Source: Nitrosopumilus sp.
Lineage (GTDB): Archaea; Thermoproteota; Nitrososphaeria; Nitrososphaerales; Nitrosopumilaceae
NCBI GenBank assembly: GCA_965214775.1
Contig: OZ243974.1
Location: 1,152,001-1,216,000 of the forward strand
Direction of reading: 5' to 3'
Length of the DNA: 64,000 nt
Within the stretch, counting starts at the first letter, position 1. Each line of letters opens with the position of its first letter. The translations under genes and the position numbers were made by a program. Below the pieces are notes generated by a model. The model saw only the letters and a program-made list of their open reading frames with translations, was not told where the DNA came from and made no database searches. This document shows, piece after piece, positions 1 to 64,000 of this stretch.

Positions 1-436
1 CTTTGGTTGAGAATGTAGAAAACAGGAAAAAAATTGCCGTCGTTTCATATTTGGTAATCATTGAAGTCATACATGTATTGAGACAAAGAATCACTGAGAA
101 AAGCAAGTTTGTCGGTGATGGGAGAATAGAGCGCGATGGAATCATTGCCAGAGCAAATGCCCTTGTAGTCGAGTTTATATCCATTATAGACACATTGTCC
201 AAAGAACAGAAAATAATCATAGCAAGATCAGGCCAAAAAATCCACGAACATCACCACACAGTCATGAAAAAAATGGTGGGTTATTTTGGACATGTCAGAA
301 CTGTAAGCATGTGCCCTAATTGTAAAAAAAGGTGGGCTGGCAGAGAAAGCCAGATTAATTGCCCGTCATGCAAAAGCGGCCACAGGTTGCTAAGCAAATA
401 TCAGTACAAGGCATTGGGCCACGCAGACATGGAACA

Positions 437-1575
437 GGGGTTGTTTCCTAATTCACTTCATGCTGCCTCCACCGGTATCCCGAGATTTGCGGCACACTTG
501 AGTCTGTTTAGCACCTCAAGGTTCCACCCTATTGCCTTGCACAAACCGAACCTTCGGCGGGTAGATGCCTTTCTGAACCTGCACATCAGCCTGTGGTTCT
601 CTGCCTCTTCTGCACCAAAGATTCCCTCTATTGTTGCGCGCATCTTGTAGGATTCCGGATCAAACATCTTGGAAGCTTCCTTTCTGTGTTTCTTTTTGGT
701 GTGGACTGCATTGGCCCTTAGTTTGATGTTTGGTTTCATTCCAGATTCCTTGAGGAGCCTTACGTTCTCATCTGAATCGTATCCCCTGTCGGCGTTGAAG
801 ATGCCGGAGAATCCTAGTCCGATCCTCTTGATCTTCTGCAACAGTGATCTTAGGACGGTGGTGTCTGCCATTTTGTCCGAGGTAATCTGGCATGCCAGGA
901 TTACCTGCAGGCCCAGTACGGATGCCACATGCCACTTTAGGTACTGTTTGTAGGGCTTGGCCTTTCTCTTTCTTTCGGCCTTTTTTGCACCCGATTCGTG
1001 CGTAATATCGGCCTTTTTGTCCGTCTTTTTTGGCTTGAGATCCTTTCTCTTTTTGTTCTTGTCGTACCTGTCAGTAACGACGCCGGTGCTGTCGGCTGCA
1101 AGCTTGAGTGCAGACATGTCAAATCCTGCAAGGCATCTGCGTGCAGTCTCTGATATCATCCCCTCAAGCCACTTGCCAGGAATCTTTGGCAGGAACTTGC
1201 ACAGGGTGACGTGGTCTGGCACCGGTTCGTCGTTCCAGCGAGGCAGTTTTAGAAAGTGCGCAAGACACTGCGTGTCACGGTACGTCAGATCTAGGCAGAC
1301 CATCAAAATGCACAGGCAGGCCAGCTTGTCACGGCTGTGGACTGTCGGCCGTCCCGGTCCGGAACTGACCTTCTTTACGGGACATGGGTTCTCCACTATC
1401 AAAGAAACTATATTGGATAGGAGAAACACCATTTCTTGGGTGTGGGCAGCATGGTAATACTTCCAGTACCCATCGCGTCTCTTATGTTCCGTCATTAGAG
1501 AACCACGCCCGTTCTGATCAATATAGTGTAGACTCTAGAAAATTAGACTAAATTGCCGAATTAGGAAACAACCCC
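437..1575 (-). mobile_element. IS5/IS4-superfamily insertion sequence, complete
   Basis: 18-bp perfect TIR GGGGTTGTTTCCTAATTC; 9-bp TSD CATGGAACA (428-436, 1576-1584). Confidence 0.92.
458..1495 (-). CDS. DDE transposase (IS5-like)
   Basis: AADSTG, ADRGYDS and R..IEGIFG motifs. Confidence 0.9.
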   Translation of the reverse strand: MTEHKRRDGYWKYYHAAHTQEMVFLLSNIVSLIVENPCPVKKVSSGPGRPTVHSRDKLACLCILMVCLDLTYRDTQCLAHFLKLPRWNDEPVPDHVTLCKFLPKIPGKWLEGMISETARRCLAGFDMSALKLAADSTGVVTDRYDKNKKRKDLKPKKTDKKADITHESGAKKAERKRKAKPYKQYLKWHVASVLGLQVILACQITSDKMADTTVLRSLLQKIKRIGLGFSGIFNADRGYDSDENVRLLKESGMKPNIKLRANAVHTKKKHRKEASKMFDPESYKMRATIEGIFGAEEAENHRLMCRFRKASTRRRFGLCKAIGWNLEVLNRLKCAANLGIPVEAA

Positions 1576-1737
1576 CATGGAACATGCATATCTTGCCAGA
1601 TGCAGCTCTGTTCCATTATTCTACTCCACGGACAAGTCATTTGGTGATTTGAGAAACGATTCTGACTTTGGCCAAACAATTTTTAAAATAATTCCAAATC
1701 CCTCAATACGTGGTCATTTCTCATGATTATCCTCAGT

Positions 1738-2540
1738 AGACTTTATGCGTAATCGACCGTGATTAAAAATTCCGCGGGGTTTTCCGGGCGTGGATGCATC
1801 GATCAGATCAAGCTACCGCATGCGGATATATCATGACGCGCGCAAAAACCTGCTCGTGCCAAAAAGACGTGCGCAACCTTACAGCACGGTGATGTGCCCC
1901 GCTGACAAGTCAGAAAAAAGGCGGCCCGTACCGCCGCACGTCATATGTCAAGCAGATGGCGGTACTTTTTCTTTTCTAGTATCGTCTTGAGGTTCTCAAG
2001 ACCCGTAATTACCTGCATGAAATAGTTTAGATCCTTGGCAGTTCCGCCAAACGGCGTGGTCAGGATGGCATATTTCTTGAACTTCCCTATGTGGTGCTCC
2101 ACCTTGACGCGGACCCTGCTGATCTGCTTGCGGCGCCTCTTCTGCGTTTTGGTGAGCTCCCCGTCTTTGGGCTTCTTGGGAGGCTGCTTGTGTATGGCGC
2201 CCGGAAGCATCTTTTGGATGCCCTCAAAGCCCAGGTCGCTGTAAACTGTAAATGCACTTTCAGGATCGTCGGCGTTTTCTGCTTTCTTCATTGCTTTTGT
2301 GTGCCTTCCAAAGTCCGGGACACCTCCCGCGTTCATCAGGCCCTTGTCGTTGACGCTGCCGTCTACAGTCTCGCTGCAGTCCAGCGCAAGGCTGTCCAGA
2401 TTCGTGGTGACCAGCGTGTTGAACATGTGCCGCTTTTTTCTTCCCGAGTATCTGGTCTTTCTTGCGGTCCTGTCCCCGGGCCTGTCTACCGGAGTCAGGG
2501 TACCGTCAATCAGGAGCGTCTTTTTTGGGATCAGCTCCTC
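1738..2540 (-). pseudogene. 5'-truncated IS5-family (DDE_Tnp_4-like) transposase with right TIR
   Basis: IDGT, YSGRKKRH, SDLGFEG and RVKVEHHIG motifs. TIR AGACTTTATGCGTAATCGA at 1738. N-terminus cut off by the IS66 at 2541. Confidence 0.85.
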
Positions 2541-4174
2541 GTATGAGGTCACCTACCCCTCACAATAGGGTAAACATTACTGACTGTGCCTGATCCTTAT
2601 ACTATGATCGCGTAGACTAGGCATTATGAAAGGTCAACTCCTCACATGCTGCAAGAACGAGGCATCTACAGCATCGCCCACGGAGACGCTAAGGAACCTA
2701 AAAAAGGACCTCAAGGAGCGTGACAATATCATTGAGGAGCAGGGCAGGACCATCAAGGAGCAGGGCAGGACCATTGAAAAGCTAAACAAGACCATCAAGG
2801 AGCAGGGCAACAGGCTCCGATACTACGAGAACGAGAACTCGCCCCCGTCGGCGGACTCGCTGGCGTGGAAGGAGCAAAAGGCGCAGAGGAGAAAGGAGAG
2901 GGCCAGGTCCGATGCTGCAGCCGGGAAGGACGGCGCCAAGGACAGGAAAAAGCCCGGCGGCCAGAAGGGCCACAAGGGCGTATCACACATCCACCGGCCC
3001 ACCAAGGTGCAAAGGCACGACTTTCCGGGTGGACGGGCGCCGGAGTGCAAGTGCGGCACCACCACGGAGATCGCAAAAAGACCGCAGACACGCGACATGA
3101 TTGGATTTGAGATCAAGGCGATTGAGACTCGCCACGAGTCGCAGAGGGCAGTATGCCCAAAGTGCGGCACGTATCATATTGCCCCCAACGGCCTGCCCCG
3201 ATGCGGCAACTACGACACGAGCGTGGTCACAGCCGTCACCAAGCTGCGCAGCGAGGGCGTTCCATACAGCAGGATCCCAGGCATCCTGTCAGATATCACG
3301 GGTGTGGACATGTCAAAGTCAACTGCAATCAACAACGTGGGGCGCGTCTGCGACGCCGCAAAGGCGCCTGCTGAGGCCATCGCAGAGGAGGTAAAAAGCT
3401 CAAAGACCGTCTGCATAGACGAGACGGGGATCAACCTGGCAGGCAAGACGGGGTGGGTGTGGACCATACTGTCAGCAGCAGGCATACTCATGATATACAA
3501 CAATACAAGGAAGGCCCTGGTTCTGGACCAGTACATGAGCGGGTACAAGGGCGTCGTCACATCGGACGGATATCCCGCATACAAGAGGTTCGATCCGGGG
3601 GGAAGGCACCAGAGGTGCTGGGCGCACGAGCTGCGAGCCCTCCTGTATGGTTCGCAGAAAAAGGGTGCCCTGCTGTTTGCAGGGATCCTGTACCGGCAGG
3701 GGCAGCAGCTGTTCGGAGACGCCAAGACGTGTCTGGAAGGACAGGACGAGCTGTCCAAGGTGGATCTCCTAGATCTTGAGGAGAGGACGGGGATAAGAGC
3801 TGCCGACGGGCTGATGGGCAGGCACTCGCCGGAGCTGCGCCCCGCTGTTTGAGTCCATGATGCGCAACGTCCTGTTCGGATACAGGGATGTGCAGGACGA
3901 ATCGCTGAAATCCCTTGTCAGGAGGATGTACAATGCCCTGCCTGGCCTGTTTGCGTTCCTGGAATACGAGGGCGTCGAGCCCACCAACAATTCCGCAGAG
4001 CGGGCGCTGCGCCCCGTCGTGCTGCAGGACAAGATAAGCGGACAGATCAAGGGCGGCCTGGTATGGATGAACAGATACGGATGGCTCAACACATGCACGT
4101 CGACGTGGAAGCTGCAGGGCAGGTCCATCATGGCTGAGGTAGCCAAAATAATCTAGGGGTAGGTGACCTCATAC
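2541..4174 (+). mobile_element. IS66-family element (single tnpC), no matching TSD
   Basis: 20-bp TIR GTATGAGGTCACCTACCCCT / AGGGGTAGGTGACCTCATAC; the two flanks differ. Confidence 0.88.
2626..4156 (+). pseudogene. tnpC: IS66 transposase TnpC, frameshifted near 3850
   Basis: Coiled coil, NSPPS, KPGGQKGHKG, Zn finger, IDETG, SDGY, QRCWAH; PTNNSAERALR lies in the second frame (3857-4156). Confidence 0.85.
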
Positions 4175-4412
4175 CGCTATTTTTAATAATCTGACTCGAT
4201 TTAACCATGATATCAGAATGAACGTCTTATGCGTCTCCATACTGCAGGGCATCCATGCCAGAGCCTTGGTGATCATTGGGGGGGGGGGTTCCCGACGGCG
4301 GGGCAGGGATCGAGGCGGAACGGCTCGGGTCTTGCGGCTGTGATGGATTTGTATGCGGTCATGACCCTGGCGGCACAGGGGCCTGTCCGTACGGAATCTG
4401 TACCAGTACGGC

Positions 4413-7400
4413 ATGCGGCCGGACATCCTTGCCGGATGCAGGCAACTACGGACGGTACGGCGGGGGATGCATATGCACATGAGGCACCGCGCCCGTACTG
4501 AATCCGTGGCATGCGGCCTGCCGCATCTGCGGTGCCCGTCACATCGGGCCTCTGCAAGTGCACCCGTCCTGTACCTGGTGCTCATCGCAGCTGCCGTCTC
4601 ATGCTTGGCCGTCGCTGGTGGCCTGCAGGAGGCATATGCACAGAGCTCGGTCGAGGTGTCCCCGGTTGGGGATTTGGAAAACAATAACTCCAGGCTGCTT
4701 GACGGCGCCACCGGCGTGGACGTCTTTACGATAGGCGACAGGACCTACGCCGTAGTGGCCGCCCGCGACGACGACGGCATCCAGATTGTAGATATCACCA
4801 ACCCTGCCAGTCCGACTGCCGCCGGGAAACTGGGAGATGATAACTCCAGGCTGCTTGACGGCGCCCACGGCGTGGCCATCTTTACGATAGGCGACAGGAC
4901 CTACGCCGTAGTGGCCGCCCGCTTCAGCGACGGCATCCAGATTGTAGATATCACCAACCCTGCCAGTCCGGCTGCCGCCGGGAATCTGGCAGACACTGAG
5001 GGCGACAACGAGCTGCTGCTTGACGGCGCCCGCGGCGTGGACACCTTCACGATAGGTAGCAAGACCTATGCCGCAGTGGCCTCCTTCATCGACGACGGCA
5101 TCCAGATTGTAGACGTCTCCAACCCTGCCAGTCCGGCTGCCGCCGGGAATCTGGGGAATACCGGCTCCCTGGAGCTTGACGGCGCCACCGGCGTGGACGT
5201 CTTTACGAAAGGCGGCAAGACCTATGCCGCAGTGGCCTCATGGCTTGATGACGGCATCCAGGTCGTAGACGTCTCCAACCCTGCCAGTCCGGCTGCCGCC
5301 GGGAATCTGGGAGACCGGGGTATCCGGGAGCTTGACGGCGCCATCGGCGTGGCCGCCTTCCAGAGGGGCAGCAAGGCATTTCTGGCAGTCGCCTCCGTTG
5401 ATGACGACGGCTTTGAGATTGTAGACGTCACCAGTCCTCACGGTCCGACTGCCGCCGGAAGGCTGGATGATGATGGTTCCCGCCTGCTTGACGGCGCCTA
5501 CGGCGTGGACGTCTTTACGATAGGCAGCAGGACCTATGCTGCAGTGGCCTCCTCCGTCGACGACGGCATCCAGATCATACACGTCTCCGATCCTACCGCT
5601 GCCCACACCGTTGGCAAGCTGGGAGATAATAACTCCCTGGAGCTTGACGGCGCCACCGACGTGGACGTCTTCACGATAGGCGGCGGCACCTACGCGGCAG
5701 TAGTGTCCCAAAACGACGACGGCCTCCAGATGGTAATTATCGGCAAGCAGGGAGCTCCGGAGTTTGCATCGGCTACACTAGACGACAACACGGGCACCAT
5801 GACGATCACCTTCAGCGAGGTCATAGACGTCTCGGATACGGACCTCTCAAAGATATACGTCAGTGATGCAGGCCAGACCAACGGGGTGTCTATGAGCGGG
5901 GCCACCTTTGATGATGCGGTGCCGGACTCGGAGACGATATCGATTACCCTTACACGGGCACAGCTGGACGGCATAGCCGCAATGAGGGTCCCGCAGCTTG
6001 ACATCGCGGCGGGAGCGGTGGAGGATCATGCCGGACATCACATAGGCACCGCACGCGACAAAACAGTCACGACGGCCAGCCCGGACAGCCCAATCCCCGC
6101 CGGAAGGCTGCCTGACGGTGCGGGGTTGTATCTTGAAAAGTCACGCGGCGTGGATACCTTTACAATAGGAAGCAACGCCTACGCCGTCGCCGTCTCCAGC
6201 ACCGAGGACGGCCTCCAGATCGTGGATATCACCAATCCCGCCCGCCTGACTCCCGCCGGAAATATGAGGGATGCACACAACAGCCTGCTTGACGGCGCCC
6301 GCGCCGTGGACACCTTCACGAAAGGCAGCAAGACCTACGCCACAGTGGCCTCGCATGCCGAGGACGGCATCCAGATTGTCGACGTCTCCAATCCGGCCAG
6401 CCCGAAGCCCACCGGCAATATGGGCGTTTATGCCTCTTCCCGCCTGCTTGACGGCGCCAACGGCGTGAGCAACTTTAAGATCGACGGCGGCACCTACGCG
6501 GCAGTCACCTCCCAGTACGACGGCGGCCTCCAGATCATAGATGTCACCAAGCCCAACAATCCGGCAGAGTCCGGGAGGCTGGAGGATAGCACCTCGCGGC
6601 TGCTTGAGGATACCTCCTCTGTGGACACCTTCAGGAGGGGCGGCTCCACATATGCAGTAGTGGCCTCGTGGGGGGATGACGGCCTTGAGATCATAGACGT
6701 CAGCAACCCGTCCAGTCCTGCAGAGACGGGACGGCTGGCAGACGACAATGACGTGCTACTCAGGGGAATCCGCGCCGTGGATGCATTCGAGGCGGGAGGC
6801 TCTGCATACGTGGCAGTGGCGTCACATGGTGAAAACGGCCTCCAGATCGTGGACGTCTCGGATCCTGCCAATCCGTCACCTGCCGGAAATCTTGTAGATG
6901 CCAGCAACCGGCTGCTTGGCGGGGCCAGCGGCGTGGAGATATTCGTGGTGGACCAGGCAATCTACGCCGCAGTGGCCTCCCAGTCTGACGACGGCCTCCA
7001 GATCGTGGACGTCTCGGATCCGGACAATCCCGCAGAGGCCGGATCCCTGAGGGACGGCCCGGGACTCTCGCTTGACGCGGCCCGAGATCTGTCCGTGTTC
7101 ACCCGCAACGGGGATACGTACGCCGTGGTGGCCTCTGACACGGAGGGCCTCCAGACAGTAAAGCTTGCAGAGGCCCCCAACAGCCCGCCGGTGGCACCCG
7201 ATGAGACGGCCACCACTGCAGAGGACACGCCTGTAACCATAACGCCTGCCATATCGGATCCCGACACATCGGACACCCCGGTGATATCAGCAGTAGTGGA
7301 TCCGCCCAACGGGTCTGCAACCCATGACGATGATACGATAACGTATACTCCAGATCAGGACTATGAGGGTACGGACACGTTCGAATATACCGTAAGTGAC

Positions 7401-10400
7401 GGCACCGGCACCACACAGGGCACGGTAACGGTAACAGTCACGCGCGACAACAACGATCCCGTTCTGGGTACCATAGGAGACCAGACGGCTACTCCGGATG
7501 TTCAATTAACCATAACGCCGACTGTAACTGACGCCGATCCTACCGATACGCACACGTACTCGATATCTCGCGGCACGCTGCCGGCAGCCGCCGCATTTAC
7601 TGCATCTGACGGCACCCTCGTCTGGACGCCCGTATCGGCTGATGCCGGGCAGACTCACGAGGTTACAATAACGGTAAATGATGGCCGCAGCGGTACCGAC
7701 TCGGAGACATTTGACATAGTTGTGCCCGCCGCAATCACGCTTACCCCGGTCGGGAGTCTGGACGACAGCCCGCAACTGCTACTTCACGGCGCCTTTGGCG
7801 TGGACGTATTCACGATAGGCAGCAACACCTACGCGGTCGTCGCCTCCGAATACGATGACGGCATCCAGCTAGTTGACATCACCAACCCTGCCAGTCCTGC
7901 AGCCGCCGGCAGTCTGAACGATACGGGTTCCACGGTGCTTGACGGCCCCCAGGGCGTGGACGTCTTTACGATAGGCAGCAACACCTATGCGGCAGTGGCC
8001 TCCTTCGTCGATGGCGGCATCCAGATCATAGACATCACCAACCCTGCCAGTCCTGCAGCCGCCGGCAGTCTGACCGATACGGGTTCCAGTGTGCTTGACG
8101 GCGCCCGCGATGTGGACGTCTTTACGATAGGCAGCAACACCTACGCGGCCGTCGTCTCCCTCGACGAAGACGGCATCCAGCTAGTTGACATCACCAACCC
8201 TGCCAGTCCTGCAGCCGCCGGCAGCCTGGACGATACGGGTTCCACGGTGCTTGGCGGCGCCCGCGGTGTGGACGTCTTTACGATAGGCAGCAACACCTAT
8301 GCGGCAGTGGCCGCCGAATACGAAGACGGCATACAACTAGTGGATGTCACCAACCCTGCCAGTCCTGCAGCCGCCGGCAGCCTGAAAGAAGGTCAAGGTG
8401 GCTCTCAGGACCTTGACGGTTCATATGCTGTGGACACCTTCACGATAGGCAGCAACACCTACGCAGCAGTGGTTGGCGAAGCAGATAACGGCCTCCAGAT
8501 TGTAGACATCACCAATCCTGCCAGTCTCACGGCCACGGGAAGTATAGGGGATACCGGCACCACGCGGCTTAAAAGTCCACGCGGTGTGGATGTATTCACG
8601 ATAGACAGCAGTACTTATGCAATCGTTGCATCCGCCCATAACAACGGCATCCAGCTAGTTGACATCACCAATCCTGCCAGTCCTATCCAAGCCGGGAATC
8701 TGGGGGATACGGGCTCCTTGGAGCTCCTCAGTCCACGCGGCGTGGCCGTCTTTACAATTGGACAAGACGTCTACGCGGCAGTTGCCGCCTTTGGCGACCA
8801 CGGCCTCCAGCTGGTGAGGCTGGGCGGGGAGGCAGAGACGCCCAACAGTCTGCCGGTGGCACCTGACGAGACGGCAACCACCGCAGAGGATACGCCCATT
8901 ACCATAACGCCTGCAATATCGGATCCGGACACATCGGATACCCCGATGATATCGGCAGTAGAGAACCCGCCAAACGGGACTGTTATACATGATGATACCA
9001 CCATAACTTATACGCCTGATCAGGGCTATACGGGCACCGATACGTTCGGATATACGGTAACTGATGGCACCGACTCTGTACAAGGCACGGTAACGGTAAC
9101 CGTCACACGCGACAACAACACCTCAAAGGCAATATCTGACCTGCTAAGCATCTACCACGCAAGGCCAGACCTGCAGGCAGCATACCCGGAGGCCGGCTCC
9201 GGCGACGATATGACGAGACTACTCAGATGGGCATGGCAGTACGGAATTGTTGACTATCCTGCAGACCCCAACGGCCCACATGCAGTCCTGGGCCCGCACG
9301 CGCACACCTATGCACTGCTCTCCATATACGACGCAAGGCCCGACCTGCAGGCAGCATACCCGGAGGTCGTGGCAGGCGATCGTGACGCACTGACTGTCTG
9401 GGCGCGCGACTGGGGAATCAACGACTATCCGGATGATCCCGTGGGTCCTGCCGCAGTCCTGGGCCCGCACGCGCACACCTATGCACTGCTCTCCATATAC
9501 GACGCAAGGCCCGACCTGCAGGCAGCATACCCGGAGGTCGTGGCAGGCGATCGTGACGCACTGACTGTCTGGGCGCGCGACTGGGGAATCAACGACTATC
9601 CGGATGATCCCGTGGGTCCTGCCGCAGTCCTGGGCCCGCACGCGCACACCTATGCACTGCTCTCCATATACGACGCAAGGCCCGACCTGCAGGCAGCATA
9701 CCCGGAGGTCGTGGCAGGCGATCGTGACGCACTGACTGTCTGGGCGCGCGATTGGGGAATCAACGACTATCCGGATGATCCCGTGGGTCCTGCCGCAGTC
9801 CTGGGTCCGCACGCGCACACCTATGCACTGCTCTCCATATACGACGCAAGGCCGGATCTGCAGGCAGCATACCCGGAGGTCGTGGCAGGCGATCGTGACG
9901 CACTGACTGTCTGGGCGCGCGATTGGGGAATCAACGACTATCCGGATGATCCCGTGGGTCCTGCCGCAGTCCTGGGTCCGCACGCGCACACCTATGCACT
10001 GCTCTCCATATACGACGCAAGGCCGGATCTGCAGGCAGCATACCCGGAGGTCGTGGCAGGCGATCGTGACGCACTGACTGTCTGGGCGCGCGATTGGGGA
10101 ATCAACGACTATCCGGATGATCCCGTGGGTCCTGCCGCAGTCCTGGGTCCGCACGCGCACACCTATGCACTGCTCTCCATATACGACGCAAGGCCGGATC
10201 TGCAGGCAGCATACCCGGAGGTCGTGGCAGGCGACCACACAGCACTGACTGTCTGGGCGCGCGACTGGGGAATCAACGACTATCCGGATGATCCCGTGGG
10301 TCCTGCCGCAGTCCTGGGTCCGCACGCGCACACCTATGCACTGCTCTCCATATACGACGCAAGGCCGGATCTGCAGGCAGCATACCCGGAGGTCGTGGCA

Positions 10401-10499
10401 GGCGATCGTGACGCACTGATCAAGTGGATACGGGATTACGGGATAACTGAATATCCGTCTGTCCTAGGCCCATATGCACACATCTATGGTAGAGACTAA
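4413..10499 (+). CDS. Giant secreted surface protein 1: signal/TM segment, three LVIVD-like repeat blocks (probable beta-propellers), Ig/cadherin-like domains, 8 C-terminal 57-aa RPDL repeats
   Basis: Hydrophobic segment ending EAYA|Q; ~50-aa 'TYAAVAS..DDGIQIVDITNP' repeats; 'TTAEDTPVTI..YTPDQ.Y.GTDTF.YTV.DG' Big_9-like domains. The true start may be somewhat downstream. Confidence 0.9.
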   Translation: MRPDILAGCRQLRTVRRGMHMHMRHRARTESVACGLPHLRCPSHRASASAPVLYLVLIAAAVSCLAVAGGLQEAYAQSSVEVSPVGDLENNNSRLLDGATGVDVFTIGDRTYAVVAARDDDGIQIVDITNPASPTAAGKLGDDNSRLLDGAHGVAIFTIGDRTYAVVAARFSDGIQIVDITNPASPAAAGNLADTEGDNELLLDGARGVDTFTIGSKTYAAVASFIDDGIQIVDVSNPASPAAAGNLGNTGSLELDGATGVDVFTKGGKTYAAVASWLDDGIQVVDVSNPASPAAAGNLGDRGIRELDGAIGVAAFQRGSKAFLAVASVDDDGFEIVDVTSPHGPTAAGRLDDDGSRLLDGAYGVDVFTIGSRTYAAVASSVDDGIQIIHVSDPTAAHTVGKLGDNNSLELDGATDVDVFTIGGGTYAAVVSQNDDGLQMVIIGKQGAPEFASATLDDNTGTMTITFSEVIDVSDTDLSKIYVSDAGQTNGVSMSGATFDDAVPDSETISITLTRAQLDGIAAMRVPQLDIAAGAVEDHAGHHIGTARDKTVTTASPDSPIPAGRLPDGAGLYLEKSRGVDTFTIGSNAYAVAVSSTEDGLQIVDITNPARLTPAGNMRDAHNSLLDGARAVDTFTKGSKTYATVASHAEDGIQIVDVSNPASPKPTGNMGVYASSRLLDGANGVSNFKIDGGTYAAVTSQYDGGLQIIDVTKPNNPAESGRLEDSTSRLLEDTSSVDTFRRGGSTYAVVASWGDDGLEIIDVSNPSSPAETGRLADDNDVLLRGIRAVDAFEAGGSAYVAVASHGENGLQIVDVSDPANPSPAGNLVDASNRLLGGASGVEIFVVDQAIYAAVASQSDDGLQIVDVSDPDNPAEAGSLRDGPGLSLDAARDLSVFTRNGDTYAVVASDTEGLQTVKLAEAPNSPPVAPDETATTAEDTPVTITPAISDPDTSDTPVISAVVDPPNGSATHDDDTITYTPDQDYEGTDTFEYTVSDGTGTTQGTVTVTVTRDNNDPVLGTIGDQTATPDVQLTITPTVTDADPTDTHTYSISRGTLPAAAAFTASDGTLVWTPVSADAGQTHEVTITVNDGRSGTDSETFDIVVPAAITLTPVGSLDDSPQLLLHGAFGVDVFTIGSNTYAVVASEYDDGIQLVDITNPASPAAAGSLNDTGSTVLDGPQGVDVFTIGSNTYAAVASFVDGGIQIIDITNPASPAAAGSLTDTGSSVLDGARDVDVFTIGSNTYAAVVSLDEDGIQLVDITNPASPAAAGSLDDTGSTVLGGARGVDVFTIGSNTYAAVAAEYEDGIQLVDVTNPASPAAAGSLKEGQGGSQDLDGSYAVDTFTIGSNTYAAVVGEADNGLQIVDITNPASLTATGSIGDTGTTRLKSPRGVDVFTIDSSTYAIVASAHNNGIQLVDITNPASPIQAGNLGDTGSLELLSPRGVAVFTIGQDVYAAVAAFGDHGLQLVRLGGEAETPNSLPVAPDETATTAEDTPITITPAISDPDTSDTPMISAVENPPNGTVIHDDTTITYTPDQGYTGTDTFGYTVTDGTDSVQGTVTVTVTRDNNTSKAISDLLSIYHARPDLQAAYPEAGSGDDMTRLLRWAWQYGIVDYPADPNGPHAVLGPHAHTYALLSIYDARPDLQAAYPEVVAGDRDALTVWARDWGINDYPDDPVGPAAVLGPHAHTYALLSIYDARPDLQAAYPEVVAGDRDALTVWARDWGINDYPDDPVGPAAVLGPHAHTYALLSIYDARPDLQAAYPEVVAGDRDALTVWARDWGINDYPDDPVGPAAVLGPHAHTYALLSIYDARPDLQAAYPEVVAGDRDALTVWARDWGINDYPDDPVGPAAVLGPHAHTYALLSIYDARPDLQAAYPEVVAGDRDALTVWARDWGINDYPDDPVGPAAVLGPHAHTYALLSIYDARPDLQAAYPEVVAGDHTALTVWARDWGINDYPDDPVGPAAVLGPHAHTYALLSIYDARPDLQAAYPEVVAGDRDALIKWIRDYGITEYPSVLGPYAHIYGRD
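9130..10496 (+). repeat. 171-bp (57-aa) tandem coding repeat, 8 units
   Basis: Near-identical units HAHTYALLSIYDARPDLQAAYPEVVAGDRDALTVWARDWGINDYPDDPVGPAAVLGP. Confidence 0.97.
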
Positions 10500-10512
10500 A
10501 TGTCTTAAAACG

Positions 10513-10642
10513 GGGGTTGTCGCCTAATTCCACCTGCCGGACTCAATCCGCACATTTTTCTGAATCTCCACCATTTTTGCACGCCTAGTCCGGATAACAT
10601 CATATGATTTTCAGAAATTCTGATGAATTAGGCGACAACCCC
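10513..10642. mobile_element. 130-bp MITE of the GGGGTTGT (IS5-like) family
   Basis: TIR GGGGTTGTCGCCTAATTC; 9-bp TSD CTTAAAACG; the empty site is present downstream of the paralogue at ~22216. Confidence 0.93.
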
Positions 10643-10756
10643 CTTAAAACGTAACAGGCTCATGTATGAACACGATATCGCGTATCTGACACCGGCCGCA
10701 TCCAGCTCGGAGATGACTGCTGCCGAAAAGAACTCGCGGTCTAGCATCACGGTAAT

Positions 10757-10857
10757 AGCTCGGGCTCTGGAAGCTGCTCCTAATTTCAGGCACGAGTCTG
10801 CCCGGGAGGCCTCTCCGAGGTGGCAAAACCCATGCCTGAACTTCCAGAACCCGAGCT
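10757..10857. repeat. ~100-bp palindromic dispersed element (copy 1)
   Basis: Nested inverted repeats AGCTCGGGCTCTGGAAG / CTTCCAGAACCCGAGCT and TTCAGGCA / TGCCTGAA; homologues at ~32452, ~49904 and ~52241. Confidence 0.8.
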
Positions 10858-11060
10858 GCTACGCATCGCGACTCCGAGATCGACCCCCGCGCGGCGTGCA
10901 GAATCGATGATTTTACGCACGAAATCGGCCGTATCCTCAAGGGGTCGGCATGTGCAGTGTTCCCAGCACAAGGCGGCAGTGGCTCACTATACACTGTGTG
11001 GTGATGTACTGCTAAAAGACTATCGTCCCACTCTTCTTCTTGGAGCGGATCAGCTCCCTG

Positions 11061-11197
11061 AGAGGTGATCCAAAATTAGAAACAATGTAAATTTTTCATG
11101 TAATTTCACAGATAGTTTGTATATTGTTGATGTTTTGAGCCGTTCTATGCAAATTCGTTCACAAATAATCAGAGTTTGCTAATTTCGAATCAACTCT
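11061..11197. mobile_element. 137-bp MITE (AGAGGTGATC family), copy 1
   Basis: Imperfect TIR AGAGGTGATCCAAAATTAG / CTAATTTCGAATCAACTCT; TSD CTG. Confidence 0.88.
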
Positions 11198-11398
11198 CTG
11201 AGATCGTCGGCAGCGAGCCCGAACGGCCAGTCCCACACGGAGGAGGACTCCATGACGTATTTGGCGTCCTCCGAAATCCCTGCAAACGCACTTCTTATCT
11301 CGCCGTCCTTGTTGCTGATTTTTGTGTTCCTCAGCACCTTGCCGCTCTTGTCCATCACCGCAACTTGGATGAACTCCTTGTACACGTCTAGGCCTACG

Positions 11399-12533
11399 TA
11401 GTATCCTCGGCTACCAATTGATCACAAAAAGGACAATTTTTTTCAACCAAAGGATCTAAGAGCTATTAGTCCCATATATACACATGAAAGGAAAGAAGGA
11501 ATTACCGACGGGAACAGCGTTCCTGTACGGGATAGCAAGCAAGGACGAGCTTTTTAGGATGCACAAGTCCGAGAAGGACGCCAAGGCGGCAATCCGGCTC
11601 CTTGCATACCACATGAGAAAGTGCGGCGCGAGCATATATGATATTGCCGAGAAGCTGAGCAGGCCGTATGGAACCGTACGATACTGGCTGGTGCGTGCGC
11701 ACAAGCATGGCCTGGAGGGCAGGTTTGACATAAAGCATGGCGCCCCGTGCAGGCTCGACAAGAAACAGCTTGAACGGCTGCGCGCAGACCTGATCAAGGG
11801 CCCGGACAACTGCGGCTTTAAGGCCACAACATGGACAGGGCCGCTGGTCATTGCCCACGTCAAAAAGAAGTTCGGCATCACGTATGCAGAAACGAGCATG
11901 TACGACCTGCTGCACAGAATCGGCTTCTCATGCAGAAAGCCCAGGCCAAAACACCCAAAATCAGCCTCAGAATCCGAGAAAAAGGAGTTCAAAAAAAAAG
12001 CTAGGCAGAGCGCAAAGTACTATTCAAAAAAGGGGTACACGGTAATGATAGGCGACGAGTCCATGTTCATACTGGGATGGAACGTCAAGAACAGCTGGTA
12101 CCCCGTAGGAGAGCCGGTCTATACGCCCGTCAGCCTGTCCAGGAAGCGGTTCTATGTCATAGGGGCCCTCTCAAGAAACAGGTTTGACTATCGCTTTTAC
12201 GAAAAGGCCAACACGGGAACGTTCTACAAGTTTCTCAGGACACTGCGCCGCAAGTACGGCAAGGTGTTGTTGTTTGTCGACAACGCATCGTACCACAAGT
12301 CAGCAGAACTCAATAGAAAGATGGCCAAGTGGAACGGGGACGTGGTGCTAAAGTACCTGCCGCCGTACGCGCCGGAGCTTAACAACTCGGAGGGGCAGTG
12401 GCGCGGGTTCAAAAAGGCGACTTCAAACTGCCTTTACAAGACCGTCAAGGAGATGCAGAGATCACTGCGCAGTATGACGCGCAGGGGCGAGATAAAGGTG
12501 GTAAAGATGAACAAATAGCTGACGTAGATACTA
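11399..12533 (+). mobile_element. IS630-family element A, copy 1
   Basis: Ends TAGTATC...GATACTA with CG duplicated on both sides; a second copy lies at 39942-41074. Confidence 0.9.
11484..12518 (+). CDS. IS630 transposase
   Basis: HTH, GDES, VDNASYHKS and LPPYAPELN.SE motifs. Confidence 0.92.
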   Translation: MKGKKELPTGTAFLYGIASKDELFRMHKSEKDAKAAIRLLAYHMRKCGASIYDIAEKLSRPYGTVRYWLVRAHKHGLEGRFDIKHGAPCRLDKKQLERLRADLIKGPDNCGFKATTWTGPLVIAHVKKKFGITYAETSMYDLLHRIGFSCRKPRPKHPKSASESEKKEFKKKARQSAKYYSKKGYTVMIGDESMFILGWNVKNSWYPVGEPVYTPVSLSRKRFYVIGALSRNRFDYRFYEKANTGTFYKFLRTLRRKYGKVLLFVDNASYHKSAELNRKMAKWNGDVVLKYLPPYAPELNNSEGQWRGFKKATSNCLYKTVKEMQRSLRSMTRRGEIKVVKMNK

Positions 12534-12655
12534 CGTACTGCTGCTACACCGCCTTTGGTTTCACGCGTGTCCTCTTTTTTGCGGTAATCTGCATGTTTGC
12601 ATTGCCTCTTATCTTGGCACCGCCTGAATTTCGTCTTTGAGGCACATATGGTTAC

Positions 12656-13555
12656 TTACTTGTTCTTTAAAATCATAAACACAAAGTCACTATCGATTAC
12701 TTTTTCTTTAATTAACAACTGCTCTGTGTTGTATAGCAGTTTTAGAATCAACGAGTCTTTTTCGTTGCTAGGATCAAAATTTCCTACAATACAGTCCATC
12801 GCAAATTGCAACAGCGTCCCGCCATACTTTCGTTCGTAAACTACTTTGAAATTTTCTTTTAGCAATCTTGTTATTTCTCCTGATCTGATGGACTCTGAAG
12901 GATCATCTTTTTCAATCACTGCCGGTTTTTCTCTGTACGTGCTTTTTCTAATTCTTCCATCAACCACGCTTGTTTTGTAATTATCCGTCAAGTTACTCAA
13001 AACCCAATTCATTAATTCGACTTGTTTGTCGGTAAACTGATATCGTGACGGCCCAACATACTCATTTATTATGAACAGCCCCTCTGGCTTGAGGGCCCGT
13101 CTTACCTCCCCGAACAGCTCTTCTAATCTCTCTACGTGATGTATCGAATGCCATCCAAAAATTGCATCAAACGACCCTTTTTCTAATTTTATATTGTTAA
13201 GATTCGCCTCTTCATACTCTATGCTTTGAGCCAGTCCGTCTCTTGCAGCTTCCTTTTTTGCGACTTTGATTGCATCTGCTGATATGTCGACTCCCTTACA
13301 CCGTTTTGCGGTACCGTTGGCCGTGATTATTCTTTCTAAACGGCCGCTGCCTGAACCTAGGACTAGGGCACTGTCAAACTCCCCGAATTCTTTCAAAAAT
13401 GCAAATATGTCTACTGCCTCATTGCCTGTTATGGCTTTGTTGATACACTGAATTAGGGTGGGATGTGCACTCCAATGTTTTCGGGGCATGTCTGTTAGCG
13501 ACTCGTTTGCGCATTTTCCCCAAACGTCGTTGACTTTTTCCTTGTACGAGGTCAG
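12656..13555 (-). CDS. Class I SAM-dependent methyltransferase (start uncertain)
   Basis: VLGSGSG, GVDISADAI, FDAI..HSIHHV and ALKPEG motifs. The ORF extension to 13741 runs into an IS relic. Confidence 0.85.
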   Translation of the reverse strand: MTSYKEKVNDVWGKCANESLTDMPRKHWSAHPTLIQCINKAITGNEAVDIFAFLKEFGEFDSALVLGSGSGRLERIITANGTAKRCKGVDISADAIKVAKKEAARDGLAQSIEYEEANLNNIKLEKGSFDAIFGWHSIHHVERLEELFGEVRRALKPEGLFIINEYVGPSRYQFTDKQVELMNWVLSNLTDNYKTSVVDGRIRKSTYREKPAVIEKDDPSESIRSGEITRLLKENFKVVYERKYGGTLLQFAMDCIVGNFDPSNEKDSLILKLLYNTEQLLIKEKVIDSDFVFMILKNK

Positions 13556-13669
13556 TCCATCTCCCCCCCCGGCAAGCGTGAAAATAGCCGGCGTGCAAAT
13601 TCGTGTCGAGTTGCAAGGAACGCGACCCGTACTTTTGACGTGCTGTCCATTTGAATCATTGCCTGATCT

Positions 13670-14500
13670 CAGTAGATGAAAATGTACCCTCCTTTTTAAA
13701 TGTCTGATTGTTTTGACAGTAGATGAAAATGTACCCCGCAAATCCGTCTAACCGGGATCGTGCAGCCGCCGCCCAGCCCCGATCCTGCCTGCATCTGGCA
13801 CAGAGGCAGCACGAATACAGGATCACAACATACATGAGTCAGCAGTGTCATGACGCGGGTCTTTGGATCGGCCGAGTCCCTCATTGTCAGCCATATGTTG
13901 CATACTGCAAGCTACACGTAAAACAAAAGCATCCGCATGACAGGATTCCTGCTGACGGTCTGTGGCCTGACGCTCTTGGCACAGCGATATCCCGTCTCGA
14001 TACCCCACCTATTTTGATACTCTTTTGTCACATAGTGAAACAACTGCCGGTAGCCGTGGCAGTGTACCGTGGTCGCAAACACGGGCATCTGTCAAAGATG
14101 TTATTTGCCGTGGACTTTGGGATCTTCCTGATGACCAGAGTGAACGTGAATCTCCTGCCGTCTGATAGCTTTATGGCATACCTTGATACTGCCTTTCTCT
14201 TGTCGCAGGCACGCTGTACGATGGCCTGCTTTATTTATCCCCGGCGTCTTGACTGCAGAGAGGTGATCCGAAATTAGAAACCGTGCGAATTTTTCAAGTA
14301 ATTTCACAGATAATCTGTATTTTGTTGGTGTTTTGAGCCGTTTTATGCAAATTCGTTCACAAATAATCAGAGTTTGCTAATTTCGAATCAACTCTCAGGC
14401 ATGATGAATGCAAACCCGGCGCCGTATATGACATCCATTACGTCTACTGAAAAGAACCCCCTGTCAAGCAGGGTGACGCTTTGCCTTGACCCAGGCCTGG
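13670..14500 (-). pseudogene. Degraded ISH3/IS4-like transposase relic
   Basis: LLDRGFFSVDV on the minus strand at ~14440-14470; CAG...TGAAAATGTACCC TIR-like ends at 13670 and 13718. Confidence 0.65.
14259..14395. mobile_element. 137-bp MITE (AGAGGTGATC family), copy 2
   Basis: Homologous to 11061-11197; TSD CAG. Confidence 0.88.
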
Positions 14501-14530
14501 ACGTAATGCCCAGATCGGCGCATTTTTGGA

Positions 14531-15290
14531 GTAACCATATGTGTCTCAAAAACAAAATTCAGATGGTACCAAGATAAAAGGCAATGCAAACAGACAGATT
14601 AGCGCAAAAAAAAGGATATGTGTGAAATCAAAGGCGGAGCAGCAGTATGTCGGCCTGGACGTGCACAAGGAGTCCATCCAGGTCGCGGTGATGGACAAGG
14701 ACGGCAAGGTCCTGGGGAATACAAAAATAAGCAACAGGAACAGCGAGATAAGAGAGATGTTTGCAAAGATTCCGGATAACACCAGGTGCGTCATGGAGTC
14801 CTCGTATGCTAAAGAAATAGATGGCCTTCAGTCAGTGCATAGTGGACATGCGTGTGAAATGAACGTCATCATCATTATTATTATTGTCATTACAGTTAGA
14901 ACTTTAATCTGCGTTGATGTAGTTGAGGGAGATCCTCGTTTAGTAACTGCAGAACGGTTCTGACAAATGGATGAAGAATGGTACTGAGGGAGATCCTCGT
15001 ATAGATAAGTGTCCGACCTTCATTTTGTGATTGTCAGGAAGAGACCCCCAGCCAAAGCCATACTTCACAACACCGTTACGCGTGGAATCCTTATAAGCAC
15101 GACACATAGATAACTGCAGAACGGTTCTGACAAATGGATGAAGAATGGTACTGAGGGAGATCCTCGTATAGATAAGTGTCCGACCTTCATTTTGTGATTG
15201 TCAGGAAGAGACCCCCAGCCAAAGCCATACTTCACAACACCGTTACGCGTGGAATCCTTATAAGCACGACACATAGATACAACATCAGGT
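14531..15290 (+). mobile_element. Internally deleted IS110-family element with structured 3' non-coding region
   Basis: GTAACCATATG end; YVGLDVHKESIQVAV N-terminus fused to a C-terminal remnant; near-identical inverted copy at ~58617-59389. Confidence 0.72.
14944..15277 (+). repeat. 167-bp perfect tandem duplication
   Basis: 14944-15110 is identical to 15111-15277; only one unit is present in the inverted copy near 58810-58980. Confidence 0.95.
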
Positions 15291-15475
15291 CCTTTTTATA
15301 CTGACAAGCCAACTTTTCTGGGCAGCGTCTTATGATCAGATGCCCTTGCAGACATGGCTGAGCATCAGACATTTGTGACCAGTCATTGCAGGATTGGAAT
15401 TTGCTGGGGTGATCCATTATCGGCATCCTAGTCAAAGAATTCCGATGGAAATCTTTTTTGATCTTGCCTGGTTGA

Positions 15476-15750
15476 TCTATTGTACGAAAATTAGGTCGCA
15501 CTAATTTGAAGAGGATTGCAAAGGATTACTTTAGGCTTTACCGATCAAGAAAACCGATGGTTACAAGGCTCGAGGCAAAGCAGATCAGATACGCAGTGAC
15601 GCAGTGTGCAGGGGGACGAAAGCCCTCGGAGGTGGCCCCGGAGATAGGCGTCACGACAAGGCACGTCCAGCGGATGCATGCCCGGTTCAAGAAGACAGGC
15701 GACACGCACCACGTGCCGCTCAAGCCGGGAAGGAAAAGGAGCGCTCTGGT
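15476..15750 (+). pseudogene. IS481-family left end and transposase N-terminal fragment
   Basis: TCTATTGTACGAAAA end as at 24827; HTH 'TTRHVQRMHARF'. Confidence 0.75.
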
Positions 15751-16121
15751 TCCCGACGGGGGCGTTTTTATCATGTGTTCAACAACAGTCTAACCCCGAA
15801 TACATCTTTATTAATTACGCCGGGTTTAATGATAATATCAGAATGAGCGCGTTATACACTACCACACTGTCGGTCACCGTTATCAAAACCCCACATGATC
15901 ACTGGGGGGGGGTAGTTGACCCGGGCCCTGCCGTCGGGGCTGGGAAGGGGCCCTCGTTCCGGCGGCTATGAAAGGCTGGCCTGCGGTTCGGATCCTGACG
16001 GCACAGGGGCCGCCATGCATGGGGGTCTTGCCCGTGCGGACTGCTGCAGGTGGCTTGTACAGGACAACAAATCAGGCTACGACATGGGAGGCAACACTAC
16101 AGAGTCCGGAGGTAATCTGCC

Positions 16122-19100
16122 ATGGCCGTAAAACGGCAACGCCCGCCCCGTCGATCTCCTGCAGGAACCCCAGCACTGTACTTGGCATTTATTGCAGCCG
16201 CCGTCTCCGGCCTGGCCGTAGCGGGATCTCTGCAGGAGGTGCACGCGCAGAACCGGATCGAGGTGATCCCTGCCGGGATGCTAAGTGATCACTCATCATG
16301 GCTGCTTGATGGTGCCACCGGCGTAGAAGTCTTTATAATAGGCAGCAAGACATATGCGGCGGTGATTGCCTATCAGGACGACGGCCTCCAGATTGTAGAC
16401 ATCTCCAATCCATCTGACCCCTATAACCTTGCAAAGCTGGAAAACAACGGATCTCGGCTACTTGATGCCCCCTATGGTGTGGATATATTCAAGATAGGCA
16501 GCAAGACCTACGCGGCAATCGCCTCCAGATTCAGCGACGGCCTCCAGATTGTAGACATCTCCAATCCCTCCAGCCCGGCTGCCGTCGGAAAGCTGGGAGA
16601 TAACAACTCCCGACTGCTTGACGGCGCCCATGACGTGGATGTCTTTACGATAGGCAGCAAGACCTACGCGGCAGTGGCCTCCCTTGAGGATGACGGCCTC
16701 CAGATTGTAGACGTCTCCAATCCCTCCAGCCCTACTGCCGTCGGAAAGCTGGGAGATAACAACTCTAGGGAGCTTGACGGCGCCCGTGGCGTAGACGTCT
16801 TTACGATAGGCAGCAAGACCTACGCGGCAGTAGCTGCCAATTATGATGACGGCCTCCAGATTGTAGACGTCTCCAATCCCTCCAGCCCTACTGCCGTCGG
16901 AAAGCTGGGAGATAACAACTCTAGGGAGCTTGACGGCGCCATAGGGGTGGCCGTCTTTACGATAGGCAGCAAGACCTACGCGGCAGTGGCCTCGTTTGAG
17001 GATCGAGGCCTCCAGATTGTAGACGTCTCCGATCCCTCCAGCCCGGCTGCCGTCGGAAAGCTGGAGAACAGCAACACAAACCTGCTTGACGGCGCCACCG
17101 GCGTGGATGTCTTCGTGATGGCTGGCAGGACATACGCGGCGGTGGCATCTGCCTTCGATAATGGTCTCCAGATTGTAGATGTCTCCAATCCCTCCAGCCC
17201 AACTGCCGACGGAAAGCTGAAAGACAACAACTCTAGGGTACTTGGCGGCGCCGTCGCCGTGGACATCTTCATGATGGGCGACAGGACCTACGCGGCAGTC
17301 GCCTCGGATAGCGATGATGGCCTCCAGCTGATACAGCTTCGCGATCGTATAAAGCCCGGGTTTGTCTCGGCCGCACTAGACGAGAACACGGGCCTCATGA
17401 TGATTACCCTCGATGAACCCATAGACACATCGGATACTGATCTCTCCAAGCTGTACGTCAGCGATGCGGGCAGGACAAACGAGGTGGTTCTGACGGGGGC
17501 TACCTTTGATGATACGGTGCCGGACTTGGACACGATAACATTTACGCTTACCAACACCCAGCTTGACGACATAATCCCGATGGCAACGCCGCAGCTTGAC
17601 ATTGCCGCAGGCGCAGTGGAGGATCTTGCCGCAAACGCCATAGACGCGGCGCCTGACAATGCAATCACGACGGCAAGCCCGGACAGCCCGATCCCGTCCG
17701 GAAGGCTGACCGACAGCCCGCAGGTGCATCTTGACAAGTCCCGCAGCGTGGACGTCTTCACGCTAGGCGGCAAGATCTACGCCGTCGCCGTATCCAGCAC
17801 CGAGGATGCCATCCAGATTGTTGACATCAGCAGTCCCGACAGGCCTCGGGCCCGCGGCAGTCTTGATACGGCTGACTCACCTACGCTGTTGCTTGACGGC
17901 GCCCGCGCAGTGGATACATTCACGACGGGCGGCAAGATCTACGCCGTCGTGGCCTCGCATGCCGATGACGGCATCCAGATAGTCCGCGTCTCGGATCTTA
18001 CGCATCCGCAGCCTGCCGGGAGGCTGGATGACAACAAATCCCGGCTGCTTGACGGTGCCAACGGCGTCAACGTCTTTAGGATAGGCACGGGCATCTATGC
18101 TGCAGTCACCTCCCAGTACGACGGCGGTCTTCAGATCATAGACGTCACCAATCCCGACAGTCCGACAGAGGCCGGAAAGCTGGAGGACGGTACCTTCCGG
18201 CTGCTTGATGACACCACCGACGTGGACACCTTCAGAGTGGGCGGCTCCACCTATGCAGTCGTATCCTCTTGGGTTGACAAAGGCATCCAGATTGTGGATG
18301 TAAGCAATCCGGACAGTCCGAGAGAGTCCGAGGTTCTGAAAGACAACAATGACCTGCTACTCGACGGAATACGTGCAGTGGACGCCTTTGAGGTGGGGGG
18401 CACCGCATATGCTGCAGTGGCATCGCACACCGACGGAGGTCTTCAGATCATAGACGTCTCCAATCCTGCCAGCCCTGCAGCGGCCGGAAAGCTTGCAGAC
18501 ACCGACGACCTGTTGCTTGGTGGTGCCAGCGGCGTGGAGATCTTCAGGGTGGGCAAGGCCGTCTATGCCGCAGTGGCCTCCCAGTACGACGGCGGCCTCC
18601 AGATTGTGGATGTCTCCGATCCCGACAATCCGACAGCGGCCGGATCCCTGGAGGACGGCCCGGAACTGTCGCTTGCAGCGGCCCGGAATCTGTCCGTGTT
18701 CACCCACGGAGGGGATCTGTACGCCGCAGTGGTCTCCGACACGGAGGGACTCCAGATAGTAAAGCTTGCCGAGGACGATCTCGAGTTTGTATCGGCGACG
18801 CTTGACGCGGCCACGGGCAAGATGACGGTTACCTTCACTAAGACCATAGATGTATCAGATACGAAACTGTCAAAGATGTATGTCAGCGATGCCGGCAAGA
18901 CAAACGAGGTGGTCCTAAGCGGGGCGACCTTTGACAAAACGACACGTGACTCGGAGACCATATCACTTACGCTTGTCCCGGCCCAGCTAGACGACATAAC
19001 ACGGATGGCGGCCCCGCAGCTTGACATAGCAGCCGGCGCCGTGTCAGACGTATCGGGTAATGACATAGCCGCGGCGTCTGACAACCCGGTCACGGTGGCC

Positions 19101-22100
19101 ATCGTGATGACCCCGGTCGGGAATATAAGTGACGACCACTCGTTACTGCTTGATTCTGCCCGCGCAGTGGATACGTTTACGATAGGCAGCAGGATCTACG
19201 CGGCAGTGGCGGCCTCATCTGACGACGGTCTCCAGCTGGTCGATATCTCCGATCCCTCCAGTCCCGTCGCCGCCGGGCATCTTGAGGATACCGAGGGCAG
19301 CAACGAGCTGCTGCTTGATGGTTCCAACGACGTGAACGTCTTTGTAATCGGCAGCAGGACATATGCCGCAGTGACCACCGCATCTGACCACGGCCTCCAG
19401 ATTGTAGACGTCTCCAATCCCTCCAGCCCGACTGCCGCCGGAAAACTGGCAGACAACAGCTCTAGGGAGCTTAAAGGCGCCACAGGGGTGGCCGTCTTTA
19501 CGATAGGCGGCAAGACCTACGCGGCAGTGGCGGCCTCATCTGACGACGGTCTCCAGCTGGTCGATATCTCCGATCCCACCAACCCGACTGCCGCCGGAAA
19601 TCTGGGGGATACCAACTCTAGGCTGCTTGACGGTGCCTCTGACGTGGCCGTCTTTACGATAGGCGGCAAGACCTACGCGGCAGTGGCCTCATCTGCCTCT
19701 GACGACGGTCTCCAGCTGGTCGATATCTCCGATCCCACCAACCCGACTGCCGCCGGGCAGCTGGCAGCTACCAAATCTAGGCTGCTTGACGGCGTCGAGG
19801 GCCTAGACATCTTTACAACGGGTGGCAAGACCTACGCCGTCGTGACAGCCAGATTTGACGACGCCCTCCAGATTATAGACATCACCGATCCCGACAAACC
19901 TGTAGCTGCAGGGAACCTGGTGGACGGCGGCAACCTGCGGCTTGGCTCTCCCTTTGACGTGGATGTCTTCACGCTAGACGGCAAGACCTACGCCGCAGTC
20001 ACGTCGTTTGCTGATGACACACTCCAGATCATAGATGTCACCAATCCTGCCGGTCCGGCCGCCGCCGGCAGTCTGAGAGACGGAGGTTCTCTGAATCTTA
20101 ACGGCATCGATGCCGTGAACGTTTTTACAGTCGGAGCGGACACCTACGCTGCAGTCGCCGCCCAACTGGATGACGGTCTCCAGATGGTGAGGCTGAGCTC
20201 ATGGGGGACATCCAACACCCCACCGGTGGCACCATCCGCGACGGCAACCACCGCAGAGGACACGTCTGTAACCATAACTCCGAACATATCGGATCCGGAC
20301 ACATCAGACACCCCGAGGATATCGGCAGTAGAGAACCCGCCCAACGGGACTGTTATACATGATGATACCACCATAACTTATACGCCCGATCAGGGCTATA
20401 CGGGCACCGATACGTTCGGATATACGGTAACTGATGGCACCGACTCTGTACAAGGCACGGTAACGGTAACCGTCACACGCGACAACAACACCTCAAAGGC
20501 AATATCTGACCTGCTGAGCATCTACCACGCAAGGCCGGATCTGCAGGCAGCATACCCGGAGGCCGGCTCCAACAACGATATGACGGGACTACTTAGGTGG
20601 GCATGGCAGTACGGAATTGTTGACTATCCTGCAGACCCCAACGGCCCGCATGCAGTCCTGGGCCCGCACGCGCACACCTATGCACTGCTCTCCATATACG
20701 ACGCAAGGCCCGACCTGCAGGCAGCATACCCGGAGGTCGTGGCAGGCGATCGTGACGCACTGACTGTCTGGGCGCGCGACTGGGGAATCAACGACTATCC
20801 GGATGATCCGGTGGGTCCTGCCGCAGTCCTGGGCCCGCACGCGCACACCTATGCACTGCTCTCCATATACGACGCAAGGCCCGACCTGCAGGCAGCATAC
20901 CCGGAGGTCGTGGCAGGCGATCGTGACGCACTGACTGTCTGGGCGCGCGACTGGGGAATCAACGACTATCCGGATGATCCGGTGGGTCCTGCCGCAGTCC
21001 TGGGCCCGCACGCGCACACCTATGCACTGCTCTCCATATACGACGCAAGGCCCGACCTGCAGGCAGCATACCCGGAGGTCGTGGCAGGCGATCGTGACGC
21101 ACTGACTGTCTGGGCGCGCGACTGGGGAATCAACGACTATCCGGATGATCCGGTGGGTCCTGCCGCAGTCCTGGGCCCGCACGCGCACACCTATGCACTG
21201 CTCTCCATATACGACGCAAGGCCCGACCTGCAGGCAGCATACCCGGAGGTCGTGGCAGGCGATCGTGACGCACTGACTGTCTGGGCGCGCGACTGGGGAA
21301 TCAACGACTATCCGGATGATCCGGTGGGTCCTGCCGCAGTCCTGGGCCCGCACGCGCACACCTATGCACTGCTCTCCATATACGACGCAAGGCCCGACCT
21401 GCAGGCAGCATACCCGGAGGTCGTGGCAGGCGATCGTGACGCACTGACTGTCTGGGCGCGCGACTGGGGAATCAACGACTATCCGGATGATCCGGTGGGT
21501 CCTGCCGCAGTCCTGGGCCCGCACGCGCACACCTATGCACTGCTCTCCATATACGACGCAAGGCCCGACCTGCAGGCAGCATACCCGGAGGTCGTGGCAG
21601 GCGATCGTGACGCACTGACTGTCTGGGCGCGCGACTGGGGAATCAACGACTATCCGGATGATCCGGTGGGTCCTGCCGCAGTCCTGGGCCCGCACGCGCA
21701 CACCTATGCACTGCTCTCCATATACGACGCAAGGCCCGACCTGCAGGCAGCATACCCGGAGGTCGTGGCAGGCGACCACACAGCACTGACTGTCTGGGCG
21801 CGCGACTGGGGAATCAACGACTATCCGGATGATCCGGTGGGTCCTGCCGCAGTCCTGGGCCCGCACGCGCACACCTATGCACTGCTCTCCATATACGACG
21901 CAAGGCCCGACCTGCAGGCAGCATACCCGGAGGTCGTGGCAGGCGACCACACAGCACTGACTGTCTGGGCGCGCGACTGGGGAATCAACGACTATCCGGA
22001 TGATCCGGTGGGTCCTGCCGCAGTCCTGGGCCCGCACGCGCACACCTATGCACTGCTCTCCATATACGACGCAAGGCCCGACCTGCAGGCAGCATACCCG

Positions 22101-22211
22101 GAGGTCGTGGCAGGCGATCGTGACGCACTGATCAAGTGGATACGGGATTACGGGATAACTGAATATCCGTCTGTCCTAGGCCCATATGCACACGTCTATG
22201 GTAGAGGCTAA
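16122..22211 (+). CDS. Giant secreted surface protein 2 (paralogue of 4413-10499) with 10 C-terminal RPDL repeats
   Basis: Signal-like N-terminus ending EVHA|Q; three LVIVD-like blocks; two 'FVSA.LD..TG' spacer domains; one Big_9-like domain; 57-aa repeats. Confidence 0.92.
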   Translation: MAVKRQRPPRRSPAGTPALYLAFIAAAVSGLAVAGSLQEVHAQNRIEVIPAGMLSDHSSWLLDGATGVEVFIIGSKTYAAVIAYQDDGLQIVDISNPSDPYNLAKLENNGSRLLDAPYGVDIFKIGSKTYAAIASRFSDGLQIVDISNPSSPAAVGKLGDNNSRLLDGAHDVDVFTIGSKTYAAVASLEDDGLQIVDVSNPSSPTAVGKLGDNNSRELDGARGVDVFTIGSKTYAAVAANYDDGLQIVDVSNPSSPTAVGKLGDNNSRELDGAIGVAVFTIGSKTYAAVASFEDRGLQIVDVSDPSSPAAVGKLENSNTNLLDGATGVDVFVMAGRTYAAVASAFDNGLQIVDVSNPSSPTADGKLKDNNSRVLGGAVAVDIFMMGDRTYAAVASDSDDGLQLIQLRDRIKPGFVSAALDENTGLMMITLDEPIDTSDTDLSKLYVSDAGRTNEVVLTGATFDDTVPDLDTITFTLTNTQLDDIIPMATPQLDIAAGAVEDLAANAIDAAPDNAITTASPDSPIPSGRLTDSPQVHLDKSRSVDVFTLGGKIYAVAVSSTEDAIQIVDISSPDRPRARGSLDTADSPTLLLDGARAVDTFTTGGKIYAVVASHADDGIQIVRVSDLTHPQPAGRLDDNKSRLLDGANGVNVFRIGTGIYAAVTSQYDGGLQIIDVTNPDSPTEAGKLEDGTFRLLDDTTDVDTFRVGGSTYAVVSSWVDKGIQIVDVSNPDSPRESEVLKDNNDLLLDGIRAVDAFEVGGTAYAAVASHTDGGLQIIDVSNPASPAAAGKLADTDDLLLGGASGVEIFRVGKAVYAAVASQYDGGLQIVDVSDPDNPTAAGSLEDGPELSLAAARNLSVFTHGGDLYAAVVSDTEGLQIVKLAEDDLEFVSATLDAATGKMTVTFTKTIDVSDTKLSKMYVSDAGKTNEVVLSGATFDKTTRDSETISLTLVPAQLDDITRMAAPQLDIAAGAVSDVSGNDIAAASDNPVTVAIVMTPVGNISDDHSLLLDSARAVDTFTIGSRIYAAVAASSDDGLQLVDISDPSSPVAAGHLEDTEGSNELLLDGSNDVNVFVIGSRTYAAVTTASDHGLQIVDVSNPSSPTAAGKLADNSSRELKGATGVAVFTIGGKTYAAVAASSDDGLQLVDISDPTNPTAAGNLGDTNSRLLDGASDVAVFTIGGKTYAAVASSASDDGLQLVDISDPTNPTAAGQLAATKSRLLDGVEGLDIFTTGGKTYAVVTARFDDALQIIDITDPDKPVAAGNLVDGGNLRLGSPFDVDVFTLDGKTYAAVTSFADDTLQIIDVTNPAGPAAAGSLRDGGSLNLNGIDAVNVFTVGADTYAAVAAQLDDGLQMVRLSSWGTSNTPPVAPSATATTAEDTSVTITPNISDPDTSDTPRISAVENPPNGTVIHDDTTITYTPDQGYTGTDTFGYTVTDGTDSVQGTVTVTVTRDNNTSKAISDLLSIYHARPDLQAAYPEAGSNNDMTGLLRWAWQYGIVDYPADPNGPHAVLGPHAHTYALLSIYDARPDLQAAYPEVVAGDRDALTVWARDWGINDYPDDPVGPAAVLGPHAHTYALLSIYDARPDLQAAYPEVVAGDRDALTVWARDWGINDYPDDPVGPAAVLGPHAHTYALLSIYDARPDLQAAYPEVVAGDRDALTVWARDWGINDYPDDPVGPAAVLGPHAHTYALLSIYDARPDLQAAYPEVVAGDRDALTVWARDWGINDYPDDPVGPAAVLGPHAHTYALLSIYDARPDLQAAYPEVVAGDRDALTVWARDWGINDYPDDPVGPAAVLGPHAHTYALLSIYDARPDLQAAYPEVVAGDRDALTVWARDWGINDYPDDPVGPAAVLGPHAHTYALLSIYDARPDLQAAYPEVVAGDHTALTVWARDWGINDYPDDPVGPAAVLGPHAHTYALLSIYDARPDLQAAYPEVVAGDHTALTVWARDWGINDYPDDPVGPAAVLGPHAHTYALLSIYDARPDLQAAYPEVVAGDRDALIKWIRDYGITEYPSVLGPYAHVYGRG
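20500..22208 (+). repeat. 171-bp tandem coding repeat, 10 units
   Basis: Same unit as 9130-10496; internal units nearly identical to each other. Confidence 0.97.
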
Positions 22212-22899
22212 ATGTCTTAAAACGTAACAGGTTCATGCGGGGTTGTTCAAAAAACTTCCCATGGACTGCCATAATCTGCCAGTCTGCCCCCGGATGTATG
22301 TAAATTCAGACGCAGAACGGAACATTTTCGGCCAACCATGCGTAAAAGGCAACGTAAATATCCATGCAGGCTATACCTTACGGTAGTGCTGCGGTCCAAC
22401 AACAGTACGGAATTATGATAAAAATTATACCGTAAGGTTGTAGCACAACACGCGAGCGAACAGCTCAATCGTGATGGATCCGTCCAGCTTTGAGCGCAGG
22501 ACGGATCCAGTCCTTTCCTTCATTGCCGAAAATAGGGCCTCTGCCTGGCTCCTCATGTGATAGGCGCGCCAGAACTCGTCTGGCCTGTAACGTAGCCACT
22601 GCAGCATCCTGGACCGGGCGCCGAACCCGCGTGGCTTTTCATTCCCCTTTGCCGGCTTTATGACAGGTCCGCGACCGCTCTCTGCAATCAACTCGCAGTT
22701 TTTGTACGAGTCGTATGCCGAATCCAGCGCCACGATTCCGTATCCGCCCTCGGGGATGCGGCTCATCATGCCAAGCAAACTCCGGCGAGTCCCCCGATGT
22801 GCCAGGTGTGGCCTCAAATGACAGTATCCTGCCTTCCTACTGCGCCTACTATAACAACGAGCAGAAATAATTGAGGTTTTTTACGTGTAGTTATGACCT

Positions 22900-24192
22900 C
22901 AGCTAAGTGAAAAGTACCCCAGTCAGGCAGAAAATCAAGGAATTTAGACCGTCTTGACAACACTATCAGATGCAAACAGATCAATTAGGGTGCGGCCCCG
23001 TGGTTTTTGTTGAAGCAAAAATCCAGACAGTGCCGCGATCTTGAGAACAACCCGCGCATATATGAACATGTTGCAGATGGCGGAAGGAACATGCTCTCGT
23101 GCGTCAGAATGTTCGGGAAACACAACGCCATATACGGGATCGACGACCTGAACCGCGGCATGATGCGCGGGGCACTCAGTGACGCATCGGTGGGCGGATG
23201 CATCAACGCCACGACGCGTACAAGCGGCGCCGGGCCCTCTGCCAGATGGCACGCCTACAGGATCAAGGCGACCACCCCGGAGGCCGCGCAGGAGGCCTTT
23301 GAGGCGCAGATAAAACGGCAGTGTGAAAGATTAAGCAAGGCCAAAAGGATTCCCAAGAGAGGGCTGACAATAGCAATAGACCTGCACAAGATCTCCCGCT
23401 ATGACAGGAGTCATGACGAGAACCTGTCGCGCCAGAAGAAAAAGGACGGGACCACATACGCCGAGAGGTACATCACTGCCGAGTGCATCGACGACGGGCT
23501 GGGCGTGACACTGGGCGTGCTGCACGTAAAAAGGCTCGATTCCGTGCCTGAATCGGCCGGTTTGATCCTTGACCAGCTTGAAAGGGCAGGAATCAAGGTG
23601 CGCCTTCTGCTGCTTGACCGCGAGTTCTTCTCAGTCGAGGTGATTGCCATGCTGCAGGAGAGGGGAGTAAAGTTCCTGATGCCGTGCAGGAACACGGGCA
23701 ACGTGGTCGCAGCACTCAACGAGTTCGATGACGATAAGAGATCCCGGGTATCCGGAAACATAATCGAGAACAACACGGATTCGGCCACGTACACGATGAT
23801 AATAACGGACAGGAAAAAGTCCGGGGACGACAACAAGCCGGTGGATGCGGCAGAGGACAGGCCGGAGAAAAAGCTCATCGGGTTTGCAACGAACTGTCCC
23901 AAGATCAGGATCGAGCTGTACTCGTCAAGGTGGGGAATCGAGACAGGATACGCCAAGCTAGAGGAGTGCAGGGCCAAGACCCGGACCGTCGATCTGGCCG
24001 CCAGGATGCTGTGCTTTTACTATTCGATGGTACTGTTCAACGAGTGGATAATTATCCGGGCGCTGCTCAGCGAGGGGCCCGGGGTGCAGAATGTCATGAC
24101 GATGCTGGTGTTCAAGGAGTGCATGGGGATCTATATCAGGGAGCCCAAGCCCCCTCCATGACGCAGGATCTGGGGTACTTTTCACTTAGCTG
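22900..24192 (+). mobile_element. ISH3-family (IS4-like) element, complete
   Basis: TIR CAGCTAAGTGAAAAGTACCCCAG; 5-bp TSD GACCT. Confidence 0.9.
23007..24161 (+). CDS. ISH3-family transposase
   Basis: IAIDLH, LLLDREFFS and Y..RWGIETGY motifs. Confidence 0.9.
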   Translation: MLKQKSRQCRDLENNPRIYEHVADGGRNMLSCVRMFGKHNAIYGIDDLNRGMMRGALSDASVGGCINATTRTSGAGPSARWHAYRIKATTPEAAQEAFEAQIKRQCERLSKAKRIPKRGLTIAIDLHKISRYDRSHDENLSRQKKKDGTTYAERYITAECIDDGLGVTLGVLHVKRLDSVPESAGLILDQLERAGIKVRLLLLDREFFSVEVIAMLQERGVKFLMPCRNTGNVVAALNEFDDDKRSRVSGNIIENNTDSATYTMIITDRKKSGDDNKPVDAAEDRPEKKLIGFATNCPKIRIELYSSRWGIETGYAKLEECRAKTRTVDLAARMLCFYYSMVLFNEWIIIRALLSEGPGVQNVMTMLVFKECMGIYIREPKPPP

Positions 24193-24826
24193 GACCTACT
24201 TTGACTCAAAGACTTATGCCCGTTGCTATATGTGCAGCTTTGCAAAGTCGTGTCCCGTCATCTCCCCGTATTTTGCGTGGTGCCAGCTCTTGTACTTGCG
24301 GAGGCCAAACCCCGTCGAGTCACCGTGCAGATCCGCTATGCGCTCGCCGTCTGACATGGCCAGCACGACCTCGTCCATAAAGTCCTTGCCCATGTCCCAG
24401 AGCATCTTTACCCTGTTGTGCAGGGTGGACTTTGAGAGCGTGCAGTCCAGGCCGCACCTCCTGAGATCGTCCGGATTTGTCTCCAAATGTGTGGCCATGG
24501 TCCTGTAGGACAGGTGGTTCTCGATCCTGAGGATCGCGATGCGTATGGCAGACCATGCAAGTTTGGCATCGATTCCTGTCTTGACTGCCATCTTCTTGGC
24601 CACCCTGCGCACGATCTTTCCCAGCTTCTTCCTTACCCTCTTCTTGCGGGGGCTCTCCTGTCTGCGCTTCTGCTCGTAGATACGGTAGTACTCTGTGTTC
24701 TTTCTGTCGTTACTCATTGAAATAGCCAAGATCGGCTGATCAAAATTGTTTTCGGCGGATTACGCCTATGATCTGCAAACCTAGCGGTCATTTTGCGGAA
24801 ATTTTTTTGGACAACCCCCGGTGGGA

Positions 24827-25885
24827 TCTATTGTACGAAAAGTCGGTCCGCCTAGGATCAGGAGGACAATAGCGGACTATTTTAGGCTGTACCGATCACG
24901 AAAAACCATGAAAAAAATACTGACAGAAGAGTCACGGCAGTACCTAGTAAGACAGTGCAAGAAAGGCGTCGCGTCCTCCAAGATAGCAAAGGATCTGAAC
25001 ATCACGGCAAGGCACGTAAGGAGGCTGTGGGCCCGGTTCCAGGCAACAGGTACGACGCGCGTGAAAATGGGCAGGCCGCATGTCCCGGTCACGGCCGCCC
25101 AGATACGTCTGGTGACCGGGACGCACGAGGGCGAACCGACAGGCGTACTGCGCACCGCAGGCAGGCTGAGGCACAATCACAATATAAGCTACCGTGCAGT
25201 ATACCGCATAATGAAGAAGAACGGCCTGGTGATTCCGTCTGCGGCAAAATCAAAAAAGAGGGGATACGTCCGCTTTGAGCGCAAATACTCCAACGCGATG
25301 TGGCATGTGGACTGGCATGAAATGAAGGATCCGCGCCTAAAGGGACTCAACCTAGTCACGTATCTTGACGATGCCTCAAGGTGCATTACGGGGGCCGCAC
25401 TATTTGAGCATGCCACCTCTGAGAACGCCGTAATGACACTCAGGCTGGCGATCGAGAGGTTTGGCACGCCTGCATCCATACTGTCTGACAACGGCTCGTG
25501 CTTTGTAGGACAGAACGGCAGAAAAAAGGCGGCCTCCAAAGGCGGCACCGGCATGGGGACGTGGCAGCCCACGCTCTTTGAGGAGGAGCTGCTTACACGG
25601 GACATCATCCTGATAAACACCAGGCCATATCACCCGCAGACCAACGGCAAGCTGGAGAGGCTCCATCGCACCATCGAGGAGGAGATAGGGCATTATGACG
25701 GCCTGAGGCAGTACGTGGACTATTACAACGAGAGAAGGCTTCACTTTTCACTTGACATTGCCAACTGTGAGACACCGCTTCTGGCGTTTAGAAGCAAGGA
25801 GGCAACGGAAGCGATCAGGAGGAAGGACCCAAAATGGATGGAGAGGGATGCAGATGACTAGCGGACCGACTTTTCATATAATACA
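24827..25885 (+). mobile_element. IS481-family element, complete
   Basis: TIR TCTATTGTACGAAAAGTCGGTCCGC / GCGGACCGACTTTTCATATAATACA; 16-bp flanking duplication ACAACCCCCGGTGGGA. Confidence 0.9.
24908..25861 (+). CDS. IS481 transposase (rve integrase core)
   Basis: WHVDW, DDASR, SDNG and PQTNGKLER motifs. Confidence 0.92.
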   Translation: MKKILTEESRQYLVRQCKKGVASSKIAKDLNITARHVRRLWARFQATGTTRVKMGRPHVPVTAAQIRLVTGTHEGEPTGVLRTAGRLRHNHNISYRAVYRIMKKNGLVIPSAAKSKKRGYVRFERKYSNAMWHVDWHEMKDPRLKGLNLVTYLDDASRCITGAALFEHATSENAVMTLRLAIERFGTPASILSDNGSCFVGQNGRKKAASKGGTGMGTWQPTLFEEELLTRDIILINTRPYHPQTNGKLERLHRTIEEEIGHYDGLRQYVDYYNERRLHFSLDIANCETPLLAFRSKEATEAIRRKDPKWMERDADD

Positions 25886-26065
25886 ACAACCCCCGGTGGG
25901 ACAACACAGTTATTTACAAGCAGGCAGGAGAGAAATATTATGTTAGAGTACAAGGGGCATGTTTTTCAAATTTTACAGTCATTTTACGTGAAACGGTTCG
26001 GACAGCCCTTGCACAAACAAAATACACTACATGCAGCAGAGTACGTAGCACCAGTGTGATGAGAC

Positions 26066-26719
26066 ATGGCAGGGATAGACAAGCTTGCTACACTCTGGAG
26101 TGTGGCTATAGCTGCATCGGCAGTGGGTATCACACTTGCAATGTCGTCTGCCGGGCCCGAACCGGTCGGAGAATCCCCACCGCAGGACTCGAATTCTGTT
26201 GGCGGTATCGCAGTGCAGTCTGCCGGGCCCGAACCGACCAACACGGGCGGCGAGGCCACGGTGCAGTCTGACCTGAGCGATTCGTGGATGGTTCAGGTAC
26301 TTCGGCTTTCTGAGGAATGCATGGCATACGGATATGATGATCTGCGCGACCGGGATCTCTGCATGAAGCGCCATATGTCTGACCTATGCGAGTCATTCGG
26401 ACATGAATGGGATGAGGGGGATGATTCTTGTGATATGAGTAATGCCGAGTCTCAAACGGGGGACTTGGACGACGCGCATGGTAAAATCACTCAGCACATG
26501 CAGTTGCAAAACACTCATTCTGACATGAGAGACGAACTACCACTGTTCATGTCTTTTGTAGACCGGGTATCCAACGAACTGGTGGTCGGCCTAGATCGCA
26601 GTGCCACCGGAACGGCAGAGCAATACGTCAAACTAATACGGCAAATTATAAACAATTCCGACGTCCAGATCCGACTCGTGTCGGGCGGCTTTACCGAGCA
26701 AATGCTCATAGAGGAGTAG
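26066..26719 (+). CDS. Hypothetical secreted or membrane-anchored protein
   Basis: N-terminal hydrophobic helix, duplicated SAGPEP, four Cys; clean ORF after an AT-rich promoter-like region. Confidence 0.7.
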   Translation: MAGIDKLATLWSVAIAASAVGITLAMSSAGPEPVGESPPQDSNSVGGIAVQSAGPEPTNTGGEATVQSDLSDSWMVQVLRLSEECMAYGYDDLRDRDLCMKRHMSDLCESFGHEWDEGDDSCDMSNAESQTGDLDDAHGKITQHMQLQNTHSDMRDELPLFMSFVDRVSNELVVGLDRSATGTAEQYVKLIRQIINNSDVQIRLVSGGFTEQMLIEE

Positions 26720-26956
26720 TACAAAAAGCAAAAAGCATAGGTCTGACTGGGGCCGTATCCTAGCCCATCAGAATTTTTGAAGTATTGGGTTAGGTGTAAG
26801 CGTTTAGGTTGAGCACGAGGCCAATTTTTGATCACCACTTGGATTCACATGTACCAAGACTGCCCCTAGATTCATTGCCTGATTCAAAGACCAAGATACT
26901 GCGCGACAAGCTGGGCCTACGTCACAGCGGAGCTCTACAAGACACGAAGCTCCGTG

Positions 26957-27050
26957 GCTGTCCAAAAAAATTTCCGCGAAATGACCGCTAGGTTATGGAT
27001 CATGGGCGTGCGGCACCGAAAGTGATTTTGATCAGCCGATTTTGTCTATA
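26957..27050 (+). mobile_element. Degenerate left end of the IS5-like element
   Basis: Inverted homology to 24725-24818. Confidence 0.65.
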
Positions 27051-27079
27051 CTGAGGTGATCCGAAATCAGAAGTCGTAC

Positions 27080-27162
27080 TATAGCAACGGGCATAAGCCT
27101 TTGAGTCAAAGTAGGTTATAACTACACGTAAAAAACCTCAATTATTTCTGCTCGTTGTTATA
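27080..27162. mobile_element. ~83-bp IS630-type MITE
   Basis: TIR TATAGCAACGGGCA / TGCTCGTTGTTATA. Confidence 0.85.
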
Positions 27163-27195
27163 CAATACAAACTACTTTTACACAAGGTTTTTTAG

Positions 27196-27858
27196 TTGTC
27201 TGTTGCACTAAAAAAAATGGCAAAACCGCCACTGCTGGCCTCTGTTATTGCATCTGCCGTACTGATGTTTTTGGCGCCTGTCTCCGGATCATCTCTTGGC
27301 GTGTATGCGCAGGATGTCTCACCGCCGGGGAAGGGGCCCGGCGGAAACGATACAAGAACTGCCAGCCTTTGCTCCTCAGAGTCCGAATGCGTGCTAATTG
27401 CAAAGAACCATACGGGCAAGGACTCCAAAATATCCCAGTCGCTGCAACACCTCATCTCTAGGCCAGACATGCGGGGGGATGACCTTACCAGATCGGCGAT
27501 GGATACCGGGGCAATGGACGGTGAAAAGATACCGGTAATCATCCGTATAAAGTCCGGCTCAGAAGGGTTTGCATTTCCAAATGATCTCGGAATAGATGTG
27601 GTCGGAACATCAGGTCTTGGCATACATGCAGACATACCGGCCTCAAGCATACTGCGGCTGGCACAATATGACGAGATAGACCGGATAAGGATGGCGCCTG
27701 CGATGATCGAGGGGCAGACAGACAATCCGGTGACATCAGGCAACGATCTGCAGTTCGTGTGGGACTTGTCATATCTTCTGGTGCTGTTGATCCCCGCTGC
27801 CGTCGTCCTAGCAGTATGGCAAGCTAGAAGGGGAAAAAGGAGGATTGTCACGGCATAG
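27196..27858 (+). CDS. Secreted, C-terminally anchored protein resembling a subtilase prodomain
   Basis: Signal peptide; KISQSLQHL...IPVIIRI...IHADIPASSILRLAQYDEIDRIR; C-terminal TM helix plus RRGKRR. Overlaps the S8 gene. Confidence 0.75.
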   Translation: MSVALKKMAKPPLLASVIASAVLMFLAPVSGSSLGVYAQDVSPPGKGPGGNDTRTASLCSSESECVLIAKNHTGKDSKISQSLQHLISRPDMRGDDLTRSAMDTGAMDGEKIPVIIRIKSGSEGFAFPNDLGIDVVGTSGLGIHADIPASSILRLAQYDEIDRIRMAPAMIEGQTDNPVTSGNDLQFVWDLSYLLVLLIPAAVVLAVWQARRGKRRIVTA

Positions 27859-30184
27859 GCCCGCCATACTGGCATCATCGCTTGCAGCGACACCACTACT
27901 GATGCTGATATTCATGTTGTCACTCGGCCAACTCTATGCCATTGCACATGGCCAGTCCGTGACAAGCCAGGGCGTATACACCGTAGAGTCGCACATAGTA
28001 AACAGTTTGGGAAACAATGGCAGCGGGATCAAGGTGGCAGTGATAGACACCGGGTTTGACGTGGACGACGCGGAGATATCATCTAACATAGCGGAGGCCA
28101 GATCGTTTCGCTCAGACGGCGACATTACGGCGGGGGGACGCACCAATCACGGGACTGCGACCGCGCAGATAGTCGTAGACGTCGCCCCCGGAGCCGAGCT
28201 GTACCTTTACAACGTCGGATCCGTGCCAAACATGATAAGGCTGATCGACTATATCATGGCAAGAGGGGACATTGACATCGTCAGCCTGTCCGTGGCATGG
28301 TGGGGCGTAGGGCCGTATGACGGGACCAGCGAGCTCTCACAAAAGGTGAGCGAGGCGCAGGACAGCGGGATACTGTGGGTATCCTCGGCCGGAAACTTTG
28401 CAGACAGTCACTGGGAGGGCACGTTCTCAGACGCAGACGCAGACGGGTTTCACAACTTTGGAACTATGGATGAGACAATATCGATCCTCGCCGAGGAGGG
28501 CTCCGTGGTGGAGCTGGAGCTCACATGGGACGACGCGTGGGGCCGGTCTGCCAACGACTATGAGCTGCGTCTCTATGACGATAACCTGAACCTGTTGATC
28601 TCCTCCATTACTACACAGGACGGCGATGACGACCCGCTTGAAACAATACAGTACCTTATTGGATCCGACGGCGTATACAACATAGTGATAGAGCGCTATT
28701 CAGGCGAGGCTAGGAACCTAGAGCTGTTCAGCTTTGGACATCCCCTTGCGGAGCACAACGTATCCGGGGGCAGCGTGATAATCCCGGCTGATGCTGCAGG
28801 CTCAGTTGGGGTAGCAGCCGTCGGTCACGACACGGAGCTGCTAAAGTCATACAGCTCGCGCGGACCCACAAACGACGGCAGGACAAAGCCGGACATCGCT
28901 GGGCCGACGGATGTGACCACGAGCGTGTACGACTCCTTTGGAGGCACGTCGGCTGCGGCCCCCCACGTCGCAGGGGTAGCAACTCTGATAAAGTCGGCCA
29001 ACCCGGCATACACACCTGACCAGATCCGGTCGATTCTGGAAGACACCACGAGGAACCACCACGAAAAGAACAACGAGGACGGAACCGGGCTGGCAAACGC
29101 AGTAAACGCCGTGGTCATGTCTGACGGATCAGCAAAGACAATGTCTGACCTACTGGGTATCTATTATGCCAGGATCGATCTGCAGGCCGCATATCCTGAG
29201 GCTGCCTCCGGCGACATGGCCGGGCTGGTCAGGTGGGCCTGGCAGTACGGAATTGTCGACTATCCCAGGGATCCGGCAGGCCCGCATGCCGTCCTGGGCC
29301 CGCACGCGCACACCTACGCACTGCTACATGTTTGGAACCAGAGGTCGGATCTGCAGGCAGCATATCCTGAGGCTGCCTCCGGCTACATGGCTGGGCTGAC
29401 GGTCTGGGCGCGCGACTGGGGAATCACCGATTATCCGGCAGACCCATTCGGCCCGCATGCCGTCCTGGGCCCGCACGCGCACACCTACGCACTGCTCTCC
29501 ATATACGACGCAAGGCCGGATCTGCAGGCCGCATATCCTGAGGCTGCCTCCGGCGACATGGCCGGGCTGGTCAGGTGGGCCTGGCAGTACGGAATTGTCG
29601 ACTATCCCAGGGATCCGGCAGGCCCGCATGCCGTCCTGGGCCCGCACGCGCACACCTACGCATTGTCCATCATCTATGACGCAAGACCAGATCTGAGAGC
29701 CGCATATCCCGATGTCGTGGCAGGCGATCGCGCAGCACTGACTGTCTGGGCGCGCGACTGGGGAATCAACGACTATCCGGATGATCCGGTGGGTCCTGCA
29801 GCGGTTCTGGGCCCGCACGCGCACACCTACGCACTGCTCTCCATATACGACGCAAGACCGGATCTGCAGGCAGCATATCCTGAGGCTGCCTCCGGCGACA
29901 TGGCCGGGCTGACGGTCTGGGCGCGCGACTGGGGAATCAACGACTATCCGGATGATCCGGTGGGTCCTGCAGCGGTTCTGGGCCCGCACGCGCACACCTA
30001 CGCACTGCTCTCCATATACGACGCAAGGCCGGATCTGCAGGCCGCATATCCTGAGGCTGCCTCCGGCGACATGGCCGGGCTGACTGTCTGGGCGCGCGAC
30101 TGGGGAATCAACGACTATCCGGATGATCCGGTGGGTCCTGCAGCGGTTCTGGGCCCGTACGCACACGACTATGGTGATGATTAA
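27845..30184 (+). CDS. Secreted S8 (subtilisin-like) serine protease with PPC-like insert and 6 C-terminal RPDL repeats
   Basis: Catalytic motifs VAVIDTG, NHGT, SAGN, KPDIAGP and GTSAAAPHVAG. Confidence 0.93.
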   Translation: MSRHRPAILASSLAATPLLMLIFMLSLGQLYAIAHGQSVTSQGVYTVESHIVNSLGNNGSGIKVAVIDTGFDVDDAEISSNIAEARSFRSDGDITAGGRTNHGTATAQIVVDVAPGAELYLYNVGSVPNMIRLIDYIMARGDIDIVSLSVAWWGVGPYDGTSELSQKVSEAQDSGILWVSSAGNFADSHWEGTFSDADADGFHNFGTMDETISILAEEGSVVELELTWDDAWGRSANDYELRLYDDNLNLLISSITTQDGDDDPLETIQYLIGSDGVYNIVIERYSGEARNLELFSFGHPLAEHNVSGGSVIIPADAAGSVGVAAVGHDTELLKSYSSRGPTNDGRTKPDIAGPTDVTTSVYDSFGGTSAAAPHVAGVATLIKSANPAYTPDQIRSILEDTTRNHHEKNNEDGTGLANAVNAVVMSDGSAKTMSDLLGIYYARIDLQAAYPEAASGDMAGLVRWAWQYGIVDYPRDPAGPHAVLGPHAHTYALLHVWNQRSDLQAAYPEAASGYMAGLTVWARDWGITDYPADPFGPHAVLGPHAHTYALLSIYDARPDLQAAYPEAASGDMAGLVRWAWQYGIVDYPRDPAGPHAVLGPHAHTYALSIIYDARPDLRAAYPDVVAGDRAALTVWARDWGINDYPDDPVGPAAVLGPHAHTYALLSIYDARPDLQAAYPEAASGDMAGLTVWARDWGINDYPDDPVGPAAVLGPHAHTYALLSIYDARPDLQAAYPEAASGDMAGLTVWARDWGINDYPDDPVGPAAVLGPYAHDYGDD
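29140..30175 (+). repeat. 171-bp tandem coding repeat, 6 more divergent units
   Basis: Same family as the repeats in the two giant proteins. Confidence 0.95.
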
Positions 30185-30200
30185 GAGGCACATGTTATGT

Positions 30201-30320
30201 CAGTCTTCCCAGAAGTGCCACATCGAATCATCCTAGGCTCGAAACAATTCAAATGAGAATGCCTGCAGATCCGCATGTCGTCTACTGCACCACCACAGTC
30301 GGTTACTTTTGGGAATGCTG
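30201..30320. mobile_element. 120-bp CAGTCTTCCC MITE; supplies the stop codon of the giant GT
   Basis: TIR CAGTCTTCCCAGAAGT; homologues at 37583, 46529, 52599 and 55996 (partial). Confidence 0.8.
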
Positions 30321-33300
30321 GTCTGCGTCCCGTTGCACCTTGGCAGTTTCTAGTGCTGCCGACGGAATGCTGGCTTCTTTTGTCAGTATCTGCGTCAGGG
30401 TATCGCGAACTAGTTCCGGGGAATAGTGGGAATTGGCAAAGGCAAGGGAGTTTTTTGAGAGCGTATTCCACAAGGATTCATCAGTGTATGCTGAGATCGC
30501 CCTGTCTACAAATTCGGCAGGGTCGTCTCCAACCAACAGGATCTTGTCGTCATCTGACATACCCTCTGCCCCTATCGACGTCGTAACAACAGGCAACCCA
30601 TACGCAAAGCTACTAGTGATCTTTCCCTTAATCCCGGCCCCATATGTCAGAGGAACCAGCATGATCCTGCAGCGGTTGAGGTGTCCCTCTATGTCCGGTA
30701 GGTGTCCGAGAAAGGCGACGTTTTTGGTACCGGTGCACAGATCCCTGATCTTTTTGGACGCATTGCTTCCTATAACGTACAGCCTGACATCGGGCAGGCG
30801 CTCTCTGATCTGTGGGAATATGCGACTTGTCAGATATTCAAGGGAATCTACATTTGGTGGGTGTGTAAACCCTCCCACAAACAGGAAATCCTTTCGTTTT
30901 TCAAACGGTACGGGACTCTTTTGTGGAATCTGCAGCGGCGGAATTACGGCGACCGACAGGCCGGGATCCTCGTTTAGCAGGAATCTTGCCTCCTTGAGGC
31001 TACGGACTATGACCATATCTGACTTGCCGATAAGAGACAATTCGCCTTTGCTGTTCCTGCTTGCAGCAGTTATCTGTGATGGGTCTTGGGACAGTACGGC
31101 CATCCTGTACTCGCGGACAAAGTGAAGATCCGTAGTGTCGTAGACTATCTTGCATCCTGGCGCGTGTCTTTTGAGACGGTCAAAATATCTTGCGGTGATA
31201 TGAGGCCTTGAGGCAAAACAGACGTGAAAGGTCTCCTTGCGTCCTTTCAAAAACTCCTCAAAGTCGCGGTTTCCGTAGACGACCTCGATTCCCTTCTGCT
31301 GCAGCTCCGTAGCATATGGCTCTGTTCTGGCCAAGTTATCTGGCCAGAAGGTGACGTTGTGGTTCATGGATGCCAAGATTGAGATCACATAGTACGCAGT
31401 AAGCGAGCCCGCGTCGCGATCGTACTCTGGGACGAAGTGATCTATGTAGAGTATGTTGAGGCCGGCAGTGCGGTTCCTCTCAAAGAATACGTTCTTTGGC
31501 GAGTCTGGATGACGGCTTTGTATGATCCCTTCCCATTTTTTCATGTATCTATCCTTGTTTGTGACTTGGAATGACTTTATTCCCTGTGAGGTGTCGGTGC
31601 CTTGGGTCCTGCCTTCGTGGTGGATGAAACAGGCCATGGGCTGGTACAGGATGCTGTATCCCTTTTGCCTGATGGCCTGGCAGAGGTCATTGTCCTCCCA
31701 GTAGGCAACGTCGTATCCGGAGTCGAACCCTCCGTTCTCCTCGAAGATCTCCCGCCTGACCATCAGACATGCTCCAGAACAGTAGTCGACCTCCCTGACA
31801 AAGTTATACTCGGCCTTGTCCGGGTCGTCGCCTCTCCCGTAGTTCCATACGTTTCCGTTCCCCCAGACGATGCATCCGGCTTCCTGCAGGGTTCCGTCGG
31901 CAGACAGCAGCTTGCCTCCCACGGCACCCGTCCCCTCATTCAGGGCCAGCTTCAGCATGGCCTCCAGCCAGTTCGGCGAGGCCACCTCCATATCGTCGTT
32001 TAGAAAAACCAGATATTCGCCCCGGGCACTCTTGGATGCATGGTTGTTGATTTTTGCAAAGGAGTATTCGCCATCATAAATCAGAACCTTGTGCCTGATC
32101 CCGTCAAGGTATCGCCGCATCTCCGAATCTCCATCTTTGTTGTTTGTGACAATGATGATCTCATAGTTTTTGTATGTCGTCTTTGACTCTATAGACTCTA
32201 GGTTCTTTCTGAGATAATCGGTTTGGTTGAGGGTGGGGATGATTATGCTGACCTTTGGATTTCTTGGAAGCGTGAGGATTTCTGCCGATCCTATCTGAAT
32301 GTGCTCTCTCAGATCTTCGTCAGGCTCGGCGGGGTACTCGTTGCAGAATATCCTTGAGTTCAATTTGGGATCATCAAGTTTGATCGTCTCCGAGTATCGC
32401 CTGACTCTTTCGGACAGGATGTTGGTGGCAACATCCAAGGAGGGGGGGGGGGAAGGCTGCTCCAAAGTGGCAAAACCCATGTCTGAGCTTCTAGAGCCTG
32501 AGCTGTTGCAACTAAGAGACTGAAGGAAACCGTTGAGAATTTTCTCACCTACCTTAAGAGAATGGTATCTATCAAAATACGTTTTTCCATTTTGGCTGAG
32601 CCTTAACCAAAGATTCTCATCATCAAGAAGAGTGAAGACTGCATCGGCAAACTCTTCTTCATTGCTTGCGACAAGAACATCTTTTTTGCTTTTTAATTCA
32701 GTGCCGGCAAGTCCTAGAGGCGTCGTAATGACTGGAACGTTGAAGTTTAAAGACTCTAAGATTTTACCTTTTATTCCACCTACCACCATCATATATGCAA
32801 TGGTGGCAACAGCTCCGTCGTAATAAGGGAAAAGATCCTTTACAAAACCGGAAAAATGGATGTTAGAATTTTCCATTTTTGTTAGTTCTTTAGGCGGGTC
32901 ATTGCCTACAAAATACATCTCTATTGCAGGCATTTTTTTGAGAATAAGTGGAAATACGTCATCGATGATTTTTTTCGCGGACACCACGTTTGGGGTGTGA
33001 GAAAACCCACCCACAAAAAGAAGATACTTTCTCTCATTGAATTTTTTTACTGGCCTGGTATTTAAATGGCGAATGTCAGGAAGCAGTAAAAGTTTTTCGG
33101 AGGGAACAATTTTTTGTAACAGATTTATTTCTCGCTGGGTAATCACCATTAGGTGATCAGAGATATTGGTGAAATCTCTACCAAATTTAGTTAGTGTGTC
33201 TAGTGCTTTTTGATCATCGTCAACTTGTATGTTTTTATCTTGACTAACCAACCTGCAAAATCCGTAGAGATCATCAATATGGAGTAGAATTTTTGTTTGG

Positions 33301-36300
33301 GGGGAAGTAGTTTTAGACTGATGAAGATATTGTTTGCATTGAACAGAAGACATTCTGTTTGTATTGATAACTATCAAATCATAGTAATTTTTTCGATCTT
33401 CAAGCAAGACGGACACATCAAAATTTTGTGCGGGGATTATTTCAATCCCCAAACGTCGTAATCCGTCATTATATTCTGAGGCGCCATAGTGGCTTACAAA
33501 AAGTGTAATTTTTGAATTTAGCTGAGAAAGCAATTTTAGAATATTATACACGCGAAGATCTCCTCCGCTCTTATCGTGTTCTGTTATCCACCCATCAATT
33601 ACAAGAATTCTAACCGAATCGCGCATGTCCCGGGCAAGTAAAACGTTAGAGTCCGAAGGGATGTGCTTTGTAGAAAGGGCTTCCTTCCAAGTTTTCTGGA
33701 ATTTGGGGCGGTTGATTATCTCGAATCGCTTTGTACCGGAGGGATTTTGCGGATCCCTGGTTGAAGAAATTCCCTCATAGTGAACTATCGAAGAGAACGG
33801 AGTATACATGACACGTAGTGAGTTTTTGTGTGCGTTGAAACAAAGATCAACATCTTCATAATATGCAGGAATGTATTTTTCGCTAAATTTGCCCAATTTC
33901 TCAAAAATACTTTTCTTTACTAGTAAACATGCGCCAGAAACATAATCGACATCTCTAACAAAATTATATTCCGGTTTTAAATGATCATCATTTCTGCCAT
34001 ATGCTCGTGCTGATCCGTCATTCCAAATTATTGAACCTGCTTCCTGCAGACTGCCGTCAGGGTACAAGAACTTGGGTCCGACAATTCCAACTTTCTCATA
34101 ATGTTCAAAAATATCAAGTAAAGACTCTAACCAATTTTTTAACACAAGAGTGTCGTTGTTTAAAAACAACAGGTATTTTCCAACCGCATGGCATGATGCA
34201 AAATTATTTCCGGCAATAAACCCCAAATTAGATTTTAAATCAAACGATTTTGTATTTTTAATTTGTTTTAAAAGAAGCTTACTTGCGTTTTCAGTACAGC
34301 CGTTGTTGATTAGTATTATCTCATAAGGGATTTTGGTGTTATGTAAAACAGACGCAAGGCAATTAAATGTATATGCGGCTTTGTTATGATTTAGTATAAT
34401 TATAGAAACAATAGGCGAATCATGTTTTGGAAATGTTAGGACAGAGTTAGTGTTTGCGTATTCTAATTCTTCTCTAAATTGTTCAGCTACATTACTGCCT
34501 TCTATTTTGGGAATAAGAACCGGTTTGAATGTAAGTACTGAAGTTAAGCTAGATTTGTTCTTTTTAGCTATGAATTCCTCAATTAATTTTTTTAGACCAT
34601 GGGTTTTGGTGATGTACAAGCTAGATCTCATCACGCGTAAAAACTCGCCACTCCTAGTATTTGGCTTGAAAGTTCTATCTAGACTATTTGTAAATCCATT
34701 AAGAAATGAGAAAATCAGTGAGCTGTTGATTTGTTCTAATTCATATGCCAACGAATTATATTTTGATTGTAATTCTGCCAACTCGGAGTTTTTGTAAGTA
34801 ATCTGCTCTTTTAGAGAAAGTACACGCAAGTTTTTCGCGTCAACCTCTGCCTGTAGCCTCTTGACCATAGTGCCCAGCTCGGCCTTGTCGCCCTCCAGCG
34901 TGTCGACCTGCCTGCCCAGCTCGGCCTTGTCGCCCTCCAGCGTGTCGACCTGCCTGCCCAGCTCGGCCTTGTCGCCCTCCAGCGTGTCGACCTGCCTGCC
35001 CAGCTCGGCCTTGTCGCCCTCCAGCGTGTCGACCTGCCTGCCCAGCTCGGCCTTGTCGCCCTCCAGCGTGTCGACCTGCCTGCCCAGCTCGGCCTTGTCG
35101 CCCTCCAGCGTGTCGACCTGCCTGCCCAGCTCGGCCTTGTCGCCCTCCAGCGTGTCGACCTGCCTGCCCAGCTCGGCCTTGTCGCCCTCCAGCGTGTCGA
35201 CCTGCCTGCCCAGCTCGGCCTTGTCGCCCTCCAGCGTGTCGACCTGCCTGCCCAGCTCGGCCTTGTCGCCCTCCAGCGTGTCGACCTGCCTGCCCAGCTC
35301 GGCCTTGTCGCCCTCCAGCGTGTCGACCTGCCTGCCCAGCTCGGCCTCCCTGTCTTGCAGCTTGGATGCCAGTGAGGAAGATTCTTCCGCTAGCCGAAAT
35401 GAAGAAAGCAGTGATTCGTAATAGTGCTTGTATTTTCTTAGTTTCACCTTGTGAGAATCCGTGGAATCATCTGAAATTGCCCATTCGAGGAGGCGTGTGT
35501 AATCTCCGTTCTTGACTTCCGGAAAGGCCTTCCGCAGATCCGGTCTCAAGCGGTATATTTTCAATAGTTCGTCTAGCTCGATCTTGTAGCTCTCCAGATC
35601 GATCCGGCTTGGCTGTTGATCAGATATACTGGCCTCTTCAACTCGCATTTTCTGCATCTGTGATCTGATAAATTCACTTGAATTTTCTTCATGTGTGTTT
35701 TTATAGCAAATTTGCAACAGATCAAGAGCAGCTGCGTCGGTTGTGATAATCAGCGAGAGCTCTAACCACACCATTGCATTTTCAAATTTGCCACTGTCCA
35801 TCAACACATTGCCCTGCAACAGGTATCTTGCGTGATCGCTTTTATCGTGTTCAATCATTCGATCTAAGATCTTGGAACACTCGTGGTATTCCTGCAAGTT
35901 ATACAGGCAGTTTGCACATCCCTCCAAGGCTGGAATGTATCCCCAATCTGTTTCAAGTATGCCCCTGTAAATTCTTAGTGCATCTGTCCACTTTGATGAC
36001 TCTGCCAGCTTGTCTGCGTTGTAAAGATCTAGCAACACTTGGTTCTTTGTTAGACAATACTTTGTAGTTATATGTTTATAGACAAAGTCCTTGTTTTTCT
36101 CCATCAGTATGCTGGAGTTGCGCGTCGAGCCCTGCGTGTTGATCCAGTATTCTCCAGTGGCTTTTGGAACTCGCACAAAATAGGCGTGCTTGGAAAACCT
36201 CCTTAGAACGTCCCAGTCCTCCCAAAAATCTAGTGCCTCATCATACCTCTCAACCTTGGACAGCTCCTTTCTGTGCACCACCGCAAAATTGGGTATGAAG

Positions 36301-37559
36301 TTGTCCTGATCTACTGGATCATATCTCGCATTCTTCAGCTTCTTCAGCTTCTTTTCGATCGGAATCTGCACCCCGTCCTCATTCACCATACAGTTGACTT
36401 GGACGTAATCCGCATATACGAGCATCCTAGACTCAAATCTGACAAGCTCCCCCACGGTAACCTCCAGATGATCCGGATACAGCCTGTCATCGTCATCTAG
36501 ATACGCAATGAGCTCGCCTCCAGCTGCTGTATCTATTGCATAGTTGTTGGCATAGGACTTGCCCCTGTGTTCTTCTAGCCTGATATACCTGATCCTAGGA
36601 TCCTCAAACCCGTCAATTATACCCTTGATGTCCCTTCCCCCATCATTGACTATAATCAACTCGAAATTCTCATACGTCTGCGACAATACCGACCTTATCG
36701 CAAGTGGGATTATGGATTCCCTGTCTCGTGTGGCCATTATTACAGAAACAAGCGGGCTTTTGGGCGGCTTGGACGGGACTTGGCCTCCGCCTCGTGGCAC
36801 CCACTTTCGCAGGAAATAGTCCTTGTTCTTCTGATCCACAAACGGTGATCTCAAGTCCGGATCCCCGGCGTGCGTAGGATCACCGGTATCGGTGCGGTAG
36901 ACAAAGACGTCCCTAGCAACCAGGATCGTCCCCCCAGCCTCCCGTATCCGCCTGCAATAGTCGTCATCATACAGCGGCCCGAAGCTGAATCCCTCGTCCA
37001 AGGGCCCTATGTCGGCTACAATCTTTGATCTTGCCACCATACAAAAGCCCCCGACCCGGTGGTATTTGGCCGTCAGACCCTCATACTTGGCGTGAAAGTC
37101 CCTGCCGTATTCGGCAATATGCACGGGATCGGATCCCACGCCGCACGAATAGTCGCACTGCATGACACCTGCCGAGTTGCTCATGGGCCCGACCGCCCCC
37201 GCATCCGGGTTGCCCTCAAGGTGTCCCACGAGCGTGTCCAGCCAGCCCGGGGTCACGATGACGCTGCTGTCCAGCCAGACGGCATACCTAGCGCGAATCT
37301 TTTCCAGTCCCTGATTCATGGCCCTTACGAACCCGGCGTCTTTTTTGTTTCTGATCAGTACCGAGCCGTCAAACCTTTTGAGGTACTGCAAGGTTCCGTC
37401 CGTCGAGCCGTTGTCTACGAATATGTACCTGTAGGATATGGCGCCTTTGCTTGCCTCTACGCTCTCGATACACCTTTTTGTGCCATCCAGATCGTTACGG
37501 GTCACGATGATGATGTCGCACGTAGACGGTGTGCTCATATCAATGAAAAAAGGCTCCAC
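30303..37559 (-). CDS. Giant multi-domain glycosyltransferase: GT2-GT2-TPR-RPDL module-coiled coil-GT2-GT4-GT2-GT4
   Basis: Four GT2 starts (FVDNGSTD, VNDG/YLDDDD, FLNNDT, FLNDDM); two GT-B blocks with FVGGF.H.PN and GIKGKI; TPR-like helices. Confidence 0.93.
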   Translation of the reverse strand: MEPFFIDMSTPSTCDIIIVTRNDLDGTKRCIESVEASKGAISYRYIFVDNGSTDGTLQYLKRFDGSVLIRNKKDAGFVRAMNQGLEKIRARYAVWLDSSVIVTPGWLDTLVGHLEGNPDAGAVGPMSNSAGVMQCDYSCGVGSDPVHIAEYGRDFHAKYEGLTAKYHRVGGFCMVARSKIVADIGPLDEGFSFGPLYDDDYCRRIREAGGTILVARDVFVYRTDTGDPTHAGDPDLRSPFVDQKNKDYFLRKWVPRGGGQVPSKPPKSPLVSVIMATRDRESIIPLAIRSVLSQTYENFELIIVNDGGRDIKGIIDGFEDPRIRYIRLEEHRGKSYANNYAIDTAAGGELIAYLDDDDRLYPDHLEVTVGELVRFESRMLVYADYVQVNCMVNEDGVQIPIEKKLKKLKNARYDPVDQDNFIPNFAVVHRKELSKVERYDEALDFWEDWDVLRRFSKHAYFVRVPKATGEYWINTQGSTRNSSILMEKNKDFVYKHITTKYCLTKNQVLLDLYNADKLAESSKWTDALRIYRGILETDWGYIPALEGCANCLYNLQEYHECSKILDRMIEHDKSDHARYLLQGNVLMDSGKFENAMVWLELSLIITTDAAALDLLQICYKNTHEENSSEFIRSQMQKMRVEEASISDQQPSRIDLESYKIELDELLKIYRLRPDLRKAFPEVKNGDYTRLLEWAISDDSTDSHKVKLRKYKHYYESLLSSFRLAEESSSLASKLQDREAELGRQVDTLEGDKAELGRQVDTLEGDKAELGRQVDTLEGDKAELGRQVDTLEGDKAELGRQVDTLEGDKAELGRQVDTLEGDKAELGRQVDTLEGDKAELGRQVDTLEGDKAELGRQVDTLEGDKAELGRQVDTLEGDKAELGRQVDTLEGDKAELGTMVKRLQAEVDAKNLRVLSLKEQITYKNSELAELQSKYNSLAYELEQINSSLIFSFLNGFTNSLDRTFKPNTRSGEFLRVMRSSLYITKTHGLKKLIEEFIAKKNKSSLTSVLTFKPVLIPKIEGSNVAEQFREELEYANTNSVLTFPKHDSPIVSIIILNHNKAAYTFNCLASVLHNTKIPYEIILINNGCTENASKLLLKQIKNTKSFDLKSNLGFIAGNNFASCHAVGKYLLFLNNDTLVLKNWLESLLDIFEHYEKVGIVGPKFLYPDGSLQEAGSIIWNDGSARAYGRNDDHLKPEYNFVRDVDYVSGACLLVKKSIFEKLGKFSEKYIPAYYEDVDLCFNAHKNSLRVMYTPFSSIVHYEGISSTRDPQNPSGTKRFEIINRPKFQKTWKEALSTKHIPSDSNVLLARDMRDSVRILVIDGWITEHDKSGGDLRVYNILKLLSQLNSKITLFVSHYGASEYNDGLRRLGIEIIPAQNFDVSVLLEDRKNYYDLIVINTNRMSSVQCKQYLHQSKTTSPQTKILLHIDDLYGFCRLVSQDKNIQVDDDQKALDTLTKFGRDFTNISDHLMVITQREINLLQKIVPSEKLLLLPDIRHLNTRPVKKFNERKYLLFVGGFSHTPNVVSAKKIIDDVFPLILKKMPAIEMYFVGNDPPKELTKMENSNIHFSGFVKDLFPYYDGAVATIAYMMVVGGIKGKILESLNFNVPVITTPLGLAGTELKSKKDVLVASNEEEFADAVFTLLDDENLWLRLSQNGKTYFDRYHSLKVGEKILNGFLQSLSCNSSGSRSSDMGFATLEQPSPPPSLDVATNILSERVRRYSETIKLDDPKLNSRIFCNEYPAEPDEDLREHIQIGSAEILTLPRNPKVSIIIPTLNQTDYLRKNLESIESKTTYKNYEIIIVTNNKDGDSEMRRYLDGIRHKVLIYDGEYSFAKINNHASKSARGEYLVFLNDDMEVASPNWLEAMLKLALNEGTGAVGGKLLSADGTLQEAGCIVWGNGNVWNYGRGDDPDKAEYNFVREVDYCSGACLMVRREIFEENGGFDSGYDVAYWEDNDLCQAIRQKGYSILYQPMACFIHHEGRTQGTDTSQGIKSFQVTNKDRYMKKWEGIIQSRHPDSPKNVFFERNRTAGLNILYIDHFVPEYDRDAGSLTAYYVISILASMNHNVTFWPDNLARTEPYATELQQKGIEVVYGNRDFEEFLKGRKETFHVCFASRPHITARYFDRLKRHAPGCKIVYDTTDLHFVREYRMAVLSQDPSQITAASRNSKGELSLIGKSDMVIVRSLKEARFLLNEDPGLSVAVIPPLQIPQKSPVPFEKRKDFLFVGGFTHPPNVDSLEYLTSRIFPQIRERLPDVRLYVIGSNASKKIRDLCTGTKNVAFLGHLPDIEGHLNRCRIMLVPLTYGAGIKGKITSSFAYGLPVVTTSIGAEGMSDDDKILLVGDDPAEFVDRAISAYTDESLWNTLSKNSLAFANSHYSPELVRDTLTQILTKEASIPSAALETAKVQRDADQHSQK
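34871..35348 (-). repeat. 42-bp perfect tandem repeat x11 encoding a double-heptad coiled coil (AELGRQVDTLEGDK)
   Basis: Identical units, in frame, GC-rich within an AT-rich context. Confidence 0.97.
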
Positions 37560-37582
37560 GTATTAATAACATACTGCATGCC

Positions 37583-37703
37583 CAGTCTTCCCAGAAGTAC
37601 CGCATAAAATCATCCCGGGCCAGAAACAATTCAGATGAGGATGCCTGCAGATCTGCATGTCACCTACTGCACTGCCGTGAGTCGGTTACTTCTGGGAAGA
37701 CTG
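37583..37703. mobile_element. 121-bp CAGTCTTCCC MITE in the divergent GT/wzm intergenic region
   Basis: Perfect TIR CAGTCTTCCCAGAAGTA / TACTTCTGGGAAGACTG. Confidence 0.85.
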
Positions 37704-37747
37704 ACTATTACAGTCTAATATATATTGATATTTTTGGAAGCTCTGTT

Positions 37748-38524
37748 GTGCCCAACCTATTTTCAGATCTAATTCGTCAACGAACAATCGTATTTTCATT
37801 GGCTATTACTGATGTAAAATTGCGATACAAAAATTCGGCTCTGGGGTTTTTCTGGACATTTCTAGAACCTGTATTGATGCTAGGAATACTCTATGTTGTA
37901 TTTAGCAATATTTTGCGAAGTGAGATTGAACACTACCCGATGTACTTGCTGATCGGGCTGGTATTTTGGTATATGTTTTCAAGAGCTACAACTGCTGGAA
38001 TGACAAGCTTGCAAGACAAATCGTTTATAATCCAAAAAACATCTTTACGTCGTGAAATTATTGTTATTAGTTCTACGCTTACCGCTTTCATAATGATGAT
38101 GTTTGAACTGTTGGCGTTTGGTGTATTTGTAATAATTTTTCAATTTGTTCCGCCATTAACAATATCGTTCTTGCCTATTTTACTACTGGAGATACTCGTT
38201 TTATCTCTAGGCATAGCGTTCATCCTCTCTATTCTTAATGTTTATTTTAGAGATATTCGCTTTATTTGGCAAGTGATTCTTCAGGCGTCTTTCTTTCTTT
38301 CTCCCATAATCTATACACTTGACATGTTTCCTGAAACCATTCGTGGCATATTGGAAATTAACCCCTTCGTCCACATGTTAAACATAACTCATAGTTTAGT
38401 ACTGTATGGAACAACGCCCGAATTAAATTCCTTGTTTTACCTGATATCCACCACTGGAGCTCTGCTGGTGTTTGGATACTATTTATTTAAATCAAAAGGG
38501 AAAAAAATTGCGGAGAAAATATAA
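37748..38524 (+). CDS. wzm: Polysaccharide ABC exporter permease
   Basis: D.KLRYKNSALGFFWTFLEP, FRDI, SPIIY and INP motifs; about 6 TM helices. Confidence 0.93.
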   Translation: MPNLFSDLIRQRTIVFSLAITDVKLRYKNSALGFFWTFLEPVLMLGILYVVFSNILRSEIEHYPMYLLIGLVFWYMFSRATTAGMTSLQDKSFIIQKTSLRREIIVISSTLTAFIMMMFELLAFGVFVIIFQFVPPLTISFLPILLLEILVLSLGIAFILSILNVYFRDIRFIWQVILQASFFLSPIIYTLDMFPETIRGILEINPFVHMLNITHSLVLYGTTPELNSLFYLISTTGALLVFGYYLFKSKGKKIAEKI

Positions 38525-39270
38525 TGTCTGAAAGCATTGCTTTAAGATTAGAAAATGTTTCAAAAACATTTCGTATTCGATCAAATAAAGACAGTACACT
38601 GTTTGAATTTTTAACCTCTTTTTGGAAAAATAATGTTGATGAAGAATTGAAAGTTTTACAAAATATCAACCTAACTATTCACAAGGGTGAGACATTAGGA
38701 ATATTGGGTCTTAACGGAGCTGGAAAAAGCACACTATTAAAAATTTTAGCACAAATCTACGCTCCTGACTCTGGAACATTGCACGTTAATGGGAAATTAA
38801 CCCCTTTCTTGGATCTAGGTACTGGATTTAATGGAGAGCTTTCTGCACGAGAAAATGTTTATGTTTATGGCATATTGTTAGGATTATCAAAGAAACAAAT
38901 TACTGATAAAATAGGTGACATTTTTGAGTATGCAGAACTTGAAAAATTCAAAAACACAAAATTGAAGAATTTTTCTTCTGGCATGGTGGCAAGATTGGCA
39001 TTTTCGACAGCTATTACCGTTGATCCTGATGTCCTGTTGGTTGACGAAGTTCTGGCAGTCGGCGATGCACTATTTCGCCAAAAAAGCTACAAAGCATTTT
39101 TAGACTTTAAACAGAAAAACAAAACAATAATTATTGTCTCTCACTCAGTAACCCAAATTCAAGATCTGTGTGACCGAGCAATACTACTTTTCAACGGAAA
39201 AATTATTTCTGACGGTGTTCCTGATGTTGTTGCTAAAGAATATGCAAAACTAATTGACACTAAATCGTAA
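38524..39270 (+). CDS. wzt: Polysaccharide ABC exporter ATPase without a C-terminal CBM
   Basis: GLNGAGKST, FSSGM.ARLAFS and DEVLAVGD motifs; 248 aa. Confidence 0.94.
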   Translation: MSESIALRLENVSKTFRIRSNKDSTLFEFLTSFWKNNVDEELKVLQNINLTIHKGETLGILGLNGAGKSTLLKILAQIYAPDSGTLHVNGKLTPFLDLGTGFNGELSARENVYVYGILLGLSKKQITDKIGDIFEYAELEKFKNTKLKNFSSGMVARLAFSTAITVDPDVLLVDEVLAVGDALFRQKSYKAFLDFKQKNKTIIIVSHSVTQIQDLCDRAILLFNGKIISDGVPDVVAKEYAKLIDTKS

Positions 39271-39329
39271 TTACGTTGTTGCGTTTTAACCACGGGTGTG
39301 AGGTCACGTAGTATTCACGGCTACCGTAT

Positions 39330-39621
39330 GAGACGTTATATCAAACCTTATCTGTAGCGGACGCCATATTATCCGTGTTGGACCCAAGAGCCCAAGTAAA
39401 CTTGCCACATATGAGGGCGTGTAAGAGACTGGCTCAGAGTAGGCGGACAACGAAATGCCACATCATCGAGGGCGAATGGGAGTTTTCCGTTCAGTTGGGC
39501 ACACACACTTTGATCAACATGGAGGTGATATCATGATCAACATAGGAATAGACGTTCATAAGAAGACATGTATGGTAACCATCAAAGAGTAAGAGACGTT
39601 ATATCAAACCTTATCTGTAGC
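39330..39621 (+). mobile_element. IS110-family left-end relic (non-coding leader plus 19 codons) between 29-bp direct repeats
   Basis: GAGACGTTATATCAAACCTTATCTGTAGC at 39330 and 39593; GGAGGTGA RBS, then MINIGIDVHKKTCMVTIKE*. Confidence 0.65.
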
Positions 39622-39786
39622 TAGTTTGTTGCATAACCCTTCCTAAAATTTGAAATCTGACCGAAAATCACCAAAATGATCAACTAATCCTTACCGAAAA
39701 AGTAATGGATCATGAGGATGCCTCGTATGGTATACATTGACACAAACAGACAATGCAAAGTACGTAAAGAGGGGGGCAGGCCTATA

Positions 39787-42009
39787 CTGACGATCATTGA
39801 AAATTTCGCCTGATTACACGTCTTGTGAAGGTTTATAGATCTCCGCCATGGCCATTCTGACATGAACAAGACGAAAATCCTCACGGATGCCATGCGTGTG
39901 GAAAAGGATACCAGGATTCACACCAGAATTCTGGCGGTGCGTAGTATCTACGTCAGCCATTTGTTCATCTTTACCACCTTTATCTCGCCCCTGCGCGTCA
40001 TACTGCGCAGTGATCTCTGCATCTCCTTGACGGTCTTGTAAAGGCAGTTTGAAGTCGCCTTTTTGAACCCGCGCCACTGCCCCTCCGAGTTGTTAAGCTC
40101 CGGCGCGTACGGTGGCAGGTACTTTAGCACCACGTCCCCGTTCCACTTGGCCATCTTTCTATTGAGTTCTGCTGACTTGTGGTACGATGCGTTGTCGACA
40201 AACAACAACACCTTGCCGTACTTGCGGCGCAGTGTCCTGAGAAACTTGTAGAATGTTCCCGTGTTGGCCTTTTCGTAAAAGCGATAGTCAAACCTGTTTC
40301 TTGAGAGGGCCCCTATGACATAGAACCTTCCTGGACAGGCTGACGGGCGTATAGACCGGCTCTCCTACGGGGTACCAGCTGTTCTTGACGTTCCATCCCA
40401 GTATGAACATGGACTCGTCGCCTATCATTACCATGTACCCCTTTTTTGAATAGTACTTTGCGCTCTGCCTAGCTTTTTTTTTGAACTCCTTTTTCTCGGA
40501 TTCTGAGGCTGATTTTGGGTGTTTTGGCCTGGGCTTTCTGCATGAGAAGCCGATTCTGTGCAGCAGGTCGTACATGCTCGTTTCTGCATACGTGATGCCG
40601 AACTTCTTTTTGACGTGGGCAATGACCAGCGGCCCTGTCCATGTTGTGGCCTTAAAGCCGCAGTTGTCCGGGCCCTTGATCAGGTCTGCGCGCAGCCGTT
40701 CAAGCTGTTTCTTGTCGAGCCTGCACGGGGCGCCATGCTTTATGTCAAACCTGCCCTCCAGGCCATGCTTGTGCGCACGCACCAGCCAGTATCGTACGGT
40801 TCCATACGGCCTGCTCAGCTTCTCGGCAATATCATATATGCTCGCGCCGCACTTTCTCATGTGGTATGCAAGGAGCCGGATTGCCGCCTTGGCGTCCTTC
40901 TCGGACTTGTGCATCCTAAAAAGCTCGTCCTTGCTTGCTATCCCGTACAGGAACGCTGTTCCCGTCGGTAATTCCTTCTTTCCTTTCATGTGTATATATG
41001 GGACTAATAGCTCTTAGATCCTTTGGTTGAAAAAAATTGTCCTTTTTGTGATCAATTGGTAGCCGAGGATACTACGCTCCGTACTGCTTGGCAACACCAC
41101 TGCACAGACCGCAGAGATTGCCGACGTGACACAGCGTACCATACAGATGTGGGTCGAGAGGTTTGAGCTTGACGGCGTTGACGGTCTCCGTGACTCCCCC
41201 AACAGGGGCAAAAAGCCAAAGGTTCCAATCAACAGAATAAAAAAGATCGCCATGAGGCTGCGCAGGATGGAAAAGCTCACCCCAAAGAAGATGCGCAACT
41301 GGGTGCGCCGCAAACTGCATGTAACATACAGCGTTGGAAGCATCAGAAGAATCCTGCGCACGATGGGATTCTCGCTAAAGACGTCAACTACCAAGCTGGC
41401 AAATGCTGCCGACGCAAAGGAGGTAAGACGGTGGCAAAGGGAGGCAAAAGACACGATTAGGCTTGCAAAAAGGCGCGGATTCAGGATAACCGTACAGGAC
41501 GAGTCGATATTCGTCAGTACGGGAAGGGACGGCAAAAAGTTCTGGTCGCCAGTGGGGGACAGAATCGAGGTGCAACGATCCGGCAGAAGGGAGCGCGTCG
41601 TGGTATACGGAACGGTTGCAGACGACGGAACCAGGCTGATGCGTACATACGACAAGTTCAACAGCATAAACTTTGTGCGTTATCTCAAGCAGGCGCGCAA
41701 AAGTGGGGAAAGGTTCTGATTGTGATGGACAACGCAGCACAGCACAAGACCGGAAGGGTCCACAGGTACCTGAAGAAAAATCCCGACGTTGTCCTGCTGT
41801 ACCTGCCGGTAGCTAGGCCGGAGCTGAGCGCCATAGAGCCAATCTGGAAGGATGCCAAGTACAGGCTGGTCACATCTGCCTTTTATGATACGGCAGATCA
41901 CCTCAAAAGGGCCGTCTCAGAATACTTTAGGACGTGTTCCATCAAGGTTGACATCTACAAGTATCTTGAGCGCAGCGTGTAATCAGGCGAAATTTTCAAT
42001 GATCGTCAG
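39787..42009 (+). mobile_element. IS630-family element B, disrupted by nested IS630-A and frameshifted
   Basis: Long TIR CTGACGATCATTGAAAATTTCGCCTGATTACAC; TA TSD; intact copy at 56232-57320. Confidence 0.92.
39942..41074 (-). mobile_element. IS630-family element A, copy 2 (2-bp deletion, pseudogene)
   Basis: Near-identical inverted copy of 11399-12533; frameshift near 40325. Confidence 0.92.
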
Positions 42010-42054
42010 TATAGGTGTGTCAATTACGCATAAAGTCTAATATAATTATCGTCC

Positions 42055-43098
42055 TTGATACCGTATGTGGAAATAATCCGAAGTCGTGCCCCGCTGCGTA
42101 TTAGCTTTGCAGGAGGCGGAACAGACGTGTCCCCGTATCCTGAATTAAAGGGAGGCGCAGTAATCAGTACCACCATAGACAGATACGCCTACGTATCATT
42201 ACAGGCAAATCAAGAAAACCGAGTGCAGGTCAAATCCCACGACTATAATCTTTTGGAAACATTTGAGAACATCTCTGATATGACATACGACGGAAGATTA
42301 GACTTGGCCAAAGCCGCAATAAAGATATTGAATCTGGAAAAAACATATTTTGACGCACTGATACATGTCGATTCCCCGCCAGGATCCGGCCTAGGATCAT
42401 CTTCTGCTGTGGCCGTAAGCCTGATCGGTTCGCTGTCTTATCTCCTGAGGAAAGATCTCTCTACTTACGAGATAGCAGAAAAGGCCTATGACGTGGAAAG
42501 AGTCGAATTGGGAATCAAGGGCGGCAAACAGGATCAATACGCATCATCTTTTGGCGGGTTCAACCTTCTGGAGTTTAAAAAATCATCCGTTGACGTTACC
42601 CCGCTTCGAATAAGACACGAAGTTTTAAACGAATTACTGGCCTCTATTGTGATCTGTGACACGCAGGTTACTCGACTGTCTGCTAACATCCTTGAAAGAC
42701 AGTCAAAGAGCTACTCAAAGGGAAGCAATACCATTGATTCTAACCTAGATTTCATAAAAAAATCTGCCTATGACATGAAAGCCTCTCTAATCAAAGGCGA
42801 CATGACAAGTATGGGCGAACTGCTACACGAGGGCTGGATGTATAAAAAGAGACTTGACAGCGAGATTAGCAATTCGTCAATTGATAAAATTTATGACACT
42901 GCCTTGGAAAATGGCGCATCCGGAGGAAAACTGCTGGGGGCCGGCGGAGGCGGGCATTTTCTGTTCATTTGTGATCCGGACAAACGCAATGAAGTCTCGC
43001 GTGTTGTAGAAAAGCTAGGCTGCAAACAAATCAAGATAAATTTTGATACTGAGGGACTGCAGGTGTGGAAAAAAAACAACGATCACATCACATATTGA
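42055..43098 (+). CDS. hddA: D-glycero-alpha-D-manno-heptose-7-phosphate kinase (GHMP)
   Basis: RAPLRISFAGGGTD, PGSGLGSSS, GGKQDQY and GGKLLGAGGGG motifs. Confidence 0.9.
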   Translation: MIPYVEIIRSRAPLRISFAGGGTDVSPYPELKGGAVISTTIDRYAYVSLQANQENRVQVKSHDYNLLETFENISDMTYDGRLDLAKAAIKILNLEKTYFDALIHVDSPPGSGLGSSSAVAVSLIGSLSYLLRKDLSTYEIAEKAYDVERVELGIKGGKQDQYASSFGGFNLLEFKKSSVDVTPLRIRHEVLNELLASIVICDTQVTRLSANILERQSKSYSKGSNTIDSNLDFIKKSAYDMKASLIKGDMTSMGELLHEGWMYKKRLDSEISNSSIDKIYDTALENGASGGKLLGAGGGGHFLFICDPDKRNEVSRVVEKLGCKQIKINFDTEGLQVWKKNNDHITY

Positions 43099-43145
43099 CG
43101 ACAACATCAAACAGTTTAATACCGTACGCTGATGATGCCTAAAGC

Positions 43146-43754
43146 ATGAAATACACTCATTTTATAGAACGCGAACTACAAAGCAGCATAGACATAAAAA
43201 AATCACTTTTGGCAGACATCCAGACAATTCAAAAAATCGGAAAAATTATGATCAAATCCATCAACTCAAACCACGGCATATTCTTTCTTGGAAATGGCGG
43301 CAGTGCTGCCGATGCGCAACACATGGCAGCCGAATTGGTGGGGCTGTTTGGCCACAACGTAAAGCGAGCTGCACTTCCTGCAGTTGCCCTGACTACTAAC
43401 TCGTCCATTCTTACTGCAGTATCCAACGACATTTCCTTTGATATGGTATTCTCAAGACAGGTTGAAGCTTTTGTTAAAAAGGGCGATGTGGTGGTGGGGA
43501 TAAGTACCTCTGGACGCTCAAAAAACATTATTGAGGCAATAAGGCTTGCCAAGAAAAAGGGCGCCATCACAATTGCTCTTACCGGAAAAAACAAGAGTCC
43601 CCTCTCAAAAATTGCCGATGTTTCCATGCATGCTCCCTCAAACAATACCCAAAGAATTCAGGAATGCCACATTACACTGGGCCACATCTTCTGTGGAATG
43701 ATTGAGAATTCCCTCAAGCCTGATTTCATTCTGACTGCAGGAAAGAAGGCTTAA
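43146..43754 (+). CDS. gmhA: Sedoheptulose-7-phosphate isomerase
   Basis: GNGGSAADAQH, ISTSG.S.N and RIQECH motifs. Confidence 0.95.
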   Translation: MKYTHFIERELQSSIDIKKSLLADIQTIQKIGKIMIKSINSNHGIFFLGNGGSAADAQHMAAELVGLFGHNVKRAALPAVALTTNSSILTAVSNDISFDMVFSRQVEAFVKKGDVVVGISTSGRSKNIIEAIRLAKKKGAITIALTGKNKSPLSKIADVSMHAPSNNTQRIQECHITLGHIFCGMIENSLKPDFILTAGKKA

Positions 43755-43778
43755 TATTGAATCGTACTTTGCCCAATA

Positions 43779-44741
43779 ATGTTGAGGGTATTTGTTACTG
43801 GAATTACCGGCTTTGTGGGAAGCCACCTGGCAGAATACATCCTGGACAAGCACCCCGAATACGAGGTTCACGGTGGTTCCAGATGGAGAAGTGATCTGCA
43901 AAACGTCAGACACCTAGATGGAAAGATCTCCATGCATGACTTTGAGCTGCGTGACGGAAAATCCGTAGAGAACGTAATTAAAAACGTTCGGCCGGAAAAA
44001 ATATTCCACCTTGCGGCCCAATCCTATGTGATGTCAAGCTACGAGCATCCGCGCGATACCATCGAAACAAACGTTATTGGAACGCTGAACCTTTTTGAGG
44101 CCATTAGAAAGTCAGACATCGATCCGGTCGTGCATGTCTGCAGTTCTTCAGAGGTGTACGGCAAGGTTAACCCTGATGAGATACCCATCAAGGAAACCAA
44201 CGAATTAAGGCCTGCCAGTCCGTATGCCCTGAGCAAAGTGGGCGAAGATCGGCTTGGATTTCAGTATTTTAATTCCTACGGGATCAAAAACATCATGACT
44301 AGGGCATTTACCCACACCGGCCCGCGCAGAGGCAGCGTATTTGCAGAATCCAGTTTTGCCAAGCAAATAGCCGAAGCTGAAAACGGAAAACGCGAGCCTG
44401 TTGTCAGTACAGGCAATCTGGACTCTGTTCGAACTTTTCTTGATGTAAGGGACATTGTTCACGCATACTGGCTGCTGACTGAAAAATGCGTTCCCGGCGA
44501 GGCATACAATGTAGGCGGAAAAACCACAATGAAGGTCGGAGAGATGCTTGACCTGATGATTGGCATGAGCGACAAAGAAATCACGACAAGGCAGGATCCA
44601 AGGCGCATGAGGCCCTCAGACGTCACATTACAAATTCCTGATACCTCCAAGTTTGCAGAAAAAACCGGCTGGAAACCCACAATTCCGGTTGAAAAGACGT
44701 TCAGGGATCTTTTGGATTACTGGCGTGATCTAACAAAATAA
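43779..44741 (+). CDS. GDP-mannose/GDP-heptose 4,6-dehydratase-like SDR
   Basis: TGITGFVGSHL, HLAAQSYV, SSSEVYG, SPYALSK and RPSD motifs. Confidence 0.88.
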   Translation: MLRVFVTGITGFVGSHLAEYILDKHPEYEVHGGSRWRSDLQNVRHLDGKISMHDFELRDGKSVENVIKNVRPEKIFHLAAQSYVMSSYEHPRDTIETNVIGTLNLFEAIRKSDIDPVVHVCSSSEVYGKVNPDEIPIKETNELRPASPYALSKVGEDRLGFQYFNSYGIKNIMTRAFTHTGPRRGSVFAESSFAKQIAEAENGKREPVVSTGNLDSVRTFLDVRDIVHAYWLLTEKCVPGEAYNVGGKTTMKVGEMLDLMIGMSDKEITTRQDPRRMRPSDVTLQIPDTSKFAEKTGWKPTIPVEKTFRDLLDYWRDLTK

Positions 44742-44973
44742 AAGGCCTAAAAATTATGGGACATGACGGCAGAGAGTTGATTTGAACTTTACAGACAGAC
44801 AATTCACCATTTGCAGGCATCATTTTGATCGATTTGATGCAAATCTGCTTATGTGTGATCCGAGTCTGCTGATTTCGAGCCAACCCTCCGGCAAACGTGA
44901 TTTTCATATAAAACGTGTCACGTGACCGGGGTTGTAATGACAAATTTTTATTGAATACAAACTACAAGACGAC

Positions 44974-45459
44974 ATGAAGCGCGGATTATTTCTGGATCGT
45001 GACGGCGTACTAAATTTCAAGGCTGAATCCTATGTGACTACAGCAGATGAACTGGTGCTGCTTCCAGACGTTGGAAAACATCTGAGAAAGTTTCAAGAAT
45101 GCGGTTTTCAGTTGTTTGTAGTTACTAACCAGTCTGCAATAAACCGTGGACTGCTAAGTCATGAAACCCTGAATAAAATCCACCAGAAGCTGTTACATCA
45201 ATTATCCGCAGATGGCGTTACCGTAAAAAAAATCTATTACTGCCCGCACAAACCAGAAGAGAGGTGTGCATGCCGCAAACCAAAAAACGCATTGTTTGAA
45301 AAAGCCCTAAGGGACAACCGTCTTGATCCCTCACAATCCTGGATGATAGGAGATTCAAACTCCGATGTTGAGGCTGCAATCGCTTCCGGCATAAACCCAT
45401 TTAAAATAAAAACCAATTCCTCCTTGCTGGCCTGCATTGAGAAGATCTTAGACGGCTGA
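44974..45459 (+). CDS. gmhB: Heptose-1,7-bisphosphate phosphatase
   Basis: FLDRDGV, VTNQS, CPH...C.CRKP and MIGD..SD motifs. Confidence 0.93.
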   Translation: MKRGLFLDRDGVLNFKAESYVTTADELVLLPDVGKHLRKFQECGFQLFVVTNQSAINRGLLSHETLNKIHQKLLHQLSADGVTVKKIYYCPHKPEERCACRKPKNALFEKALRDNRLDPSQSWMIGDSNSDVEAAIASGINPFKIKTNSSLLACIEKILDG

Positions 45460-45550
45460 AACCCATCTGTTTTTTAGAACTTTACGAAATAGATGCCTGT
45501 TATTTTTTCCTTGATCAAAGAATCGGGAGACCGCAGATGCGTCTGTGATC

Positions 45551-46046
45551 GTATGAGGTTACCCCGTCTCGAGGAATACGGCGCGATAGACACGATCATA
45601 AAGGTCCCGGCCAGTCCTGTCGCCTGAGGGGTAAATTCGTACAAAACGAGGATCGCCCTCAACTAGTTTAACGCAGATTAAAGTTCTAACTGTAATGACA
45701 ATAATGATGATGACGTTCATTTCACACGCATGTCTCCTATGCACGGCTTGAAGGTCATCTCCTTCTTTAGCATCCAGTATGATATGCGCAGCAGCTTGGA
45801 TGCTGCGGCCTTGGATCTTTCCACTCTTCTTTATCTCGCTTTCCTTGTTGCTTATTTTTGTGTTCCCCAGGACCTTGCCGTCCTTGTCCATCACTGCAAC
45901 CTGGATGGACTTCTTGTGCACGTCCAGACCGACATACTGCTGCACCGCCTTTGATTTCACACATATCCTTTTTTTTTGCGCTAATCTGTCTGTTTGCATT
46001 GCAATTTATCTTGGTACCATCTGAATTTTGTTTTTGAGACACATAT
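45551..46046 (-). mobile_element. Internally deleted IS110 relic abutting an IS66-like end
   Basis: YVGLDVHKKSIQ fused to AAASKLLRISYWMLK; GTATGAGGTTACC at 45551. Confidence 0.72.
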
Positions 46047-46252
46047 CAGTACTTCCTAGGTGTACTTTTACAGGCACGGTAATTACGTAATTTGGAGAAG
46101 ATCTTATGCGTAAACGAAGTTAGCGGCTATGGCGTGCCGGGTCTGCAAAAGCACATCTAGGAAGTAGACTTTATGCGTAATCGATCCAAAACTAGGATTA
46201 TTACGAACAAATTCATCTCATTCAGATCGATTACGCATAAAGTCTAGTACTG
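46047..46252. mobile_element. CAGTACTTCCTAG MITE with an 80-bp IS5-type MITE (46166-46245) nested in its right TIR
   Basis: Inner TIR AGACTTTATGCGTAATCGATC with AGT duplicated; outer element flanked by ATAT. Confidence 0.75.
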
Positions 46253-46520
46253 ATATGGCGTTGTGTTTCCCGGACATTCTGACACACGAGAGCATGTTCC
46301 TTCCGCCATCTGCAACATGTTCATATATGCGCGGGTTGTTCTCAAGATCGCGGCACTGTCTGGATTTTTGCTTCAACAAAAACCACGGGGCCGCACCCCA
46401 ATTGATCTGTCTGTTTGCTTCAACAAAAACCACGGGGCCGCACCCCAATTGATCTGTCTGTTTGCATTGCAATTTATCTTGGTACCATCTGAATTTTGTT
46501 TTTGAGACACATATGGTTAC
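46253..46520 (-). pseudogene. ISH3 5' fragment fused to an IS110 left end
   Basis: Inverted match to ~22970-23133 (with a short tandem duplication) and to 14531-14600. Confidence 0.75.
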
Positions 46521-46528
46521 TCTGTGAT

Positions 46529-46650
46529 CAGCCTTCCCAAGTTCCACGTAAAACGGCTCCAAATTTGACACAACTCAGACTATGATGCCTGCAGATCTGT
46601 ACATCATCATCGTCTGCGCCGACATGGGCCGGGTTACACGGGGAAGACTG
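46529..46650. mobile_element. CAGTCTTCCC-family MITE
   Basis: Ends CAGCCTTCCC / GGGAAGACTG; conserved TGCCTGCAGAT core. Confidence 0.75.
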
Positions 46651-46658
46651 GCGTGAGA

Positions 46659-46769
46659 CAGCCAAGTGAAAAGTAAATGAGGTTTGTTGTTTTGTCCTGA
46701 TATTGAGGTATCGTACCTCCTGTTCATCTTCTGTTTTTACTTGATTTTTTAGTACTTTTCACTTGGCTG
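46659..46769. mobile_element. ISH3-derived MITE
   Basis: TIR CAGCCAAGTGAAAAGTA; 5-bp TSD TGAGA. Confidence 0.88.
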
Positions 46770-46777
46770 TGAGAAGC

Positions 46778-46917
46778 TAGTTTGTTGCATAACTCGATTT
46801 TTTTACTCGAATTCGTCCTAAACGACAAATCCAGATAAAAACCACAGTTGATTTCGGATCTATCTGTGATCGAAATCAGGAGTTTTTTGACGAAAAAAGA
46901 AGTTATGCAACAAACTA
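46778..46917. mobile_element. 140-bp MITE
   Basis: TIR TAGTTTGTTGCATAACT; 8-bp TSD TGAGAAGC; same end at 39622. Confidence 0.88.
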
Positions 46918-46938
46918 TGAGAAGCAGCTCAATTTTAT

Positions 46939-47850
46939 ATGGGTCGGTTCATCAACGAATGCCTGATGCACACTCCCGACGTCATAGCATGGCCCAACCT
47001 CTATTATGTAGCCCCCGAAAAAACAGGAACGACTACAATATACCACATTCTGAGGCAGATTCGTGGAATATATGTTCCCCACGTAAAGGAGCCGGATTAT
47101 TTTTTACGGGCTATTACCAAGAGGCAGTATCTTTCGCTTTACGGGAATGCCAGAGGCGAGAAGATACTTGCCGATACCTCGCATTATTATTTTAGCAGTA
47201 CCGCGTGCAGGAGGATCCGCGCAGTAAGGCCGGACGCAAAAATCCTGATCAGCCTGCGGGATCCCGTCGAACAGCTGTTTTCACGGTGGCTATACTACAT
47301 CAAAGCAAAGTCAAACTCCCTTACTCCTACGCAAAGAATTGATCGCTTCATAAACGACGATTACGGTGTTCTGTGTATCAACACCATCAGAGACAACTCA
47401 GATCTGCTGGATATCAGAAAGTCAAACAAGTACTACTACTCCGAGCCACTGTCCATGTGGATTTCTGCCTTTGGAAGGCAGAACGTCAAGGTGATACTCC
47501 TTGAGGATCTGGTCGAAAACCCGAGGGATACGGTGGCCGGCCTGCTGGACTTTGTGGGGGGGGGGTGCACTGCCGACCTTGACTCGTTAGTTCTCAAGGA
47601 CTATAACCCCTTCCGTATCTATCGCTCCCACACGCTGTCCGGAATCCTGAGACGCATACCTGCATCGATCCGTACCCGCATCCCACTAGGCATAAAGACG
47701 TTTGCTGATGAAAAAATCCTGACACAACGCAGGCAAAAGCCGCAGATGAACCCCCAAGACAGGCGCCGGCTGCGGCACTTTCTCCGGGACGACGTGTCTG
47801 AGACAGAGAGGATCCTAGGGCGCAGGCTTCCCTGGAAGAACTTTCGGTAG
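46939..47850 (+). CDS. PAPS-dependent sulfotransferase
   Basis: PEKTGTT 5'-PSB motif, KEPDYF, and LRDPVE..FS 3'-PB motif. Confidence 0.88.
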   Translation: MGRFINECLMHTPDVIAWPNLYYVAPEKTGTTTIYHILRQIRGIYVPHVKEPDYFLRAITKRQYLSLYGNARGEKILADTSHYYFSSTACRRIRAVRPDAKILISLRDPVEQLFSRWLYYIKAKSNSLTPTQRIDRFINDDYGVLCINTIRDNSDLLDIRKSNKYYYSEPLSMWISAFGRQNVKVILLEDLVENPRDTVAGLLDFVGGGCTADLDSLVLKDYNPFRIYRSHTLSGILRRIPASIRTRIPLGIKTFADEKILTQRRQKPQMNPQDRRRLRHFLRDDVSETERILGRRLPWKNFR

Positions 47851-47956
47851 CGCGGCCGCATAGGTGATGCACCGTGTGATGTACAGATGCATGCCTGCAA
47901 CCATGACCTCTTGAATGTCATCTGCCGTTTGTAGGTGTGTCTGATCATAAAATACT

Positions 47957-50557
47957 TTAAGGGTCTTTGCTAGTCAGTATGGCATACCTGGCATCCCCGT
48001 GCGCCGTATCACCACCCGAGGAGTCTGACAGGTCACCCTCGAACTCTAGGTGCACCAAGAGCGCCATGTCATAAACTCCCATGCACGCATGGTTGCCGAC
48101 AGATCCGGCGGCCATCTCCACGTGACATTCGTGCACATCTGATATGTAGCTCGCAGGCAACCGTGCCGAATATATCATGACATCATCCAGCACGATATCA
48201 TGTGCAGACCACTTGCCGGTGCTACCGGCGCCCACGACAAGCGGATGATCGTTTGCAACGGAGCCGGCCAGCGATGTACTGATCCGGCGCCGGTTGTCGA
48301 TCTGTCCGTCCACGTACACGTCAAGTCCGTCACTGCTTCTGGAGCCATCATAGGTGAACACGACATGGTGCCAGCGGCCGTCGGCCACACTAGAGAACGT
48401 ATCGACGGTGATCCTACCTTGCGCGTCGTCTGCCATCTGAAGCGAAATACCGCCGGCGTGGCCTCCCCACACGATGATGCCCTGCTGTTTGGTCGTGTCG
48501 GCCTTTGAGATGATCGGTGCGTCAGGACTGTCTGGTCTGGGCATTTTGATCCAAAACGCGATGCTGAACGGATCGCCCCCGCCAAGATCGAGGCCGGGCG
48601 CATCTGCCAGTTCTACGTATGCGGTGCCGTCAAGGTGAAGGGCTCTGCCAACGGGGCCATACGTGGGCAGGGAGGCCCATCCTGGCGGGCGCCATTCTGT
48701 CACTTCCACCGTTCGATCGACGCGGGGGTAGATCTTTGATACTATCGGCGTGGACTGAAACGGGATGTCGTATGAGAACATCCAGTGGTTGACACGCGTA
48801 TAGACTTTTACTGGTATCGGCGTGTCCGGTTTTGGAATGCTATGAAACTCGGCCACCCTACTGCCGCCGTCGTATAGCTCTAGATACCGCTGCGACCAAT
48901 CTGCTTCCGGAGACGATGTCACATTGCCGCCGCCGTGATAGGCCTCCAACACGATCCTTTTCCAGCCTATTCTGTCGACAGAGTCTATCATCACGATCTT
49001 TTTGGTTTTTTGCGGCTGCGCGGTGAAAAAATCATATATGTCCATGTCAGAGTGTGCAAGAATGTGGGTGTGTATTAACCGCGATTCCCGAAGCAACTGC
49101 ATGATTATTCCCGCATCAGAGTCGGCATAGTTTTGCAGCGTAAAGGCCAGCGCATCAGTGTACACAGATGTTGCGTCCCAGTGTACAAGTACGCCAGACG
49201 TGGACAGGCCTAATGCCGCGGCCGCAAATACTGCCGCCAGCAGCAGCGCGTTGTTGTACTGCCCCCTCGGGCCCCATCTTCCCGCCGACGCCCTTTCTAT
49301 TCCGCCGCCGATCAGTGCGGCAGCAGCAATACACATCACAGTCCACAGCATGCCCAGATGGAACCACGATACGTATCCGATTGATCCAAAGAACAGCAGA
49401 ACGGGTGCAGTCCAAAGCATCAGAAACCTGCTGCGTGTGACAACCGCAAAGACGAGCCCTGCAGTGCCCAGCGATACCAGAACAGGATCCATCTCGAACA
49501 ATGATATGGCGGCCATCAGCGCGATCGCAGGGCGGGTCAGTATTTCAGAATCCTGGCTCCGCACCAGGTCTATTGGTATGTACTGTTGCAGCAGGTCAAG
49601 CCTGCGCTGGTCGATCCTTTCTGTATGCCACAGGACGTCGTTGATCCACTGATCGGACTGGCCTTCGAGCACCGCAGACGCGGGCCAGACTGCCGCAACC
49701 AGGATTACGGGCGCAAGCCACAGCAGCATCCGCCTTTTTTGTCTCATTCTGCCGGCAGAATATACCAGGAAGAGAACCAGTGGGATCATTACAAGCGAGG
49801 GGATCTTGACGAGTATGGCACATCCCATGCAGACGCCAGACAGGAGGATCAGCAGACACGTCTTGTCGGGATCAGCGGCAGCAGCGGCTCCCTCCCTTGG
49901 GATGGTAACTGATCGAGCTCTGGAATCTGTTTCTGATTTTAGGCACAAATTCCATTTGAACAGCCCTTTTGGTGGCAGAATTCGTCCCTGAACTTCCAGA
50001 TCCCGAGCTGTTGCTTGGGGTGGGCAGCGCGCGTACATGGCAAGCAGGACAGAGGAGAGGACAAACGGGAGGAGGATCGAGTCCAGCAGAACATGTCTGA
50101 GCGTCAGCGATACGGGCATCACCGCAAACAGGACGGCTGCAATCGGTGCGGCCCTGCGCCCAAAACCCCTCTCGGCTATCTTGTAGATCAGAAAGGTATC
50201 TAGGATCGCAAGCAGGCCCATGAGGATGCGCGGGCCCCCGTAAAGCATGTCAAGCGAGGACACATCCTCTAATGTGACAAAGGAGTCGGGATATCCGGTG
50301 GCATACATGAATCCTGCCAGTATCGTCCAGCCAAGGAACGGGTGGTCGTACCTGTCGTGCAATATGTCGTAATTCATGGCGTCTAGGGCCCGTTCCGTAT
50401 AGGCCGTCTCATCTACGTGCCACGGTGGAAATCCTGCCGGGTTCCACAGGTGCGTATATCCAGAAAGCACCAGTATGACCGCAAGCAGGAGTAGATGCCC
50501 GTGCCCTGACAGGAGGAGGCGACCCGTGCGAAAAGTGGCATGTCTGAGGCCAAGCAT
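47957..50557 (-). CDS. GT-C (PMT/ArnT-like) integral membrane glycosyltransferase fused to a C-terminal LamG domain
   Basis: DE..Y and YDHPFLG motifs; many TM helices; FSIAFWIK, DGRWHHVVFTYDG and YVDG. Confidence 0.85.
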   Translation of the reverse strand: MLGLRHATFRTGRLLLSGHGHLLLLAVILVLSGYTHLWNPAGFPPWHVDETAYTERALDAMNYDILHDRYDHPFLGWTILAGFMYATGYPDSFVTLEDVSSLDMLYGGPRILMGLLAILDTFLIYKIAERGFGRRAAPIAAVLFAVMPVSLTLRHVLLDSILLPFVLSSVLLAMYARCPPQATARDLEVQGRILPPKGLFKWNLCLKSETDSRARSVTIPREGAAAAADPDKTCLLILLSGVCMGCAILVKIPSLVMIPLVLFLVYSAGRMRQKRRMLLWLAPVILVAAVWPASAVLEGQSDQWINDVLWHTERIDQRRLDLLQQYIPIDLVRSQDSEILTRPAIALMAAISLFEMDPVLVSLGTAGLVFAVVTRSRFLMLWTAPVLLFFGSIGYVSWFHLGMLWTVMCIAAAALIGGGIERASAGRWGPRGQYNNALLLAAVFAAAALGLSTSGVLVHWDATSVYTDALAFTLQNYADSDAGIIMQLLRESRLIHTHILAHSDMDIYDFFTAQPQKTKKIVMIDSVDRIGWKRIVLEAYHGGGNVTSSPEADWSQRYLELYDGGSRVAEFHSIPKPDTPIPVKVYTRVNHWMFSYDIPFQSTPIVSKIYPRVDRTVEVTEWRPPGWASLPTYGPVGRALHLDGTAYVELADAPGLDLGGGDPFSIAFWIKMPRPDSPDAPIISKADTTKQQGIIVWGGHAGGISLQMADDAQGRITVDTFSSVADGRWHHVVFTYDGSRSSDGLDVYVDGQIDNRRRISTSLAGSVANDHPLVVGAGSTGKWSAHDIVLDDVMIYSARLPASYISDVHECHVEMAAGSVGNHACMGVYDMALLVHLEFEGDLSDSSGGDTAHGDARYAILTSKDP

Positions 50558-50726
50558 GGGCTATTTTCTACCCGTCGGCCAAATAACGGTTTGGAGGCAG
50601 GGGCATGGGATCACGTCTCCTTACTGCCATGCATGCGAGTCATTACACTGAGTTGAAGGGTGTTTTTGACAAATTCTGAATTTTCAATAAGGTGTAAAGC
50701 TAGGCTGGTGCTGTTGACAAAACTAA

Positions 50727-51113
50727 TCATCTGATACTTTTTGCATCTTGGTTTTCCCTATGCATTTTTTTGGCAAAGTATTCCTTAATCATCTCAAATC
50801 CAAGATAGTATCTGCCCATCTCTTCTCTGATTGCTGTCACCTGACCCGAATCCAAAAAAGGATCTAAAACCAGATCATTGGGCTTGCTTGTGTATTGAAG
50901 AATCTTTTTGATTGTCTCAGAGGATAATTTGGCAGGTGTCTTCTTTTCATTCTTCCAATACTCGCGCTTGATATCCCATACGTCTTCCATGTCTCTATAC
51001 CTTTCACTGTCGTATGCTGTACGAAAAGTAGTTCCCCCCTTATTCGAACGTGTAAAGTCGGCCAAGATCAGATGCACAAACTTCATGCATGGAATTGGAA
51101 ACAAGGGTGTCAC
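50727..51113 (-). pseudogene. N4/N6 DNA methyltransferase C-terminal fragment
   Basis: DVWDI, PAKL, LVLDPF..SG and GFE motifs; DPPY region absent. Confidence 0.75.
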
Positions 51114-51225
51114 GCATTCAATTCTGCTTGGGGACTATCCTATTACTCATGATTTTCATATCTGTTCAGCAATGATCAGGCAGGCCACAGAATTAACTCT
51201 CAGGGGCTAACCTGTTACGTTGCAA

Positions 51226-52170
51226 TCATTCCTTGGATGTTTTCCTTAACCTGTACAATATCTCCTCCTGTAATACTGACTGCCTGCTCAATATGGAGGA
51301 TATGACGATCATCAGCGAGGATATCGAGGCAGTTATCAGAAAAAGCGAGGCCAGCGCCATTGTGGGATAGTGTGGCCGGATCTGTCCGGTCTCCCCAAAA
51401 TGGACAAGCAGGAAAACGGACAGCCAGATGCCAAAGGCAAACAGGATGGCCGCGATAATACCAAAAAACCTTGCTGACTTGTAAAAGATCACCGTGGAGA
51501 TGATCAGGGATACGGTTTCTACCGCATACATGAAGATACTTGAGACAAGCTTGGATTTGCCTGCCTGCCTCTTCCGAAACACTACGGGAACCTCGACTAT
51601 TGTCAGTCCCTTGAAGCTTGCCTGCAACAGCGTTTCCTGCGTGTAGGTGTAACTCGAAAATATGTGCAGCTTTGCAATCGCATAGCGGTTAAATGCTCTA
51701 AATCCGGTTTGTGCGTCGTTGATTCTTTTGCCCATTATGCGTGAAACCGTCTTGGATACCAGTCTGTTTCCGATCCTTTTTTGCAGAGGCATGTGTTCAA
51801 GCCTGTGAACCTGCCTGTCGCCCAGAACAATGTCTGCCTTGCTGTCTATTATTGGCTTTAAAATGACGGGTATTTGTGCCGGGTCGTACTGATCGTCGGC
51901 ATCCAACGTAACCATAATGTCTGCCTTGAGTTCTAGACACTTGGAAAAACCAAACGATACGGCTCGTGCAAGCCCGTTGTTTTTTTCAAAGGAGTACACG
52001 ATCGCGCCTGCGTCCCTTGCAGTCTTTTCGGTGCCGTCCGTAGAACCGTCATTGATTACAACGACGGATATCTCGGCAATGTATGGGATTGACTTTGGTA
52101 TTGCCGCAATGACGTTTCCTATTGTAGACTCCTCGTTGTACGCCGGGATTAATACAACCAGTCTCATCAT
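51226..52170 (-). CDS. GT2 polyprenol-phosphate glycosyltransferase (DPM1/GtrB-like) with C-terminal TM helices
   Basis: IPAYNEE, NDGSTD, LDADDQY and DAQTGFRAF motifs. Confidence 0.9.
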   Translation of the reverse strand: MMRLVVLIPAYNEESTIGNVIAAIPKSIPYIAEISVVVINDGSTDGTEKTARDAGAIVYSFEKNNGLARAVSFGFSKCLELKADIMVTLDADDQYDPAQIPVILKPIIDSKADIVLGDRQVHRLEHMPLQKRIGNRLVSKTVSRIMGKRINDAQTGFRAFNRYAIAKLHIFSSYTYTQETLLQASFKGLTIVEVPVVFRKRQAGKSKLVSSIFMYAVETVSLIISTVIFYKSARFFGIIAAILFAFGIWLSVFLLVHFGETGQIRPHYPTMALASLFLITASISSLMIVISSILSRQSVLQEEILYRLRKTSKE

Positions 52171-52598
52171 GACATGTCGGCACCATCCAAAATATAAGCT
52201 TTGGAATTTTTCGGTTGTACTGTGTTCCCTCCCACTGCAATCAGGCATGAGTCTGCCCGGGAGGTCTCCGAGGTGGCAAAACTCACATCTGAACTTCCAT
52301 GACCCGAGCTGTTGTGTCTTGATCTCGGCGATTACACGGGCATCCCAGAGAGAGCGCATATGGCATCTGATGATTCAGGGGCTAGGAAGAGCTTCCAAGT
52401 GCTTAACTTCAAGTGGACCAAAGAGTTGCTGAATTTTATGAGTGGAATAGTCGACGGCAAGACATGTTGCTCCAAACTCACCAAACTTCAAAACTCTACA
52501 TTTTATTAAGACAGGAATCATGACGACGCACCTAGAAATTGAGACGCTCTCAAGCGACCACAGCAACAAGTCTCTCTTTAAGAGTCAAAGTACAAGAC

Positions 52599-52720
52599 CA
52601 GTCTTTCCAAAAGTAATCCATAAAACGATTCTAAAACTCGAAACAGTTCAAACCAAGCTGCCTGCAGATTCACATATGGCCGTCTGCGCCGCGATGAGTC
52701 GGGTACATTTGGGAAGACTG
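52599..52720. mobile_element. CAGTCTTCCC-family MITE (degenerate)
   Basis: Ends CAGTCTTTCCAAAAGTA / TACATTTGGGAAGACTG. Confidence 0.7.
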
Positions 52721-52825
52721 AAGACTGAATGGCAAAAAGGCGGTGACTCCACTCAAGGCAACAGATCTCATGACTGGGATTCTACCTAACGCTATTATAT
52801 TGCATGCATACTGCATGTACCACGC

Positions 52826-53821
52826 ATGCAGCTGTCAGAGGATGTGATGGTGTCGATCGTAATTCCCGTCTATAACGGAAGGCGGTTCATCAGAAGTGCC
52901 TTGGAATCCGCGCTGGGCCAGACCTATGGCAACGTGGAGGTCGTCGTAGTGGACGACGGTTCAGACGACGGCACCGAGACGATCCTAGAAAGGCAGTACA
53001 AGGGAGGGATAACCCTGGTTACACATGAGGGCAACAAGGGGCTTGCGTTTGCGCGCAACAGCGGCATAAGGCATGCCGGGGGGATGTTCGTCCTGTTTCT
53101 TGATTCGGACGACATCCTGGCTCCTGACGCAGTAGAGCAGATGGTGCAGGCCGCAAAAAAGGCAGACGATCCTGACAACACTGTGTTTGTTTCGTGTAGT
53201 TGGAGCATACGCGAGAATGATGGCTATCCCGTGCCCATAATACCTCGAAAGACAACCGCGGACAAGATCAAATCCGTTGTAAGCGAAGGATTTGCGCCCG
53301 GATGCTTTTTTACTGCCAGAGACATATTTGAAAAGTACGGATATTTCAGAGAGGATATTGCCATTGCAGAGGACTTGGAGATGATCTCGCGGCTGTATCT
53401 CCTGTGCAACGTGGATGTCTGCATAATAAAAAGAATGTTGTGGATACGCAGAATACACGACGACAGCTTCACCCACCGCGAGTCTGATGAGGAAATCCAC
53501 TCAAAACGCCAGATAACGTACAGGATAATAGCAGACGGGCTGGATCCAGAGTCTGCCAAGGCGTTTCTGTCTGCGTGCAGAATGGAGAGACAAAAGAGGG
53601 TTGACAGGCTAGAAACGGAGAGAGTAAGGGAGGCGGGAAATGCAAACCGGATCCGATCCAAGATGCGTAGGACAGTGATGGGCAGTATGCTCCTAAGAAG
53701 ACTATACATGTACATGTCTGGCCTCCTAAACAGCAGGATACTGGAGGAGAGGCTGCGGCGTAGCGGTGTTGATAGCGGAAGGTTTACGGCACGCTACGTC
53801 GCCGAATCCAAGTTCTTTTAG
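52826..53821 (+). CDS. GT2 glycosyltransferase
   Basis: IVIPVYN, VDDGSDD, ARNSG, FLDSDD and ED motifs. Confidence 0.92.
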   Translation: MQLSEDVMVSIVIPVYNGRRFIRSALESALGQTYGNVEVVVVDDGSDDGTETILERQYKGGITLVTHEGNKGLAFARNSGIRHAGGMFVLFLDSDDILAPDAVEQMVQAAKKADDPDNTVFVSCSWSIRENDGYPVPIIPRKTTADKIKSVVSEGFAPGCFFTARDIFEKYGYFREDIAIAEDLEMISRLYLLCNVDVCIIKRMLWIRRIHDDSFTHRESDEEIHSKRQITYRIIADGLDPESAKAFLSACRMERQKRVDRLETERVREAGNANRIRSKMRRTVMGSMLLRRLYMYMSGLLNSRILEERLRRSGVDSGRFTARYVAESKFF

Positions 53822-53868
53822 CGGTACAACATCGGGTTCTGTTTATGCTGACAGGCAAACATTTCCTG

Positions 53869-54003
53869 AGAGGTGATCTGAAATTAGAAGCCGTATGAAT
53901 TTTTCAAGTGGTTTCACAGGTAACTTGCATTTTGTTGGCGTTCTGAGCCGTTCCATACAAATTCGTTCACAAATAATCAGTATGCTAATTTCGAATCAAC
54001 TCT
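53869..54003. mobile_element. AGAGGTGATC-family MITE, copy 3
   Basis: Homologous to 11061-11197; TSD CTG. Confidence 0.85.
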
Positions 54004-54227
54004 CTGGGGCGGCAGGATCTCTTTGTGTTTGGCAGGAATTTGCCTCCCTCCGGTTCTATGAATTCTGTCTGCTTTCTCATGCATGTGCGTATGGCTTGGC
54101 CGATCTTGGATCCTTGGGTCACAGTTGCTAAAATTATACGTTTTTTATGAGTTGACTACGTCCGAAAATTCAGTCCAGTCTCCTCAGCTGGAACTATGAA
54201 GTGCCAAGCCGGGTGGCGTGACGCCCG

Positions 54228-54350
54228 TCACTCTGCCCTGATTTCCTTGACGATCTTGATGAACTTTTCGGCGGCCACGACGTTGTCCCAGCTGTCCTGC
54301 ACGAATCTGCGTCCCTGCCTGCCCATGTCCCGCGCCCTTTCTGCGTCGTC
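54228..54350 (-). pseudogene. C-terminal remnant of a GT4 gene
   Basis: DDAERARDMGRQGRRFVQDSW...AEKFIKIVKEIRAE* resembles the C-terminus of the GT4 at 54732-55952. Confidence 0.65.
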
Positions 54351-54606
54351 TATAGCAACGGGCAGAAGTCTTTGAGTCAAAGTAGGTCATAACTACACGT
54401 AAAAAACCTCAATTATTTCTGCTCGTTGCTATAGCACAAACATCAGCACCATGATCTTCTTGTAGACTTTGACATCCTTTTCCTTGCGCATGGCCTCTGA
54501 CAGGCTTTTGTCTGTTTCTTTTGCCATGCATACTGCGCCAGTTGTGTGATCATTATACTTTTCGAATGACCTTGTTTTGGCTCAAAGACTTATGCTCGTT
54601 GCTATA
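54351..54606. mobile_element. 83-bp IS630-type MITE (54351-54433) plus truncated parental IS630 left end
   Basis: TIR TATAGCAACG; minus strand reads MAKETDKSLSEAMRKEKDVKVYKKIM; third TIR at ~54590-54606. Confidence 0.78.
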
Positions 54607-54731
54607 ATGATTCTAGATCTGGATCGATTACGCATAAAATCTAATCCCATCAGTTTGATTTGCACATTTTTGAATTTTTTTGTGCACCTCGTCCGGATAG
54701 CACAGCGTGTCCTTTGGCAATTCTGATGAAT

Positions 54732-55952
54732 TCAGCCACAATCATCATCCCGTAGCGTCTTGATTGCATCGCAGAACTCGCGCACCATCACTTGAACGGA
54801 CATGCTTTTTTCAACATGCCTCCGTCCCTCCCTTCCCATCCTGTCCATCATCTCAGGATCGCCAAGCAGCATCTCGATCTTTTCCTTCCATGATGCATGA
54901 TCCCCCGGATTTACCAGGAATCCGCTCTTGTTCTCCAGCAGTGTCTCCGGGATTCCCCCGACCTTGGTGGCAATCACCGGTTTTTGCAGCAGCTGCGCCT
55001 CTAGCACAGTTGATACAAACCCGTCCATTCCGCTGGCAAGACCGTATATGTCAACTGAGGATAGAAACTCCCTTATCCCGTCCGGGTATTTCATCCATCC
55101 AAGATGCCTAAAGTTCTCATACCTGTCCAGTTTTGACAGGACTATGTCCTCAAACCACCCGCCCCCTGCCCAGTAGAATGTGACCTCTGGCATCGACGCT
55201 ATGACGTTTTCCAAGGTAAGCATCTCCCTTGCCTTTCCAAGCACGTCTGCCTTTTGCACAAGCCCTACGCACGGATGCCTCAGATCCATACTCTTCCTTG
55301 CGGGGCGCATGGTCTCAGCATTGATGCATAAATGCACTGTTGAAATCCTTTTGTGCGGGAACCGCGCCCTTGTCAGATTTTCCATGTATTTGGAATGTGT
55401 CAGTACCAGTTTGGCACCATCTATGCATCTGCGGACAGTTACCAGGCTATCACGTATGCTTGTCTTGGCATCAGAAAATGTCAGATTGGATGTAGTCTCC
55501 TGCTGCCTTCCAATAAATCGAGTCAGATGTCTTATGACAGCAGTATAGAGCGTCGAGTCAGATGCCGTATCCAGCTCCGCCCTTTGGATGAGGCGCCGCC
55601 GAAGAAGGGCCGCATCATAGAGCGTCGAGTCAGATGCCGCCTGCAGCTCCGTTTCTGCCTCGCTCCAGAAATCCCCCTTCACACAGTATATCAGGGGAAT
55701 GCCTTCCCTGATTGCCGACAACCCAAAGTGATGCCTCATATCAGTCATGACAAAATCGGGCCGGAATTCTGCAACAAGCGACTTGAATTTTTTTCTTCCA
55801 GAGAAATAATCACTGTCTGGAATATTAGAGTATCCGTCAAATTTTTTGTTGTTGCTGATCATCCTGCAACGAATGCCGTGTTTTGACAGCTCCTTGCCAA
55901 ACTCTACAAAGCGGAAAAACGTCGGATCCGAGCCGTTAAGTAACAGTCTCAC
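54732..55952 (-). CDS. GT4 glycosyltransferase
   Basis: DGF..TVLEAQ...KPVIATKVGGIPE and SGFLV motifs. Confidence 0.92.
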   Translation of the reverse strand: MRLLLNGSDPTFFRFVEFGKELSKHGIRCRMISNNKKFDGYSNIPDSDYFSGRKKFKSLVAEFRPDFVMTDMRHHFGLSAIREGIPLIYCVKGDFWSEAETELQAASDSTLYDAALLRRRLIQRAELDTASDSTLYTAVIRHLTRFIGRQQETTSNLTFSDAKTSIRDSLVTVRRCIDGAKLVLTHSKYMENLTRARFPHKRISTVHLCINAETMRPARKSMDLRHPCVGLVQKADVLGKAREMLTLENVIASMPEVTFYWAGGGWFEDIVLSKLDRYENFRHLGWMKYPDGIREFLSSVDIYGLASGMDGFVSTVLEAQLLQKPVIATKVGGIPETLLENKSGFLVNPGDHASWKEKIEMLLGDPEMMDRMGREGRRHVEKSMSVQVMVREFCDAIKTLRDDDCG

Positions 55953-56231
55953 ACTGCATTGTCCATACTCACGGATTATTAACGTAGTGCGATAGCAGTC
56001 TTCCCAAGTTCCACGTAAAACGGCTCCAAACCGTGAAACAGCTCCTGTATCAAATTATGCTGATTCCCAGCTAAGTGAAAAGGTAAGAGAGTATAAAATG
56101 ATGGAATGTCTAGCAGATGCGTCTGACTGAAAAACGCACACTCGCAGCGGCCCGTGCAGGGAATCAGCATAATTTGATATGGAAGTTTACCCCCTCCCGA
56201 AAATACGACGCGGTAGGCACGGTGATCAATA

Positions 56232-57320
56232 CTGACGATCATTGAAAATTTCGCCTGATTACACACGGCGCTCAAGATATTTGTAGATGTCAACCTTGAT
56301 GGAACACGTCCTAAAGTATTCCGAGACATCCCTTTTGAGGTGATCTGCCGAATCGTAAAAGGCAGATGTGACCAGTATGTACTTGGCATCCTTCCAAATT
56401 GGCTCTATGGCGCTCAGCTCCGGCCTGGCTACCGGCAGGTACAGCAGGATAACGTCGGGATTTTTCTCCAGGTACATGCGGACCCTTCCGGTCCTATGCT
56501 GTGCTGCGTTGTCCATCACAATCAGAACCTTTCCCCACTTTTTGCGCGCCTGCTTGAGATAACGCACAAAGTTTATGCTGTTGAACTTGTCGTATGTACG
56601 CATCAGCCTGGTTCCGTCGTCTGCAACCGTTCCGTATACCACGACGCGCTCCCTTCTGCCGGATCGTTGCACCTCGATTCTGTCCCCCACTGGCGACCAG
56701 AACTTTTTGCCGTCCCTTCCCGTACTGACGAATATCGACTCGTCCTGTACGGTTATCCTGAATCCGCGCCTTTTTGCAAGCCTAATCGTGTCTTTTGCCT
56801 CCCTTTGCCATCGTCTTACCTCCTTTGCGTCGGCAGCATCTGCCAGCTTGGTAGTTGACGTCTTTAGCGAGAATCCCATCGTGCGCAGGATTCTTCTGAT
56901 GCTTCCAACGCTGTATGTTACATGCAGTTTGCGGCGCACCCAGTTGCGCATCTTCTTTGGGGTGAGCTTTTCCATCCTGCGCAGCCTCATGGCGATCTTT
57001 TTTATCCTGTTGATTGGAACCTTTGGCTTTTTGCCCCTGTTGGGGGAGTCACGGAGACCGTCAACGCCGTCAAGCTCAAACCTCTCAACCCACATCTGTA
57101 CGGTACGCTGTGTCACGTCGGCAATCTCTGCGGTCTGTGCAGTGGTGTTGCCAAGCAGTACGGAGCGCACCGCCAGGATTCTGGTATAAACCCTGTTATC
57201 CTTTTCTACATGCATGGCGTCCGTGAGGATTTTCGTCTTGTTCATGTCAGAAGGGCCATGGCGGAGATCTATAAACCTTCACAAGACGTGTAATCAGGCG
57301 AAATTTTCAATGATCGTCAG
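56232..57320 (-). mobile_element. IS630-family element B, intact
   Basis: Long TIRs and TA TSD. Confidence 0.93.
56259..57245 (-). CDS. IS630 transposase
   Basis: QDES, MDNAAQH and LPVARPELSAIE motifs. Confidence 0.92.
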   Translation of the reverse strand: MNKTKILTDAMHVEKDNRVYTRILAVRSVLLGNTTAQTAEIADVTQRTVQMWVERFELDGVDGLRDSPNRGKKPKVPINRIKKIAMRLRRMEKLTPKKMRNWVRRKLHVTYSVGSIRRILRTMGFSLKTSTTKLADAADAKEVRRWQREAKDTIRLAKRRGFRITVQDESIFVSTGRDGKKFWSPVGDRIEVQRSGRRERVVVYGTVADDGTRLMRTYDKFNSINFVRYLKQARKKWGKVLIVMDNAAQHRTGRVRMYLEKNPDVILLYLPVARPELSAIEPIWKDAKYILVTSAFYDSADHLKRDVSEYFRTCSIKVDIYKYLERRV

Positions 57321-57937
57321 TAAAGGCTCCGGCCAGCAGTGTGCACAGTTGAAATCCGGACATTTTTTATCAAAATAGGCACGATATGTCAAAGTTACGG
57401 TCCGTTTTTTTGATGTGCGCACTACAGCAACAGCAGCAGTAGTCCCGCCGTCATGCTGCTGGTGCTGCCTGTGGCATTTTGAGGCCTGCCTGCGAAGATG
57501 CGTCACGGCAGACCTGACAAACATCTTCCTATCAGACATGAGGCTTAGCACGCGCAGTACGTCGGCATGGCCGTACACCACGTTGTGACTCTGAGACTGC
57601 CATTCCGAGCTTGGGGAACCGCCGTCGCAATGTTTTAAATTGCCGTGATGCTATGTCGTACTGGTGTGCAAACACATCGTTTTGTATTGGTATCATCATG
57701 ACTATGTTTGACACACCTTCTGATCTAAGATCGTAATGGTCAAAAAATCTCGGCAAATTACGTAATTGTTGTGCCTGAAAAAGTACATCTAGGAACTCCC
57801 ATATGAAATCGTACCTACTGACATGCATAAGAAGGGTTGATTCATCACCCTGACTACGGCGGGGGTGTTTTTATCATGTGTTCAACAAACTACGGCTAGC
57901 TTGTGGTTTATATGATGAAATGATTTTCGGATACTAG

Positions 57938-58318
57938 ATGAAGTACCGTCTGTTGAATCCAAACCGGATCTATCTTTACCTGCGTCAGGGGTGGATGGTA
58001 ATAGCTCCAGTATTTGGCTTTGGCAACTTTATAATGCTGATTTATCTTACACTGACATTTGATGTTCCACTGTACGTGTTTGCGCCGCTGATGGCAGCTC
58101 CGATATTGATAGGACTGGTCTTTATAGGCAAGGTATTCAGAGACAAGCAACAGCCAGTAGACACCAGTATGAACTATTTCCGATCACTGGAGATGCTGCA
58201 CACCGAATACATCCTGTGGGAACAGATCGGCAGAATCTGCAAAAACGATGGAATACCTCTCAATGAGGAGTTTGTCAGGCGTCTTGACGTGTTGAAAAAG
58301 GCGGTAAAGAAGAAATAA
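57938..58318 (+). CDS. Small two-TM hypothetical membrane protein
   Basis: Two hydrophobic helices; TTTATA box about 25 nt upstream of the ATG. Confidence 0.65.
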   Translation: MKYRLLNPNRIYLYLRQGWMVIAPVFGFGNFIMLIYLTLTFDVPLYVFAPLMAAPILIGLVFIGKVFRDKQQPVDTSMNYFRSLEMLHTEYILWEQIGRICKNDGIPLNEEFVRRLDVLKKAVKKK

Positions 58319-58349
58319 AACTACCATAAGACGCCATTGCATGCGCCTG

Positions 58350-58603
58350 CGACCGGAACCGGTGCCGGGATCCTTGCCTCTTTGCTCCCTGAACTTCTTT
58401 CCGGCCATATTGTATAATGACGATATGGACGTGGGCATGTTGGGACTCTCATACATGGCAAGCTTTGCCCGGAGCTCGGAGTTCTCCTTTTTGATGTCAG
58501 AGTTCTCCTTTTCCAGCTCGGAGATCTTCTCATCCCGCTCCTTGATCATGACAAGTGCCTTTGCAGGATCCATATGGTGTGCAGGCGTAGATTTGGAGTC
58601 CAT
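58350..58603 (-). pseudogene. IS66 transposase N-terminal fragment
   Basis: Coiled coil followed by YESPNMPTS, similar to the N-terminus of the ORF at 2626. Confidence 0.65.
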
Positions 58604-58616
58604 GTGTTACATCAAA

Positions 58617-59389
58617 CAGGCAAGATCAAAAAAGATTTCCATCGAAATTCTTTGACTAGGATGCCGATAATGGATCACCCCAGCAAATTCCAATCCTGCA
58701 ATGACTGCTCACAAATCTCTGATGCTCAGCCATGTCTGCAAGGCCATCTGATCATAATATGCTGCCCAGAAAAGTTGGCTTGTCAGTATAAAAAGGATCT
58801 GATGTTGTATCTATGTGTCGTGCTTATAAGGATTCCACGCGTAACGGTGTTGTGAAGTATGGCTTTGGCTGGGGGTCTCTTCCTGACAATCACAAAATGA
58901 AGGTCGGACACTTATCTATACGAGGATCTCCCTCAGTACCATTCTTCATCCATTTGTCAGAACCGTTCTGCAGTTACTATACGAGGATCTCCCTCAACTA
59001 CATCAACGCAGATTAAAGTTCTAACTGTAATGACAATAATAATGATGATGATGACGTTCATTTCACACGCATGTCCACTATGCACTGACTGAAGGCCATC
59101 TATTTCTTTAGCATACGAGGACTCCATGACGCACCTGGTGTTATCCGGAATCTTTGCAAACATCTCTCTTATCTCGCTGTTCCTGTTGCTTATTTTTGTA
59201 TTCCCCAGGACCTTGCCGTCCTTGTCCATCACCGCGACCTGGATGGACTCCTTGTGCACGTCCAGGCCGACATACTGCTGCTCCGCCTTTGATTTCACAC
59301 ATATCCTTTTTTTTGCGCTAATCTGTCTGTTTGCATTGCCTTTTATCTTGGTACCATCTGAATTTTGTTTTTGAGACACATATGGTTAC
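58617..59389 (-). mobile_element. Inverted copy of the deleted IS110 element at 14531-15470
   Basis: Near-identical sequence, lacking the 167-bp duplication. Confidence 0.85.
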
Positions 59390-59415
59390 ATCCGGTGAAT
59401 TATGAAACAACTCCT

Positions 59416-59602
59416 GTGCCTTGTCGTGACGCCTACTCCGGGGCCACCTCAGAGGGCTTTCGTCCCCCGACACACTGCGTCACTGCGTATCTGATTTGCT
59501 TTGCCTCTAGCCTTACAACCATCGGTTTTCTTGATCGGTAAAGCCTAAAGTAATCCTTTGCAATCTTCTTCAAATTAGTGCGACCTAATTTTCGTACAAT
59601 AG
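59416..59602 (-). pseudogene. IS481 left-end fragment
   Basis: Inverted match to 15476-15665. Confidence 0.8.
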
Positions 59603-59835
59603 ACGCCGTAACAATTTCGGATTATTTCTCCAAAATCCACGTGTTTGCGCGGCCTCCGTCGTCGCAGGATCCGCACGCCCATGCCTTCACTGCGGGTCAG
59701 GCTTGCGCATCTGCTCCCTGCAGACTTTGCACACAGAGAAGGGGTGGTGAGCAACTTTTCGGACAGCATACACAGCCTGACTGCCGCGGCGCACCCACGC
59801 ATCTCCTGCAAGGATGCCACCACCGGATCCGATGA

Positions 59836-60921
59836 TTACAACTGCAGGTGGGAGCGTTCTCCGAGCAGAAACCTGTGCGCACTGCCTGATCTTGCCGGCT
59901 CGACTACCGAGCCCTGCGCAATTATGCTCGAGTCAATCTCAATCCTCGAGTCAACGGTGCAGTCAGGCATCACAATAGAGTTTTTTATATCACAGTTTTT
60001 TATTCGGCAGTTGTCCCCAATCGAAACATCTGGCCCTATGCGTGCCGCAGGCCCTATGTGACAATTCCTTCCGACTATTACGGGCCCGGTGACAAGGGAG
60101 TCCCGAGAGACTGTGGTGCCCCTGCCAAGAACGATGCCATCGTTGACCGTAGCATCCGAATCGATCAAGAACTGGTTCTCCGTGCCGATCGAGCCCAAGA
60201 CCAGCTTGTTTGCATGTATGACATCCTCGGGGGTTCCGGTGTCCTTCCACCACCCCGTAACGGTGTCATACCCGATCTTTTGGCCCCTCCGCAGTGACAG
60301 ATCCAAGGCGTCGGTAATCTCCAGCTCCCCGCGCCAGGAAGGCCTGAGATCGTCGATCACGTCAAAAATTTTGGGCGACAGAAAATAGATCCCTATGACG
60401 GCAAGGTTGGAGGCGGGGCTTTTCGGCTTTTCGGTGATCTTTTTGATCATGCCTAGATGATGCTCTCCACCGTCTAGCTCCGCAATTCCAAACCGCCCCG
60501 GATCATCCACCTCGCAGAGAAGAACCATCGCGTCCAGCTGCTGCTCTGAGCCGGAGAATCTTCGGGCATAACCGTCAATGCTTTTCCTCAGGACGTTGTC
60601 TCCAAGATAGACGATAAACCGGTCATCTCCTACAAAGTCCCTGCACAGCCCTATTGCATGAGAGATTCCTGCGGGCCTGTCCTGGTGGATGTAGGTTATC
60701 CTGACTCCGAATTTCTGCCCGTCGCCATAGTACTCCTTGACCTTTCCGGGATAGGCATCCCCGGTGACTATTCCAATCTCGCTTACTCCGGCCTGCTTGA
60801 GGTCTTCTAGGGCATACTGGGACATCGGCTTGTTTGCAATGGGAAGCAGTTGCTTGGGACCCGTATGCGTCAGGGGCCTCAGCCTCGTCCCGTGGCCCCC
60901 GTGAAGAATGATCCCTTTCAT
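59836..60921 (-). CDS. rfbA: Glucose-1-phosphate thymidylyltransferase, long form with left-handed beta-helix
   Basis: GG.GTRLRPLT, PKQLLP, YLGDN, EKP, RGELEITD and WKDTG motifs; hexapeptide tail. Confidence 0.88.
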   Translation of the reverse strand: MKGIILHGGHGTRLRPLTHTGPKQLLPIANKPMSQYALEDLKQAGVSEIGIVTGDAYPGKVKEYYGDGQKFGVRITYIHQDRPAGISHAIGLCRDFVGDDRFIVYLGDNVLRKSIDGYARRFSGSEQQLDAMVLLCEVDDPGRFGIAELDGGEHHLGMIKKITEKPKSPASNLAVIGIYFLSPKIFDVIDDLRPSWRGELEITDALDLSLRRGQKIGYDTVTGWWKDTGTPEDVIHANKLVLGSIGTENQFLIDSDATVNDGIVLGRGTTVSRDSLVTGPVIVGRNCHIGPAARIGPDVSIGDNCRIKNCDIKNSIVMPDCTVDSRIEIDSSIIAQGSVVEPARSGSAHRFLLGERSHLQL

Positions 60922-60999
60922 CTCTTGTCTATGCGGCGGCCCCTCAATATAAAATCAGTCACACATGACGCAACGCGTGCGGGCGCAAAAGGCGGCCCC

Positions 61000-62019
61000 T
61001 CAGAGTATTTGCCCGTTCATCGAGACCGAGTCGTAGGTGGCCTTTGCCCCAAGAAGATGTTTGTACCACTCGACGGTTTTTGTCTGCATGGAATCCGTGG
61101 TCTTTCCGGACTTTAGTGCGGCATAGATCTCCTGGGTGCCATCGGCTACGGTCCATCTCGTTTTATATCCTAGCGTGTCACGGATCTTCTCAAAACTGAT
61201 CTTGTAGGAGCGCAGATCCGGATCCCCGTACCATTGTTTTTTAAAGGGGATCTTGATTGCTCTGGCCACCTCTTTGGCCAGCGGCAGTATCTGGTAATTT
61301 TGGGTGTCTGATCCCACGTTGAATATCTGGCCGCCGACCCTCTCCTTTGGCGATTTGATTACGGTTACATAGGCTTCGGCAACGTCTTTTACATGGATAA
61401 ACGGCCTCCATTGCATCCCATCCCGCATGATTGGAATTTGCCTGTTCTTGAAGAAGCCAAGCACCATCCCGTTTACTGCCAAGTCAAACCTCATCCTAGG
61501 AGACAGTCCAAAGACGGTGGCAAACCTCAGCATGGTTACCGTAAACTTCCTGTCGGCAAGCCTTTTGGCGGCAATCTCTGCCTTCCTGTTGGCCTTGGCA
61601 TAGGTGGTCAGCGGGTTGATTGGGGACTTTTCGTCCAGCTCCCCGTCACGGAAGCCATAGATGCTGCAGCTTGATGCCAAAACGTACCTGTCCACGCCCT
61701 GTTGCTTGGCCAGCTTTGCCACCCTTGCGCGCCCCCTAAAGTTGATATCCATCGTTCTCTTGGGATCCAGCTCCCCGCTGGGATCATTTGAGAGTGCGGC
61801 CAGATCCATAACTACATCGATGCCGTCGAGGATTTTCTTATCAAAGTATCTGGTGTCATCTTGCACAAGCCTTAGTTTCGGGTTTTTGGAGACCTGGTTT
61901 AGTTTGTCCTTGCCGAAATAGAACCTGTCAAGCACGGTCACACGGTATCCCTCCCCGAGTAGCCTGGGGACAAGCACGGTTCCGATATAGCCGCCTCCGC
62001 CAGTCACCAAAACCCGCAT
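61000..62019 (-). CDS. NAD-dependent nucleotide-sugar epimerase/dehydratase (extended SDR)
   Basis: TGGGGYIG, SSCSIYG and SPRMRFDL motifs. Confidence 0.9.
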   Translation of the reverse strand: MRVLVTGGGGYIGTVLVPRLLGEGYRVTVLDRFYFGKDKLNQVSKNPKLRLVQDDTRYFDKKILDGIDVVMDLAALSNDPSGELDPKRTMDINFRGRARVAKLAKQQGVDRYVLASSCSIYGFRDGELDEKSPINPLTTYAKANRKAEIAAKRLADRKFTVTMLRFATVFGLSPRMRFDLAVNGMVLGFFKNRQIPIMRDGMQWRPFIHVKDVAEAYVTVIKSPKERVGGQIFNVGSDTQNYQILPLAKEVARAIKIPFKKQWYGDPDLRSYKISFEKIRDTLGYKTRWTVADGTQEIYAALKSGKTTDSMQTKTVEWYKHLLGAKATYDSVSMNGQIL

Positions 62020-62235
62020 GATCCATAAAAAGGCAGTATGTATTTAATTGGTACGAGTTTACCCCTTAGCCGCCATTGCTGTCTGGAGCCTTTATGATCA
62101 CGCCTGCTGCGCCGTATATCGGAGAGGGGTAAACTCTTGCAATCAGTACATGCCGGAATCAGAACCGCCACGGTTATGTATTGTGGACCCCCCGGGATCC
62201 GTCACAATATTGTACCTTTTATGCGTTCCAGGAAC

Positions 62236-63513
62236 ATGGAGATCAAGATGAAGCTTACGATGGAGGAATTTGAAAGGGTGGAACAGGCGGCCCCGCTTGT
62301 CCTGTTCAACCAGGGGATCAAGGCGGAGATGACGCGCGAAAAGTACACCCGCACGCTACGCCAGGTGCTCTGCGGCATGCTAGAGGACATACTGGAGGGA
62401 GACCTTGAGGGACGCGCAGAGCAGCTGGTACAGCACGGCCGGGAGGATCCGGCATGGGTGCGCGACCTGCTGCTGAGCCTCTCGCGCAAGCTGCTCGAGC
62501 GGACCAGGCTTGCCCCCGACAATCCAGAGTATCTCAGACCGGTCTCGTTTGGCGGGTATTTCAAGCCGGTCAAGAAGCTGCTGGATATGAACGACGTCGT
62601 GATCCCGTGGAAGCGCATATACGCCACGTTTCCCGAAGAGACCGGCCTCCCGTCGTCCTCCCGCGGATGGACGCGTGCCGAGGTACAGAAGATGCTCAGG
62701 TTCTGCCGGGGGCCGCTTGAGCGGGCAATCATACTGGTGGCCGCAAGCTCCGGGATCAGGATAGGGGGTTTTGAGGAACTCGAGTGGAGGGATCTCGTCC
62801 CCGTGTACAGGATGCCGGACGGCACACTTGAGATGGGGGATGCAGCAGACGGCAGGGAGATGGACGGCGCAGGGAACCCGGCCTGCGCAAAGCTGCAGAT
62901 ATACCGCGGATCCGGCGAGAGCTATCCGGCCTTCATCACGCCGGAGGCGTATGCGGCGCTTGACGACTATCGTGCAGAGTGTGCCGACAGGATTGGACGA
63001 AAGCTGCTCCCCGGCGATCCCCTGTTTATCGGATCCGGCTGCCTCCCGAGAAGGCTGTCGGTAGTCATGATAAAAAAGCACATACTCGACGTGCTGACAA
63101 GGTCGGGTCTCCGCGGCAGGCCCGGCCCCGACGGCAGCAGAAGCAGCAAGACGCGCAGACACGACGTCCCGATGACCAACGGGTTCAGGCGGTTCTGGAA
63201 CAAGACGTGCAAGGAGGCCTCCTCCCGGGAATCCCCGCTGTCCAGCCTGATCAAAAAGGAGTACATGATGGGCCACTCCGGGCTGGTAAAGCTTGACCGC
63301 AACTACTTCAAGACCCACACGCTGGAGCTTGCCGAAGAGTACCTCCAGGTGGTGCCGGCCCTCACCCTGGATGACGCGGCAAGGCTGCGCATGGAAAACG
63401 ACCTGCAGGCGCAGAGGATAGCGAGTCTGGAGGACGAAAAGGGCGCAGAGATTGCCGACCTGCGCCTCATGGTAGAGCAGCTTGCAAAAAGGATAGGGCC
63501 AGACGTGAAATAG
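62236..63513 (+). CDS. Tyrosine recombinase/integrase
   Basis: SSGIRIG (catalytic R), NGFRRF, MMGH and NY motifs; C-terminal coiled coil. Confidence 0.85.
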   Translation: MEIKMKLTMEEFERVEQAAPLVLFNQGIKAEMTREKYTRTLRQVLCGMLEDILEGDLEGRAEQLVQHGREDPAWVRDLLLSLSRKLLERTRLAPDNPEYLRPVSFGGYFKPVKKLLDMNDVVIPWKRIYATFPEETGLPSSSRGWTRAEVQKMLRFCRGPLERAIILVAASSGIRIGGFEELEWRDLVPVYRMPDGTLEMGDAADGREMDGAGNPACAKLQIYRGSGESYPAFITPEAYAALDDYRAECADRIGRKLLPGDPLFIGSGCLPRRLSVVMIKKHILDVLTRSGLRGRPGPDGSRSSKTRRHDVPMTNGFRRFWNKTCKEASSRESPLSSLIKKEYMMGHSGLVKLDRNYFKTHTLELAEEYLQVVPALTLDDAARLRMENDLQAQRIASLEDEKGAEIADLRLMVEQLAKRIGPDVK

Positions 63514-64000
63514 GGCCCTTTTATGGTACCCGCGTCTTGTGTGCATGAACGGTAACAACAGGTGTCCTGTCTGCAAGGATGACCTAGACAGGCACACGGA
63601 CAGGGACCTGGCAACGTGCGCGTACCGCATGATCTCGGACTGACTGGCATCCATACATGCTGGCTCCCGTTTTTACTACACTTACTTTGCCCGTGCTCTG
63701 TATGAGGTATACGACTTTGATCGGCTGGTGGGCGTGTATGAAGGAGCCAATTTCTGCTGCAAGGCTTTGGGCGTGGCTGAAAACCAGGGCGGCCTGACCG
63801 GCCATCCTTCAGGCATTCTGTCTTGCCGCATAGTCTTGCCTGAAGTTTGAAATTTGGCAAAAAATCACCAGGATGATCAGCGGATCCCCGGCCAGGAGGG
63901 CCAAGGATCGTTGGTGGTGGGAGATTGCCCCTGGATGGCATTGCCTGCCGGGGTCTTGATGATCATGTCCTCACATTGCATCCTAGGGAGGGGGCAAGCT

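Follow-up and report, generated by a model that had tools for sequence, protein, structure and literature searches.

How exoenzymes and adhesins are retained on the surface of archaea that lack wall polymers is, to our knowledge, largely unknown beyond transmembrane (TM) and lipid anchors. The window analyzed here, a stretch of 64,000 nucleotides from a Nitrosopumilus sp. contig (OZ243974.1), encodes three secreted proteins that end in tandem copies of a short unit, termed RPDL, and a giant cytoplasmic glycosyltransferase (GT) that carries the same unit once. An initial annotation had proposed that the module binds the glycan made and exported by this locus: a single copy would hold the nascent chain in the synthase, and arrays would tether the adhesins and the protease through avidity. 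The evidence gathered below suggests that the module probably does hold proteins onto surface glycans, whereas the specific link to this synthase is not supported. What survives of the proposal are the homology between GT and arrays, the lack of a characterized match, the anchor-type cargo, and the association with glycan enzymes.

RPDL units in the window

The features of the locus are listed in Table 1. Translation and motif indexing reproduced the 8, 10, and 6 tandem 57-aa units attributed earlier to the three secreted proteins, with a spacing of 57 aa (58 aa for the first unit). Tandem Repeats Finder likewise reported 171-nt periods at 9282–10419, 20652–22131, and 29177–30166. All three arrays reach to within 4–5 residues of the stop codon. 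Each protein displays one hydrophobic 19-mer region, at its N-terminus; a C-terminal hydrophobic segment was looked for in all three and not found, consistent with the reported lack of a C-terminal TM segment. The N-terminal propellers of proteins A and B match the NCBIfam choice-of-anchor B family (TIGR04312) at 151.1 and 173.5 bits, respectively, above the curated cut-off of 100. This family is defined by different C-terminal anchors in different organisms, which speaks for an anchoring role of the arrays. The final ~1.6 kb of the protein B gene is 95–97% identical to that of protein A, and the protease gene lies tail-to-tail with the GT gene across a gap of 119 bp.

Table 1. Features of the RPDL locus (window coordinates)
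Feature	Position	Strand	Description
Protein A	4413..10499	+	Secreted adhesin-like protein, 2028 aa; signal-like segment, LVIVD propellers, Big_9/cadherin-like domains, C-terminal RPDL array
Array of protein A	9135..10496	+	8 units, aa 1575–2028; internal units 95–100% identical in DNA
Protein B	16122..22211	+	Secreted adhesin-like protein, 2029 aa; architecture as protein A
Array of protein B	20505..22208	+	10 units, aa 1462–2029
S8 protease	27845..30184	+	Secreted subtilase; Peptidase_S8 at aa 59–415, C-terminal RPDL array
Array of S8 protease	29144..30181	+	6 units, aa 434–779; more diverged, 67–96% DNA identity
Giant GT	30303..37559	-	Cytoplasmic multi-GT, 2418 aa
Coiled coil of GT	34710..35396	-	aa ~722–950; putative coiled-coil region, candidate molecular ruler
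RPDL unit of GT	35397..35576	-	Single full-length unit, aa 662–721, enzyme subtype; directly N-terminal to the coiled coil
TPR region of GT	35760..36005	-	aa 519–600, before the unit
Wzm-like permease	37748..38524	+	ABC-2 permease (ABC2_membrane), divergent from GT
Wzt/TagH-like ATPase	38524..39270	+	ABC ATPase, 248 aa, ABC_tran only

The unit in the GT was recovered in two ways. A search of all 1175 pieces of the six-frame translation with an HMM of the 12 non-redundant units of the window matched the GT at E 4.1e-8; the next-best piece reached E 1.2 and covered model positions 2–32 only. An independent HMM of 355 units, all from other organisms, scored GT residues 662–721 at 58.9 bits (E 1.9e-17, positions 5–66 of 73), inside the 44.8–64.5 bit range of the 24 array units, and found no other window piece at E ≤ 1 beyond the arrays and the GT. 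The homologue suspected at ~35420–35580 is thus a full-length unit, and its similarity to the arrays is highly significant. Family membership was defined as a match to the HMM from other organisms together with the pattern Y-x-x-R-x-D-L-q-x-x-[FY]-P ... L-x-x-W, by which the GT unit and all 24 array units belong to one family.

The GT is organized as GT2-GT2-TPR-RPDL unit-coiled coil-GT2-GT1-GT2-GT1, and a search for hydrophobic segments returned none. Its putative coiled-coil region, between the GT2-GT2 and GT2-GT1-GT2-GT1 blocks, is suggested by weak matches to coiled-coil families and a 14-aa repeat (aa ~700–950), which in DNA is a perfect 42-nt repeat of 11.4 copies at 34871–35347. Wzm and Wzt genes adjoin the synthase (37748–39270), as in ruler-type ABC-dependent assembly. 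The closest NCBIfam models for this exporter pair are Wzm/RfbD and TagH/Wzt, both under their equivalog cut-offs. The Wzt_C carbohydrate-binding domain was looked for in the window Wzt and is absent. A distal chain terminator paired with a terminus-reading Wzt carbohydrate-binding module (CBM) was not found either; the distal block comprises two GT2 domains, the TPR region, and the unit. No pyruvyltransferase family, such as the CsaB type that goes with SLH binding to pyruvylated secondary cell-wall polymer, was reported among the scanned window ORFs. GC content is 58–62% in the adhesin and protease genes versus 38–53% in the GT-wzm-wzt stretch, a contrast that hints at separate histories. The locus is also interrupted by transposases.

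An unnamed helical domain family

The RPDL unit is a real, all-helical domain family of ~57 aa that has so far received no name. Its signature reads L-x-x-v-Y-x-x-R-x-D-L-q-x-x-[FY]-P ... L-x-x-W-a ... l ... y; R.DL is present in 345 of 377 units, and the Trp and Pro positions are conserved at frequencies of 0.92 and 0.82. The polar and aromatic residues (R, D, Q, F/Y-P, W) are the same in cytoplasmic and extracellular copies and in archaea and bacteria. The predicted unit model is all-helical (pLDDT 80), with a long helix bridging consecutive units, and arrays are modeled as extended helical arrangements with continuous inter-unit helices. Comparison with Pfam-A and NCBIfam yielded no matching named family, which upholds the initial annotation for these two collections. 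The best PDB match reached E 0.21 by sequence, and E 7.1 with a TM score of 0.22 by Foldseek with the pLDDT 80 model. The unit matches no characterized domain in Pfam, NCBIfam, or PDB, and no likeness to carbohydrate-binding or cell-wall-binding families was found by sequence or fold.

Beyond the window, a search with a profile that also contained N-terminal parts of two proteins returned 722 proteins at E ≤ 1e-3, and at least one unit was present in 120 of the best 150 among them. A further 62 new proteins all carry units, with arrays ending within 40 aa of the C-terminus in 52. Secreted array carriers in Nitrososphaeria and Thermoplasmata include proteases, propeller or adhesin-like proteins, and proteins made of arrays alone. 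Their cargo comprises Peptidase_S8, Pro-kumamolisin, Thermopsin (9 proteins), beta-helix, PKD, FG-GAP, NHL and other propellers, SBP_bac_5, GH-like, and ice-binding-like domains. In a carrier list ordered by score, and hence biased toward multi-unit arrays, 20 of 115 proteins are cytoplasmic glycan enzymes (GT2, GT1, RgpF, TOD1_MUCI70, CmcI-type methyltransferase, and sulfotransferase) and 11 span the membrane several times, among them PMT_2/GT-C proteins whose units are C-terminal. The glycan enzymes hold 1–6 units each, often beside a coiled-coil ruler and Wzm/Wzt genes. One of them, P0113, echoes the window GT in its order of unit, coiled coil, GT2, GT1, and unit.

In 14 proteins the last unit contains a Cys pair, in keeping with a place outside the cell. 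Because P0107 and P0134 have a C-terminal TM segment in addition to their units, the module cannot serve for anchoring alone. In 7 Acidimicrobiia loci, NRPS proteins show short-form matches (17–25 bits) after their thioesterase domain, with signature residues outside the retrieval pattern. If these copies are real, the module would not be confined to glycan enzymes.

Candidate roles of the module

On the evidence so far, it is unlikely that the arrays and the synthase specifically recognize the polymer produced at this locus. Among the 20 units nearest to the GT unit, 15 are enzyme-borne, versus 39 of 376 overall (P = 1e-12), and no unit of the local arrays ranks higher than 51 of 377. By sequence, the GT unit is thus of an enzyme subtype, clustering with enzyme units of other organisms and not with the local arrays. 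Arrays also occur away from such loci. As to co-occurrence, which the initial annotation had put forward as a check, Wzm lies near unit-bearing enzymes in three loci (L003, L013, and L017). Neither Wzm/Wzt nor a unit-bearing GT lies within 10 kb of four Thermoplasmata array genes, with only one plain GT2 nearby. The 2.83-Mb contig also encodes a fourth array protein (P0008), outside the window. The possible NRPS copies weaken the same-locus claim further.

The family's distribution nevertheless favors a broader role in glycan recognition and surface retention, because the module is borne by cargo typical of surface anchors (proteases, propellers, and hydrolase-like proteins) and by glycan-assembly enzymes. 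We tentatively prefer, with a little less than even confidence, to view the unit as a module recognizing a glycan or glycoconjugate ligand, which would retain exoproteins outside the cell and position enzymes inside it. Outside, C-terminal arrays of 2–10 units would provide multivalent, non-covalent retention on the glycan-rich archaeal surface, with an S-layer glycoprotein, EPS, or a lipoglycan as candidate partners. In this locus, two propeller/cadherin-like adhesins and one subtilase would be retained. [quoted passage not shown] Most Thermoplasmatales are described as lacking an S-layer and exposing lipoglycan and glycoprotein (PMC12448462), and the location of the large biofilm adhesins of ammonia-oxidizing archaea (AOA) is given as unresolved (PMC12448741).

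Small helical repeats bind proteins more commonly than sugars, which counts against a glycan ligand, as does the lack of any likeness to carbohydrate-binding or cell-wall-binding families. A rather unlikely alternative is a protein-protein docking or oligomerization module. In the cytoplasm it would join polymerase, terminator, and modifying enzymes in a complex; outside, arrays would self-associate or bind S-layer protein as a coat or matrix. Such a role agrees with the all-helical fold and the long helix predicted to bridge consecutive units, with the unit abutting coiled coils, with its presence on varied enzymes of one pathway kind (GTs, methyltransferases, and sulfotransferases), with the secreted array-only proteins, and with the possible NRPS copies. 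O-polysaccharide (OPS) assembly is described as proceeding via multiprotein complexes with recruitment sites (PMC11231755), and AOA adhesins are suggested to sit within the S-layer (PMC12448741). However, the GT is the only protein of the window with a cytoplasmic unit, leaving it no docking partner there. A signature identical across compartments and across archaea and bacteria is also easier to reconcile with one small ligand shared by all copies than with protein partners that co-evolve.

A stronger form of the glycan reading, in which one reader domain serves both membrane sides, capturing chain ends inside and displaying glycan-held proteins outside, appears quite unlikely. The unit at the distal ruler tip would seize the nascent polymer by its non-reducing end and so stand in for the CBM that the Wzt lacks, or even for the terminator enzyme; in P0113, a unit alone occupies the distal terminator position of the coiled coil. 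Outside, arrays would recognize the glycan once it is exported and keep proteases, adhesins, and array-only coat proteins bound to it. If true, it would amount to a general non-covalent surface display in archaea without wall polymers (Nitrososphaeria and Thermoplasmata) and would answer how the biofilm adhesins of ammonia oxidizers attach.

Binding to the membrane surface or to a polyprenyl- or dolichyl-phosphate head group, which would keep soluble synthases at the cytoplasmic face and fix exoproteins on the outer leaflet, is improbable. In its favor, ABC-transporter-dependent pathways require their soluble GTs to work at the membrane, yet the window GT lacks a hydrophobic segment; the secreted proteins have no other anchor, and the conserved Arg and aromatic residues could touch phosphate or the membrane interface. 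Against it, the unit and the polymerase GTs lie at opposite ends of the coiled coil in the window GT and P0113, and the unit's end is the membrane-distal terminator end in known ruler systems (PMC11231755). Moreover, units occur on GT-C and TM-anchored proteins that are already membrane-bound (P0081, P0129, P0107, and P0134). Passive helical stalks that project catalytic or adhesive domains, with the single enzyme copy as a structural linker, are very improbable: the extended predicted arrangement with continuous inter-unit helices and a variable, recently expanded repeat number (8 in P0005 versus 10 in protein B; units 95–100% identical) would suit them, but arrays sit at the extreme C-terminus with nothing beyond to project, array-only proteins have nothing to space, and the signature, for instance at its Trp and Pro positions, is too conserved for a linker.

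Under the preferred reading, this widespread, unannotated C-terminal repeat becomes a concrete candidate for the missing archaeal surface anchor, as it marks array-only proteins, adhesin-like propellers, and four families of secreted protease, and it could double as a portable display tag. Its presence in cytoplasmic synthases, where it sits at the tip of coiled-coil rulers, would add an unrecognized non-catalytic module to the scheme of ABC-transporter-dependent assembly. Even with a protein ligand, a definition of the family would give several hundred "hypothetical" proteins an annotation.

Relation to known anchoring and assembly systems

SLH domains offer a close parallel in layout. They are ~55 aa long, largely helical, and tandem at a protein terminus, with a short conserved polar motif, and through them S-layer proteins, proteases, and hydrolases adhere non-covalently to secondary cell-wall polymer. 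RPDL units share this size, helical content, terminal tandem placement, and short polar motif. Nevertheless, Pfam SLH matched neither P0001–P0003 (E ≤ 0.01) nor 27 two-unit sequences (E ≤ 10), and the unit model has no fold match in PDB. SLH domains usually come in threes, unlike arrays of 2–10 units; they are not known from cytoplasmic synthases, where RPDL units are present, and the RPDL hosts are archaea without SLH-type wall polymers. The CWB2 and choline-binding repeats of Firmicutes and the pseudomurein-binding repeats of Methanobacteriales, the last an archaeal precedent, also form arrays, through which a protease, adhesin, or lysin stays attached to a polymer of the surface. Their folds are alpha/beta or beta-hairpin, in contrast to the all-helical RPDL module, and no Pfam match to any of the three was reported.

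On the cytoplasmic side, Wzt_C is a beta-sandwich on the transporter, whereas the RPDL unit is a helical part of the synthase that is found outside the cell as well. Wzt_C is presented in PMC11231755 as a cytoplasmic glycan-end reader within the machinery of assembly and export. One does not simply take the place of the other, because locus L013 has both a unit-bearing enzyme and an adjacent Wzt with Wzt_C. The window GT resembles the WbbB, WbdD, and ORF6(O7) rulers as a multi-GT with a putative long central coiled coil beside wzm/wzt and catalytic modules split across the coil; a TPR-like bundle before the coil is also described for ORF7(O4) (PMC11231755). It differs from the WbbB/WbdD type in its archaeal host, its six GT modules, and a Wzt without a CBM, and its distal end bears an RPDL unit at the junction instead of a recognized kinase, methyltransferase, or Kdo-transferase terminator.

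A similar dual distribution characterizes DUF4214 (PF13946), a helical domain of ~70 aa that occurs both on GT or methyltransferase enzymes and on proteins that are secreted or S-layer-like. It does not appear at E ≤ 10 among the Pfam hits of the 27 two-unit sequences and the GT unit. The RPDL family is a new domain family whose functional kind is already known.

A repeat family in archaea and bacteria

Neither NCBIfam nor Pfam-A, with its 24,736 models, has a family covering the RPDL unit, a proposed helical repeat of about 57 amino acids; this applies to the window proteins and to 92 carriers from elsewhere. Scanning 27 two-unit sequences and the unit of the giant glycosyltransferase (GT) alone against Pfam at E <= 10 returned no covering family and only scattered weak matches, with SLT_2 reaching 8e-5 in two of the 27 two-unit sequences. 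No match to the unit emerged from the PDB by sequence (best E 0.21), no analogue of the two-unit model from a Foldseek comparison with solved structures (best E 7), no usable match from the ESM Atlas, and no description of the unit from the full-text literature searched. The initial annotation recognized no named family for this repeat, and the Pfam-A, NCBIfam, PDB sequence and fold searches bear it out. The AlphaFold model of two units, based on 27 sequences, is all-helical (pLDDT 80, pTM 0.60), with a long predicted helix running across the boundary between consecutive units. An AF2 model of four units from nine sequences reached pLDDT 55 and was set aside.

A word-indexed search with single units found six proteins and gave the false impression of a tiny family. 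A second such search yielded 100 proteins, all unnamed or labelled 'hypothetical protein' or 'YncE family protein' and, where the organism was given, mostly from Thermoplasmata; all 62 further proteins it contributed bear units. Exhaustive profile searching matched 722 proteins at E <= 1e-3, an upper bound for carriers. The totals of 722, 179 and 59 overstate the number of carriers because the 635-position profile retained columns from the N-termini of P0008 and P0010 (an array protein and a membrane protein, respectively). Among the best 150 of the 722, a local rescan placed at least one unit in 120 and none in 30. On these sequence comparisons, the RPDL family is real, unannotated and present in both prokaryotic domains.

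Carriers beyond the close relatives of the window proteins (115) were classed by a hydropathy heuristic and Pfam. Thirty have one N-terminal hydrophobic segment (median four units), 54 have none (median four; many fragment-like), 11 are multi-TM proteins (median two), including two PMT_2/GT-C proteins with C-terminal units, and 20 are cytoplasmic glycan enzymes (median two). This last class comprises GT2, GT1, RgpF, TOD1_MUCI70, CmcI-type and other methyltransferases, and a sulfotransferase. Ranking by score favors multi-unit arrays in this carrier list, and single-unit enzymes like the window GT are under-sampled. Array cargo includes the protease domains Peptidase_S8, Pro-kumamolisin and Thermopsin (the last in nine proteins), together with beta-helix, PKD, HYR, FG-GAP, NHL/propeller, SBP_bac_5, cupredoxin, GH-like and ice-binding-like domains. 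Metagenomic secreted proteins P0157-P0171 and P0183 carry no cargo domain and consist of a signal-like leader followed by 4-10 units, and P0107 and P0134 combine units with a C-terminal TM segment.

Arrays and synthase in a mosaic island

The window is a glycan and surface-protein island riddled with transposases (table), and its DNA resembles that of Nitrososphaeria. Transposase and integrase density is unusually high, and some copies look truncated. Along the window, GC content varies between 38 and 62%, so the locus is a mosaic; genes A and B, encoding the two secreted adhesin-like proteins, lie at 58-62%, versus 38-53% in the synthase-exporter stretch. The gene for C, the secreted S8 protease, is the only array gene directly beside the synthase, whereas A and B are separated from it by 8-26 kb that include transposases.

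Features of the window and of one comparison locus (L005, Thermoplasmata)
Feature	Position	Strand	Description
Transposase/integrase genes	458-3852, 11484-12518, 23007-25861, 40288-40989, 45559-45999, 56259-57245, 58957-59379		DDE_Tnp_1, DDE_Tnp_4, IS66, DDE_3, rve, IS110 across all sites
A	4413-10499		~2030 aa; LVIVD propellers, Big_9/cadherin-like domains; 8 C-terminal units
Class I methyltransferase	12656-13741	minus	no RPDL unit
Repeat	14944-15279		167-bp unit x 2, 100% identity; in gene-poor stretch 14277-16122 upstream of B
B	16122-22211		~2030 aa; LVIVD propellers, Big_9/cadherin-like domains; 10 C-terminal units
C	27845-30184		Peptidase_S8 subtilase; 6 C-terminal units
Synthase (GT)	30303-37559	minus	2418 aa, no hydrophobic segment; four GT2 and two GT1-type matches
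Synthase TPR stretch	aa 519-600		Pfam match
Synthase coiled-coil region	~aa 722-950		holds the perfect 42-nt x 11.4 repeat
Synthase tandem repeat	34871-35347	minus	42-nt unit x 11.4, 100% identity; encodes 14-aa coiled-coil repeat ELGRQVDTLEGDKA
Sugar genes	42055-45459		HddA-like kinase, GmhA, 4,6-dehydratase-like, GmhB-like
Sulfotransferase	46939-47850	plus	no RPDL unit
Membrane protein	47957-50557	minus	866 aa; PMT (GT-C) and Laminin_G_3
Sugar genes	59836-62019		RmlA-type and epimerase
Tandem array genes	L005:3139-13945		three, ~1100-1300 aa, each with 4-5 terminal units; at least one with NHL/propeller

Proteins A, B and C each have a single N-terminal hydrophobic segment by hydropathy, and their tandem units follow a 57-aa period. 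Hydropathy and the unit scan confirmed both the unit counts first assigned to them and the lack of a C-terminal hydrophobic segment. The propellers of A and B pass the NCBIfam 'choice-of-anchor B' cut-off. Within these two arrays, units are 95-100% identical in DNA, and the final ~1.6 kb of the genes (8800-10499 versus 20170-22211) are 95-97% identical, a pattern that suggests recent duplication or gene conversion. Units of the S8 array share 67-96% DNA identity, and this array is, judging by sequence, older than those of A and B. A near-identical homolog of B in a related genome (P0005) has eight units instead of ten; copy number is therefore labile. A syntenic locus, its first unit 100% identical, occurs in a MAG labelled Nitrosopumilaceae archaeon. 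P0008 is a fourth array protein of the same genome, encoded elsewhere than the window; read by eye, its 'GDSGAP' motif recalls S1 proteases, for which Pfam gives no support.

The synthase carries one unit, at aa 662-721. An HMM of the window units aligned half a unit of the GT (E 4e-8; next best window piece E 1.2), and an independent HMM of 355 units from other organisms recovered it in full at 58.9 bits (E 1.9e-17), within the 44.8-64.5 bits of the array units. In the six-frame window, this HMM found no matches besides the arrays and the GT unit. The proposed homology of the GT segment to the array repeats thus stands, while a specific tie to the local arrays does not: 15 of its 20 nearest units are enzyme-borne, versus 39 of 376 overall (hypergeometric P = 1e-12), and local array units first enter the ranking at position 51.

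Architecturally, the nearest counterpart is P0113, arranged as unit, ~500-aa coiled coil, conserved 'RxGEFLR' linker, GT2, GT1, unit. In the window GT, GT2-GT2-TPR comes before this same core and a further GT2-GT1 pair after it. When other giant synthases with this region were sought at lengths of 1329-4232 aa, nothing beyond the window GT itself came back, which is weak evidence given that length limit. Precomputed annotation of the GT (P0219) lists PF27720, PF28175 and PF23649, none of which the present Pfam-A scan reports and none of which was mentioned in the literature searched. They are unlikely to represent the RPDL unit, since precomputed annotations place them on no array protein or other unit-bearing enzyme.

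Downstream of the exporter, the HddA-like, GmhA, 4,6-dehydratase-like and GmhB-like genes are followed by the sulfotransferase gene, more GT genes and the RmlA-type gene. Most of the first four score under NCBIfam equivalog cut-offs; the set suggests a GDP-heptose or 6-deoxyheptose route, and heptose is present in a Thermoplasma N-glycan according to an excerpt of PMC12448462. The RmlA-type thymidylyltransferase exceeds its cut-off, and the epimerase gene is its neighbor. Elsewhere, sulfotransferase- and methyltransferase-type enzymes bear units (P0094, P0111, P0114). P0010, from another organism, matches the window PMT protein in length and has a comparable layout with three C-terminal units; the window protein was considered as a carrier of this kind and rejected, having zero units.

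Candidate ligands of the unit

One conserved signature occurs in three settings: on exoproteins and on GT-C enzymes, both outside the cell, and on glycan synthases or modifiers within it. A reader of a small ligand is the most economical explanation of this distribution. We tentatively favor a glycan as that ligand, with arrays retaining proteins on a glycan-rich surface by avidity. Candidate surfaces would be S-layer glycoproteins or EPS in ammonia oxidizers, for which an excerpt of PMC12448741 states the adhesin location to be unresolved, and the lipoglycan and glycoprotein layers that an excerpt of PMC12448462 describes in S-layer-less Thermoplasmatales.

None of the carbohydrate-binding families resembles the unit, and the main rival, a protein-docking module, is a somewhat unlikely but serious reading. 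In seven Acidimicrobiia loci (L006, L008-L011, L015, L016), short-form unit-like matches of 17-25 bits come at the C-terminus of NRPS proteins, just past the thioesterase domain, or, in L006, on a small ORF. These NRPS-adjacent alignments keep signature residues outside the retrieval pattern (Y at -3, L-x-x-W); if genuine, the module would not be limited to glycan biology.

The initial annotation went further and named the locus's own polymer as the ligand common to arrays and synthase unit, which we regard as improbable. Association with wzm/wzt, the ABC exporter permease and ATPase genes, held in part among 17 loci, a small and biased sample because R[PI]DL[QR]AAYP, a narrow pattern, was the sole basis for retrieving them. 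Wzm lies near a unit-bearing enzyme in L003, L013 and L017, in L013 with an adjoining Wzt that carries the carbohydrate-binding module (CBM) Wzt_C; L002 has a GT cluster only, which the short contigs L007 and L014 lack. Around four Thermoplasmata array genes, which encode NHL/propeller proteins with 4-5 C-terminal units each and include three in tandem, Wzm/Wzt is absent for 10 kb and a single plain GT2 lies nearby.

The presence of units on cytoplasmic enzymes led us to reject a role as sorting signal. Nitrososphaeria units (e.g., array 29144-30181) contain a lineage-specific Pro/His-rich insertion, DYPxDPxGPxAVLGPHAHTY, missing from Thermoplasmata and enzyme units; across 24 units it would present dozens of His at the surface. 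Metal binding by GPHAHTY was rejected as the family function, the His-rich positions not being kept beyond Nitrososphaeria; as a side function of the insertion, binding of copper, for example, is conceivable.

Comparison with ruler and anchoring systems

If glycan reading is indeed its role, the RPDL family would constitute a new, non-homologous variant of the repeats used for non-covalent surface anchoring and glycan reading. A Wzm-like permease gene adjoins the synthase gene divergently, followed by one for a 248-aa Wzt/TagH-like ATPase without Wzt_C. In ABC-transporter-dependent systems, as outlined in an excerpt of PMC11231755, a coiled coil serves as chain-length ruler whose distal end carries the terminator, and chains that have been terminated are read by a CBM on Wzt. 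Compared with the systems in that excerpt, the window synthase has an RPDL unit at the distal junction, and its Wzt partner has no CBM. This arrangement fits, without proving, a chain-reading role of the GT unit. Because the 42-nt array is perfect, easy expansion and contraction are expected; were the synthase coil a ruler, changes in repeat number would alter glycan chain length.

Follow-up and report, generated by a model that had tools for sequence, protein, structure and literature searches.

A previously uncatalogued helical module shared by secreted archaeal proteins and glycan-building enzymes, a candidate glycan-binding anchor

What keeps an exported archaeal protein on the cell when it carries no anchor of a familiar kind? 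The known archaeal surface anchors are transmembrane (TM) segments, lipid anchors, and archaeosortase tags. In sponge archaea, exported proteases without an anchor have been read as diffusing away, according to excerpts of one report (PMC6790972). The question is raised by a 64,000-nucleotide stretch of a Nitrosopumilus sp. genome (contig OZ243974.1, positions 1,152,001 to 1,216,000; hereafter the window), in which three secreted proteins end in tandem copies of a module that recurs in a giant glycosyltransferase (GT). A sequence-only reading had proposed that the module binds the glycan made by this locus and thereby tethers the proteins to the surface. We found the ~55-aa unit to be a previously uncatalogued alpha-helical accessory module and most likely a carbohydrate-binding one.

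The proposed tandem C-terminal units on three secreted proteins held in both counts (8, 10, and 6) and coordinates. A secreted 2028-aa protein (4413..10499, +) combines LVIVD propeller repeats (Pfam LVIVD, E 1.5e-56) with Ig/cadherin-like domains (Big_9, Cadherin_5, and He_PIG) and an 8-module array (9129..10496, +) whose units 2 to 6 are identical as protein; its sole hydrophobic segment lies at aa ~46-74. A secreted 2029-aa LVIVD/Ig protein (16122..22211, +) ends in the 10-module array (20499..22208, +), and a secreted S8 (subtilase) protease (27845..30184, +; Pfam Peptidase_S8, E 7.2e-33) in the 6-module array (29138..30172, +); no RNA record was listed as holding the sequence of the S8 gene. 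Each protein has one N-terminal hydrophobic segment and none at the C-terminus, consistent with the claim that a C-terminal TM or sorting signal is lacking. Since two further array proteins with an S1-like protease domain, ~300 kb from the window, add 3 and 4 units, the genome-wide total is 32 units in 6 proteins.

The unit had been given as 57 aa, which is the period of the secreted arrays but not the length of every unit: the final one of both LVIVD proteins spans ~51 aa, with a 7-aa loop missing, and the core length of the family is ~52-56 aa. Similarly, its description as Trp/Tyr/His-rich and helical was borne out for the aromatic residues (W+Y+F make up 14-16%) and, in the models, for the helices, but not for His, which at just 1-2% is no family feature. 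Across 39 units, conservation lies at 82-100% for eight positions (Tyr, Arg, Asp, Gln, Trp, Glu, a second Asp, and the Tyr that comes last), the first five being partly imposed by the pattern used to select the units. Unit charge varies by lineage, from acidic in the window to Lys-rich in genome G930, and Thermoplasmata-type units of the secreted class have 0.73 N-glycosylation sequons per 56 aa, versus 0.22 for those in enzymes. The family is widespread, with at least 684 clusters, and would stay an uncatalogued domain even if its ligand proved to be a protein. Its members include small ORFs (144 aa and 221 aa) with little besides the module, which may be gene fragments in MAGs.

In structure prediction, the unit is helical and its copies stack to form arrays. 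The model of the last four units of the S8 array is an all-helical repeat (pLDDT 94.6, pTM 0.89) in which neighbouring units pack together, and a single module is predicted to fold alone; both models contain helices only and no strand. The earlier statement that the module belongs to no named family agrees with our searches: Pfam, NCBIfam, and PDB sequence searches gave no match (best E in the PDB 0.61 and 0.42), Foldseek returned nothing at E≤1e-3 for array or unit, and VIA-align against 48,161 chains nothing at Z≥5 (the array peaking at Z 3.5 and the unit at 4.5), a weak fold match alone being no proof of a new fold. Two queries of the ESM Atlas gave no usable hit, which counts neither way. 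For SLH, no profile row appeared at E≤0.1 for the window proteins and units (Pfam and NCBIfam) or for 39 units (NCBIfam), nor at E≤0.01 among 32 array proteins; the SLH structure 8bz2_A scored Z 3.5 (rmsd 4.1, 68 aligned) and Z 3.8 (rmsd 4.0, 60 aligned), tying with unrelated helical proteins at noise level. The array proteins had no CWB2 match in Pfam, and the window proteins none to choline/glucan-binding repeat profiles. Hits to Pfam GlgB_N, DUF7511, and THB on the arrays were rejected as 9- to 18-residue stretches summed over repeats and below cut-offs, as was the NCBIfam flagellin PRK08541, likewise summed over repeats and below its cut-off. No description of the module was found in the literature covered, chiefly the main text of open-access articles.

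The enzyme of the locus that shares the module is a 2418-aa multidomain GT (30303..37559, -), ordered as GT2-GT2-TPR-module-coiled coil-GT2-GT4-GT2-GT4, with four GT2 and two GT1/GT4-type stretches in Pfam, TPR at aa 519-596, and the coiled coil at aa ~700-950. From this order we infer the domain roles of a terminator/ruler/polymerase-like layout. Its single module (35418..35573, -; model pLDDT 90.7) lies immediately N-terminal to the coiled coil. An HMM built solely from the 12 distinct secreted units retrieved it at i-E 5.3e-6 among 36,472 six-frame genome ORFs, in which the next non-array match had E 1.3. The GT unit scored 35.0 bits against 11.4 for the best of 2,000 shuffles (1,629 reported) and -1.3 for the reversed unit, so the claim of one clear GT homologue stands well above chance. 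The coiled coil contains a perfect 42-nt (14-aa, two-heptad) repeat, present 11.4 times (34871..35347, -), with 11 seed matches in the window and 8 in G957, a genome of another genus. In layouts orthologous to the giant GT, the N-terminal part carries a methyltransferase or sulfotransferase-like domain.

Further glycan genes surround it. Profile searches identified wzm (37748-38524, +; Pfam ABC2_membrane) and wzt (38524-39270, +; Pfam ABC_tran), the latter encoding 248 aa with the ATPase domain only. A GHMP kinase, SIS isomerase, GDP-sugar dehydratase, and HAD phosphatase (42055..45459, +; Pfam) presumably form a heptose-type nucleotide-sugar pathway. A class I SAM methyltransferase lies at 12656..13741 (-; Pfam Methyltransf_11, E 5e-20), and a similar gene in genome G423 sits between wzt and a module-bearing GT.

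On secreted proteins, the array stands at the end in place of a TM anchor. Of ten LVIVD proteins in the genome, eight finish with a TM segment and two with an array; the two S8 proteases divide likewise, one with TM and one with array. Peak C-terminal hydropathy is 0.30-0.75 in the five array proteins versus 1.98-3.03 in nine TM-ended paralogues, and the array proteins lack the C-terminal hydrophobic segment plus basic tail of a TM or archaeosortase-type end. In 31 of 37 carriers that have a hydrophobic segment at the N-terminus, the module stops ≤30 aa short of the C-terminus; in one of the 37, a TM segment follows it. Arrays in records labelled as Thermoplasmata MAGs sit on solute-binding-like, propeller, and Fn3 proteins. 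Some extracellular carriers have a TM segment too (P0068, P0080, P0108, and a protein of G1099), and two S1-like proteases of the Nitrosopumilus genome have neither TM nor array.

The module is also fused to enzymes that build or modify glycans, on either face of the membrane. Cytoplasmic GTs, methyltransferases, and sulfotransferases account for 36 of 153 carriers, and polytopic GT-C-like proteins for 15. Partner domains comprise GT2, GT4, Methyltransf_24/rhamnosyl O-methyltransferase, sulfotransferase, pyruvyltransferase, TOD1/MUCI70, and PMT_2-type GT-C; the signal-less carriers classed by a Pfam enzyme match were all GT, methyltransferase, sulfotransferase, or radical-SAM, and the signal-less loci inspected were mostly polysaccharide gene clusters. 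The module is C-terminal in all 15 polytopic members and internal in one N-anchored protein beside an MBOAT gene. A set of 57 modules from 29 enzymes includes 19 that are C-terminal; of the remaining 38, half (19) run directly into a coiled coil, against a background of 11% by a heuristic coiled-coil score. Many GTs have one module near either end, and in loci of G423, G840, G465, and G1016 two or three different enzymes carry modules. The module also co-occurs with CBM11 and trades position with LamG, which ends the window's own GT-C protein (Pfam). Like CBMs, it is a discrete non-catalytic domain appended to carbohydrate-active enzymes.

The module is common to Nitrososphaerales, Thermoplasmata, and Bathyarchaeia, a range that is a lower bound, since a DNA-pattern scan matched at least 119 stretches, 80 of them listed. 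Genomes searched with a lone match comprised six of six Acidobacteria and six of Thermoplasmata orders; with lone copies in many genomes, a second module-bearing partner is therefore not required. A strict coupling of arrays to the GT, for which independent arrays had been named beforehand as the refutation, is not supported: G453 with five array proteins and G930 with two (the latter genome 97% complete) have arrays independently of any module-GT locus detected. No module-bearing cytoplasmic enzyme was detected in G453, G930, G668, G994, and G1099 despite their extracellular modules, and no Wzm in the first three, with a profile that finds Wzm in both controls. Conversely, twelve archaeal genomes have modules on signal-less ORFs only, and the window's island is the sole co-occurrence found of extracellular arrays with a module-bearing GT.

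This island has moved as a unit. Collinear blocks within 4174..45643 are common to the window and G957 at 95-99.9% identity and are broken by different IS elements in each, indicating that arrays, GT, and wzm/wzt were transferred jointly between genera. In G957, the 10-module array is joined to the S8 array, giving 8 units, and the ~7.4 kb between them are absent. The same genome has a paralogous GT without the module, adjoining an IS-split S8 gene that ends in Ig and LamG, a co-variation that is a single case. In four runs from four studies with contigs of the S8 stretch, 19-30 of the 30 GT-wzm-wzt bins were covered at near identity, and module bins in three of the four; a gap at low depth is uninformative, and presence is at the sample level only. 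For the window's array units, the GT unit of that locus is not the closest match, ranking 28-50 of 112 by pairwise comparison; these ranks alone were used, since a quick tree of 116 rows and 58 columns, with 3 of 111 branches well supported, does not tell how often arrays arose.

Because arrays end anchor-less secreted proteins and the module sits in enzymes that build sugar chains, it probably grips surface sugars. We slightly favor the view that it is a new glycan-binding module serving as a non-covalent anchor. One or two enzyme-borne copies would hold the glycan acceptor, and arrays of 3-10 copies would give avidity, so that proteases and adhesin-like proteins stay on the glycan coat of the cell in the manner of bacterial SLH and CWB2 domains. 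The proposal of the sequence-only reading thus survives in the GT similarity, anchor substitution, enzyme partners, and island co-transfer, but not in strict coupling or kinship with the own GT. It is favored by the replacement of TM segments, the glycan-enzyme partners, the stereotyped place before the coiled coil, the exchange with LamG, the joint transfer, the conserved residues, and the lone copies. It is weakened by extracellular modules in genomes without a module-GT or Wzm, the reverse genomes, the single co-occurring island, units that do not group with their own GT, TM segments on some carriers, and lineage-varying charge; also by the lack of a structural relative to lend function, the single-case co-variation, and the S1-like proteases with neither TM nor array. 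All-helical folds are uncommon among carbohydrate-binding modules, which counts against it as well. For the island, the polysaccharide exported by Wzm/Wzt is a possible but doubtful ligand; that the family as a whole binds a commoner surface glycan, with no tie to that pathway, seems rather unlikely.

The module may instead dock or oligomerize proteins. Within the cytoplasm it would cap the coiled coil or link polymerase, terminator, and modifying enzymes to one another; on the exterior, arrays would clip proteins to the S-layer, another surface protein, or each other. Loci with modules on several enzymes, GTs with one near either end, the almost module-only ORFs, and the packing of modelled units would suit this, as would the polymerase-terminator complexes built by protein contacts in excerpts of PMC11231755. 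We nonetheless consider docking unlikely: many genomes have a single module-bearing protein, one protein partner would hardly be met both in the cytoplasm and outside, enzyme-matched carriers concentrate on glycan work rather than being general, and the small ORFs may be fragments.

Binding to the membrane surface or a lipid carrier, by recognition of polyprenyl-phosphate-linked sugars or lipid head groups, is quite improbable. It would make arrays turn secreted proteins into peripheral membrane proteins, and GT, GT-C, and MBOAT-linked enzymes would all meet such ligands; the aromatic-rich module does occur on both membrane faces with enzymes using lipid-linked glycans, and stands in for TM anchors. 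Yet the window units are net acidic, the secreted Thermoplasmata-type units are rich in sequons, and the module at the coiled-coil end of a ruler-type GT would be kept off the membrane in the WbdD/WbbB model as excerpted (PMC11231755). Very improbable, in our view, are arrays that bind an external glycan of host matrix or biofilm as adhesive tips or substrate-targeting domains, the GT being near through a shared mobile surface island only. The distinct lineage of the secreted units and the ability of LamG to occupy the same slot fit this, but self-retention is the simpler need of the Thermoplasmata solute-binding-like, propeller, and Fn3 proteins, and the paralogue co-variation in G957 argues the opposite way.

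If the glycan-anchor reading is true, archaea would have a non-covalent, glycan-based route of surface display. A glycan-gripping repeat would re-annotate many "anchor-less" archaeal proteins, add a new carbohydrate-binding family lacking any relative of solved structure, and put a name to the accessory domain adjoining chain-length rulers in many ABC-dependent glycan synthases. More speculatively, and on balance doubtfully, the island may be a transferable "coat-plus-clip" cassette of ammonia-oxidizing archaea, in which one new helical glycan-binding domain, with a new fold, would recognize a single polysaccharide at two sites: within the synthase, where the length ruler has its tip, and on the exterior, where avid arrays would display adhesins and proteases; recombination would swap arrays between cargo genes while the whole island travels between genera.

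Among known systems, SLH and CWB2 of Firmicutes are small helical terminal repeats that hold unrelated secreted proteins non-covalently on a self-made surface glycopolymer. The arrays resemble them as small helical repeats ending many unrelated secreted proteins, with anchoring proposed here, but are archaeal, number 1-10 copies rather than three, have no Pfam match, and are fused also to cytoplasmic and membrane glycan enzymes. Like CBMs, the module is non-catalytic, aromatic-rich, shuffled, fused to glycan enzymes, and often tandem; unlike them, it is all-helical, matches no solved CBM in sequence or fold, and is a putative rather than an established carbohydrate binder. Choline- and glucan-binding repeats are ~20-aa beta-hairpin solenoids; they share aromatic C-terminal tandem repeats on surface proteins and glycan enzymes with the module, which is instead ~55 aa and helical with no predicted strand. 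For the giant GT, the counterparts are WbbB, WbdD, and O7 ORF6, described in excerpts of PMC11231755 as having catalytic domains on the N-terminal side of a central coiled coil and GT modules on its C-terminal side, in loci with wzm/wzt, with a predicted CBM ahead of the ruler in Klebsiella O7 ORF6 and a TPR-like bundle as the accessory domain before the coiled coil in O4 ORF7. The window GT has the same layout, with a coiled coil between catalytic modules, an accessory domain before it, and wzm/wzt in the locus. It differs from these enzymes, as excerpted, in being archaeal, in its six GT domains, and in a Wzt without a C-terminal extension; its ruler has a perfect 42-nt repeat whose length differs between genomes, and its accessory domain belongs to a new helical family reused on secreted proteins.

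The three secreted proteins, namely the LVIVD/Ig proteins at 4413-10499 and 16122-22211 and the S8 protease at 27845-30184, end in 8, 10, and 6 tandem module units, respectively, and each has an N-terminal but no C-terminal hydrophobic segment, as the sequence-only reading had proposed. The module's single copy in the 2418-aa multidomain glycosyltransferase (GT; 30303-37559, minus strand) was located at 35418-35573. A profile of the secreted units only retrieved this copy (i-E 5.3e-6; 36,472 genome ORFs searched), and it scored 35.0 bits, compared with 11.4 bits for the best shuffle. When enzyme-type units and arrays were compared profile against profile, the result also agreed with the claimed similarity (99.4%, E 1.4e-21), but this was not an independent test because at least 7 rows of the first alignment (39 in all) were themselves extracellular units. 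Two more array proteins, each with what we take, from its motif, to be an S1-like protease domain lacking a Pfam match, lie ~300 kb away in the same genome; the N-terminal part of one bears a stop and a short insertion.

AlphaFold2 predicted the helical module that had been claimed, giving confident all-helical models of both an array and the single GT unit. In the four-unit array model (pLDDT 94.6, pTM 0.89), the final helix of each unit is continuous with the opening helix of its successor; the GT unit modelled by itself scored pLDDT 90.7 and pTM 0.79. Foldseek and VIA gave no above-noise match for either model. Conserved positions include those of a hydrophobic core together with a group of polar and aromatic residues: Y, R-x-D-L-Q, P-E, W-A, another D further on, and the last Y. 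The module matched no named family in Pfam, NCBIfam, or PDB sequence searches, as anticipated, and our literature search found no description of it.

Searched against 1.84 billion representatives, a 10-unit profile matched 684 clusters (E<=1e-3). We examined 153 members (the best 150 of the 684 plus 3 from a separate search, a set biased to multi-copy proteins), and the Pfam scan covered 131 of them. An N-terminal hydrophobic segment was present in 37, including S8 and S53-type proteases and HYR, cupredoxin, Fn3, spherulin, solute-binding, and FG-GAP proteins; these had a median of 4 units, C-terminal in 31. Another 15 were polytopic, several with PMT_2, and all carried the module C-terminally, while 36 were GTs, methyltransferases, or sulfotransferases without a signal; the remaining 65 were fragments or fell in no class. 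Among the matches listed, a DNA-pattern scan found full modules in Nitrosopumilaceae, Nitrososphaeraceae, Bathyarchaeia, Thermoplasmata, and Acidobacteria, and GT4 proteins from Actinomycetota and Bacillota had a shorter version, in many cases adjoining wzm/wzt. Carriers are few and scattered: 2 of 401 genomes at the phylum level, 10 of 401 at the order level, 5 of 151 at the genus level, and 10 of 151 for one Thermoplasmata order. We regard the module as a genuine domain family absent from the catalogues, and its proposed anchor role can be tested. Seven small Acidobacterial proteins (L049, L060, L070, L081, L082, L092, and L096) have a single N-terminal module each; three read as methyltransferases (two via Pfam), and wzt lies near five.

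A strict tie between arrays and module-bearing GT loci is contradicted by five genomes in which only extracellular modules were detected: G453 with five array proteins, G930 with two, and G668, G994, and G1099 with one extracellular carrier each. No module-bearing cytoplasmic enzyme was seen in these MAGs, and a Wzm profile found nothing convincing in G453, G930, and G668 (both controls E<1e-100). Unassembled islands are possible, given that the genomes are MAGs and that Wzm occurs in 22 of the 118 genomes of the family, a count that excludes two unpublished genomes. In twelve archaeal genomes, the matched ORFs confined modules to signal-less proteins (G039, G423, G636, G817, G840, G870, G1110, G988, G1006, G989, G1016, and G465). 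For the window array units, the GT unit of their own locus ranks only 28th to 50th of 112, and they group loosely with other secreted units. The "system" is therefore not a conserved gene set, and the module is a mobile accessory domain.

A ~40-kb surface/polysaccharide island (4174-45643) recurs in G957, a genome of another Nitrosopumilaceae genus (C2:1882391-1917086), as collinear blocks with 95-99.9% identity. Identity between the two genomes is 71% for a core aminotransferase gene and ~80% for flanking housekeeping-type stretches, a contrast indicative of recent horizontal transfer. Near-identical pieces also occur in contigs from four sequencing studies. Simple cross-assembly is an unlikely though conceivable source of this identity, because the two copies differ in IS insertions, substitutions, and repeat numbers. 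In G957, the second LVIVD gene leads straight into the S8 array, a junction that recombination between the arrays could explain; the island GT there is split into three ORFs and has fewer 42-nt repeats. A paralogous G957 locus has wzm/wzt at 91%, a 2105-aa GT without the module, and an S8 gene that is split by an IS and terminates, in its downstream portion, in Ig and LamG; this one case fits a coupling of GT module and cargo tail. Many transposase-like ORFs, intact and broken, recognized from sequence and copy number, break up the island (458-3852, 11484-12518, 22425-25861, 40288-41719, and 56259-58603). An exact, non-coding 167-nt tandem duplication (14944-15279) lies upstream of the second LVIVD gene, and locus L001 holds MITE-like dispersed short repeats (16180-16300, ~120 bp; 18206-18292, ~87 bp) with many copies in both genomes. 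A second wzm/wzt pair, its wzm apparently split by an IS, lies ~3 kb before the window (L002:16217-17636 and 19000-20000). The window belongs to an ammonia-oxidizing member of the Nitrosopumilaceae. Its genome size of 2.8 Mb, its abundance of IS elements, and its ten LVIVD proteins suggest that this archaeon is a sponge symbiont; LVIVD domains have been reported from sponge Thaumarchaeota (PMC7848895).

An anchor role is supported by the paralogues compared in the window genome, among which a C-terminal TM and an array never occur together: eight of the ten LVIVD proteins have a TM and two an array, and one S8 protease has a TM, the other an array. The four S1-like proteins end in arrays (two), a different short repeat (one), or a LamG-start-like stretch (one). 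Other genomes contain exceptions with module and TM in one protein. The short Gly/Asp/Trp repeat, at the C-terminus of the secreted S1-like protease L187 (G000:C1:2806494-2808746), has no match in Pfam and is another candidate anchor module. At 26066-26719 lies a truncated N-terminal part of the S1-like protease family, which also occurs at L001 and at two further positions in the genome; no protease domain follows it. Overlapping the S8 start, 27196-27858 encodes a 220-aa secreted protein with a C-terminal TM anchor and no Pfam match, conserved beside the S8 paralogue of G957 and possibly, at a guess, a separate propeptide or chaperone.

A link to glycans is supported by the enzyme carriers, which comprise GTs, O-methyltransferases, sulfotransferases, GT-C proteins, a few radical-SAM proteins, and one protein beside an MBOAT gene. 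The last (L195:1868-3088) is N-anchored with the module mid-protein, and we take the two to be an AlgI/AlgJ-like pair. Of the 57 modules in 29 enzymes, 19 were C-terminal; half of the remaining 38 (19) were directly followed by a coiled coil, against a background of 11% with a heuristic score, and the window GT fell narrowly below the cut-off because its coil begins within the unit. This coil contains a perfect 42-nt repeat of two heptads (34871-35347; 11 seed matches in the window and 8 in G957), a candidate length-variable ruler that would tune glycan chain length; the two G957 paralogues have different repeat units. A GT-C (PMT-type) membrane protein at 47957-50557 has a C-terminal LamG and several paralogues in both genomes.

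We lean toward the module being a carbohydrate-binding module, single in glycan enzymes, where one copy would hold the glycan chain, and arrayed in secreted proteins, where avidity would give non-covalent retention at the surface. A role in docking proteins seems rather unlikely, binding to the membrane or a lipid carrier is improbable, and binding of foreign glycans is more improbable still. Although sequence tests placed the module in none of SLH, CWB2, or CBM, we propose that it may work in a manner analogous to all three.

What the first reader, a model, noticed from the sequence alone, without database searches (positions are those of the whole stretch)
34740..35420. VNTR-encoded coiled-coil 'molecular ruler' inside the giant glycosyltransferase
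Seen: 11 identical 42-bp units encode exactly two heptads each (AELGRQVDTLEGDK). They separate the N-terminal GT2-GT2-TPR-RPDL part from the C-terminal GT2-GT4-GT2-GT4 part, in a gene divergent from wzm/wzt. Established: coiled coils in WbdD and WbbB set O-polysaccharide length in ABC-dependent pathways. Inference: gain or loss of units keeps both frame and heptad register, giving a heritable dial for glycan chain length. The absence of synonymous differences implies recent expansion.
Basis: partly seen in the sequence, partly recalled or inferred. Interest (0 to 1): 0.8.

Follow-up and report, generated by a model that had tools for sequence, protein, structure and literature searches.

The report
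Repeat-built coiled-coil stalk in archaeal glycan synthase
A perfect 42-base tandem repeat builds most of a long helical stalk inside a giant sugar-chain-making enzyme of an ammonia-oxidiser-type archaeon, and related genes carry different numbers of the same unit, so stalk length, and possibly sugar-chain length, can change quickly.

Summary
TRF finds 11.4 head-to-tail copies of a 42-bp unit at 34871-35347, 100% identical. They encode (AELGRQVDTLEGDK)x11 plus AELG, residues 739-896 of a 2418-aa ORF (30303-37559, minus strand). The domain order is GT2-GT2-TPR-'RPDL' domain, coil, GT2-GT4-GT2-GT4, and the gene is divergent from wzm/wzt. The array lies in one heptad register with its flanks (about residues 704-961). 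AlphaFold2 models residues 702-963 as helix.

Copy number does vary. An ortholog at 64% identity has 3 copies of nearly the same unit. A paralog 43 kb away in a sister genome has its own 42-bp (x7.1) and 84-bp (x4.8) arrays. A 98.7%-identical allele of that paralog differs by exactly 56 residues, or 4 units. The same gene in the sister genome has an array 49 nt shorter and out of frame; that may be real or an assembly error.

The host is an archaeon, so there is no LPS. Wzt lacks the cap-reading CBM, and the N-terminal module belongs to no known terminator family. The ruler function therefore rests on analogy and is untested. I rate it a new variant of a known kind.

The parts
30303..37559 (-). 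Giant multi-module glycosyltransferase ORF. It is 2418 aa from the GTG start; the database copy P0002 starts at M8 and is 2411 aa.
34871..35347 (-). Perfect 42-bp tandem array of 11.4 copies, encoding residues 739-896: (AELGRQVDTLEGDK)x11 plus AELG. G+C is 72% and GC3 is 1.00.
34671..35456 (-). Whole predicted helical stalk, residues 702-963. It has one continuous heptad register, and the array supplies 22 of its roughly 37 heptads.
   Evidence: AF2 helices 702-833 and 840-963, pLDDT 80-91 in the array; register analysis; sub-threshold coiled-coil Pfam hits
35421..35579 (-). 'RPDL' domain, residues 661-713, just N-terminal of the stalk. It is an uncharacterised all-alpha domain of about 55 aa.
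   Evidence: HMM match E=1.3e-25; no Pfam family
35760..36005 (-). TPR region, residues 519-600.
36267..36746 (-). Second GT2 domain, residues 272-431. Its YLDDDD motif is kept in 11 of 12 relatives aligned; P0136 reads YADDDD.
36882..37514 (-). First GT2 domain, residues 16-226. The usual LNND/LNPD motif is replaced here by LDSS.
34545..34724 (-). Conserved post-stalk linker, residues about 946-1005. It is shared with P0122, P0008 and P0009 and is a candidate membrane- or polymerase-docking segment (inference).
32556..34406 (-). Middle GT2-GT4 module (GT2 about 1052-1267, GT4 about 1504-1668). It is low in G+C (GC3 0.33-0.34).
   Evidence: 39% identity to P0008
30450..32258 (-). C-terminal GT2-GT4 module (GT2 1768-1984, GT4 2217-2370), with GC3 0.59-0.67.
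   Evidence: 88.7% nt identity to the paralog
37748..38524 (+). Wzm-type ABC-2 permease, divergent from the glycosyltransferase gene across a 188-bp spacer.
38524..39270 (+). Wzt-type ATPase of 248 aa. It has the nucleotide-binding domain only and no carbohydrate-binding module.

Best explanation
The array is an in-frame coding minisatellite. It expanded or was homogenised recently, and it supplies 154 of the roughly 262 residues of one continuous alpha-helical, heptad-periodic stalk. The stalk sits inside a single-polypeptide glycan assembly enzyme of an archaeal (Nitrososphaerota) Wzm/Wzt-dependent pathway. It separates an N-terminal GT2-GT2-TPR-RPDL module from four C-terminal glycosyltransferase domains that are probably the polymerase. 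Each unit is exactly two heptads, so slippage or unequal recombination by whole units changes stalk length by about 2.1 nm per unit without breaking frame or register. The array as it stands contributes about 23 nm. By analogy with WbdD, WbbB and the K. pneumoniae O7 ORF6 protein, the stalk most likely acts as a spacer. On this view the distal N-terminal module can act on the growing chain end only once the chain spans the stalk, so repeat number would set modal chain length. Shown here: the array, the helix and register, the domain order, the transporter linkage, and copy-number differences among relatives. Inferred: homo-oligomeric coiled coil, N-terminal module acting as chain terminator or capper, and any effect of stalk length on glycan length. 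My sub-confidences are: array real 0.97; helical heptad stalk 0.9; unit number evolutionarily labile 0.85; ruler function 0.45.
For: The array is perfect. AF2 models residues 702-963 as helix with pLDDT 80-91 across the array. Using the array's own register, hydrophobic a/d occupancy stays at 5/8 or better from about residue 704 to 961 with no proline. wzm and wzt are divergent neighbours.

The array is reproduced, with at least 9 intact units, in an independent assembly of a 99.8%-identical genome (L001).

Copy number varies. P0125 shares 64% identity over the N-terminal module and has GDKAELGRQVDALE x3. P0126 and P0122 match at 1212 of 1228 aligned residues and differ by one gap of exactly 56 aa, or 4 units. 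A related 28-aa unit occurs about 1x in P0001, 2.1x in P0127 and 4.8x in P0122.

In the family survey, 12 of 121 relatives have internal tandem repeats (at least 2.5 units, at least 60% identity), and all 12 have a period that is a multiple of 7.

Relatives P0015 and P0049 have the order methyltransferase, repeat coil, GT2, GT4. That is the canonical terminator-ruler-polymerase order described in PMC11231755 (passages read). The same paper reports a TPR-like bundle before the coil in the O4 terminator.

In the coil-fused lineage the first GT2 often loses its LNND/LNPD motif, while the second keeps its DDDD acidic run in 12 of 12 (YLDDDD in 11; P0136 reads YADDDD). This fits a single-addition capping enzyme better than a two-site polymerase, but it is an inference.
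Against: The Wzt here (248 aa) and at the paralogous locus (242 aa) have no CBM. PMC11231755 states that all terminated O-polysaccharide systems have one.

The N-terminal module belongs to no known terminator family. Its PDB relatives are ordinary GT-A enzymes such as PglI, chondroitin synthase and SpsA. It also exists as a stand-alone protein of about 680 aa without a long coil, so it could be an adaptor-building or polymerising enzyme instead.

Each 14-aa unit has two glycines and a lysine at one 'a' position, which is not ideal coiled-coil sequence.

The AF2 monomer folds the helix back on itself at residues 834-839. I regard this as a monomer artefact, because the turn falls at the midpoint of a perfectly periodic sequence, but an antiparallel hairpin would halve the span.

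In L001 the same gene's array is 49 nt shorter, which is not a whole number of units. The gene is split into three ORFs, and an IS sits between it and wzm. Instability can therefore destroy the gene rather than tune it, or that assembly is wrong.

The host is an archaeon, and the product and its acceptor are unknown.
Confidence: 0.5

Rival explanations
1. The stalk is only a structural or oligomerisation scaffold. It holds the catalytic modules together or positions them at the membrane, and it measures nothing. Repeat gain and loss are tolerated because they stay in frame and in register, so the length variation is neutral drift, as is typical of coding minisatellites in coiled-coil proteins.
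For: Neither locus has a Wzt CBM, and no recognised terminator domain is present. Stalk-region repeat spans range from 41 to 302 aa among proteins that share the same N-terminal module, which could mean that length is unconstrained. The genome is generally repeat-prone: there are 171-bp arrays at 98-99% identity in three other genes.
Against: Among the 12 of 121 relatives that show internal tandem repeats, every period is a whole number of heptads. The order of distal enzyme, coil, GT2, GT4 recurs with different distal enzymes, including methyltransferases, in P0015 and P0049. That is the pattern shown experimentally to be a ruler in WbdD and WbbB, according to PMC11231755. Arrays at two paralogous loci are kept perfect and in frame.
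Confidence: 0.3
2. The stated copy number is an assembly artefact. A perfect 477-bp repeat cannot be resolved by short reads and can be miscounted in long-read consensus, so the '11 units' and the differences from L001 may not be biological.
For: L001's array has irregular partial units (deletions of 21, 10 and 18 nt). L001 also has a C12 run where the window has C11. Both are classic sites of consensus error. No reads were available to me.
Against: Two independent assemblies both carry the array with at least 9 intact units. The window's version is perfectly regular and keeps a 2418-aa frame open. L001 is otherwise accurate: across the ~7.5-kb gene alignment it shows 16 substitutions, and inside the gene its only indels are the three in the array and one homopolymer indel. 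Clean whole-unit differences are also seen in separately deposited proteins.
Confidence: 0.12
3. The locus is a decaying mosaic acquired by horizontal transfer, and the array is a slippage scar with no maintained function.
For: G+C composition is a strong mosaic: GC3 is 0.25-0.36 for wzm, wzt and the middle module, against 0.65-0.68 for host-like genes. IS fragments flank the locus. In L001 the gene is frameshifted twice and an IS lies in the divergent promoter region.
Against: In the window the 7.3-kb frame is intact, with catalytic motifs kept in three of the four GT2 domains. The paralog is also intact at 2091 aa. A dead gene would not keep 11 in-frame, substitution-free units next to an intact C11 tract.
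Confidence: 0.08

Closest known systems
WbbB (Klebsiella pneumoniae O12 / Raoultella terrigena) and ORF6 of K. pneumoniae O7
   Same: Both are single polypeptides with a distal N-terminal enzyme, a central extended coiled coil and C-terminal polymerising GT modules, encoded beside wzm/wzt. The coil is described as a molecular ruler (PMC11231755, passages read).
   Different: Here the N-terminal module is GT2-GT2-TPR plus an uncharacterised RPDL domain, not a Kdo transferase or a methyltransferase-kinase. There are four C-terminal GT domains rather than two. Wzt has no CBM. The host is an archaeon. Most of the coil is a perfect DNA tandem repeat. No sequence match to WbbB was found in the PDB search.
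WbdD (E. coli O9a / K. pneumoniae O3, O5)
   Same: In WbdD a coiled-coil spacer separates the terminating catalytic sites from a membrane-proximal end where the polymerase acts, and coil length sets the size distribution (PMC11231755 passages; PMC3482155 seen in a search listing only). The conserved post-stalk linker here would correspond to WbdD's membrane and polymerase-recruitment region, by inference.
   Different: WbdD carries only the terminator and recruits a separate polymerase, WbdA. Its coil is not known to me to be repeat-encoded (recalled).
ORF7 of K. pneumoniae O4 (GT137 terminator)
   Same: It is a glycosyltransferase-type terminator with a TPR-like helical bundle directly before the coiled coil (PMC11231755). 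The window protein likewise has TPR repeats before its stalk.
   Different: ORF7-O4 has a different catalytic fold, and its polymerase is on separate proteins. O4 Wzt has a CBM.
WsaE of Geobacillus stearothermophilus (S-layer glycan)
   Same: It is a multi-domain enzyme (N-terminal methyltransferase cap plus two rhamnosyltransferase domains) in a wzm/wzt-linked pathway that is not LPS, and its product is transferred to a surface protein (PMC2943079 passages). This is the likelier kind of destination in an archaeon.
   Different: The passages I read do not describe a coiled-coil ruler. The review says an additional length factor may be needed.
Repeat-containing protein rulers such as the injectisome needle-length protein YscP (recalled, not checked here)
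   Same: The idea is the same: natural duplication of sequence repeats changes the length of a protein ruler and hence of the structure it measures.
   Different: It is an unrelated protein and process. This comparison rests on recall only.

Membership tests
Coiled-coil ruler proteins of ABC-transporter-dependent glycan assembly (WbdD/WbbB type) | Extended coiled-coil region in a protein encoded in a wzm/wzt-linked glycan locus | tested here: met
   The helix spans residues 702-963, with a continuous heptad register from about 704 to 961. wzm and wzt are adjacent and divergent.
Coiled-coil ruler proteins of ABC-transporter-dependent glycan assembly (WbdD/WbbB type) | [quoted passage not shown] | tested here: inconclusive
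   The distal module is GT2-GT2-TPR-RPDL, which is not a known terminator family. The first GT2 has lost the LNND/LNPD motif, while the second keeps DDDD. Activity is unknown.
Coiled-coil ruler proteins of ABC-transporter-dependent glycan assembly (WbdD/WbbB type) | Polymerising GT modules at, or recruited to, the other end of the coil | tested here: met
   GT2-GT4-GT2-GT4 follow the coil. Homologous GT2-GT4 modules follow coils in P0008, P0009, P0015 and P0049. Polymerase activity itself was not tested.
Coiled-coil ruler proteins of ABC-transporter-dependent glycan assembly (WbdD/WbbB type) | Wzt carries a C-terminal carbohydrate-binding module that reads the terminal cap | tested here: not met
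   Wzt is 248 aa with only an ABC_tran domain. No CBM-like ORF lies in 39271-42054. The paralogous locus's Wzt is 242 aa.
Coiled-coil ruler proteins of ABC-transporter-dependent glycan assembly (WbdD/WbbB type) | Coil length determines glycan chain length | not testable with these tools
   This needs engineered unit numbers and glycan sizing.
Coiled-coil ruler proteins of ABC-transporter-dependent glycan assembly (WbdD/WbbB type) | Parallel homo-oligomer (dimer or trimer) | not testable with these tools
   This needs SEC-MALS, cross-linking or EM. The a = V/K, d = L/L pattern is merely compatible with it.
Lipopolysaccharide O-antigen system | Gram-negative bacterial host with LPS | tested here: not met
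   The same gene, at 99.8% nt identity, lies on a record titled 'MAG: Nitrosopumilaceae archaeon'. Archaeal-type AglJ-like, rmlA_long and Arch_glmU matches occur in the window.
Coding minisatellite (in-frame VNTR) | Head-to-tail near-identical units whose length is a multiple of three | tested here: met
   The array is 42 bp x 11.4 at 100% identity.
Coding minisatellite (in-frame VNTR) | Copy number differs between closely related genomes | tested here: inconclusive
   For this gene, the window has 474 nt and L001 has 425 nt. The difference is not a whole number of units and breaks the frame. For the paralog's homologous array there is a clean 4-unit difference at 98.7% identity. For an ortholog, 3 units against 11. 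The within-cluster members of P0002 could not be listed.

The most novel reading that the evidence does not exclude
Soil or water ammonia-oxidiser-type archaea may tune the length of surface glycans with repeat-encoded protein rulers at two or more paralogous Wzm/Wzt loci. Each 14-residue unit (about 2.1 nm, roughly the span of one tetrasaccharide made by the four downstream GT domains) would add about one glycan repeat. Slippage would then create heritable, reversible length variants within a population. This would act as a contingency mechanism against viruses or grazers, and it would work without the transporter CBM checkpoint that bacteria use. The RPDL domain next to the stalk, which also forms C-terminal arrays on secreted giant proteins, might bind the same glycan.
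Probability: 0.15. Interest if true: 0.8.

Novelty: new variant of a known kind. Interest (0 to 1): 0.6.

Why it matters
Coiled-coil rulers are the accepted way in which ABC-transporter-dependent pathways set glycan length. The evidence for them, however, comes from engineered insertions and deletions in a few enterobacterial proteins. This locus offers a natural series: the same 14-residue, two-heptad unit occurs at 3 and 11 copies, a sister array occurs at 3 and 7 copies in near-identical alleles, and relatives have repeat regions spanning 41 to 302 residues. That makes the relation between length and product directly testable with natural variants. It also shows how ruler length evolves, by duplication of whole heptad multiples. 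The architecture is extended to Archaea and to a system without a Wzt CBM, which raises the question of how termination and export are coupled there. If chain length does not follow repeat number, the result would limit how far the ruler model can be generalised from domain architecture alone.

Tried and rejected
1. Complex prediction with two copies of residues 690-960 gave no verdict (score 0.08 against a mark of 0.32; controls were not run). I draw nothing from it in either direction.

P0002's 90% cluster holds 5 member sequences. Within-cluster copy-number variation therefore stayed unchecked.

3. The protein-atlas search on the RPDL region gave no usable hit. An earlier attempt failed on a length limit.

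4. Foldseek of the RPDL-array model against the PDB gave 0 matches at E <= 0.001. The top rows were ARM-repeat solenoids with TM about 0.2. No function can be inferred.

5. The PDB sequence search with the whole protein returned 11 GT-A-type chains and nothing for the stalk or for a WbbB/WbdD-like terminator.

6. Literature searches for natural repeat-length variation in glycan rulers, or for archaeal Wzm/Wzt coiled-coil enzymes, found none in the held library. The primary WbdD paper (PMC4650267) is not held. The WbbB ruler paper and Mann et al. 2019 (Glycobiology) did not appear in my searches, and I read neither. These three may bear on novelty.

7. I considered that the antisense ORF 34861-35421 (+, 186 aa) might be a gene. 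I rejected this: it is the stop-free reverse strand of a G+C-rich repeat.

8. I considered the AF2 hairpin (turn at 834-839) to be real. I rejected it as likely a monomer artefact, because the turn lies at the midpoint of a perfectly periodic sequence.

Full report
**Observation.** Tandem Repeats Finder reports one array at 34871-35347 with period 42, 11.4 copies, 100% matches and no indels (score 954). The raw sequence shows the same.
- The array lies in a minus-strand ORF, 30303-37559, of 2418 aa.
- It translates to eleven complete AELGRQVDTLEGDK units (residues 739-892) followed by AELG.
- It is 72% G+C with every third codon position G or C (GC3 1.00). The flanking parts of the gene have GC3 0.33-0.53, and host-like genes in the window have 0.65-0.68.
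- The ORF on the opposite strand (34861-35421) is a by-product of this stop-free repeat.

**Gene and surroundings.** Pfam gives this domain order:

| Element | Residues |
|---|---|
| GT2 | 16-226 |
| GT2 | 272-431 |
| TPR | 519-600 |
| Many sub-threshold coiled-coil families | about 700-945 |
| GT2 | about 1052-1267 |
| GT4 | about 1504-1668 |
| GT2 | 1768-1984 |
| GT4 | 2217-2370 |

It is a real domain: an HMM built from it matches 9 of 261 stored proteins, and no Pfam family covers it.
- An ABC-2 permease (37748-38524) and a 248-aa ABC ATPase (38524-39270) are transcribed divergently, 188 bp away. Their best NCBIfam matches are Wzm- and Wzt/TagH-type exporters, below the curated cut-offs.
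- Further along are IS fragments and heptose-nucleotide genes: HddA-, GmhA- and GmhB-like plus a 4,6-dehydratase-like gene.
- The same stretch also holds a sulfotransferase, a PMT-type GT-C enzyme fused to a LamG domain, and an AglJ-like polyprenyl-phosphate hexose synthase.

**Organism.** It returned two loci, both on a 3.2-Mb contig titled 'MAG: Nitrosopumilaceae archaeon' (phylum Nitrososphaerota).
- L001 is the same gene. Over the 7.5-kb gene region it differs by 16 substitutions, and the wzm/wzt and heptose regions are 99.9% identical.
- L001 is nevertheless a different genome. It has a 1.7-kb IS between the glycosyltransferase gene and wzm. It also lacks about 7.4 kb that the window has between two 171-bp repeat arrays.
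- Archaeal-type sugar-activation and AglJ-like matches in the window agree with this assignment.
- The product is therefore not an LPS O-antigen. I did not verify the family label by phylogeny.

**Is it a coiled coil?** AlphaFold2 on residues 501-1010 (single sequence) models helices at 702-833 and 840-963, with block-mean pLDDT of about 80-91 across most of the array.
- I fixed the heptad register on the array, with d = L741. In this register a = V and K, and d = L and L.
- Hydrophobic a/d occupancy then stays at 5/8 or better, with no proline, from about residue 704 to 961. The array and the eight low-G+C heptads after it therefore share one register.
- The turn that the monomer model places at 834-839 falls at the midpoint of a perfectly periodic sequence, so I treat it as a monomer artefact.
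- At 1.485 A per residue, a unit adds 2.08 nm, the array 22.9 nm and the whole helix 38.9 nm.
- Each unit also contains two glycines, which is unusual for a coiled coil. Oligomeric state is not established.

**Does the number of units vary?** Yes, in every comparison I could make, though not always cleanly.
- *Same gene, L001.* The array is 425 nt against 474 nt in the window, with deletions of 21, 10 and 18 nt. The frame breaks, and the gene appears as ORFs of 899, 831 and 748 aa. A C11 tract (window 32442-32452) is C12 in L001. Three of the four indels inside the gene fall within the array. Both sites are also classic places for consensus error, so I cannot say whether this is biology.
- *Paralog.* L002, 43 kb away on the same contig, encodes a 2091-aa paralog (P0122) with the same N-terminal module. 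Its stalk contains an 84-bp array (4.8 copies, 100%). A 42-bp array (7.1 copies, 99%) encodes AELGTQVDELERDK just before its GT2-GT4 module. This locus has its own wzm and wzt (242 aa, no CBM), a methyltransferase and a sulfotransferase.
- *Allele of the paralog.* A separately deposited protein, P0126, matches the last 1284 residues of P0122 at 1212 of 1228 aligned positions. It has a single gap of exactly 56 residues, or four units. Its repeated units carry R where those of P0122 carry T, so each array is homogenised within its own genome.
- *Ortholog.* P0125 is 64% identical over the N-terminal module, including the RPDL domain. It carries GDKAELGRQVDALE three times, followed by a different polymerase.
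- *More distant orthologs.* P0006, P0007, P0003 and P0004 are 51-56% identical by BLASTP. Their 14-residue-period regions span 41, 239, 279 and 302 residues.
- *A second unit type.* A related 28-residue unit is present about once in P0001, 2.1 times in P0127 and 4.8 times in P0122.
- *Wider survey.* Of 121 proteins (120 database hits plus P0122), 12 have internal tandem repeats of at least 2.5 units at 60% identity or more. All 12 have periods of 7, 14, 21 or 28.

**What the stalk probably does.** Passages of PMC11231755 state four things:
- An extended coiled coil marks the terminator-containing protein of ABC-transporter-dependent O-polysaccharide assembly.
- Coil length was shown to act as a ruler in the E. 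coli O9 and K. pneumoniae O12 systems.
- The formats vary, from all-in-one (WbbB, O7 ORF6) to fully split (O4).

The window protein matches the all-in-one format.
- Its GT2-GT4 modules have relatives in which the distal enzyme is a methyltransferase (P0015, P0049) or a GT4 (P0044, P0074), again separated from the GT2-GT4 module by a repeat-bearing segment.
- A conserved linker of about 60 residues follows the stalk in P0001, P0122, P0008 and P0009. It may correspond to the membrane and polymerase-docking region of WbdD, but this is inference.
- The first GT2 has lost the LNND/LNPD motif that the stand-alone relatives keep (4 of 4). The second GT2 keeps its DDDD acidic run in 12 of 12; 11 read YLDDDD and P0136 reads YADDDD. 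This fits a single-addition capping enzyme, also by inference.

**What does not fit.**
- PMC11231755 says every terminated system has a CBM on Wzt. Neither Wzt here has one, and no separate CBM ORF lies nearby.
- The N-terminal module is not a recognised terminator. It also occurs alone as a protein of about 680 aa with a short basic amphipathic tail, so a primer, adaptor or second-polymer role is possible.
- The locus is a compositional mosaic with IS elements around it. In L001 it looks inactivated.

**Verdict.**
- Supported: the structural and evolutionary parts of the interpretation, namely two-heptad units, preserved frame and register, recent expansion and variable unit number.
- Untested: the functional claim, a heritable dial for glycan length. 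It is a reasonable analogy that meets three defining features of the known ruler systems, fails one (the Wzt CBM), and leaves the decisive ones untested.
- I file it as a new variant of a known kind: a repeat-encoded, fast-evolving stalk in an archaeal, CBM-less version of the terminator-ruler-polymerase architecture.
- I found no description of such natural repeat variation, or of archaeal examples, in the held library. Three relevant papers were not read: PMC4650267 is not held, and the WbbB ruler paper and Mann et al. 2019 did not appear in my searches.

Noticed in passing
window 9282-10419, 20652-22131, 29177-30166: 171-bp (57-aa) tandem arrays form the C-termini of two 2028-aa LVIVD/cadherin-type proteins and a subtilase. 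They have 6.7, 8.7 and 5.8 copies at 98%, 99% and 81% identity. They encode the same 'RPDL' domain that sits before the stalk in the giant glycosyltransferase. The domain has no Pfam family. Fifteen further array proteins were found, none with a function name (5 are labelled 'hypothetical protein'; the rest carry no name). AF2 predicts small all-alpha units (pLDDT 65), and Foldseek finds no PDB match. A domain shared by secreted proteins and a cytoplasmic glycan synthase might bind the glycan or the membrane surface; this is untested.
   Followed up: partly
L002 9968-16243 (paralog), arrays at L002 11961-12366 and 12752-13049: A second giant glycosyltransferase (2091 aa) lies 43 kb away in the sister genome. 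It has two perfect or near-perfect arrays (84 bp x4.8 and 42 bp x7.1). It also has its own wzm, wzt, methyltransferase and sulfotransferase.
   Followed up: yes
window 32442-32452 (minus strand C11): An 11-base C run lies inside the coding linker (QPSPPPS) between the middle and C-terminal GT2-GT4 modules. The sister genome has C12, which splits the gene. This could be a slippage switch or a consensus error.
   Followed up: partly
window about 21880-29257 versus L001 17318-18234: The sister genome lacks about 7.4 kb (IS elements, two unknown ORFs and most of the subtilase). The junction lies inside the 171-bp RPDL arrays of the LVIVD protein and the subtilase, as expected from recombination between arrays.
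   Followed up: partly
L001 8044-9757, equivalent to window about 37776-37781: In the sister genome a 1.7-kb insertion carrying a DDE_Tnp_4 transposase sits between the glycosyltransferase gene and wzm, at or just inside the annotated 5' end of wzm.
   Followed up: partly
window 30303-39270: Composition is a strong mosaic. GC3 is 0.70 in the first GT2, 0.33-0.34 in the middle GT2-GT4, and 0.59-0.67 in the last GT2-GT4. It is 0.25-0.36 in wzm and wzt, against 0.65-0.68 in neighbouring host-like genes. This suggests assembly of the gene from modules of different origin.
   Followed up: partly
window 42055-45459 and 46939-47850: HddA-, GmhA- and GmhB-like genes plus a 4,6-dehydratase-like gene point to a heptose or 6-deoxyheptose nucleotide precursor. 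A sulfotransferase lies nearby. No HddC-type nucleotidyltransferase was seen between them.
   Followed up: no
window 47957-52359: A PMT-type GT-C enzyme fused to a LamG domain (866 aa) lies next to an AglJ-like polyprenyl-phosphate hexose synthase. This pairing resembles the systems that add side-chain sugars outside the membrane (PMC11127046 seen in a search listing only).
   Followed up: no
window 14944-15279 and 46367-46465; IS-type ORFs at 458-1495, 1941-2552, 2626-3852, 11484-12518, 23007-24161, 24821-25861, 40288-40989, 56259-57245: There are two more perfect short direct repeats (167 bp x2.0 and 47 bp x2.1). The density of transposase genes and fragments from several IS families is unusually high.
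   Followed up: no
P0129, P0134, P0136, P0151 (database proteins): The GT2-GT2-TPR module also exists as a stand-alone protein of about 680 aa with an intact LNND/LNPD motif and a short basic amphipathic C-terminal tail instead of a stalk.
   Followed up: partly
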